32,313 nucleotides of DNA from Verrucomicrobia bacterium UBA1731 (GCA_002317575.1 DCIH01000081.1:1-32313); one strand, 5' to 3'. Positions 1-32,313 are shown, counted from the stretch's first letter. The notes: generated from the sequence alone by a model not told the origin. A program made the numbers and translations.

Positions 1-76
1 TAGATTGGGGCTTGGAGCGCGTAAGGTTTTGGGCAGATGGATTTCGGAACGCGCCCCATGCCCTCTTGCGGGAGAG

Positions 77-379
77 ATGACGAGGAATGACATGAAACGA
101 ATCTTGAACAAATCGCGATGGCTTGCGTTGGCGGTTTTGCTGCTGGCTGGCGGGTGCGTCACGGGACCGTTTCGGTCGCGCTTGATTGGACCAGGAGAAA
201 GCGCCACTGTCGAATGGACGGAGGGCAATCCCGCGTGGCTGGTTCCCTTCACGGGCATGTGGGGTGTTGTCGCCGACGTGACGGTTTTTGCTTGCGATAC
301 GGCGCTGAAGACGCTTTTGGTCTTCACGATCGGTCCATTTCAGGTGAAAGACCCTTTTCCGTTCCTCATGCACCATTGA
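77..379 (+). CDS. small exported protein, probable lipoprotein (100 aa; alternative start ATG 92 gives 95 aa)
   Basis: The ORF track frame 5..379 opens with TTG, and in-frame ATGs lie at 77 and 92. The N-terminus MKRILNKSRWLALAVLLLAGGC has a basic n-region, a hydrophobic core and a Cys, giving a loose lipobox (AGGC). An AGGAA lies 4 nt upstream of ATG 92. Codons are G/C-ending. Confidence 0.55.
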   Translation: MTRNDMKRILNKSRWLALAVLLLAGGCVTGPFRSRLIGPGESATVEWTEGNPAWLVPFTGMWGVVADVTVFACDTALKTLLVFTIGPFQVKDPFPFLMHH

Positions 380-396
380 TTGTTGGAGCCGGCAAG

Positions 397-1422
397 ATGA
401 TCATTACGGACATAATGGCGGGCACTTATTTTCTTGTCGTGACGTATCCCTATTTGCTGCTTTGCTCCTTCTCGCAACAAGCGCGATACGATCATTTGTT
501 TGGCGATGCGGCGGCCGAGGAAAATTGGATCGGGGCCATGCGGCGCGAAAAAGCGTACAAAAAGATTCTGGCGGAATATTCCGCGTCCATTCCCGTTTTT
601 ACCGACATCCGCACGGTTGAGGCCTGCGATCAAGCGCTTGCGGTTCTGCGTGTGTCGCCCGATGAGGACGCCGTGATGCGGGAAGAACGAGAACGTTATC
701 GCGTTGACATGATAGGGCGCATCGAGGCCAAAAGACGGGTTCTGGTTGAAAGGTCGGCGAAAAGACAGGTCGCGGCAGATGCCGTCCCGTTTTCGACGCC
801 GGGGGACAAAGCCAGATTCGGTTGGATGGCGCCTGGTGATGGTGCGCATTGCGTGATGAAGGTTCCCAAGTTGACCAATGCGCACGCCGTTGTCACCAAC
901 ATTCTTGAATACGATTTCATGCAGGGTGAATTTCTGCCGCCGCATGGACGGGGCAAAGTCGCGGACGCCGCATTTCTGTTCGTCCGAAACGGAATGTATG
1001 GAACCAATGCGCAAACGACGTGTGATTGCCGAATGGTGCGTTTTGCGGGCGAAGAAAATGGCGTTGCGCCGATTCCCGTTGAAAATCCCAAGAGGCCGTT
1101 CCATCCGTATGAGTTGCTGGCGCGGGATTGGGGCCTCGAAAGCGATCTCAAATGGACGAAGGATGTGCGGAGTTCCGTTCCTTGCACGGTTCGATTGAAC
1201 CAAGGGAAGGGGTATCAGTTTCGCATTCGCACGCGTCGGGACGACAACGGCAACATCCACGAATGCTATTACGGCGTGGTCTGGTGCGGATTTGAGATGA
1301 CGACCCGCCAGCGCCGAGACGGTGACGTCGAGGAGTGCGGCGTCGATTTCAACTACATGCTCAAGCTGAGGCCGGCGGACCGGAACTTGGGTGCCGCGTA
1401 CATGTCACGAATGGCGAAGTAG
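397..1422 (+). CDS. hypothetical protein with N-terminal hydrophobic segment (341 aa)
   Basis: ATG 397 is in frame with ORF 118..1422. It is preceded by GGAG (384-387) at about 9 nt and lies 18 nt after the upstream stop. The upstream 93 codons overlap the previous gene and are Arg/Gly-rich, so they look like an artefactual extension. The N-terminus MIITDIMAGTYFLVVTYPYLLLC is hydrophobic. I recognise no family motif. Confidence 0.6.
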   Translation: MIITDIMAGTYFLVVTYPYLLLCSFSQQARYDHLFGDAAAEENWIGAMRREKAYKKILAEYSASIPVFTDIRTVEACDQALAVLRVSPDEDAVMREERERYRVDMIGRIEAKRRVLVERSAKRQVAADAVPFSTPGDKARFGWMAPGDGAHCVMKVPKLTNAHAVVTNILEYDFMQGEFLPPHGRGKVADAAFLFVRNGMYGTNAQTTCDCRMVRFAGEENGVAPIPVENPKRPFHPYELLARDWGLESDLKWTKDVRSSVPCTVRLNQGKGYQFRIRTRRDDNGNIHECYYGVVWCGFEMTTRQRRDGDVEECGVDFNYMLKLRPADRNLGAAYMSRMAK

Positions 1423-1519
1423 ATGTCGGGAGATGGCGGATCCCCGTTGTCCGCCAGACGCGTTGTTTTGTGCATACTTGTGTGCAAGTTCTTCAAGTGG
1501 AGATGCGTCAGGACAAATG

Positions 1520-1528
1520 TGGTATAAT
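1520..1528 (+). promoter_or_regulatory. extended -10 element TGgTATAAT placed for a leaderless transcript of the esterase gene
   Basis: tggtataat is at 1520-1528 and ATG 1536 starts 7 nt after the last T of the hexamer. There is no Shine-Dalgarno sequence and no convincing -35. The FAD oxidoreductase gene shows the same geometry (10235-10243 with ATG 10250). Confidence 0.3.
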
Positions 1529-1535
1529 GGGTAGC

Positions 1536-2933
1536 ATGAATACGAACAAATTCTCCGCTTTGGCCGTCGCTGTTTTTGCGACGGGGGTCTCGTTCGCAGG
1601 CATCTTCGACGACGTCGTCTTCCGCGCCGCCACCAACAAGGCGGATCCCACCGCCTACAAGGCGAACGAGCCGATCACGCTCGCGTTCACGCTCGCCAAC
1701 GCGCCGAAGGAGGTCTATTCGGGCGACTATTCGATCTCCTGGGTGCGCAAGGGCGACGACGGCAAGGAAGAAAAGGGCCTCATTCCGCTCGATGGCAAAA
1801 TGCCGATGACGCTGACGACGAAGCTCGACCGTCCCGGCAATGTGCTTGTCACCGCGTATGTGGTGGACAAGACGGGCGCGCATGTGAAGCGCGACAAGCC
1901 CGCGCCGAACGCGTGCTCGTGGGAAGGCGGCGCGAAGGAAGTCGAATTCATCGGCGGCGCGCTGGTGGAACCCGAAAAGCTCGACCAGGCACATCCCGAG
2001 CCCGAGGATTTCGACGCGTTCTGGGCGCGGCAGAAGGCGCGCCTGGCGGCGGTGCCAATGATCGTCGAGCGCGTGGAGGTGAAGCCCGGCAAGATCTGCC
2101 GCAACTGGAAGGTGAAGATTGCCTGCGCGGGGCCGCGTCCGGTGACGGGCTACCTCAGCATCCCGAAGAACGCGAAGCCGAAATCGCTCAAGGCCGTGTG
2201 CCAGTTCCACGGCTACGGCACGGGCATCCAGCAGGCGCCCGAGGACGGCTGGGAAGGGGTGATTTCCTTCAGCGTCAACGCGCACGGCTACGACTTCGAC
2301 CAGGACAAGGCGTACTACGACAACTTCCTCGACGGCATCCATCCGCCGAGCACGTCCTACGGTTTCTCCACCTGGCAGAACGAATATCCCGAGGGGTGCT
2401 ACTTCAACGGCATGGCGCTCCGTCTGCTGCGCGCGTACGACTTCGTGCGGACGCTGCCCGAATGGGACGGCAAGACGCTCGAAGCGCGCGGCGGCAGCCA
2501 GGGTGGGCTGCAGTCCATGTGGGCGGCGGGCCTCGTGGACGGGCTCACCAAGGCGTATCCCGTGGTGCCGTGGTGCTGCGACCTCGGGCCAGACGCGGTG
2601 AAGGACCGCATGGCGCCGGGCTGGCGCATTCACTGGACGAAGGGCATCTCGTACTACGACCCCGTCAACTTCGCGAAGCGCGCGAAGTGCTTCGTGGCGA
2701 TCGAGCGCGCGGGGCTGGGCGACACGTGCTGCCTGCCGTCGAGCATCGCGATCCTCTACAACAAGCTTGCGGCCGACCGCCGGTCGATCGTGTGGGTGCA
2801 GGGTTCCAAGCATGGCTATGTGCCACCGATGCCCAACCAGAGCGTCGAGTTGCCTTCCGGCAAAACGGTGGCGGCGTTCCGCGGCGAGAACGTGTTCGTG
2901 GGCAGCCAGCTGCCCACGGATCCTGCCAAGTGA
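1536..2933 (+). CDS. secreted acetyl xylan esterase / cephalosporin-C deacetylase-like alpha/beta hydrolase (CE7/AXE1-like, 465 aa; alternative start ATG 1527)
   Basis: The signal peptide is MNTNKFSALAVAVFATGVSFAG. The nucleophile elbow GGSQGG (in ARGGSQGGLQSMW) matches the CE7 G-x-S-Q-G-G signature. An upstream FHGYG motif and a C-terminal SKHGY motif (candidate catalytic His) are present. About 150 aa at the N-terminus form an extra beta-rich region. The ORF-track start at 1335 is an extension upstream of the putative promoter. Confidence 0.72.
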   Translation: MNTNKFSALAVAVFATGVSFAGIFDDVVFRAATNKADPTAYKANEPITLAFTLANAPKEVYSGDYSISWVRKGDDGKEEKGLIPLDGKMPMTLTTKLDRPGNVLVTAYVVDKTGAHVKRDKPAPNACSWEGGAKEVEFIGGALVEPEKLDQAHPEPEDFDAFWARQKARLAAVPMIVERVEVKPGKICRNWKVKIACAGPRPVTGYLSIPKNAKPKSLKAVCQFHGYGTGIQQAPEDGWEGVISFSVNAHGYDFDQDKAYYDNFLDGIHPPSTSYGFSTWQNEYPEGCYFNGMALRLLRAYDFVRTLPEWDGKTLEARGGSQGGLQSMWAAGLVDGLTKAYPVVPWCCDLGPDAVKDRMAPGWRIHWTKGISYYDPVNFAKRAKCFVAIERAGLGDTCCLPSSIAILYNKLAADRRSIVWVQGSKHGYVPPMPNQSVELPSGKTVAAFRGENVFVGSQLPTDPAK

Positions 2934-3014
2934 CGCGCGGGTCCGCCTGGTTGAATTATCCCCCATAACCTCTTCACTATTACCTATTACTTGTTCCCTA
3001 CCCAATGGTGGGGG

Positions 3015-3043
3015 TTGGGATATCGTGGGTTTTTTGATATATT
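3015..3043 (+). promoter_or_regulatory. sigma70-like promoter candidate: -35 TTGGGA, 17-nt spacer, extended -10 TGaTATATT
   Basis: ttggga is at 3015-3020 and tgatatatt at 3035-3043, inside the AT-rich spacer 2934-3083. It lies about 40 nt upstream of ATG 3084, which has the SD-like AAAGGAAAC at 3072-3080. Confidence 0.35.
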
Positions 3044-3083
3044 TTCCAGTGCTTTTGGGTTTCAACGAAACAAAGGAAACACG

Positions 3084-5570
3084 ATGAAGAAAATGTTGCT
3101 CGCGTCGCTTGCGCTTTGCGCGGCGGCGATGTGTCTGGCGGCGCCGCAGAAGGCGCCGCCGATTCCGGCCCCCGTCGACACGCCCAATGAACAGGCGGTC
3201 GCGTTCTGGGTCAAGTTCGACCGGCTGCCTTCCGCAGGCGAACCCACGGGTCTCGTCAGCTGCAAGGCGGACAAGGACGGCAAGCTCCAGGTGGCCTTCA
3301 AGGCGCTGCCCACCGAAATCGTCGGCGACCTCGAGATGGCGTCGCGCGACGCGGTGAAGGCCGGCGAATGGCACCATGTGGAAGTGAACTTCTCGCTCAT
3401 GCAGCAGCGCGCCACATTCTATCTGGACGGCAAGTTCCAGTGGGAGAACGACAATCTCAATGTGCCGCGCCTCGTGCGCCGGACGCGCCGCGGGCCGTCG
3501 ATCGACTTCACGGGAGCGGTGGAGGACATCATGAGCTGGACCTACGCCGCGGATTCCGAGCGCATGGCCGTCGCGTGCCGTTGTCTCCTCAAGCGCGCGG
3601 TCGCGGAAACGGCCGCCGCCGCGGCGGCGGTGAAGGCCGCGAAGCCGAACGCGGTCGGACTCGTCGCGTGGGCCGACGCGCTCGCGAAGAAGGCCGCCGA
3701 GTACCAGGCGCTCGTTCCCGAGGGGACGCGCTCGCGCGTGTCCGTGAAAGACGTGAAGAGCCTGATGCGCGACGCCGCCCACGCCCGCAAGATCGCCGAG
3801 ACGGCGGTCGAGACGAAGGGCGTCTTCGCCGGCGCGGCCACCATCGCGGTGCCGCCGTTCTCGCAGGATCCGATCTGCCCCTACGACTTCCCGAAGTACG
3901 GCACGGTGGCGGACGAGCAGCGCCTCGTGGCGTGTCCCGGCGAAATCGAGGCCGCGTCCTTCGTGATGATGGCGTTCAAGCCGCTCAAGGTCACGGGCAT
4001 CCGCTGCGACGGTTTCCGCGGCAAGGCGGGCACGATCCCAGGCTCGGCCGTGGACCTCAAGCTCGTCAAGCGCTGGTACCGTTCCGGCAGCGCGTGGATC
4101 GCCTACCACAACGACCGCCGTCTGCGCGTGCTCGTTCCGGACCTTCTCGTCAACGACGATTCGCTCGTGTACGTGGACGAAGAGCAGACGCGCAACTACC
4201 TGCGTCTCGACTATCCCGACGGCGCGATCTACTCCGACGCATCCGACGTGGGCAAGAACCACTTCGGCTGGGACCAGAACGTGCCGTTCAAGGACGCGGA
4301 GACGATCCAGCCGTTCGCGCTCAAGGACGCGGGCCGCAACCAGCAGCTCCTCGCCACGGTGAAGGTGCCGAAGGACGCGAAGCCGGGCGTGTACGACGGC
4401 AGCGTGACACTCAACACCGACGCGGGCGCGGTCGTCTTCAAGATCGCGCTCAAGGTGCTGGACGTGGAACTGCCCGTGCAGCCCGCGCCGTACGGCGACA
4501 CGACGCGCAGCTACATCACGCACATGAACAGCTTCCCGAGCATCGAAGGCCACACGCACCAGGAGCGCGTGGACTACGCGCGCAAGATGCTGCAGAACGT
4601 GCACGACCACAACATGAACCACACGACGGGCGTGTTCACGTCGCCGTCGCTCGCGAAGCTGGCGCTCGAGATCGGCTTCGTGCCGGACCGCGTGTTCACG
4701 GTGGACCACCCGAAATGGTGGACGGAGTTCTATCCCGGCGTGCCGGGCGCCGAACTCACGGCGGCGGAACGTGAAGCGGGCATCAAGGCGTCCGTCGCGA
4801 CGTGGAAGCAGAAGAACGCCGGCTGGCAGAAGTACCTGCCCGCGTGGGCGGAGGGCTGGACGATCGGCTTCTCCGAAGCGTGCGACTACGGTTCGCTGTG
4901 CAGCCGCCAGGGCGAAATGTCCGACGCGTGCCGCGAGGCGGGCATCAAGACGTTCGCGCACGGCATGGGCCACTGGAACAGCCAGTGGGCCGGCGACATC
5001 CAGGACATGAACTCGTCCACGCTCATCGATCGCGGCGAGGCGAGCCGTTGGCACGCCGCGGGCGGCGAGTACATCAACTACGCCGACCCGTTCCCGGGCG
5101 CGGAAAGCCCGTACTGGTACCGCCGGAAGATGGGCCTCTACATGTACAAGATGGGACTCGACGGCCACATGCTCCACGGCTTCCGCCAGGGCCGCACGCC
5201 CTGGTGCGAATGGGGCGAGGACTGGGGCGGCGACGGCAACTACCGCAACTTCTGCATGTCCTATCCGATGCAGGGCGGCTCGATCTTCTGTCTGCGCTGG
5301 GACGGCGTGCGCGAGGGCTACGACGACCTCCGCTACCTGACGCGTCTGACGCAGCTCGCGCAGGCGAACCTCGCGGCGAAGAACGTGGACCTCCGCCGCG
5401 AAGCGAAGCGCGCGATGCTCTGGATCGAAGCGCTGGACGGTCTGCTGGCCGACCTGGACGCGACCAAGACCGGCGCGGCCGCGCGCATCCTCATCCTGCA
5501 GGACGCGATCAAGAAGCACGGCGGTGTGATGCCGCCCGCCAATCCCGACTACGCCCAGGCGGCCAAGTAA
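3084..5570 (+). CDS. secreted protein with an N-terminal LamG/concanavalin-A-like domain and a large C-terminal domain of unassigned, possibly glycan-processing, function (828 aa)
   Basis: ATG 3084 follows AAAGGAAAC. The signal peptide is MKKMLLASLALCAAAMCLAAP. The N-terminal stretch FWVKFDRLPS...GEWHHVEVNFS...ATFYLDGKF is typical of LamG-like jelly rolls. An Ala-rich linker is followed by about 600 aa whose family I cannot assign by eye (DUF4091/GH123-like is only a guess). Confidence 0.8.
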   Translation: MKKMLLASLALCAAAMCLAAPQKAPPIPAPVDTPNEQAVAFWVKFDRLPSAGEPTGLVSCKADKDGKLQVAFKALPTEIVGDLEMASRDAVKAGEWHHVEVNFSLMQQRATFYLDGKFQWENDNLNVPRLVRRTRRGPSIDFTGAVEDIMSWTYAADSERMAVACRCLLKRAVAETAAAAAAVKAAKPNAVGLVAWADALAKKAAEYQALVPEGTRSRVSVKDVKSLMRDAAHARKIAETAVETKGVFAGAATIAVPPFSQDPICPYDFPKYGTVADEQRLVACPGEIEAASFVMMAFKPLKVTGIRCDGFRGKAGTIPGSAVDLKLVKRWYRSGSAWIAYHNDRRLRVLVPDLLVNDDSLVYVDEEQTRNYLRLDYPDGAIYSDASDVGKNHFGWDQNVPFKDAETIQPFALKDAGRNQQLLATVKVPKDAKPGVYDGSVTLNTDAGAVVFKIALKVLDVELPVQPAPYGDTTRSYITHMNSFPSIEGHTHQERVDYARKMLQNVHDHNMNHTTGVFTSPSLAKLALEIGFVPDRVFTVDHPKWWTEFYPGVPGAELTAAEREAGIKASVATWKQKNAGWQKYLPAWAEGWTIGFSEACDYGSLCSRQGEMSDACREAGIKTFAHGMGHWNSQWAGDIQDMNSSTLIDRGEASRWHAAGGEYINYADPFPGAESPYWYRRKMGLYMYKMGLDGHMLHGFRQGRTPWCEWGEDWGGDGNYRNFCMSYPMQGGSIFCLRWDGVREGYDDLRYLTRLTQLAQANLAAKNVDLRREAKRAMLWIEALDGLLADLDATKTGAAARILILQDAIKKHGGVMPPANPDYAQAAK

Positions 5571-5588
5571 GGCGAAAGGAACGACACG

Positions 5589-6674
5589 ATGAAAAAAGCA
5601 CTTGTTTCCGGAATCGCCTTCGCGTGCGCGCTCGGCCTTCATGCCGAAGCCGACGCCGGCAAGAACTTCTACGACGTGAAGTTCGGCCCCGTGCCGAACA
5701 ACTACGCCACGATGCTCCGCGACTGCGCGGATGATTGGAGCTACAACTTCCGTCCGTACGGCGCGTCCTCCGAATGGCTGTGGTCCGACTCGAACGTCCG
5801 CCGCGCGGCCAGCGCCGACGAGAAGCTGGACGACCGCAACGTGACGGGACTGCGCGTGTCGTGCGACGAGGACGGCCTCGATGTGCTCGTGTACTGCAAC
5901 GAGCCGACGCTCGCGACCTACATCGCGCAGACGAACGCGTTCCCCTCGCAGCGCATCGAGTTCTTCGTGGCGCCCGGCGACGCGGACGAACCGTGCGTGC
6001 AGCAGCGCTACATGGCGTTCTACGGCGACGGCAACTGCCGCGAGTACGAAAACCGCGAACCGGATCGCGACTTCCGTCTGGCGAAGCCGCAGGTGACCGA
6101 GACCGCGCTCAAGAACGCGGTGGTGGTGCGGATCCACTGGGACTGGGCGAACTTCTGGATGCGTCTGCCGTTCCTGAGCGACCGCGCGGAGGCCATCTGG
6201 CGCCTCTCGATCATCCGCTGGGTCGGTCCCGGCGTGACCTGGGGCGGCACGGTGCACCAGAACTCGCAGGCGGGCTACATCCGCTTCCCGCAGTTCGCGC
6301 CCGAGCAGCGCGCGGCGATCCTGAAGCGGACGCTCGAGAAGGGCTGGCGCGAATTCTGCGCGTACACGGACGACAACCGCACGTCGGTCGGCAAGATCTG
6401 GATCGGCCGCGAAAAGTGGCGCCAGGAGCGCAACGCCGCGGATCCGCGCAGCTACGTGAACATGCCGGAAGACCCGGACTTCCGCGCGACGTACCAGGCG
6501 ATGATCGCCGAGCGCAAGGGGCTTGCCGCCGGCATCGCGAAATTCGAAAGCATGCCGCGCGCCGAGCAGGATGCGTTCTTCCTGAAGGCGGCGGACGCGC
6601 TCTTCAACTTCCCGTGGGCGGCGCAGGAAGCGTACGGGAAATACCAGGAAAAGAAACTTTTTGAGGCGAAGTGA
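5589..6674 (+). CDS. secreted hypothetical protein (361 aa)
   Basis: ATG 5589 lies 18 nt after the upstream stop and follows AAAGGAAC. The signal peptide is MKKALVSGIAFACALGLHAEA. Codons are G/C-ending. No diagnostic motif; a CBM9/DOMON-like fold is a guess only. Confidence 0.75.
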   Translation: MKKALVSGIAFACALGLHAEADAGKNFYDVKFGPVPNNYATMLRDCADDWSYNFRPYGASSEWLWSDSNVRRAASADEKLDDRNVTGLRVSCDEDGLDVLVYCNEPTLATYIAQTNAFPSQRIEFFVAPGDADEPCVQQRYMAFYGDGNCREYENREPDRDFRLAKPQVTETALKNAVVVRIHWDWANFWMRLPFLSDRAEAIWRLSIIRWVGPGVTWGGTVHQNSQAGYIRFPQFAPEQRAAILKRTLEKGWREFCAYTDDNRTSVGKIWIGREKWRQERNAADPRSYVNMPEDPDFRATYQAMIAERKGLAAGIAKFESMPRAEQDAFFLKAADALFNFPWAAQEAYGKYQEKKLFEAK

Positions 6675-6685
6675 GGATCATCAAC

Positions 6686-7981
6686 ATGAAAACGAAAATG
6701 TTGACCATTGTGGCGCTGGCGGCGGTTGCGGCCGTGGCCGCGCCCGACAAGGACGCGCAGAAGAAGGAGCAGGAACTGAAGCGGTTGACGCAGCAGAACA
6801 ACCAGAAGGTCCAGCAGCTGCAGCGCGCCGTTTCCGGCACGTTCAACGAAACGCGCAAGCCGAAGGACTTCGTGGCGATCGCCTCGAACGTGAACGAGAT
6901 CGTGAAGCTCGCCTCGCTCAAGGAAGGCGCCGCGAACTGCACGACGCCCGCCAAGGCGAAGCTCCTCCTGGCGCAGGCGTACGCCAAGCCGGTGAACCTC
7001 CGCTATCTGGAGCAGGCCAAGAAGCTGTACGCGGAGGCGCTCGCCGCCGCCGCGGAAGACGACAAGGCGAAGATACAATCCGAACTGGACGCGTATCTCG
7101 TTTCCGCCGGACAGAAGGAGGCGCCCGAGGCGTCCGCCGCGGAACCGAAGCCGCCGGCGACGGATCCGAAGGCGCTCCGCGCGTGGTACGAGCGCCGCAC
7201 GGGCCAGCGTTACTGGTGGGAACACTCGCGCGGCGTCGACGTCCTCGCGCCCGAGGAAGGGCTCGATTTCAAGCTCAAGGCGTGCGACGAGGCGATGGCC
7301 GCGTTCACGGATCCGGGCGTGCGCGCGTGGTTCCGCGACCGCAAGGCGTCCATCCTCTTGTCCATGTGCAAGTGGCGCGAGGTCGAGGCGATCTACCTGG
7401 AGGAGCTCGCCGGGATCAAGGATCCGCTGAGCCGCGCCCGCTGCAACATGTACGACAAGCTCGCCAAGCTCTACGTCGCGCGCGCCGCGCGCTACTACGA
7501 GATGCCCAACCGCGAACTGACGATGAAGGCCGTGTGGTACTGGGAAGAGGCCGTGCGCGTCGAGCCGAAGAACACGGGCTGGATGCGTCCGATCGTGGAG
7601 CGCGCGTTCATGCTGGACGACTGGGAACTCGCGAAGACGTGGCTGGACAAGATGGTTGCGGCGCGCGACGGCAAGCCGGACGAATTCATCGCGGCCTGCT
7701 ACGGCGACGTCGCGTACCACGCCGGCGACTATGCGAAGGCGGTGGAATGGTACGAGACGTTCAAGAATCTCCCTGAGACGCCGCAGCGCGTGCGCATTCC
7801 GAACGTGCACCAGCGCCACACGGGGGCCTTGTTCGCGCTCGGTCGCTACGAGGACTGCCTCAAGTCGCTCGAAAAGTGCCCGAACTTCTGGAGCTTCAAG
7901 GACACGAACGCGTACTACAAGCGCATTCTGAAGGCAAAGATCGAAGCGCAGAAGAAGACCGCCGAAACGGCGGCGAAGTGA
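6686..7981 (+). CDS. secreted helical-repeat (TPR-like) protein (431 aa)
   Basis: ATG 6686 lies 7 nt after GAGGAT (6673-6678); the ORF-track GTG at 6671 overlaps the upstream stop. The signal peptide is MKTKMLTIVALAAVAAVAAP. A Lys/Glu/Ala-rich helical N-terminus is followed by TPR-like stretches such as GDVAYHAGDYAKAVEWYETF and LFALGRYEDCLKSLEK. Confidence 0.75.
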   Translation: MKTKMLTIVALAAVAAVAAPDKDAQKKEQELKRLTQQNNQKVQQLQRAVSGTFNETRKPKDFVAIASNVNEIVKLASLKEGAANCTTPAKAKLLLAQAYAKPVNLRYLEQAKKLYAEALAAAAEDDKAKIQSELDAYLVSAGQKEAPEASAAEPKPPATDPKALRAWYERRTGQRYWWEHSRGVDVLAPEEGLDFKLKACDEAMAAFTDPGVRAWFRDRKASILLSMCKWREVEAIYLEELAGIKDPLSRARCNMYDKLAKLYVARAARYYEMPNRELTMKAVWYWEEAVRVEPKNTGWMRPIVERAFMLDDWELAKTWLDKMVAARDGKPDEFIAACYGDVAYHAGDYAKAVEWYETFKNLPETPQRVRIPNVHQRHTGALFALGRYEDCLKSLEKCPNFWSFKDTNAYYKRILKAKIEAQKKTAETAAK

Positions 7982-8006
7982 TTCGGACCGGAAATTTGGA
8001 GGCGAC

Positions 8007-9353
8007 ATGAAGAAGGTCACATGGTTGGCGGCGGCGCTTTGCGCGGCCGCGGCGGCGAACGCGGAGGAAACGCTTTGGACGAAGTACCAGCATTGGGAAG
8101 TGATGCCGGTGCTGACGGAAGACCCCGAGGCGGGCAACAACGTGCGCCAGCAGATGGATTTCACCAAGCCGTGGCACGGTCCGTGGCTCATCAATCCTTC
8201 TACCACCGGCATGACCGTGGGCATGATCACGCGCATCCGCGTGGGCGCCGCGATCGAATGGCGCGAGAAGGGCACGGAAAACTGGACGCGCCGCTGGAAC
8301 GCGACGTGCGGCACGATCGACTATTCCGAGGATGTGCACCTGTTCCATCTCCAGGGCCTCAAGCCCGGCACCACCTACGAGTACCGTTTCGTCACCGCAA
8401 TGAGCGGACTCGAAACGGCGTACACCGGCATCGTGGTCGGGCGCGAGATGTACACGTTCACCACGATGGATCCGAAGCGCGAGAAGTACCGCGTGTGGGC
8501 CACGGCCGACTTCCACGGCGGCGCGCGCCTCAATCTCGATCCCATGTACGAGCGCACGGAGGCGTCCACGGCCGATTTCTATCTGCTCTTGGGCGACAAC
8601 GTCGAGGACCGCTTCGCGAGCGACGCGATGTTCTACATCACCTACGGGTACATGGACGACGTCTGCCGTCTCTGGGGCAAGGCGAAGCCGACGGTGTTCG
8701 TGCGCGGCAACCACGACGCCTCGGGCCAGCACATCGGCCAGTGGGGACGCTTCCAGGGGCATCCTTCGGGCCACAACTACTTCTCGTTCACGCAGGGTCC
8801 CGTGCTGTGGGTGGCGCTGGACACGAACCGCGAGTGGCAGAATTCGCCCGCGGGCACGGAGCAGATGAAGGCGTACCAGCAGGAGCAGCTCGACTGGCTG
8901 CGCGCGCTCAAGAAGACGGACGAGTGGAAGCGGGCGAAATACCGCATCGTGTGCAACCACTTCGGCTGGCCGGCCGACATCGGCGAGAGCCCGAATCTCG
9001 GCGCCGACATCGCGAAGGAACTGAACGACGTCACGCCCGAAGGCCGCATCCACCTGTTCCTCGCGGGCCACACGCACGTGTACACGCGCCACGATCCGGG
9101 CGCGGCCGAACTGAAGGCGTTCCCGGCCGGCAAGCCGAACAAGAAGGGCGTTTTGCCGCCGCCGTACGCGAGCAAGGAAGACCTCACGCAGTACAAGTAC
9201 TGCCAGGTGATTGGCCGCCAGTGCGAGACGCTGACGCTCGACGTGTCGCCGGAGAAGATCGTGGTGCGCAGCCGCGACTGGCGCAAGCCCGGCCTCCCGG
9301 ACTACGACAAGTTCGAGCTGTATCCGGACGGCTCCGTCAAGGATCTGAAGTGA
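8007..9353 (+). CDS. secreted calcineurin-like metallophosphoesterase, purple-acid-phosphatase-like (448 aa)
   Basis: The signal peptide is MKKVTWLAAALCAAAAANA and GGAGG lies upstream. The ordered metallophosphoesterase motifs are present: ADFHGG (D-x-H), LLLGDNVEDR (G-D-x-x-D-R), VRGNHD (G-N-H-D), CNHFG and AGHTHVY (G-H-x-H). The N-terminal GTTYEYRF stretch is typical of the Fn3-like PAP N-domain. Confidence 0.85.
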   Translation: MKKVTWLAAALCAAAAANAEETLWTKYQHWEVMPVLTEDPEAGNNVRQQMDFTKPWHGPWLINPSTTGMTVGMITRIRVGAAIEWREKGTENWTRRWNATCGTIDYSEDVHLFHLQGLKPGTTYEYRFVTAMSGLETAYTGIVVGREMYTFTTMDPKREKYRVWATADFHGGARLNLDPMYERTEASTADFYLLLGDNVEDRFASDAMFYITYGYMDDVCRLWGKAKPTVFVRGNHDASGQHIGQWGRFQGHPSGHNYFSFTQGPVLWVALDTNREWQNSPAGTEQMKAYQQEQLDWLRALKKTDEWKRAKYRIVCNHFGWPADIGESPNLGADIAKELNDVTPEGRIHLFLAGHTHVYTRHDPGAAELKAFPAGKPNKKGVLPPPYASKEDLTQYKYCQVIGRQCETLTLDVSPEKIVVRSRDWRKPGLPDYDKFELYPDGSVKDLK

Positions 9354-9374
9354 CAAAACAAAAAAAGGAAAACC

Positions 9375-9716
9375 ATGAAACGCATGTTGTTGTTGGGGAT
9401 GATGGCGTTTGCCGGCTGCACGACGCAGCTCGGCAAATTCACGGTGTACAGTCCCAAGCCGATCGACCTGTCGAAGGGCGAGTACGCGGTGGACAAGACG
9501 CAGAAGGTGAAGGGCGTCGACGGAACGGCCCTGTACCTGCTGTACGGACCGGACATGCCGACGTACGACGGGGCGGTGCGCAAGGCCATGGCGCAGAAGC
9601 CGGGCTGCGTGGGCCTGGCCGACGTCACGCTTTCGCGCAAGGGCTTCTGGCTGCTCTTCGGGTTCTGCGACTTCTACGCCGAGGGCTACCCGATCGTCAA
9701 GAAGGAGGTGAAGTGA
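9375..9716 (+). CDS. small lipoprotein (113 aa), paralog of the next gene
   Basis: AAAGGAAAAC lies upstream. The N-terminus MKRMLLLGMMAFAGC carries the lipobox FAGC. The C-terminal motif is EGYPI. Confidence 0.75.
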   Translation: MKRMLLLGMMAFAGCTTQLGKFTVYSPKPIDLSKGEYAVDKTQKVKGVDGTALYLLYGPDMPTYDGAVRKAMAQKPGCVGLADVTLSRKGFWLLFGFCDFYAEGYPIVKKEVK

Positions 9717-10075
9717 TGAAGCGGTGCGTTCTCGGGCTTTCGCTTTGCTGCCTTTTCGCCGGCTGCGCCTGGCGCACGCAAATCGAACGCGGCGTCGTTT
9801 CCACGAGCGCGATCGATTTCGGCAAGCGCTATGAAGTCGACACCTCCAAGAAGATTTCCGGCGCGGACCGCGCGCACGGCGTCTGGCTCATCCCGCTCGG
9901 TTCGCCCGACGCGGATCTGGCCGTCCAGAAGACGCTCGCCGACGCGAACAAGAAGTCCGCGCGCAAGATCGTGGGCATCGCCAACACCGAGGTCAAGTTC
10001 CGGCTTCTGTGGCTGTACCTGTACAGCCAGCGCTGGTACTCGGTCGAAGGCAACCCGATCTACGAAGCGAAGTGA
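9716..10075 (+). CDS. small lipoprotein (119 aa), paralog of the previous gene
   Basis: ATG 9716 overlaps the upstream TGA (TGATG) and is preceded by GAAGGAGG (9701-9708). The N-terminus MKRCVLGLSLCCLFAGC carries the same FAGC lipobox, and the C-terminal motif is EGNPI. It is in frame with the C-terminal end of the spurious ORF 8021..10075. Confidence 0.75.
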   Translation: MKRCVLGLSLCCLFAGCAWRTQIERGVVSTSAIDFGKRYEVDTSKKISGADRAHGVWLIPLGSPDADLAVQKTLADANKKSARKIVGIANTEVKFRLLWLYLYSQRWYSVEGNPIYEAK

Positions 10076-10093
10076 GCCGGCTTCGGGCCGTGC

Positions 10094-10114
10094 GGCGGCC
10101 GCGGCGCGGCCGCC
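10094..10114 (+). terminator. GC-rich hairpin after the operon stop, possible terminator without a U-tract
   Basis: ggcggccg(cggcg)cggccgcc begins 19 nt after stop 10075. No T-run follows. Confidence 0.2.
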
Positions 10115-10133
10115 CTACCTGGGCGTGGACGCC

Positions 10134-10249
10134 AATCCGCAGTTCGGGACGAACTGCTCTACGGGGTGGGACGTCGAGGAGGGCGCTAATCCGCAGTTCG
10201 GGACGAACTGCTCTACGGGGCGGGGCGTATCTTGTGATATAATCCGCCC
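10134..10249 (+). repeat. 54-bp tandem repeat (2 full copies plus a 7-bp third start), each full copy carrying the 19-bp palindrome GCAGTTCG-GGA-CGAACTGC
   Basis: aatccgcagttcgggacgaactgctctacgggg occurs identically at 10134-10166 and 10188-10220. aatccgc recurs at 10242, exactly 54 bp further on. The palindromes are at 10139-10157 and 10193-10211. I did not find this palindrome elsewhere in the window. Confidence 0.85.
10235..10243 (+). promoter_or_regulatory. extended -10 element TGaTATAAT placed for a leaderless transcript of the FAD oxidoreductase gene
   Basis: tgatataat is at 10235-10243. The A of ATG 10250 lies exactly 7 nt after the last T of the hexamer. There is no SD and no -35-like hexamer. 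Confidence 0.35.
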
Positions 10250-13126
10250 ATGAAAAGAACTCGTGCGGCGGTTTTTGGCGGCGTCTGGTGTGCTTTGGTT
10301 TCGTGCTCCGTTTCGGCGGCGGATGTCGTGTGGGATGTGATCGTGGCGGGCGGATCCGTGGCGGGCGTCGCCGCCGCGGAGAGCGCCGCGGCCGCCGGCG
10401 CAAAGACGATTCTCTTCGAGTCGCGTCCGTATCTCGGCTGGGACCTCGCCGGCACGCTGCGCCTCCGCGCGGAAGCGCACCAGGACTGGCCGCCGAGCGA
10501 CAGGTTCGAGACGAAGCTCGCGCGCGCCATCCACGAGGCGCCCGGCGACCTCGGCGTGGTGACGCCGCTTCGCCTGAAGCAGATCTGCGACCGCCGTCTT
10601 CTGAACGCGAAGATTCCGTTCCGCACCTGGACGACGCCGTGCGATGTCGTCTTCGACGCGTCGGGGAATTTCGCGGGCGTCGTGACGGCGACGCGCGGCG
10701 GTCTCGAGATCGTGCGTGGCAAGACGCTCGTGGATGCGACGGGCCGCGCGGTGCTCGCGCGGCGCGCGGGCGCTTTGGTCACGCCGGCGGAGCGGCGTGA
10801 CCCCCTTGTGGGGACGTCCACCACGGACTCTGGCAGGCGCTCTGACACGGGCTCCGACAGGGGTTTTGACATGGACTCTGACACGGGCTCTGACAGGGGT
10901 TTTGACATGGACTCTGACACGGGCTCCGACAGGGGGGCACGCCGCTCCGCCGGCGTGCCCGAGGCGCCCCTCGTGTGCACGCGGGGCATTGTCGACGGCG
11001 AGAAGCCCGCGTTCCGCGAGGCGAAGATTTCCTTCGCCGATGGCGCGGACGACTCCGCGCGCGCCTGGGCGCGCCGCGAACAGGAGGCGCGCGACGCCAC
11101 CTGGACCTCGAACACGCTCGACGCCGCCGACATGCTGCTGCCCGTCGTCGCGGGGGGTGACGCGACGAGGACGTCGCGTCTACGGGGTGAGCCCGCGCCG
11201 CGCGTGCGCGCGCCGTGGCTCCTTTCCGCCGCGCAGTCGGTGAACGACTGCGTCGCGGCCGGCCGCGCGGCCGGCGCCGCGAGCGCCGCCGAGGCGCGCG
11301 CGCTCCCCGTGCCCGGCGCGCCCGTCGAACGCACGATTTCCGAGCTGCCGATTCTGGCGACGTGCGACGTGTTCGTCGCCGGCGCGGGCACCGCGGGCGC
11401 GCCCGCGGCGATCGCCGCCGCGCGCGCCGGGGCGAAGACGATCGTGGCCGACCCCCTGCACCGCATGGGCGGCGTGATGACGGACGGCCTTATCGACAGC
11501 TACTGCTTCGGGTTGCGCATCGGTTTCACGGCGGAGCTGGACAAGGGCGTCGACGCGCTGGGCGCGACGGTGCACGGCGTCGGCAAGGCGGAGTGGCTGC
11601 GCCGCGCCGCGCACGCGGCGGGCGCGGAAATCTGGTTCGGCGCCACGGTGGTGGGGCTCGTGCTCGAACGGAACGCGGTGCGCGGCGTGGTGGTGGCGTT
11701 CGCGGACGGCACCTTGGGCCGCGTGGCGGCGCGCTGCGCGATCGACGCGACGGGCAACGCCGACCTGGCGGCGATGGCGGGCGAGGAGACGGCGTTCATC
11801 ACGGCGGACGAGTTGTCCGTGCAGGGCGCGGGCTCCACCGCGAAGCTCCTCGGGCGCACCTACATGAACACGGACTGCGGCTTCGTGGACGACACGGACG
11901 CGCTCGACCTCATGCACTTCACGCTGCGCGTCCGGCAATCGACGGGCGCGTGGGCGTGGGACCAGTCGCAGGTCGTCAACTCGCGCGAGCGGCGGCGGCT
12001 GCACGGCGTCGCCTACGTGACGCCGCAGGACGTGATGCTCGGGCGCACGTATCCGGACGTGATCGCCAGGACGCGTTCCAACTTCGACACGCACGGACAG
12101 ACCGTGGGCGCGCAGTTCTTCATTGAAACGCCGCACGCGCCCCAGCCGCTCACGGTGAATCTGCCGTACCGTTGTTTCCTGCCCAAGCGCACGGACGGGC
12201 TGCTCGTGACGGGCCTCGGCATGAGCGCGCACCGCGACGCGATGCCGGTGCTGCGCATGCAGCCGGACGTGCAGAACCAGGGCTACGTCGCCGGCTGGGC
12301 GGCGGCGATGGCGTGCAAGGACGGCGTGGCCGTCAGGAACGTCGACGTCCGCAAGCTGCAGAAGCACTTGATCGAGAAGGGCATCGTGGACGAATCCGTC
12401 CTCACGATGAAAGACAACCTGCCGCTCGCGGACGGCGCGCTCGCGGCGGCGGCGAAAAAGATGGCCGAAGGCGGCTACGCGGGGCTTGCCGAGCTCCTCA
12501 CGGATCCCGCGCGCGCGAAGCCGCTTCTGAAGGCGACGCCCGGGTTGCCGGCGGCGCACGTCCTCGCGCTCCTCGGGGACGGCGCGCGCGCGGCGGAAGT
12601 CGCCGCGGCCGTGTCCACGAACACGTGGGACGCGGGCTGGAACTACCGCGGCATGGACCAGTTCGGGCGCAGCGTGAGCTGGGTGGACAGCTACCTCATC
12701 GCGCTCGGCAAGGCGAAGGCGAAATGCGCGCTGGAGCCGCTGCTCGCGAAGATGGCGGCGCTCACGCCCGCGTCCGAATACTCGCATTTCCGCGCGGTGG
12801 CGCTGTGCGCCGAAGGCGTGGGCGACAAGGCGGCCGTGCCCGCGCTGGCGAAGCTGCTCGCGCTCCCGGGCGTTGGCGGGCACGCGCAGCGTCCCGTGGC
12901 GGAGGCGGGCGTCGTGCCGATTCCCGAGTACGCGTTCTGGGAAAGCGGCAACCGCGGCATCGCGGACCGCGAGCGGAGCGACTGTCTGCGCGAGCTGTGC
13001 CTCGCGCGCGCACTGTACAACCTGGGCGACGACGCCGCGCACGCGGGCGAGAAGACGCTCCGCGCCTACGCGGAAGATCCGCGTCGCGCCTACGCCAACC
13101 ACGCCAAGCAGGTGCTGACGAAGTAG
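10250..13126 (+). CDS. exported FAD-dependent oxidoreductase (FAD_oxidored/GIDA-like) with a duplicated partial N-terminal FAD module, a repeat linker and C-terminal HEAT-like repeats (958 aa)
   Basis: The signal-like N-terminus is MKRTRAAVFGGVWCALVSCSVSA. There are two dinucleotide-binding motifs: DVIVAGGSVAGVAAAESAAAAGAKT and DVFVAGAGTAGAPAAIAAARAGAKT. There are two DATG motifs: LVDATGRAVLARRAGA and AIDATGNADLAAMAGE. The C-terminal segments AVPALAKLLALPG and CAEGVGDKAA are HEAT/PBS-lyase-like. Confidence 0.8.
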   Translation: MKRTRAAVFGGVWCALVSCSVSAADVVWDVIVAGGSVAGVAAAESAAAAGAKTILFESRPYLGWDLAGTLRLRAEAHQDWPPSDRFETKLARAIHEAPGDLGVVTPLRLKQICDRRLLNAKIPFRTWTTPCDVVFDASGNFAGVVTATRGGLEIVRGKTLVDATGRAVLARRAGALVTPAERRDPLVGTSTTDSGRRSDTGSDRGFDMDSDTGSDRGFDMDSDTGSDRGARRSAGVPEAPLVCTRGIVDGEKPAFREAKISFADGADDSARAWARREQEARDATWTSNTLDAADMLLPVVAGGDATRTSRLRGEPAPRVRAPWLLSAAQSVNDCVAAGRAAGAASAAEARALPVPGAPVERTISELPILATCDVFVAGAGTAGAPAAIAAARAGAKTIVADPLHRMGGVMTDGLIDSYCFGLRIGFTAELDKGVDALGATVHGVGKAEWLRRAAHAAGAEIWFGATVVGLVLERNAVRGVVVAFADGTLGRVAARCAIDATGNADLAAMAGEETAFITADELSVQGAGSTAKLLGRTYMNTDCGFVDDTDALDLMHFTLRVRQSTGAWAWDQSQVVNSRERRRLHGVAYVTPQDVMLGRTYPDVIARTRSNFDTHGQTVGAQFFIETPHAPQPLTVNLPYRCFLPKRTDGLLVTGLGMSAHRDAMPVLRMQPDVQNQGYVAGWAAAMACKDGVAVRNVDVRKLQKHLIEKGIVDESVLTMKDNLPLADGALAAAAKKMAEGGYAGLAELLTDPARAKPLLKATPGLPAAHVLALLGDGARAAEVAAAVSTNTWDAGWNYRGMDQFGRSVSWVDSYLIALGKAKAKCALEPLLAKMAALTPASEYSHFRAVALCAEGVGDKAAVPALAKLLALPGVGGHAQRPVAEAGVVPIPEYAFWESGNRGIADRERSDCLRELCLARALYNLGDDAAHAGEKTLRAYAEDPRRAYANHAKQVLTK
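10841..10935 (+). repeat. in-frame 36-bp tandem repeat, about 2.6 copies, encoding (DTGSDRGFDMDS)n inside the oxidoreductase gene
   Basis: tctgacacgggctc[c/t]gacaggggttttgacatggac occurs at 10841-10876 and 10877-10912, with a partial third copy at 10913-10935. The full copies differ by a single C/T. Confidence 0.9.
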
Positions 13127-13181
13127 GTTGAAGGTTGAAGGTTGTGCGAAGCGTGCGTACGCGGGCGCGTTCTGACAGGAT

Positions 13182-13225
13182 AAGCGGCGCCCTCGCCGCT
13201 TCCAGATAGCGGCGTGCCGTTTTTC
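13182..13225 (+). terminator. hairpin aagcggcg(ccct)cgccgctt with a distal T-run, a weak terminator candidate after the oxidoreductase gene
   Basis: An 8-bp stem spans 13182-13189 and 13194-13201 with a CCCT loop. The TTTTT run at 13220-13224 is not adjacent to the stem. Confidence 0.3.
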
Positions 13226-13243
13226 AAATTTCCGCGAAATCCG

Positions 13244-13272
13244 TTGTTTTTACGCTTAAATTTTGGTAATAT
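13244..13272 (+). promoter_or_regulatory. sigma70-like promoter candidate for the giant gene: -35 TTGTTT, 17-nt spacer, extended -10 TGgTAATAT
   Basis: ttgttt is at 13244-13249 and tggtaatat at 13264-13272, in an AT-rich spacer with upstream T/A runs. It lies about 44 nt upstream of ATG 13316. Confidence 0.4.
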
Positions 13273-13315
13273 ATCCATCGGTGGAAACCATCAGTTTTCC
13301 GCCGACATACCCTTT

Positions 13316-16300
13316 ATGATCAAGACAACTGGACAGCTGTTGTCTCTCTACGCGCGCGTGAGCGCACGCGTAGTGGGGCTTTTTTCGCGCGCGCGCGGAA
13401 GCGCGCTCGCGCTCGCGACGCTGGCGCTCGCGCTCTTCGCGCCGACTGCGGCGCGGGCGGATCAGTACACGTACGCCGCCACGGTGATGAGTTCCGAGTG
13501 GGTGAAGATCCAGGACAACGTCACCGACATCACGCGCGTCACGCCCGTTTCCGCCATCACGGTTGGCGGCGCGCTCGGCGTGTACACGGCCTATCCGTAC
13601 TATGTGAAGGTCAACGGCAACCAGATGACCTTCCAGATCCAGGTCGAGACCGACTGGCTCAAATGCATGGGCATGGCGTTCAAGGTCGAAGGCGACAAGC
13701 TCTACGCCCGCCAGACCTACGCCCGCTACACCACGAAGACGACGGCGGGCACGGTGGATTTCGACACGGCCTCCGTTTCGCAGGGCACCATCGGCACGGG
13801 CGGCTACGGCATCCAGTCGATCACGTTCGACTACGTGGCGCTCGTCGAAGCGGTGCCCGCGGAATACCAGCGGCTGCAGTACCTCAAGTCCTCCGGCACG
13901 CAGTACGTCGACACGGGCGTCGCGGTGAAGAACACGATTTCCGTCGAGGCGAAGATCCTGAACGTGAAGAACGACGCGTCCATGCACATGGTCGGCGCGC
14001 GCACCGCGTTCCAGAACCAGGCCATCGGCCTCTCGTTCCAGATTGAAAGCGGCAACCAGGGCTACGCCGCCGCGTACGGCACCGAGGTCGCGTACTCGAT
14101 GCTCGGCAACGACCTCGTCGGCGGCGTGTCGGACGGCTGGCACGTGTTCAAGATCGGCGCCACGGCGAAGGTGGACGACGCGACGAAGCACGCCTTCACC
14201 GCGCAGACGTTCTCCTCGGACAAGAACATCTACGCCTTCACCGTGAACAACGGCGGCACGCCGCACGCGCAGATGGCGTCCATCTCGATCGCGTGGCTGC
14301 TGATCAAGGACGGCGAGTCCATCGAGCGGTATCTGCTGCCGGTGCGCCGCCTTTCGGACGACGAACTCGGCTTCTACGACACGGTGAACGACGTCTGGTA
14401 CCCGAACGCTGGCACGGGCGTGTTCGAGGCGGGTCCCGCGTACGTGGACCTCCACACGTATCCCGCCGAATGGATCGAGAACACGTACGATTCCTACTTC
14501 GTGACGGACTACTGCCCCGGTCCCGACACGCGCACCGACGCGAAGTTCATCCCCTACAACGGGCTCGGTCCGGTCAGCGAATGGACATCCTCCGGCCAGT
14601 CCGTGTCCTCGCGCTACGGCACGCTCTGGGGCACGCGCCCCGGCACCACGGACTACCGCTGCTACCAGATCAGCACCTACTCCACCATCGCCGACTACGC
14701 GAGCTACCGCGGCGGCAGCGGCGACACGCTCCAGTTCGACTTCCACATGACGCGCGGCGAGGTGACCGAGTTCCGCGAGACGGACACGGAAATCGTCGTG
14801 AACGGCGTCACCGTCGCCACGGGCGTCACCCGCTCCGGCGCCACCGACGTGCCGATCGCCATCTTCGCGATCAACAACAACGGCAGCATCGTCCAGCGCG
14901 GCAAGTACCGTCTCTTCCACCTGCGCTTCTGGGAGAAGGGCAAGCTCGTGCGTTCCTACGTGCCGTACGTGAAGAACGACGTCGTGGGCCTCTTCGAAGA
15001 ATGCACGGGCACGTTCCTCGCGCCGCGCGGCACGGGCACCGTCTCGTCCGGTCCGGTCGCCGCGTACGACGACGACGCGCTCGAGGTCGAAGCGCCCGCG
15101 TCCACCTCGGTCGGCGCGCCGTCCCCGGCGTACGGGCGCCGCCAGCCGCTCGCGCAAGGCGACGCGTTCGACTGCACGTTCCCCGCGTTCGAGACGAACG
15201 GCTTCCGCTACGTCGCCACGGGCTGGACGCTCTACACGAATTCGGCCGCCGGCGGCATGCATGCGTGGAAATCGGGCACGGGCGACACGTGCGCCTACGT
15301 CCACCCCGGCCGCTTCGCGAAGCTGCGGTGGGATGTCGCGATCGCCGCCGCGCCCGTCGCGTCGCCCGTCGCGCCCACGAACCTCTACGAACGAATCGAA
15401 TACGTGGAGTCCACCGGCTCGCAGTACGTGAAGTCCGGCTACTGCGCCAAGATGTGGACGGAAACGCGCGTCGGCTACCAGTTCCTGGGCGCGCCGGTGG
15501 CGTACGGCAACATCGTCGCCTCGCGCGCCAGCAACAACAGCGCCTACTTGTACGCCGCGGCGCGCGTCTCGAACGTCACGCCCACGTCGCACGAGCACTA
15601 CTACGGCAATGTCAACATCGCGCGTAGCTATGCCGCCGGTCAAACCACCTACCACGAAACCGTGTTCAACGACCCGCTCCACCGTCTGTACGAAGACGGC
15701 TTCTACCTCGGCGCGTGGGCGCACGGCAGCTTCAGCGAGGCCGTGCCCGTCGAGCTCTTCATCTTCGCGCGCAACACGGGCAGCGGCGTGGAACAGCAGG
15801 CCCAGGCCCGCATCCACCACCTCGAGTTCTGGGAGTTCGGCGTGCCGGCCACGGCGTTCATTCCCGTCAAACGCCTTTCCGACGGCGCGGTGGGTTTCTA
15901 CGACGCGGCCCAGGGCGTCTTCTGGGGTGCGAGCGGCACGGGCGCGCTGATCGCCGGTCCCCACGCCGAGACGGCGGACGGCCTGCGCGTTTCGGGCACC
16001 GCGGGCATGCCCGCCGTCGCGGACCTCGCGCCCGCGGCCGGCGACACGTGGCACCACGCGCCCGGCGAAGCGATCGCGTGCACGTCCTTCGCGGCGGCCG
16101 CCGCGGACGGTTTCCTGTACGCGTGCAACGGCTACGTCGTCTACACGAATGACCTCGCCGGCGCGCGCCACCCGTGGCTCGCGGGCAGCGAGCTTTCCGT
16201 CGCCTTCGCGCATCCCGGCTCTTTCACCACCGTCGAATGGCAGTGGGAGAAGAAGGCGCCGGGCATGCCGTGGTCCTCGGCGTCGTACGTGCAGGACGGC

Positions 16301-19300
16301 CTCCTGGCGCACTGGGACGGCATCGAAAACGTCGCCCCGTTCACGCACGCCGACGCCACCGCGAGCTGGGTGGACCTCGTGGGCGGCCGCGCATTCGCGC
16401 TCACGGCCGCCACCGTGGGCGACAAGGGGCTGACCTTCGCCGGCAACGTATCCTCTTTCGGATACCTCTCGCCCGCGGACACGGCCGCGGTCTTCGACGC
16501 GCCCCTCGAACCGACGGTCGAACTCGTCTACCGCTACGCCGGTGGCACCGCCAACGGCATCCCGCTGATGTCGTCGTCGAAGTCCGGCATCGCGCTGGGC
16601 GTGCACAATTCGGGCCAGAACGTCATCCTGTCCAACACCCGCAACGGCATCGCGCCGTATTTCACCAGCGGAACGGCCGTCCGCACCGTCGCCACGCACT
16701 ACAGTTCCCGCAAGGCCGTCGCGGCGTGGGGCGACGGCGCGCAGTTCACCTCGTTCAACGCCGAGAACAACTGGAGCTACGCCGACACCGCCACGTGGAT
16801 CGGCAAACGCAACTACGACAACGCGCCGTTCAAGGGCGACGTGATGGCCCTGCGCGTGTACAACCGCCATCTGTCCGCGGCGGAGATCGTTCACAACAAA
16901 CTTGTCGACGACTACCGCTTCCGCGGCGTCTCGTATGCGGACGTGGTGGACGTCGCCGGCGAACCGGGGCGGTACGGCGAGTCGTCGCCCGACTACGGCA
17001 TCCACGCGGGCTACGCGTCGGGCGCGGAGGTGTCGGCGTCGTTGACGTCCGGCACCGTCACGGCGGGCGACGTGACCGCGACGTGCACGGGCTACGTCGT
17101 GTACACCAACGCGCCCAACACGGATGCGTGGACGCCGTGGCTCAGCGGTTCGGGCACGTCCGTCTCGTTCAACCACCCGGGCGTCGCCGTGCGCCTCGTG
17201 TGGCAGTGGCGCACGAGCGCCGCCGCGTCGCTTTCCTTCATCGGCTTTTCCGCCACGAACGTGGCGTCCGTGACCGTGTCCGCGCACGTCGGCGGCTGGG
17301 GCGACGCCGCGACGGCGTCGCTCAAGGCGGCGTGGGGCTTCGCGCCGGACGCGCTCGACTTCACCACGACGCTGCAGGAAACGGCCGTCGCCGGCACGGA
17401 CGTCCGCAAGACGCTCCAGCTGCCGCCCGGCGCCACCTGCTACGTGAAGCTCTTCCTCGAGGATTCGGACGGCGGCAAGACGTGGGTGACGACGGATCCC
17501 GAGGTCGTGACGCTGCCCGACGCGTACGCGCCGCTCCATCCCGACGCCTACAGCTACGTGGGCTCGAGCACGAATCTGTTCCACTGGGACGGCATCGACA
17601 ACGCGGGCACGGGCATCCACGACTCCTCCTCGACGATCTGGAAGGACCTTTCGGGCTGCGGCTACGACCTGCAGCTCACGCCGCGCGGCTCGTGGCGCGC
17701 GAACGCGATGGCCGTGGACGACTACTCCGCGCGGTACCTGGGCGGCAAGGGTCCGCTGTACCAGACGATCGAAGCGGTGTTCCGCACGACGTCCGCGCCG
17801 AACAACTGGGGCATGATCTTTACGGCCGAGCGCAAGCATTCGAGCCCGCACCACGTGATGACGGGCAACTACGGCCGCTACGCGTGGTTCTCCACGGCGA
17901 GCGCCGCCGAGCGCGCGCTCTATCTCGGCGACGACATCGCCGTGCCGCACGGCGTGGCCGCCACCTACAACGCCATCAGCGACAGCGCCGCGCCGGACGG
18001 CTTCTTCCTGGACGGCGCGCGCGTCGTCGAGCCGCCCGTGCTGTCCACCACGTTCAACAACGGCGACGGCTACATGGCCGTCGGCGCGCGCAAGCCAAAC
18101 GAGGGACTGTATTCGTTCTTCGGCGACGTGTACGCGATCCGCGCGTGGGGCGGGCGTCTCACGGACGTGGAACTCCTGGCGAACAACCGCATCGACCGCA
18201 TCCGCTTCTTCGGCGAAGAGCCGGCGGACGGCTTGGTGGTGACGGGCGATCCCGCCGTGTACGGCGCGGCGGCGCCGTGCGCGGGCCGCCACTACGGTCT
18301 TTCGGAAGGGGCGTCCTTCATCTGCTCGGCGGCGGCGAGCGTGTCCCTCGCGGGCGGCGCCACGGCGACGTGCCAGGGCTGGAACCTGTACACGAACGTC
18401 GCCGGCACGGCGGATTGGGCGCTCGCCGCGTCGGGCGCGGGCGCGACGTGCGCGTACGTGCACGGAAAGACGGCCGCGAAGCTCGAATGGCGCTACGCCG
18501 TGGAAGGTCCCGCGGGCGTGACGTTCCTGGGGCAGACGGCCACGAACCGCACCTCGGCGGCGTTCGTCACCTCGGTGAGCGGTTTCGGAACGGGCGTGAC
18601 GGCGGCGGATCTCGCGGTCGCGTGGGGCGTCACGTCCGGTGAATACGCCGTCACCTCGGTCGTGTGTTCCGCCGTCGCGGGCCAGGTGGCGACGAACCGC
18701 TACGAAGGCGTGCCGCCGGGCGCGGCCGTGGCGAAACTGCTCCTTCTGGACAAGACGACAGGCGCGGTGCTCGCCGAATCGGCCGAGTGCCGCATCGCCG
18801 CCCTGGACAACGCGGGCGCGCTGCGCGAGCCGTTCGTGGAGGTGAACGGCAACGCGTGGTTCGACACGGGCCACAAGCCCACCGTCCAGTCGCGCGTGGA
18901 GATCGACTATCGCTTCCTCCAGACGTACAAGCAGTACCGCGTCTTCGGCGTGGAGGCGGGCACGCTGTTCATGACCGTGTACCAGAACGGTTCCGGCTTC
19001 TGGGCGTACGCGCACCAGAACAATTCCGGCAACGGGATCGCCACCGCGACGTACACCGACGTGAAGCGCCACTTCCTCGTGTACGACATGAAGAATTCGG
19101 TCTTCTCGATCGACTACGGTTCCACGGCCTACGCGAGCCCGATGACCGGAACCGCTTCGCAGAACGCGAACAACACGCTGTATGTGTGCAAGGGCAACGG
19201 CGACTCCAACCCCGCGGCGCAGATGCGCGTGTACGATTTCAGGATCTACGAAAACGACGCGCTCGTGCAGCATCTCGTGCCGCGCGAGGTGGACGGCGAA

Positions 19301-22300
19301 GGCGTGCTGTGGGACGTGGTCGCGAACGCCGCGCACAAGTCCATCACCACCGTGCCCGCGTCGTTCGGCGCGGAAAACCCGGGCGCGGACGCGCTGGAGG
19401 TGGTCGGGTCGCCCGTGGACGGCGGCGCGGTGCTGCCCGCCTACGGCGCGCACCTCGGGATCGAGATCGGCGACGCGTTCACGTGCGTGGCGCCGAAGGA
19501 CGCGGCGGGCGACGTGAAGTACGTGTGCACGGGCTGGGAGATCTGGCGCCACGTGGCGGACACGTTCGACGACTGGACGCTCGAGGCGTCCGGCGACGGC
19601 AACGTCTGCACCTACGTGCACGGCGCGACGGCGGGGCGGCTCGTGTGGAAGTGGTCCGTGAAAGGCCCGGCCGGCGTCTCCGCCGCGGCGGCCACGGCGG
19701 TGGCGCGCACGTCCGCGACGATTCCCGTGTCGATCGCGGGCTTCGGCTACGCGGCCGATTCGGCGGACCTCTACGCCGCCTGGGGCTATTCCGCGGACGT
19801 CCTCGCGTTCACGAACCGCATGATGTCGTCCGTGACGCCGGCCACCACGCCCGACGTGACGCTGGACGGCCTCGCGCCGGGCGCGACGGTGCACGTGCGC
19901 TTCTTCCTCAAGGACAACCTCGGCAACGTCACGGAAGCGCCCGCCGCCACGTCCTTCACGACGTCCGACTTCTGGTGGCGCGAGGAATTCGCGCCGATGG
20001 CGAAGGCCACGGGTTCGCAGTGTTTCGACACGGGCATCTACCCGAACCGCGGCACGCGCGTCACGTTCACGCAGGCCACCACGGACAAGTCCGCGGACAA
20101 GATGACCTTCGGCGAACGCAACTACGGGTTCAACTTCCTGGTGTGGTTCGGCAAGACCGCCGGCACGACCGTGTCTCCCGTCATCGCCGGTGCCACCACC
20201 TCCGTCGCCGACTATTCCTCCGGCAAGGCGCCCGGCGAACGCTGGACGCTCGACTTCGGTCTTTTGTCCGGCCTGTGGGTGGACGACGTGGAGTTCCTTT
20301 CCGGGTTCTGGTTCAAGGCCAACTACGACTCCGCGGCGACGTCCACCGGCACGCTGTATCTGATGGGCCTCCACGACAAGAACAACGCCGGCGAAGCGCG
20401 CAGGTACGTGGGCGAATTCTACCGCTCGAAGGTGTACCAGGACGGCGCGCTCGTCCGGGACTACCGTCCGCGCCTCAAGGACGACGGCGTGACCTGCGGC
20501 ATCTACGACGCGGTCGCGAACGCGTGGGTGGCGACGACGGGCACGTTCGAGTGGGGCGGGCTGAAGCCGCTGGAAGACGATTCGCTCGTGGTGGCCGGCT
20601 TCCCGGGGGAAAGCTCCACGCCCGGGCCCTCGTACGGGCGGCATTCCGACCTCGCCGAGGGCGACGCGTTCACCTGCTCCGCGCCGGCGTTCGTCGACGG
20701 CACGCGCATCGGCCGCGTCGCGGGCTGGAAGCTCTACGAGGCCGTGCCGGACGAAACGGCGTGGCAGCTCGTGGCGGAGGGCGACGGGGACGCCGTCGAC
20801 TACGCGCACGGCACCGAATCCATGAAACTCGAATGGCAGTGGCGCTATTGGGACGAACCCGGCCTCACGTTCAACGGCGTGTGCGAGACGAACGGCACCT
20901 CGGTGCGGATTGACGCCACGGTGAAGGGCTTCGGCTACGACGCGGAGACGGCGTCCCTGGAAATCGCCTGGGGCTACGACGCGGGCACGTACCTCTACAC
21001 GAACGTGCTCGCCGCGGTGGTGTATCCCGGCTTCGTCACGAACTTCCTCTTCGACGGCCTCTCGCCCGCCACGGAATACCACGCGCGGCTCTTCCTGCGC
21101 GATTCCGTCGGCGGCATCGTCGAGATGTCCAACGCGGCGGAAATCGTCTTCGAAACCGAGAACACCGGCCTTTCCGAAGAGCCGCGTTACGTCGCGGCGC
21201 TTGTCGGCGTCAACACGCTCGAGTACGTCACCTTCAACGGCTCCACCTACGTCACCACGGGGATTATTCCGTCCGGACACGAAATCCAGTTCACCTACCG
21301 CACGGTCTACTCCACCGCCTTCGTCAACGACGCCCACGTGATCGGTACGGACTATTCTGGATCGTCCTACAACTACGTGCACTGGACGGAATGGGGCAGC
21401 GGCGCGACGCGCGTCGACCAGCAGCACTACTGCTGGGGCTATGACGGCTCGGAGTTGAACAACTACGGTACCGTGGTCACGAACGTGATCCACGTCGTCG
21501 ACTACAACAAGAAAAACGGCTCGACCTACGAAACGTGGCTGGACGGGACGAGGACGACGTTCAGCAAACTCTCGAAATCGTACTCCGTCCTCAACATCGG
21601 CCGCCGCTCGAGCGTCACGAACTGGAAGGGCGACATGTTCGAGTTCGCCATGATCGACCACGCGACGGGCCAGGACGTGCTGCACTACTATCCCGCCAAG
21701 GATCCGGACGGCAAGGTCTGCTTCTTCGATGCCGTGGCCCGGAAGTACGTGTACCCGTCGGCCGGGACGCTCGTCGCGGGCCCCGAATCGAATCCGAGCG
21801 CCGAGTTCTTGTCCATGGTGCGCGTTTCGGGCAAGCCCGTCGAGAAGCGTGGAACCACCACGCCCGGCTACGGCATCTTCACGGGTTACGCGCAAGGCGA
21901 CAAGATCGAAAACGCCACCGCGTTTTACCACGTGAAGGACGGCGTGACGGGATTCCCCGTCGGCTACACCGTGTACACGAACGACGTTTCGGGCGCGCGG
22001 GTGCCGTGGTTCGCGGAGGACGTTTCCGGCGATTGGGCCGCGCGTCTCGCCTCGCACGCGAATCTCGTGTTCTCCACCAATCATCCCGGCTGCGCCACGT
22101 GGATTGACTGGAACTGGGTCTATCTCGGCGAGAAGGGCCTTGCGTTCAACGACGTGGTGGAGACGAACACGGCGAACGCGATGCTCGATGTGAATGTCAC
22201 GGGCTGGGGCTACGACGCGCCGCGCGCGCAGCTGAAGATGGCGTACGGCTTCCGTCCGGACAATCTCCAGTACACGAACGTCCTGTGGGACGTCGCCGTG

Positions 22301-25300
22301 CCGGGTACCGCCACGAACATCTTCGCCACGGGCTTCATCCCCGGCCAGCACTACTACTTGCGCCTGTTCCTCGAGGACTCCGCCGGCGGCATCGTCGACT
22401 GCGGCGTCACGCGCGAGCTCGAGACGTCCATGGACTGGGAGGAGGTTGCCACCGAAGGCGCCACCGGCGACCCGGGCGTCAACTTCGGCGGTTTCGGCGT
22501 CGGCTTTTCGGGCCGCAGCGACGACAACTACCGCTTCGACGACAAGTACTACCCGCCCAACACGAACGTCGAGCTCAGCGTGTCCAAGAACATCGCGGCG
22601 GGCACGAGCGTCTATGCGCCGGGAAACCAGTCGGTGCTCGTCTACTGGGGCAGCATCTACCTGAAGGGCGGCACGTACAATTTCGCCGCGCAGTACATGG
22701 ACTACCTGTGGCTCAAGATCGACGACCAGGTGCTGATGCGGAGCACGGACTGGGCCAACGTCCAGCGCGCCTCCATCACGCGCGATCCGGGCTGGTACAA
22801 GTTCGAAGCGCGTTTCTCGCACGGCAGCGGCAACTGGGGCGGTTCCTTCGGTCTGCGCTACAACATCGGCGGGAGTTCCACGTCTTCCAACAAGTCCGAC
22901 TATCCGAACGACGTCGCCGACACGGGCGACGGCACCTTCCTGCGCACGGGGTCTGGCGGGTTCCTGGAGGACTGCTTCCTCGTCGCCGGCGCGCCGTCCA
23001 ACTACATGTCGTTCGCCGCGTCGCCGTTGCCGTGTTACGGGCGGTACGCCACGCTCGCGGAAGGGGACGGTTTCGTCGCCACCTCGCCGCACCAGTTCGA
23101 CGACGGACGTGCGTTCCTCACCACGATCGGCTGGCAAATCGACCGCTGGAGCAACGCGGCCAACGCCTTCGCCCTCGAATCCGAAGGCGACGGCACGAAC
23201 ACGTGGTACCGGCACGGCACGACGGCCGGCAAGCTCACGTGGATCTTCCTCGTGTCGAACCACCTTGAAGTCGCGGCGAACGTCGCACGCCGCGGCGACG
23301 TCGCGTACAAGCGCGCGGGCGAAACGGATTGGCACGTGTTCCCGAGCGACTTCAATGTTCTCTTCGCGACGAACGAAGTCGTGACGATCCGTGCGTTCCC
23401 GGGCAAGGGAACGGCGGGCAGCCAAGGCTACAGCTTCAAGAAGTGGAGCGGCGAACTGCCCTCGGGCGTGGACCGCGAGTCGGCCGAAATCCAGATTCGC
23501 ATGGACGTGCCGCGCCGCATTACCGCGACCTTCGACGCGCCGTATTCGATCGGCGCGACGTCCAAGGCCACGTTCAAGATCGCGGGCTACACGGGTTCCG
23601 GCGCGCTGGAGAACTTCCCCGTCCCCGTGCGGCTTTCGGAAGCGACGATGGACGGTTTCGACTATTCGCGCGCGGCGGATGGCGGCGAGGACCTGCGCTT
23701 CTACGACCAGTGGGGCGAGCCGCTTCTGTTCGACGTCGAGAACTGGGACGCCAAAGGCGAGTCCGTTGCGTGGGTGAGCGTGCCCAACATGGACAACGGC
23801 GTCGAGATCACGATGATGTACGGCGACGGCCAGTCGGCGGACGACAACGACCCGACCGAGGTGTGGAGCCGCGCCGACTACAAGGCCGTGTACCACATGA
23901 ACCAGGAAGGGAAACAGCAGGAAGACGCCACCGGCAACGACGCGATGACGGCCACCACCACGGCGGACGTGCTGCTCGGCGCGGGCATGGTCGGTTCCGC
24001 CATCTACAAGACGGGCACGCTCACCGCGCCGAACATCCACGCGAACGCGGGCGTCAATTCGAAGAGCTACACGGTTTCCGGCTGGTACTATTGGCCGGAC
24101 AACTCGGCCGGCACGCAGTGGACGGATCCGTTCTCCAATGGCGGTTGGGGGTCGTGGAGCTGGTACTTTGAATACAATTACTCGAACTATTCGCTGCGGT
24201 TCATCCGCAACGCGAACGTCACCGGGTACTTCAACACGCTCGACTCGTCCAAGTACTGGAACCACCTGTGCATCAGCTACAACGGCTCCAGGTTCGACAT
24301 CTACGTGAACGGCGTGCGCAACACGACGGCGTCCCAGGCGTGGACGTCGGAACCCAGCGCGACGCCGTTGAGCATCTCAACCTTCAAGGGCTGGGTGGAC
24401 GAAACGCGCGTCCGGAACGCCGTGTCGTCGGCGGACTGGATTCTGGCCGAATACATGTTCGCGACGAACGGCGCGCGGGCCGTCTGCACCGACGTCTCCG
24501 CCGTGGGCGGCGGCGGCGAGACGATCTACGTGGGCGTCAATCCGACGGGACTCGACATTGGCGGCGAGGGCTTCACGCCGGACATCGGCGGGTGCCTGGA
24601 TAAACCCGTCTCGGGAACCAGCTACGGCTTCGCGGCGCCGACGTACTGGACGAGCGCGGACGGTCAGCTCATGGGCGTCCGGCGCGGCTACGTGGTGCGG
24701 CGCGAGGACGGCTGGTGCCAAACGAATCGCACCGGGAGCAGCACGGCGAACCGTTCGTTCTCGGAGATGGAGGAGCTGCAGTGGCAGTACGACGTGTTCC
24801 ACGGGCTCGTGGAGACGAACGGCGACAACGTGGCGTTCGGCTTCACCGCGTCCGGTTTTGTGCCGCCGGAAATCACGGCGACGACGGGCACGGTGTTCGC
24901 GCTGTGGGGCTACACGGAAAGCGCGCTCGTCAACTCCAACCGGCTCGCCACGGTGACGACGGGCGCGTACCACCGGTGCGTCCTGAACGGCCTCGAACCC
25001 GAACACGCCTACGTCGCGCGGGTGTACTTCCGTCTGCCGGACGGCTCGCTGCAGGAAGACCCGCACGGGCTCTACCGCTTCTGCACCACCTCGCCGGCGT
25101 TCGGCGGCCAGCCGGGTCTCTTCCAGTACCGCGTGAACACATCGGGCAACGGCATCGGCACGGCGGTGGACTGGAGCCAGCACAAGGACGACCGCGTCCT
25201 CGCCGCGTTTCCCGTGTTCAAGACGTACAGCTGGAAGTCGGCGGACGGCATGAAGAGCTACTCGTGGAGCGGCGGCGGCACGTGGGCGTGGTCGGGCTAC

Positions 25301-28300
25301 ATGTGGTTCGACAAGAAAACATACACCTTCGGCGGCGCGTACGACGACTACTACTACCTGAAGGTGAACGGCACGGTGATGCTCAACGGCGGCGGCAGCG
25401 GTCTCGGCACGAAGCAGTGGGACGTGCCGACGGCGGGCTGGTACCCGATCGAGCTGCGCGTGTGCGACACGGGCGGCGGGTACGGTCCGTGGAACTGGAA
25501 CTGGGGCGTCGCATGGAACATGACGGGCTACAAGACGCAGGACAGCTCGAACAACTGGAAACCGTTCCAGGACACGGGCGACGGCACGCTGCTGCGGACG
25601 GAGCCGGGTCTGGGCGGCATCGAGATCGTGCAGGAAAACGTCGAGGACGGCAAGCTTATGTCCGTCGATCTCCAGTTCGGCGCCATCAAGACCGCGGGCA
25701 CGCTGTACGCGCTCTATTCCGACGTCGCCGGCACGGAAAAGACGAACACCTGGCGGTATGTCGAGAAGGTGGGCTCGCTCGCGAAGGGCGCCACGACGTT
25801 CACCGCGAGCGTCACGAACCTGTGGGGCGCCGCGGACCGCCGGGTGCTGTGCTTCTACTACCAGACCGCGTCGGAGTTGATCGGGTCCGAAAACCTCTAC
25901 TTCCGCGACTACCGCGCGCCGTACCTGACGGAACTCGAAGTCGGCGGACGCGGCGGCGACACGTTGAACGTCACGGGCCGTCTCAAGTCGTACCAGGGAC
26001 CGACGTGCGAGCTGAAGATCTGGGTGGGCGAAACGCGCGAGAACCTGAATGTGTGCTGGGCCGGTTTCCCGGGCAGCCGCCGCACCAAGGCGCGCAGCTT
26101 CAATTTCGACCTCTTCGAGGCGGATGTCGCGTCGGACCACTACTTCAGGCCGGGCAACACCTACTTCGTCTGCGTCGAGGCCATCGACACCTTCGGCCGC
26201 ACCTACCGTTCGAAGGTGCTGGAGGTGACGATGTCGGCGGAGTCCGCGTTCGCGAGCGCGACGCTCACGGAGATGAACCGCCGCACGGCGAAGTGGTCCG
26301 TGAAGATGGCCGAACTCGGCGCCAGCGACCTCGACACCGTCTCGCTCTGGATCGGCACGGAAGCCGCCACCAACGAATTCGGCGAGGCGGACGAAGCGCA
26401 GTTCACGCAGCCCATGGCGGCGCAGTCCATCTTCGACAACACGTCGCACGAATTCGCCTACACATTCCCGGAACTCGAAAAGGACTACTTCTGGCAGTTC
26501 CGAAGCGCGAACGCGACGCAGGGCGGCACCACGAACTGGGTGATCCGCACCGCGCCGCAGGTCGTCTCCACGAAGGACACCACCACCTACACGTGGCGGC
26601 GCAGCGTCCGCGAGGGCCGCTGGGACGATCCCGCGAACTGGAGCGCGAACACCTCCGACGCCATCGGCTGGCCTTCGTCCAAGAGCTGTTCGGTCAATTT
26701 CGACCACGGCACCGAAGCGATCATCCACTGCCCCACGAACATCTACGTGGACTACATCTACTTCAATTCGAAGCACATGAAGCTCACGTTCGACACGAAG
26801 GGCCGCGTTCCCGGCGACGAACCGATCGAGTTCTACGCGCCGCGCATCCGGTTCTTCGACAACAAGTCGGACAACACCGACTACGCGGACGAAATCTCGT
26901 TCTCCGACCTGAAGGTGTGGTGGAGCTACGACTGGGACTACCACCCCGTGGGCTGGCGCCTCACATTCACGGACGGCGCGATCTTCAACTATCCGCACGA
27001 CGGCTTCCGCTGCTACCCCACCACGAAGAACGCGCCGTACGGCTGGAACCAGTTCGAGGTCCTGAACGGCGCCACGGCGAACTTCAACAACTACTACTTC
27101 GGCGGCGGCGCGCGCGTTCTGGTGTCCAACGCCACGATGGTCTGCCGCAGCCAGTTCCTCGTGAGCTGCTGGCAGGGCGGCGGCGTGGTGCGCTTCGAAG
27201 GCACGAACCCCGTGCTGAAGGTGGGCTCCAATTTCCGCGGCGACGTGGACATGTCCGGCAACGTCGCCCTCACGAACAAGTGGGGAGGCTGCGAGTTCAA
27301 CGTGCCCGCGGGCGGGTACGCGGAGCCGCCGATCCAGTTCACGGGCACGGGCAACTACCTTTTCGGCGGGTCCGACGCGGACGGAAAGATCGCCAAGCCC
27401 GTGCAGCTGTGGATTGACCCCCTGAGCCCCGCCGCCTGGACGGACGAAACGATCACCTCGCCGCTCGTGACGTGGAGCAAGGGCGTGAACACCAACCAGG
27501 TGCAGCTGATGACGCTGCCGAACGCCGAAACGGACGCGCTGCTCTACAGTTCGCCGTTGCAGACCGCGTGGACCGAGACGAACGCCTGGGACGCCGCGTA
27601 CGGCGTCGCCACCGGTCTCGCCGTCAGGATCGTGGGCGATTCGCGGTCGGGATCGGTGACGGTGACGGCGTGGCCCGCCGAAAAGGCGGAAGGGGACGGC
27701 GCGTTCATGCCCACCTCGGACGCGAACGGCCGCGCCTACGAGACGTTCGACGATGTTCTGGACGGCTACGTGTTCAAGTGCCCCGCCGCGTACGAGAAAA
27801 CGGACGAGCGCGGCACGTGCGCGGGCTGGAAGTGGTACGCGGAGGATCCGTTCACGCACGTGCGCACCCTCGTAAGCGAGGGATCGGGCAACAACGCGAC
27901 GTACGTGCAGACGAACGCGTGGATGATCCTCGAGTGGCAGTGGGCCGTCGAGTACCGCGTCACGGTGAACATTGTCGGTTCGGGACAGGTTGCGGGCGAC
28001 GCGGAGCAGTGGGTCGCGCACGGCGCCTCGCCGGATCTCGTCGCCACCGAATCGGACACGACGGCGTTCTACCGGTGGAACGCGCGTTCTGGTACGCTGG
28101 ATCTGGCCCAGCCGGACCGCATGACCACGAACCTCACGTGTGTGGTCACGGGGCCGCTCCAGCTCGAGGCGCAGTTCGGAAAGTGCATCTTCGTGGCGAC
28201 GAACGGCAACGATTCGTTGAACGGCCTCACGCTCGGAAACGCGAAGAAGACCGTGCTCAACGCCTACAACGCGGCCGCGGACGGCGACAGCATTCTGGTG

Positions 28301-31300
28301 GACGCCGGCGACCACAACTTCTACAAGTCGAACAATGACAACGACATCCTGCTGATGACGAAGGCCGTGACGATCCGTTCGCTTTCGGGCGACCCCGCGT
28401 CCGCGCGGCTGTACAATTCCGCGCGCAACCGCCGCGTTCTCATCATGCGCAACGCGAGCGGGCGGTTGAAGGACATCACGATCCGCTACGGCAGCACGAG
28501 CGCGAACAGCCAGCGCGGTTCGTGCGTGTGCATCGACACGCAGGGCGGCATCGTCGACAACTGCATCATCCGCGACGGCATCACCGGCAACTGGGGCGCG
28601 TCCGCGGGCGGCATTTCGTGCTACAGCGGCAACGGCTACATCTTCAATTCCGTGATCACGAACTGCACGATGAACAACTACGACCAGCCCTACGGCACGG
28701 CCGTGTACATGGAAAAGGGGCTCATGCGCAATTGCCGCATCACGGGCTGCTACACGTACAATCCGTCGTACGGCACGTACGGCACCGTGTACCTCACCGG
28801 TTCCGCGCGGATGGAATCGACGCAGCTCGACCACAACCAGGCGCGCGATTTCGCCGGCGTGTACGTGGAGGGCAACTCAACCGCCACGGTAGACGGCTGC
28901 ACCTTCTGGGAGAACGTGGTCGCCGGCGACACCGTGAACGAGTACCGCGATGTCTTCGACGGCCCCGAATCGCGCTTCACCAACTGCAAGGCCCGCAAGG
29001 CGTTCGACGAGAACTGGACCGCCATCGGCGGCATCGTCGACGAATCGTTGCCGCTCTCGCTGATGCCCACGCCCTCGAAGATCGTGCAGGGGCAGTCCAT
29101 CTGGTTCACGCCGCACTACGCGCCGGCGGAGGTGAAGCCGATCGAGGCCTACCAGTACGTGTTCGGCGACGGCTCGACGCAGTCGTATCCGGGACCTTCC
29201 GACGGCGTGTCGCTTTCGGGGACGACGCACACGTACACCGTGCCGAAGATCTACTCGCCGAAGTTGAACATCCGCTACACGGACCAGTCCGTGCGCACCT
29301 TCGAACTTGAGAAGGGCATCACCGTGTTCCCGACGAACATGTACGTGCGCAACGCGTCCTTCCGACTCGGTTCGGCCGTGCCCGAATTCCCGTACAACGA
29401 TCCCCAGTACAATTCGCACACGAACATCTTCGAGCTCGTGGACATGGCGATCGACGGCTGCACGATCGTGGTGGACGGTCCCAAGAACGGCGTCGCGCAG
29501 ATTCCGCTCCTGGACAAGACGCTGCACGTGCAGCGCGCGATCACCATCCGCGGCATGGATCCGGCCGATCCCGGACGCACGCAGATCTACCGCAGCAAAA
29601 CCTCGGACAACCGCCTGATCCGTCTGGACCACCCCCAGGCGCGCTTGGAGCATCTGTGCATCTCGAACGCCTACTGCACCCAATGGGGCGAAAACAACGA
29701 CGGGCGCGGCTACACATTCACGATGCAGGGCTACGGCGGCGTCGTTTCGAACTGCGTGGTGAAGAACAACAGGACGTCGCAGTCGCGTCTCGCCTGCTTC
29801 GCCAACGGGGCGAAGTCGATCATCACGCACACCACGTTCACGAACAACATCGCCGAAGGCGCTCAGATCGACGGCGCAGTGGCGCTCATGATCAGCGGCG
29901 GCGCCCAGGCGGACAACTGCCTCTTCACCGGCAACATCATGGCGTCCGGCACGGGCACGCAAACGATCCCCACCGTGTGGGTGGACAACGGCTGGCTCGT
30001 GAACTGCACGATCGTGAACAACACGACGCGCCGACTGGGCGGCGTCTACGCGAACGGTACCTACGGCAGGGTGGTGAACTGCGTGATTCTCGGCAATCTC
30101 GCCGTGGCGCGCACGGAGGACTACAACGACGTGGACGCGTCGCAGTCGGCGGCGTATTTCAATTGTGTCACTTCGGTGGATTTCCCGTACAACGAAACGT
30201 GCACGAAGGAGAATCCTTGGAACGTGTTCAACGACTGGGACAACGGCGATTTGACGCCGTTCCCTGCCGGCGCCCTGCACGAGAAGGGCACGAAGACGAT
30301 CAACCAGGGAACGGTCGTGCCGTACGGAAAGACGGACTTTGCGGGTAATCCGCGTCTTGTGGGCAAAGTTCCGGACATCGGCTGCTGGGAGTGCCAGAAC
30401 ACGAATTCGTTCCAGATCGGCTTCGCCGTGAGCGACAATGTGGTCGCGGAGGGCGGCGAGTTGTCGTTCACGCCGTACGTGATGGGCGGCAAGATGACGG
30501 ACACCTTCGAGTACTGGTGGGATCCCACCACCTACGGCTTCAACGACCAGCTCAACAACATCATCTATACGACCGAGCCCACCAACGTGGTTTGGCGCTA
30601 CAGCGGCATAGGCGACAAATCGCCGCAGCTGAAGGTGACGAAGAACCGCGGCAAGGTCGACGAGGAGACGGTGACCGTCAAGCGCCAGAATCTCGTGTAC
30701 GTGACGCCCGAATGCGTGTACGTGGACCAGAACAGCCGCTATCCCATATATCCGTACGCTTCTTGGGCGACCGCGGCCACGAATCTCGAGGAAGCCATTT
30801 CCATCGCCCGCACGGGCGCGAAGGTGACGCTCGCCGAGGGCACCTACGACATCAAGGCCCCCATCGAGATCAAATACGGCATCACCGTCCGCGGTCCGAC
30901 GAACGACCCCGCCAAGGCCATGATCCGCATGCCCGGAGTCACCAGCAAGGACTACATGCTCAAGATGTCCAACGCCAAGTTGGTGGTGTCGGGACTTACC
31001 CTGGACGCGGGCGCCAAAAACGGCAAATACAACGGTTGCGTGCTCGTCGACTACGGCGGCGGCACGATCTCGAACTGCGTCCTCCAAAACGCCTGGCCGA
31101 ACGAGCGGTGGCAGAGCGGATTCACGTGGCGCAATCTGAGCGGCTACGGTCTTTTGACGCACTCGAAGGTGACCAATTGCGCGGTGTTGCAAAACGGCGC
31201 CACGGACGGCAACATGCGTTCGATTTTGAGCAACGAATCGCAGAGCGGACGCATTTCGAACTGCCTGATCTGCGACAACAACGTCCGGGACAATTCAAAC

Positions 31301-31780
31301 GACAATCGTCCGATCATCCGCAACTGGGGCACGATGGACAACTGCACGATCGTGAACAACAACATCTACCGCACGGGCAACTACGGCCAGCACATCCGCA
31401 ACGAAAGCGCCCTCGCGCAGTGCATCAACTGCGTGTTCGCCCACAACACGGTGGGCACGACGGAGGCCAACCGCGCGCTGACGCTCGCCTACAGCATGGG
31501 CGCGTCGACGAACCTCTGCAACGCGCTGGACTGCAACGCCGTATTCGGCAAGCAGCTCATCGAAATCGACGAGGACCGCTACCGCGACTACTTCCAGGAC
31601 GCGAACGGCGGCGACTTCCATTCGTCCGCGCGCAGCAAGATCAAGAACGGCGGCACGGCGGAGGCGGTCCCGCTTCCCGCCGGCGACTACGACGGCCGCA
31701 AGCGCTGGGTCGGCCAGAATCCCGACGTCGGCTGCTACGAAAGCATAACGCCCGACGGCCTGCTGCTCATTTTCAAGTAA
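13316..31780 (+). CDS. giant secreted mosaic lectin/adhesin-like protein with three C-terminal right-handed beta-helix modules (6154 aa)
   Basis: This is an uninterrupted 18.5-kb ORF with G/C-ending codons throughout. ATG 13316 is the first ATG downstream of the promoter candidate; the ORF-track GTG at 13214 lies upstream of it. The signal peptide is MIKTTGQLLSLYARVSARVVGLFSRARGSALALATLALALFAPTAARA/DQ (13316-13459). Modules recognised by motif are listed in the findings. Confidence 0.9.
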   Translation: MIKTTGQLLSLYARVSARVVGLFSRARGSALALATLALALFAPTAARADQYTYAATVMSSEWVKIQDNVTDITRVTPVSAITVGGALGVYTAYPYYVKVNGNQMTFQIQVETDWLKCMGMAFKVEGDKLYARQTYARYTTKTTAGTVDFDTASVSQGTIGTGGYGIQSITFDYVALVEAVPAEYQRLQYLKSSGTQYVDTGVAVKNTISVEAKILNVKNDASMHMVGARTAFQNQAIGLSFQIESGNQGYAAAYGTEVAYSMLGNDLVGGVSDGWHVFKIGATAKVDDATKHAFTAQTFSSDKNIYAFTVNNGGTPHAQMASISIAWLLIKDGESIERYLLPVRRLSDDELGFYDTVNDVWYPNAGTGVFEAGPAYVDLHTYPAEWIENTYDSYFVTDYCPGPDTRTDAKFIPYNGLGPVSEWTSSGQSVSSRYGTLWGTRPGTTDYRCYQISTYSTIADYASYRGGSGDTLQFDFHMTRGEVTEFRETDTEIVVNGVTVATGVTRSGATDVPIAIFAINNNGSIVQRGKYRLFHLRFWEKGKLVRSYVPYVKNDVVGLFEECTGTFLAPRGTGTVSSGPVAAYDDDALEVEAPASTSVGAPSPAYGRRQPLAQGDAFDCTFPAFETNGFRYVATGWTLYTNSAAGGMHAWKSGTGDTCAYVHPGRFAKLRWDVAIAAAPVASPVAPTNLYERIEYVESTGSQYVKSGYCAKMWTETRVGYQFLGAPVAYGNIVASRASNNSAYLYAAARVSNVTPTSHEHYYGNVNIARSYAAGQTTYHETVFNDPLHRLYEDGFYLGAWAHGSFSEAVPVELFIFARNTGSGVEQQAQARIHHLEFWEFGVPATAFIPVKRLSDGAVGFYDAAQGVFWGASGTGALIAGPHAETADGLRVSGTAGMPAVADLAPAAGDTWHHAPGEAIACTSFAAAAADGFLYACNGYVVYTNDLAGARHPWLAGSELSVAFAHPGSFTTVEWQWEKKAPGMPWSSASYVQDGLLAHWDGIENVAPFTHADATASWVDLVGGRAFALTAATVGDKGLTFAGNVSSFGYLSPADTAAVFDAPLEPTVELVYRYAGGTANGIPLMSSSKSGIALGVHNSGQNVILSNTRNGIAPYFTSGTAVRTVATHYSSRKAVAAWGDGAQFTSFNAENNWSYADTATWIGKRNYDNAPFKGDVMALRVYNRHLSAAEIVHNKLVDDYRFRGVSYADVVDVAGEPGRYGESSPDYGIHAGYASGAEVSASLTSGTVTAGDVTATCTGYVVYTNAPNTDAWTPWLSGSGTSVSFNHPGVAVRLVWQWRTSAAASLSFIGFSATNVASVTVSAHVGGWGDAATASLKAAWGFAPDALDFTTTLQETAVAGTDVRKTLQLPPGATCYVKLFLEDSDGGKTWVTTDPEVVTLPDAYAPLHPDAYSYVGSSTNLFHWDGIDNAGTGIHDSSSTIWKDLSGCGYDLQLTPRGSWRANAMAVDDYSARYLGGKGPLYQTIEAVFRTTSAPNNWGMIFTAERKHSSPHHVMTGNYGRYAWFSTASAAERALYLGDDIAVPHGVAATYNAISDSAAPDGFFLDGARVVEPPVLSTTFNNGDGYMAVGARKPNEGLYSFFGDVYAIRAWGGRLTDVELLANNRIDRIRFFGEEPADGLVVTGDPAVYGAAAPCAGRHYGLSEGASFICSAAASVSLAGGATATCQGWNLYTNVAGTADWALAASGAGATCAYVHGKTAAKLEWRYAVEGPAGVTFLGQTATNRTSAAFVTSVSGFGTGVTAADLAVAWGVTSGEYAVTSVVCSAVAGQVATNRYEGVPPGAAVAKLLLLDKTTGAVLAESAECRIAALDNAGALREPFVEVNGNAWFDTGHKPTVQSRVEIDYRFLQTYKQYRVFGVEAGTLFMTVYQNGSGFWAYAHQNNSGNGIATATYTDVKRHFLVYDMKNSVFSIDYGSTAYASPMTGTASQNANNTLYVCKGNGDSNPAAQMRVYDFRIYENDALVQHLVPREVDGEGVLWDVVANAAHKSITTVPASFGAENPGADALEVVGSPVDGGAVLPAYGAHLGIEIGDAFTCVAPKDAAGDVKYVCTGWEIWRHVADTFDDWTLEASGDGNVCTYVHGATAGRLVWKWSVKGPAGVSAAAATAVARTSATIPVSIAGFGYAADSADLYAAWGYSADVLAFTNRMMSSVTPATTPDVTLDGLAPGATVHVRFFLKDNLGNVTEAPAATSFTTSDFWWREEFAPMAKATGSQCFDTGIYPNRGTRVTFTQATTDKSADKMTFGERNYGFNFLVWFGKTAGTTVSPVIAGATTSVADYSSGKAPGERWTLDFGLLSGLWVDDVEFLSGFWFKANYDSAATSTGTLYLMGLHDKNNAGEARRYVGEFYRSKVYQDGALVRDYRPRLKDDGVTCGIYDAVANAWVATTGTFEWGGLKPLEDDSLVVAGFPGESSTPGPSYGRHSDLAEGDAFTCSAPAFVDGTRIGRVAGWKLYEAVPDETAWQLVAEGDGDAVDYAHGTESMKLEWQWRYWDEPGLTFNGVCETNGTSVRIDATVKGFGYDAETASLEIAWGYDAGTYLYTNVLAAVVYPGFVTNFLFDGLSPATEYHARLFLRDSVGGIVEMSNAAEIVFETENTGLSEEPRYVAALVGVNTLEYVTFNGSTYVTTGIIPSGHEIQFTYRTVYSTAFVNDAHVIGTDYSGSSYNYVHWTEWGSGATRVDQQHYCWGYDGSELNNYGTVVTNVIHVVDYNKKNGSTYETWLDGTRTTFSKLSKSYSVLNIGRRSSVTNWKGDMFEFAMIDHATGQDVLHYYPAKDPDGKVCFFDAVARKYVYPSAGTLVAGPESNPSAEFLSMVRVSGKPVEKRGTTTPGYGIFTGYAQGDKIENATAFYHVKDGVTGFPVGYTVYTNDVSGARVPWFAEDVSGDWAARLASHANLVFSTNHPGCATWIDWNWVYLGEKGLAFNDVVETNTANAMLDVNVTGWGYDAPRAQLKMAYGFRPDNLQYTNVLWDVAVPGTATNIFATGFIPGQHYYLRLFLEDSAGGIVDCGVTRELETSMDWEEVATEGATGDPGVNFGGFGVGFSGRSDDNYRFDDKYYPPNTNVELSVSKNIAAGTSVYAPGNQSVLVYWGSIYLKGGTYNFAAQYMDYLWLKIDDQVLMRSTDWANVQRASITRDPGWYKFEARFSHGSGNWGGSFGLRYNIGGSSTSSNKSDYPNDVADTGDGTFLRTGSGGFLEDCFLVAGAPSNYMSFAASPLPCYGRYATLAEGDGFVATSPHQFDDGRAFLTTIGWQIDRWSNAANAFALESEGDGTNTWYRHGTTAGKLTWIFLVSNHLEVAANVARRGDVAYKRAGETDWHVFPSDFNVLFATNEVVTIRAFPGKGTAGSQGYSFKKWSGELPSGVDRESAEIQIRMDVPRRITATFDAPYSIGATSKATFKIAGYTGSGALENFPVPVRLSEATMDGFDYSRAADGGEDLRFYDQWGEPLLFDVENWDAKGESVAWVSVPNMDNGVEITMMYGDGQSADDNDPTEVWSRADYKAVYHMNQEGKQQEDATGNDAMTATTTADVLLGAGMVGSAIYKTGTLTAPNIHANAGVNSKSYTVSGWYYWPDNSAGTQWTDPFSNGGWGSWSWYFEYNYSNYSLRFIRNANVTGYFNTLDSSKYWNHLCISYNGSRFDIYVNGVRNTTASQAWTSEPSATPLSISTFKGWVDETRVRNAVSSADWILAEYMFATNGARAVCTDVSAVGGGGETIYVGVNPTGLDIGGEGFTPDIGGCLDKPVSGTSYGFAAPTYWTSADGQLMGVRRGYVVRREDGWCQTNRTGSSTANRSFSEMEELQWQYDVFHGLVETNGDNVAFGFTASGFVPPEITATTGTVFALWGYTESALVNSNRLATVTTGAYHRCVLNGLEPEHAYVARVYFRLPDGSLQEDPHGLYRFCTTSPAFGGQPGLFQYRVNTSGNGIGTAVDWSQHKDDRVLAAFPVFKTYSWKSADGMKSYSWSGGGTWAWSGYMWFDKKTYTFGGAYDDYYYLKVNGTVMLNGGGSGLGTKQWDVPTAGWYPIELRVCDTGGGYGPWNWNWGVAWNMTGYKTQDSSNNWKPFQDTGDGTLLRTEPGLGGIEIVQENVEDGKLMSVDLQFGAIKTAGTLYALYSDVAGTEKTNTWRYVEKVGSLAKGATTFTASVTNLWGAADRRVLCFYYQTASELIGSENLYFRDYRAPYLTELEVGGRGGDTLNVTGRLKSYQGPTCELKIWVGETRENLNVCWAGFPGSRRTKARSFNFDLFEADVASDHYFRPGNTYFVCVEAIDTFGRTYRSKVLEVTMSAESAFASATLTEMNRRTAKWSVKMAELGASDLDTVSLWIGTEAATNEFGEADEAQFTQPMAAQSIFDNTSHEFAYTFPELEKDYFWQFRSANATQGGTTNWVIRTAPQVVSTKDTTTYTWRRSVREGRWDDPANWSANTSDAIGWPSSKSCSVNFDHGTEAIIHCPTNIYVDYIYFNSKHMKLTFDTKGRVPGDEPIEFYAPRIRFFDNKSDNTDYADEISFSDLKVWWSYDWDYHPVGWRLTFTDGAIFNYPHDGFRCYPTTKNAPYGWNQFEVLNGATANFNNYYFGGGARVLVSNATMVCRSQFLVSCWQGGGVVRFEGTNPVLKVGSNFRGDVDMSGNVALTNKWGGCEFNVPAGGYAEPPIQFTGTGNYLFGGSDADGKIAKPVQLWIDPLSPAAWTDETITSPLVTWSKGVNTNQVQLMTLPNAETDALLYSSPLQTAWTETNAWDAAYGVATGLAVRIVGDSRSGSVTVTAWPAEKAEGDGAFMPTSDANGRAYETFDDVLDGYVFKCPAAYEKTDERGTCAGWKWYAEDPFTHVRTLVSEGSGNNATYVQTNAWMILEWQWAVEYRVTVNIVGSGQVAGDAEQWVAHGASPDLVATESDTTAFYRWNARSGTLDLAQPDRMTTNLTCVVTGPLQLEAQFGKCIFVATNGNDSLNGLTLGNAKKTVLNAYNAAADGDSILVDAGDHNFYKSNNDNDILLMTKAVTIRSLSGDPASARLYNSARNRRVLIMRNASGRLKDITIRYGSTSANSQRGSCVCIDTQGGIVDNCIIRDGITGNWGASAGGISCYSGNGYIFNSVITNCTMNNYDQPYGTAVYMEKGLMRNCRITGCYTYNPSYGTYGTVYLTGSARMESTQLDHNQARDFAGVYVEGNSTATVDGCTFWENVVAGDTVNEYRDVFDGPESRFTNCKARKAFDENWTAIGGIVDESLPLSLMPTPSKIVQGQSIWFTPHYAPAEVKPIEAYQYVFGDGSTQSYPGPSDGVSLSGTTHTYTVPKIYSPKLNIRYTDQSVRTFELEKGITVFPTNMYVRNASFRLGSAVPEFPYNDPQYNSHTNIFELVDMAIDGCTIVVDGPKNGVAQIPLLDKTLHVQRAITIRGMDPADPGRTQIYRSKTSDNRLIRLDHPQARLEHLCISNAYCTQWGENNDGRGYTFTMQGYGGVVSNCVVKNNRTSQSRLACFANGAKSIITHTTFTNNIAEGAQIDGAVALMISGGAQADNCLFTGNIMASGTGTQTIPTVWVDNGWLVNCTIVNNTTRRLGGVYANGTYGRVVNCVILGNLAVARTEDYNDVDASQSAAYFNCVTSVDFPYNETCTKENPWNVFNDWDNGDLTPFPAGALHEKGTKTINQGTVVPYGKTDFAGNPRLVGKVPDIGCWECQNTNSFQIGFAVSDNVVAEGGELSFTPYVMGGKMTDTFEYWWDPTTYGFNDQLNNIIYTTEPTNVVWRYSGIGDKSPQLKVTKNRGKVDEETVTVKRQNLVYVTPECVYVDQNSRYPIYPYASWATAATNLEEAISIARTGAKVTLAEGTYDIKAPIEIKYGITVRGPTNDPAKAMIRMPGVTSKDYMLKMSNAKLVVSGLTLDAGAKNGKYNGCVLVDYGGGTISNCVLQNAWPNERWQSGFTWRNLSGYGLLTHSKVTNCAVLQNGATDGNMRSILSNESQSGRISNCLICDNNVRDNSNDNRPIIRNWGTMDNCTIVNNNIYRTGNYGQHIRNESALAQCINCVFAHNTVGTTEANRALTLAYSMGASTNLCNALDCNAVFGKQLIEIDEDRYRDYFQDANGGDFHSSARSKIKNGGTAEAVPLPAGDYDGRKRWVGQNPDVGCYESITPDGLLLIFK
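22466..22948 (+). other. PA14-like module 1 of the giant protein
   Basis: VYWGSIYLKGGTYNFAAQYMDYLWLKIDDQVLM...GWYKFEARFSHGSGNWGGSFGLRY follows the PA14 pattern (G-x-Y-x-F, D-D-x-x-x-L-x-I-[DN], G-W-Y-x-[IF]-E). It ends in DTGDGTFLRT. Confidence 0.6.
23567..24460 (+). other. DUF2341-like plus LamG-like pair in the giant protein
   Basis: LENFPVPVRLSE...DGGEDLRFYDQWGEPLLFDVENWDAKGESVAWVSVPNM...ITMMYGD resembles the DUF2341 signature. It is followed by a LamG-like segment: YTVSGWYYW...WNHLCISYNGSRFDIYVNG...GWVDETRVRNAVSSADWILAEY. Confidence 0.55.
25115..25600 (+). other. PA14-like module 2 of the giant protein
   Basis: WSGYMWFDKKTYTFGGAYDDYYYLKVNGTVML...GWYPIELRVCDTGGGYGPWNW fits the PA14 pattern. 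It ends in DTGDGTLLRT, the same terminal motif as module 1. Confidence 0.6.
28184..31744 (+). other. three consecutive right-handed parallel beta-helix (pectate-lyase-fold-like) modules separated by PKD-like linkers
   Basis: Each module opens with a short x-[IV]-[FY]-V motif (CIFVATNGND...AADGDSILVDAGDHNF; NMYVRNAS...AIDGCTIVVDG; CVYVDQNS...ARTGAKVTLAEGTYDI). Many N-C-x-[IVF] rungs follow, for example VDNCIIRDG, FNSVITNCT, VSNCVVKNN, LVNCTIVNN, ISNCVLQNA and MDNCTIVNN. Modules 2 and 3 end in DFAGNPRLVGKVPDIGCWEC and DYDGRKRWVGQNPDVGCYES. Confidence 0.65.
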
Positions 31781-31855
31781 TGCATTTGGTCGTGGATGGA
31801 AAAACCAGACACGCACCACAAAAGGCCAACATGCCAACCATCCCGTAATTTCAAG

Positions 31856-31881
31856 CGCGGGGCCCCTGCCCCGCGTGTTTT
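31856..31881 (+). terminator. rho-independent terminator 1 after the giant gene
   Basis: cgcggggc(ccct)gccccgcg is an 8-bp GC stem (31856-31863 and 31868-31875) followed by TGTTTT. It starts 76 nt after stop 31780. Confidence 0.7.
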
Positions 31882-31900
31882 GATGGCGGCGAGTCCTTTT

Positions 31901-31930
31901 CCCGCGCGTGCTTGCGCGGGTTTGATTTTG
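31901..31930 (+). terminator. rho-independent terminator 2, in tandem with terminator 1
   Basis: cccgcgc(gtgctt)gcgcggg (31901-31907 and 31914-31920) is followed by TTTGATTTTG. On the minus strand it is followed by an A-run, so it looks plus-strand-specific. Confidence 0.6.
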
Positions 31931-31947
31931 CAGAACCGCCGCCCGTT

Positions 31948-32259
31948 TCATTTCGCCGCCGTGATCGGCACGTTCACTTGCTGGGCGTTCGCCTGGACGA
32001 CGCCGTTCGTGTCGCCGCCCGCATGTGTGGCCGTTTGCGTGGAATGCGAAATCCATGCGACCGCCGGAATGCCCACGGCGAAGATTTCCGTGTGCTGTCC
32101 GCGCGTCGCGGGAACGAGGGACGAGCAACCGCTCGTGGTCGCCACCATTCCGCCGCCGAGCGCGCCGAGAAGCACCGGCTTCGCCGCCGCCCACAGGGCT
32201 TTCCCGAGTGCGCGCCAGTCGATGCGCGCAATCATGTTCTTGATGATTTCAGTGTTCAT
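31948..32259 (-). CDS. small hypothetical membrane protein or lipoprotein (103 aa), convergent with the giant gene
   Basis: The minus-strand ATG at 32259 is preceded by GAAAGGAAACAAC, the same SD-like AAAGGAAAC motif seen at 3072 and 9362. Codons are G/C-ending. Hydrophobic segments are AAAKPVLLGALGGGMVATTSGC and IFAVGIPAVAWI. The overlapping alternative ORFs are Arg/Pro-rich and lack an SD. Confidence 0.55.
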   Translation of the reverse strand: MNTEIIKNMIARIDWRALGKALWAAAKPVLLGALGGGMVATTSGCSSLVPATRGQHTEIFAVGIPAVAWISHSTQTATHAGGDTNGVVQANAQQVNVPITAAK

Positions 32260-32313
32260 GTTGTTTCCTTTCTGATTGAACGTTGAAGGGGTCGGGCGCG
32301 GGATGCGCCCGCG

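Follow-up and report, generated by a model that had tools for sequence, protein, structure and literature searches.

A conserved C-terminal heptapeptide, a probable surface-sorting signal, ends a 6154-residue modular protein of the Kiritimatiellae

Introduction

More than 41,000 proteins longer than 5000 aa are on record, with the PVC phyla enriched in them and surface proteins as a main bacterial class (PMC11573180), so that the size of the giant protein described here is not in itself exceptional. It resembles the huge modular surface or adhesin-type proteins of PVC bacteria and other phyla, most of which are uncharacterised, in being encoded by a single giant ORF with an N-terminal export signal and in carrying long Ig, FN3, and lectin-type arrays (PMC11573180). 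It differs from them in that its A and B modules, its Trp-rich region, and its N-terminal domain are not in Pfam, its triple β-helix cassette and terminal tag are not found in described adhesin families, and it has no Big, cadherin, RTX, dockerin, or DUF11 repeats.

In the choice-of-anchor concept, a domain is shared by proteins that differ in which of several C-terminal sorting signals comes after it. These signals, namely PEP-CTERM (exosortase), LPXTG (sortase), GlyGly-CTERM (rhombosortase), and the T9SS CTD, are strictly C-terminal, independent of architecture, lineage-restricted, and present on signal-peptide proteins. The seven-residue tag of the giant protein shares these properties and comes directly after a choice-of-anchor Q(-like) motif, and its Gly at position -7, hydrophobic run, and terminal basic residue echo the motif, hydrophobic stretch, and basic cluster of the known signals. 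Nevertheless, it comprises only about five hydrophobic residues and one basic residue, without a transmembrane helix, and it shows neither a PEP, LPXTG, or GlyGly signature nor an ~80-aa β-sandwich CTD. Since it has no transmembrane helix, signature, or model match, the tag cannot work like the known inner-membrane sortase-type systems.

Results

The giant gene lies on the + strand of a 32,313-nucleotide stretch of DNA (the window), from 13316 (ATG) to 31780 (stop), and encodes 6154 aa with a single terminal stop and none internal. The longest ORF in this frame has a GTG start (13214..31780), and ATG 13316 is the start also picked by the JGI gene caller on an independent contig. Residues 1-2012 (~6 kb) are found with 100% identity on an independent JGI assembly contig (tblastn), and orthologous ENA fragments from another sample show 57-65% identity, one (P0003) being colinear across the last 1216 aa at 65% and another (P0001) spanning the F3/A5 junction at 57-61%. 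In a low-coverage orthologous contig, L086, an in-frame stop occurs within the homologous region, upstream of the called start.

The metagenomic source, the GC drift from ~0.70 mid-gene to ~0.60-0.64 over the C-terminal cassette, and the in-frame stop of L086 could be taken to indicate a chimera, a collapse of repeats in the assembly, or a fusion of several genes by sequencing error. We regard such an artefact or pseudogene as very improbable. The module repeats share 24-52% identity, mostly 25-45% (self-BLAST), which is too diverged for a collapse; 6154 codons stay open in 65% GC sequence; 6 kb are identical in the independent assembly; and the orthologue is colinear both through the last 1216 aa and at the F3/A5 junction. 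In addition, a signal peptide at one end and a conserved tag at the other fit one complete protein, and a ~2979-aa ORF from another metagenome carries the PA14-like module and Ig stretch with the tag at its end. The open frame, the identical JGI stretch, and the orthologous fragments thus bear out the original prediction of one intact gene for a Sec-type exported mosaic.

Terminator-like hairpins lie on both sides of the gene:
13194..13214, + strand: terminator-like hairpin separating the FAD oxidoreductase gene from the giant gene (consensus scan only)
31855..31920, + strand: two terminator-like hairpins, 3' of the stop codon of the giant gene

The hairpin preceding the gene suggests that it forms its own transcription unit, and the ORF is apparently monocistronic. 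The adjoining FAD oxidoreductase shares 75% and 65% identity with proteins of two Kiritimatiellae MAGs, which places the organism, a gut bacterium, in this class. Among the neighbours are a CE7-type acetyl xylan esterase, which is exported, and further exported proteins; no secretion components were found there, as had been predicted.

The N-terminus comprises two features:
13316..13459, + strand: Sec-type signal peptide, aa 1-48 (hydropathy and regex)
13460..13864, + strand: N-terminal domain, aa 49-183 (not in Pfam)

The predicted Sec-type signal was recovered, with a basic n-region, a hydrophobic core (ALALATLALALF), and ARA|DQ, at the start that the JGI caller also picked. As the signal peptide has no Cys, the protein is not a lipoprotein. 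The N-terminal domain recurs directly after the signal peptide in two relatives, P0083 and P0039.

The next ~4900 residues form an array of "beads on a string", in which a jelly-roll lectin-type head is followed by B and then by F, repeatedly. The heads are six A modules, three LamG, two PA14-like modules, and a DUF2341:
13865..14437, + strand: A1, jelly-roll lectin-like (self-BLAST, alignments)
14459..15055, + strand: A2, jelly-roll lectin-like (self-BLAST, alignments)
15119..15337, + strand: B1, small beta (Ig-like) module (self-BLAST, alignment)
15386..15961, + strand: A3, jelly-roll lectin-like (self-BLAST, alignments)
16025..16246, + strand: B2 (self-BLAST, alignment)
16283..16927, + strand: LamG1, Laminin_G_3 (Pfam 29.2 bits, cut-off 27.6)
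16982..17518, + strand: B3 and F1, FN3-like (self-BLAST, alignment)
17549..18214, + strand: LamG2 (below Pfam threshold; E=5e-8 against LamG1)
18266..18805, + strand: B4 and F2 (self-BLAST, alignment)
18827..19384, + strand: A4 (self-BLAST, alignments)
19430..19963, + strand: B5 and F3 (self-BLAST, alignment)
19988..21157, + strand: A5-B6-F4 triad of jelly-roll, small Ig-like, and FN3 modules (AlphaFold2, Foldseek)
21218..21784, + strand: A6 (alignments)
21857..22426, + strand: B7 and F5 (self-BLAST, alignment)
22466..22948, + strand: PA14-like 1 (weakly supported label)
23024..23248, + strand: B8 (alignment)
23261..23536, + strand: Flg_new_2 (divergent InlB B-repeat) module 1 (23.9 bits, cut-off 23.6)
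23567..24460, + strand: DUF2341 and LamG3 (DUF2341 32.8 bits; Laminin_G_3 36.0 bits)
24572..25087, + strand: B9 and F6 (alignment)
25115..25600, + strand: PA14-like 2 (weakly supported label)
25601..26581, + strand: Ig-like stretch, aa 4096-4422 (weak MG4 match only)
26582..27700, + strand: Trp-rich region, aa 4423-4795 (not in Pfam)
27704..27943, + strand: B10 (alignment)
27953..28180, + strand: Flg_new_2-like module 2 (aligns with Pfam-positive Flg_new_2 segments of homologues)

Several labels of the original prediction exceed the Pfam gathering scores, namely Laminin_G_3 (PF13385; LamG1 29.2 and LamG3 36.0 against 27.6), DUF2341 (PF10102; 32.8 against 23.4), and one Flg_new_2 module (PF18998; residues 3316-3407, 23.9 against 23.6), and LamG2 follows through its homology to LamG1. 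DUF2341 plus LamG3-like tandem modules also occur in L011 and L090. The AlphaFold2 model of A5-B6-F4 is all-beta, of moderate quality (pLDDT 74), and Foldseek matches it in the PDB to MAM-Ig-FN3 ectodomains, neurexin LNS, and FN3 tandems, with low multi-domain TM-scores of 0.2-0.3. Together with the alignments, this model supports the predicted labels of A1-A6, B1-B10, and F1-F6, A probably having a jelly-roll fold, B being a small Ig-like beta domain, and F an FN3. Assignment of B1-B10 to Flg_new_2 was considered and rejected, as hhalign of B against Flg_new_2-type modules gave a probability of 0.1%.

The PA14 label is weakly supported: the modules show no match to PA14 (PF07691) in Pfam even at E<=5, but one aligns with a genuine Pfam-positive PA14 domain over the core motif (pairwise E=0.002), and they have homologous counterparts in family members. 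For the stretch read as three Ig/Fn3 domains, a weak MG4 match is what was found, and the former boundary of the Trp-rich region, 26581, was one base out of frame. Glycan binding is read from folds only, and the A, LamG, and PA14-like modules are putative glycan-binding modules.

In BFVD, Foldseek matches the A module alone to gut phage proteins over ~200 columns at 18-22% identity. Phage proteins with a C-terminal jelly-roll (P0167-P0169; BFVD A0A8S5P150, A0A8S5NUX5, A0A8S5TMI0) share its sequence motifs, e.g. (Y)xxLEYVESTGSQYV…LVRDxxP, and its fold, but they are short and carry one C-terminal copy, whereas the giant cellular protein has six embedded copies. One sequence relative, P0168, sits between DUF285/LRR_5 genes on a contig that also has an SPP1-type portal, GH25, and a dUTPase gene. 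These phage proteins, none of which is characterised, are possibly receptor-binding.

The protein closes with a cassette of three β-helices of the pectate-lyase fold, with PKD-like domains in between:
28184..29020, + strand: right-handed β-helix 1 (PF13229, E=1.8e-9)
29072..29332, + strand: PKD-like 1 (E=0.004)
29336..30394, + strand: right-handed β-helix 2 (self-similarity; choice_anch_Q)
30287..30397, + strand: choice-of-anchor Q domain at the end of β-helix 2 (…DFAGNPRLVGKVPDIGCWEC; NF041518)
30410..30703, + strand: PKD-like 2 (faint PKD_4 in orthologue)
30710..31744, + strand: right-handed β-helix 3 (AlphaFold2 and Foldseek)
31622-31744, + strand: choice-of-anchor Q-like cap ending β-helix 3 (sub-threshold, 18.5 bits)

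All three predicted β-helices were supported, the first through PF13229 (37.8 bits against a cut-off of 25.9), the second through self-similarity and choice_anch_Q, and the third through an AlphaFold2 model from a 29-sequence MSA (pLDDT 81.9, pTM 0.87) whose top Foldseek matches are all β-helix proteins, including PL6 and PL9 lyases and Rhombotarget A. The PKD-like label is weaker in the giant protein (E=0.004), but PKD is significant in homologues, where it lies between the β-helices wherever positions were checked. At the end of β-helix 2, NF041518 scores 31.1 bits against a curated cut-off of 25; this internal copy is followed by a PKD domain and no tag. At 18.5 bits (E=0.0018), the terminal copy falls short of this cut-off; its end is 11 residues away from the stop.

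Rhombotarget A of Acinetobacter (PDB 9cdu/9cdv) and the PL6/PL9 lyases (7dmk, 1ru4, 1dbg) have a right-handed parallel β-helix of similar size (TM ~0.5), at 14-17% identity. Rhombotarget A is also exported and carries the C-terminal sorting tag GlyGly-CTERM, which the giant protein lacks, and the latter differs further in having three tandem helices at the end of 6154 aa. PL6 and PL9 lyases have a conserved catalytic base and acidic Ca2+-binding residues in the groove of the helix; the similarity of β-helix 3 to them is one of fold.

The best matches of β-helix 3, which are PL6 alginate lyase, the PL9 pectate lyase Pel9A, and chondroitinase B (TM ~0.4-0.5), could point to a released extracellular polysaccharide-degrading enzyme. 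Its three β-helices would then be active PL6/PL9-type lyases or hydrolases, the lectin modules would serve as CBMs on insoluble substrate, and the tag would be an outer-membrane secretion signal. Weak matches to DUF5123 and DUF4957, which we assume to accompany β-helix polysaccharide lyases, fit this reading, as do the exported CE7-type esterase and other exported proteins nearby, and the many exported enzymes of the Kiritimatiellae, which degrade polysaccharides (PMC5148204). Nevertheless, we consider such an enzyme unlikely, although it deserves to be kept in mind. No CAZy-type Pfam family reaches threshold, identity to the lyases is 14-17%, and another top match, Rhombotarget A, has no function stated in the sources consulted. 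Across 29 aligned family members, the invariant columns of the helix body are Asn, Cys, Thr, and Gly, which we read as ladder residues, and invariant charged residues occur in the terminal cap only. Three tandem catalytic β-helices with ~13 binding modules would also be an unusual enzyme design. Judging from this conservation, the β-helices are more likely binding or structural than catalytic.

The last residues of the protein form two short elements:
31745..31756, + strand: ITPD, four residues directly upstream of the tag (part of the GCYE-to-stop stretch)
31757..31777, + strand: conserved C-terminal tag GLLLIFK-COOH (consensus, enrichment, orthologue, model)

The consensus of the tag, which GLLLIFK fits, is G-[TLFM]-x-[LI]-[ILMF]-[VLI]-[RKQ]-COOH, and it ends 131 of the 150 best family representatives. 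Among these 131, Gly is found at -7 in 98, the last residue is R (96), K (23), or Q (10) in all but two (129/131), 114 have a GCYE motif 11-13 residues ahead of the stop, and the N-terminus is signal-peptide-like by a crude test in 104. An alternative tail of the [FY]YR[VLI]xV type ends 13 of the 150; neither ending matches a recognised sorting signal, and no PEP-CTERM, LPXTG, or T9SS tail variants were seen among these representatives. The tag also ends unrelated architectures from related genomes (FAD_oxidored+PATR, F5/8C+PATR, PA14, single β-helix, and A-module-only), as well as the ~2979-aa ORF from JGI metagenomes. Among 729 ORFs it stands at the end of 10, where its internal frequency predicts 0.064 (Poisson P ~3e-19). 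The loci for this test were gathered through one gene family, and the ten hits include three paralogous FAD_oxidored fusions and two hits known in advance, which lowers the independent count (still ~6 vs 0.06). In the 65%-identical orthologue P0003, PDGLLLIFK is unchanged, with four synonymous and no non-synonymous codon differences. Within this lineage, the tag is thus conserved and tied to its position but not to any one domain architecture. It matches no model of NCBIfam or Pfam, and no description of it was found in the literature. We propose that it is probably an undescribed surface-sorting signal.

The protein had been described as ending abruptly, which no longer applies, as its last seven residues are this conserved tag behind a choice-of-anchor Q-like motif. 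This position makes the tag a candidate for anchoring or sorting; by analogy, it would occupy the slot where choice-of-anchor domains carry their sorting signals. It might instead be a structural or folding element (a docking strand or an oligomerisation element) or a site for a C-terminal processing protease, export and location being achieved by other means. Hydrophobic peptides at a C-terminus are typical ligands of proteases with PDZ domains, and most tag-bearing proteins were retrieved via one β-helix family, so that co-inheritance could inflate the count. Such a role seems improbable to us, given that the tag ends proteins that have neither a β-helix nor a choice-of-anchor Q domain (A-module-only, PA14, F5/8C+PATR, FAD_oxidored+PATR) and that the internal copy of the cap motif after β-helix 2 has no tag. 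Moreover, in the AlphaFold2 model the last 10 residues are an unpacked coil (pLDDT ~51) beside a confident β-helix, and the slot of the tag is that of choice-of-anchor sorting signals (by the NCBIfam family concept, combined with the NF041518 match).

No known type of anchor was found in this protein. LPxTG, the sortase motif, occurs nowhere in it, and the host class is diderm; for PEP-CTERM/exosortase, there is no PEP motif with a hydrophobic run, no TM-like window past residue 60, and no NCBIfam match; and there is no lipobox. A T9SS CTD is not indicated either, with no TIGR04183 or Pfam match and the last 350 aa forming a β-helix with a cap. Likewise, there is no barrel or TPS match and no Omp85/TpsB gene among the neighbours, and T1SS/RTX is at odds with the Sec-type signal, there being no HemolysinCabind match and no ABC/MFP neighbour. 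The BAM/Omp85 β-signal, which is part of a β-barrel and has an aromatic last residue, resembles the tag: both are short, lie at the extreme C-terminus, and contain Gly and hydrophobic residues that alternate or adjoin, and the tag, too, would be recognised at the outer membrane as an extended strand. The tag differs in ending in Arg, Lys, or Gln and in lacking a barrel. No sorting-domain model of Pfam or NCBIfam matches the giant protein. The prediction that it has no known anchor therefore stands as far as the known classes go, and is qualified by the tag as an anchor or sorting candidate. Secretion systems are not normally encoded beside their cargo. The missing adjacent partner is thus not anomalous; the cultured Kiritimatiella glycovorans, a diderm, possesses Sec, Tat, and a type II system (PMC5148204).

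The giant protein had also been said to have no characterised homologue. PDB sequence searches found nothing, and Pfam and NCBIfam matches cover only a minority of the protein, in agreement with this claim; uncharacterised homologues are nonetheless many. At E<=1e-3, 2101 cluster representatives are homologous to the C-terminal cassette; together with the orthologous fragments in another sample, they remove any orphan status. The N-terminal domain, the Ig stretch, the PA14-like modules, and the Trp-rich region recur in proteins with the cassette. In P0030, the PA14-like, Ig, and Trp-rich parts are contiguous and in the same order, with the best-matching β-helix stretch further downstream. The Ig-like stretch is common to P0030, P0063, and P0131, and the Trp-rich region to P0005, P0030, P0049, P0063, P0072, and P0170, its match beginning near residue 30, close to the N-terminus, in several relatives.

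Discussion

We favour, with some confidence, the view that the giant protein is a Sec-exported, multivalent glycan-binding protein of the cell surface, adhesin- or capture-like, that is sorted or retained via a lineage-specific C-terminal tag. Sec would carry the protein, whose mass we estimate from its length at ~0.65 MDa, across the inner membrane, and machinery encoded elsewhere would bring it to the surface; a cultured Kiritimatiellae species has a type II system, and we know of no type II secretion cargo near this size. The tag would serve to sort or retain the protein. As its ~5 hydrophobic residues are too few to cross a membrane, we propose that it is presented as an extended strand or a free C-terminal peptide. 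The site of recognition would be the periplasm or the outer membrane, and the conserved Gly -7 may be where the tag is cleaved or attached. With this arrangement, the C-terminus would be close to the cell, and the N-terminal lectin array would extend outwards and bind polysaccharides of plants or the host. The role of the tag could also be secretion, quality control, or proteolytic maturation instead of retention.

Giant surface proteins are a known kind of protein in PVC bacteria, and the tag is the part of interest. Having no transmembrane segment, it would have to be read by machinery other than sortase, exosortase, rhombosortase, or T9SS; a candidate reader is an outer-membrane or periplasmic receptor for a free C-terminal strand, with possible processing at the conserved Gly. 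We tentatively suggest, as a speculation of somewhat less than even standing, that the heptapeptide tail defines a new class of bacterial sorting signal, and that large surface proteins of Kiritimatiellae and Lentisphaerae-type PVC bacteria are exported or retained through it. If this is true, the 6154-aa protein would be the largest of its known cargoes.

Integrity and setting of the giant gene

The longest frame in the window runs from 13214 to 31780 with a GTG start, and from the ATG at 13316 it comprises 6154 codons closed by one terminal stop. The predicted single, intact and very long open reading frame is borne out by an independent JGI metagenome contig (3300001598 EMG_10004005), which carries the same genes upstream and ends within the giant gene: the gene caller's start is identical, and residues 1-2012 are 100% identical in translation. 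In a self-comparison, the internal repeats share 24-52% identity, mostly 25-45%; they are genuine diverged modules and not an assembly collapse. Terminator-like hairpins, all of them consensus matches only, flank the gene, which suggests a monocistronic unit.

13194-13214, terminator-like hairpin upstream of the giant gene
31855-31876 and 31901-31920, terminator-like hairpins downstream of the giant gene

Within 13316-31780, GC content falls from about 0.69-0.70 at 15-20 kb to about 0.60-0.64 at 28-32 kb, where the β-helix cassette lies, a drift that may reflect a mosaic origin of this C-terminal cassette.

The neighbouring genes encode a CE7-type acetyl xylan esterase, a LamG-like protein, a TPR protein, a metallophosphatase, two small lipoproteins and an FAD-dependent oxidoreductase; as originally predicted, no secretion component is found among them. 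The oxidoreductase, immediately upstream, matches proteins from two Kiritimatiellae MAGs at 75% and 65% identity, and most of the 80 loci related to it come from MAGs labelled Kiritimatiellae, Lentisphaerae or Verrucomicrobia, many from rumen or gut samples. A conserved operon partnership with the oxidoreductase is ruled out, because the giant gene is absent downstream of it in the two closest MAGs, which points to an accessory gene at this site. Within the oxidoreductase itself (about 10850-10960, residues about 195-235), the peptide SDTGSDRGFDMD is repeated three times in frame between the two FAD-binding halves, in the region of highest GC in the window (0.75).

Three small genes of the neighbourhood encode lipoproteins or a lipoprotein-like peptide.

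9375-9716, lipoprotein gene (113 aa, lipobox-type signal)
9716-10075, lipoprotein gene (119 aa, lipobox-type signal)
31948-32259 (-), small convergent gene just downstream of the giant gene, lipoprotein-like peptide

The stop and start codons of the first two abut or overlap, and this pair, which matches no family, is kept beside the metallophosphatase gene in three independent assemblies (loci L001-L003). The convergent gene has a syntenic counterpart on the orthologous contig L086 (3806-4036, -; signal …LLAACGC|SS), the mature parts being 83% identical. It is absent from every other fetched locus, so we rejected it as a general partner of the genes described below that share the giant protein's C-terminal tag.

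Module composition

Known families see little of the giant protein, as had been anticipated. Scanned against Pfam in ten overlapping pieces, it gave only Laminin_G_3 (two above threshold), DUF2341, one Flg_new_2, and weak PKD and DUF5123 matches; a Beta_helix match was obtained with β-helix 1 scanned alone. The sole NCBIfam match is choice-of-anchor Q at the end of β-helix 2, and a PDB sequence search with both protein halves returned none. The module map drawn from motifs by eye stands for its repeated units, since the six A, ten B and six F modules can each be aligned and LamG2 is homologous to LamG1. The PA14-like modules fail Pfam, and that label is weakly supported.

An AlphaFold2 model of A5-B6-F4 is all-β (pLDDT 74). 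Its likeness to MAM-Ig-FN3 ectodomains, neurexin LNS domains and FN3 tandems leads us to assign A as a predicted jelly-roll of the ConA/MAM/LNS kind, B as a small Ig-like domain and F as FN3-like. We ruled out InlB B-repeats as the identity of the B modules (hhalign probability 0.1%). Word-indexed homology searches gave two matches for A5-B6-F4, four for the A-module profile and one for the Trp-rich region; these modules are either rare or too diverged for this kind of search. Overall, the protein displays about a dozen lectin-type heads on Ig/FN3 spacers, followed by three β-helices and a C-terminal tag.

In a search of predicted viral structures with the A module alone, uncharacterised gut phage proteins aligned with it over about 200 columns (18-22% identity). 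Its sequence relatives P0167-P0169 are short proteins with A at the C-terminus. The gene of P0168 (L087 / L088 10001-11128) is flanked on both sides by DUF285/LRR_5 genes, on a contig that also encodes an SPP1-type portal, a GH25 and a dUTPase; this position suggests a tail or receptor-binding protein, the annotation saying nothing of the kind. A tblastn search of GenBank phages with P0168 gave no match, and a PHROGs search with the A modules gave one marginal match. The occurrence of A in both gut phage proteins and a bacterial surface protein hints at common glycan targets.

Relatives and role of the β-helices

The last 456 residues, used as the query in an exhaustive phmmer search, retrieved 2101 cluster representatives at E<=1e-3, 177 of them at E<=1e-30, most being 1200-2000 aa long with two to five β-helix stretches. 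The view that the protein has no characterised homologue agrees with the PDB result, but the protein is not an orphan, and its parts previously left unassigned recur elsewhere. The relatives P0083 and P0039 carry the N-domain close to their N-termini, from residue 28-30, and the Ig stretch, PA14-like and Trp-rich regions recur in P0030, P0005, P0049, P0063 and P0072. In P0030, the PA14-like, Ig and Trp-rich regions are contiguous and in the same order, with the best β-helix stretch downstream (residues 1930-2277). P0032, in which phmmer matched three β-helix stretches, reads by eye, at the level of motifs, as a short version of the protein: signal peptide, LamG, B, about three β-helices and tail. 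The window protein is the most expanded among the members seen. The A and B modules, the Trp-rich region and the N-domain, all invisible to Pfam, are reusable building blocks.

Two orthologous fragments come from one ENA sample: P0003 is 65% identical to the last 1216 residues of the giant protein, and P0001 is 57-61% identical across the F3/A5 junction, so that a related organism has an orthologue. No further orthologue emerged when metagenomes were scanned with the Trp-rich region, which yielded distant relatives only. At 3-149 of L086, the low-coverage orthologous ENA contig, homology extends upstream of the called start and is broken, close to where the contig ends, by a single in-frame stop. 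At 3x coverage this may be a sequencing error; otherwise the orthologue is genuinely split.

The β-helices resemble PL6 and PL9 lyases, as well as Rhombotarget A, with TM of about 0.5, and the likeness to lyases would fit a catalytic role, the main rival reading. However, only Asn, Cys, Thr and Gly are conserved in the helix body across the family, and these probably occupy ladder positions, which favours a binding or structural role over a catalytic one.

A conserved C-terminal tag

The window protein ends in …GCYESITPDGLLLIFK, and its last seven residues, GLLLIFK, belong to a tail shared across the family. Of the 150 best representatives, 131 have this short tail, which lies a few residues beyond the cap motif D-[IL]-G-C-Y-E, and two more have close variants. 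The consensus is G-[TLFM]-x-[LI]-[ILMF]-[VLI]-[RKQ]-COOH. Position -7 is Gly in 98 of the 131, -6 is Thr, Leu, Phe or Met, -5 is Met, Leu, Val or Ile, -4 is Leu or Ile, -3 is Ile, Leu, Met or Phe, and -2 is Val, Leu or Ile, while the last residue is Arg in 96, Lys in 23 and Gln in 10. The distance from the cap motif to the stop is 11-13 residues in 114 of the 131.

The tag is not confined to one architecture. It ends P0002, a protein made of A modules only (…GTKIIFR), as well as fusions of FAD_oxidored with PATR (about 2200 aa), an F5/8C+PATR protein, a PA14 protein, single β-helix proteins and an ORF of about 2979 aa in JGI metagenomes. The fetched loci hold 729 non-overlapping ORFs with a length of 150 aa or more. 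The tag stands at the C-terminus of ten of these, versus 0.064 expected from the background of 34 occurrences at 386,177 internal positions (Poisson P ~3e-19). The ten include three paralogues and two ORFs known beforehand, and a single gene family served to collect the loci. The independent tagged ORFs number about six, still far above the 0.06 expected. In the 65%-identical orthologue, PDGLLLIFK is unchanged, its nine codons showing four synonymous and zero non-synonymous differences.

An AlphaFold2 model of the last 350 residues, built from a 29-sequence alignment, is a right-handed β-helix (pLDDT 81.9, pTM 0.87) whose last ten residues are coil (pLDDT about 51). A choice-of-anchor Q(-like) motif scores 18.5 bits just before the tag; its internal copy, at 31.1 bits, is followed by a PKD domain and no tag. 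Another tail, of the [FY]YR[VLI]xV type, ends 13 of the 150 relatives, and such alternative tails fit the "choice of anchor" idea.

In the minority of β-helix/choice-of-anchor-Q relatives listed below, the alternative tail is conserved approximately as [FYW][FY]R[VLI]x[VL]xxx-COOH, for example AFYRVRVQLP, GYYRVSVEVP and LFFRIRVEGR. It could be either a terminal β-strand or a second C-terminal signal that has so far escaped recognition.

C-termini, relatives bearing the alternative tail: P0011, P0062, P0090, P0092, P0101, P0103, P0105
C-termini, relatives bearing the alternative tail (continued): P0110, P0111, P0121, P0127, P0132, P0150, P0152

Some tag variants, such as …GGFTLIVR (P0012, P0056, P0145 and others), resemble G|FTLIE, the motif at which prepilin peptidase cleaves type II/IV pilins, a likeness that may be coincidental. 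Pilin-like proteins are much expanded in these phyla.

The oxidoreductase gene upstream of the giant gene belongs to the FAD_oxidored family (PF12831). In other genomes, at four loci, exported members of this family are fused to PATR repeats and the tag; at a fifth locus, L039, an oxidoreductase homologue has a tag-bearing protein on each side, one of which is Pfam Beta_helix-positive. These arrangements hint that the family and tag-bearing surface proteins are recurrently linked.

L055 9254-15934, FAD_oxidored-PATR fusion with tag
L036 13275-19991, FAD_oxidored-PATR fusion with tag
L051 4520-11191, FAD_oxidored-PATR fusion with tag
L069 4536-7373, FAD_oxidored-PATR fusion with tag
L039 239-2206 and 10147-11847, tag-bearing proteins on either side of the oxidoreductase homologue

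Export and sorting

The giant protein has a Sec-type signal, and neither lipobox, LPXTG, PEP-CTERM, TM segment, barrel, CTD nor RTX feature was found in it; a T1SS-type C-terminal signal is ruled out by the Sec signal. No NCBIfam or Pfam model matches the tag. The original prediction of no recognisable anchor therefore remains correct for known signal types, but a conserved tag does close the protein. The defining features of every known sorting signal are absent from the tag, which would make it at least a new form of signal, and it is sorting-signal-like by every sequence-level criterion tested, hence our candidate. The full-text literature searched holds no account of a C-terminal signal in Kiritimatiellae, Lentisphaerae or Verrucomicrobia, an earlier description elsewhere being possible.

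We know of no type II cargo of the giant protein's size. In the cultured Kiritimatiella glycovorans the envelope is of the Gram-negative type and includes an outer membrane, and for the class the one route reported to cross that membrane is the type II system (PMC5148204). After Sec export, the giant protein would be passed to machinery encoded elsewhere, with the tag directing surface sorting or retention. With about five hydrophobic residues, the tag presumably cannot act as a membrane anchor of the sortase, exosortase or rhombosortase kind. In the simplest model, a receptor at the outer membrane or in the periplasm would bind the extended C-terminal strand, the tag possibly being processed at Gly -7; polysaccharide would then be captured by the lectin array, extending outward from the cell. 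Giant modular surface proteins of PVC bacteria are a known, poorly characterised class (PMC11573180). Neither the size of this protein nor the missing adjacent secretion genes is a surprise; what stands out is the tag.

Significance

Kiritimatiellae and their relatives, which break down polysaccharides, are abundant in animal guts and in sediments. To our knowledge, next to nothing has been established about the routes by which they deliver enzymes and binding proteins to the outer membrane or past it. The giant protein exposes a candidate sorting signal, one that can be tested, for this poorly understood phylum-level lineage. As a short sequence rule, the tag would make the surface and secreted proteome of uncultured Kiritimatiellae and relatives predictable from sequence; it also points to a sorting machinery that could be found by phylogenetic profiling, and may explain how the giant lectin-array proteins of the lineage are handled.
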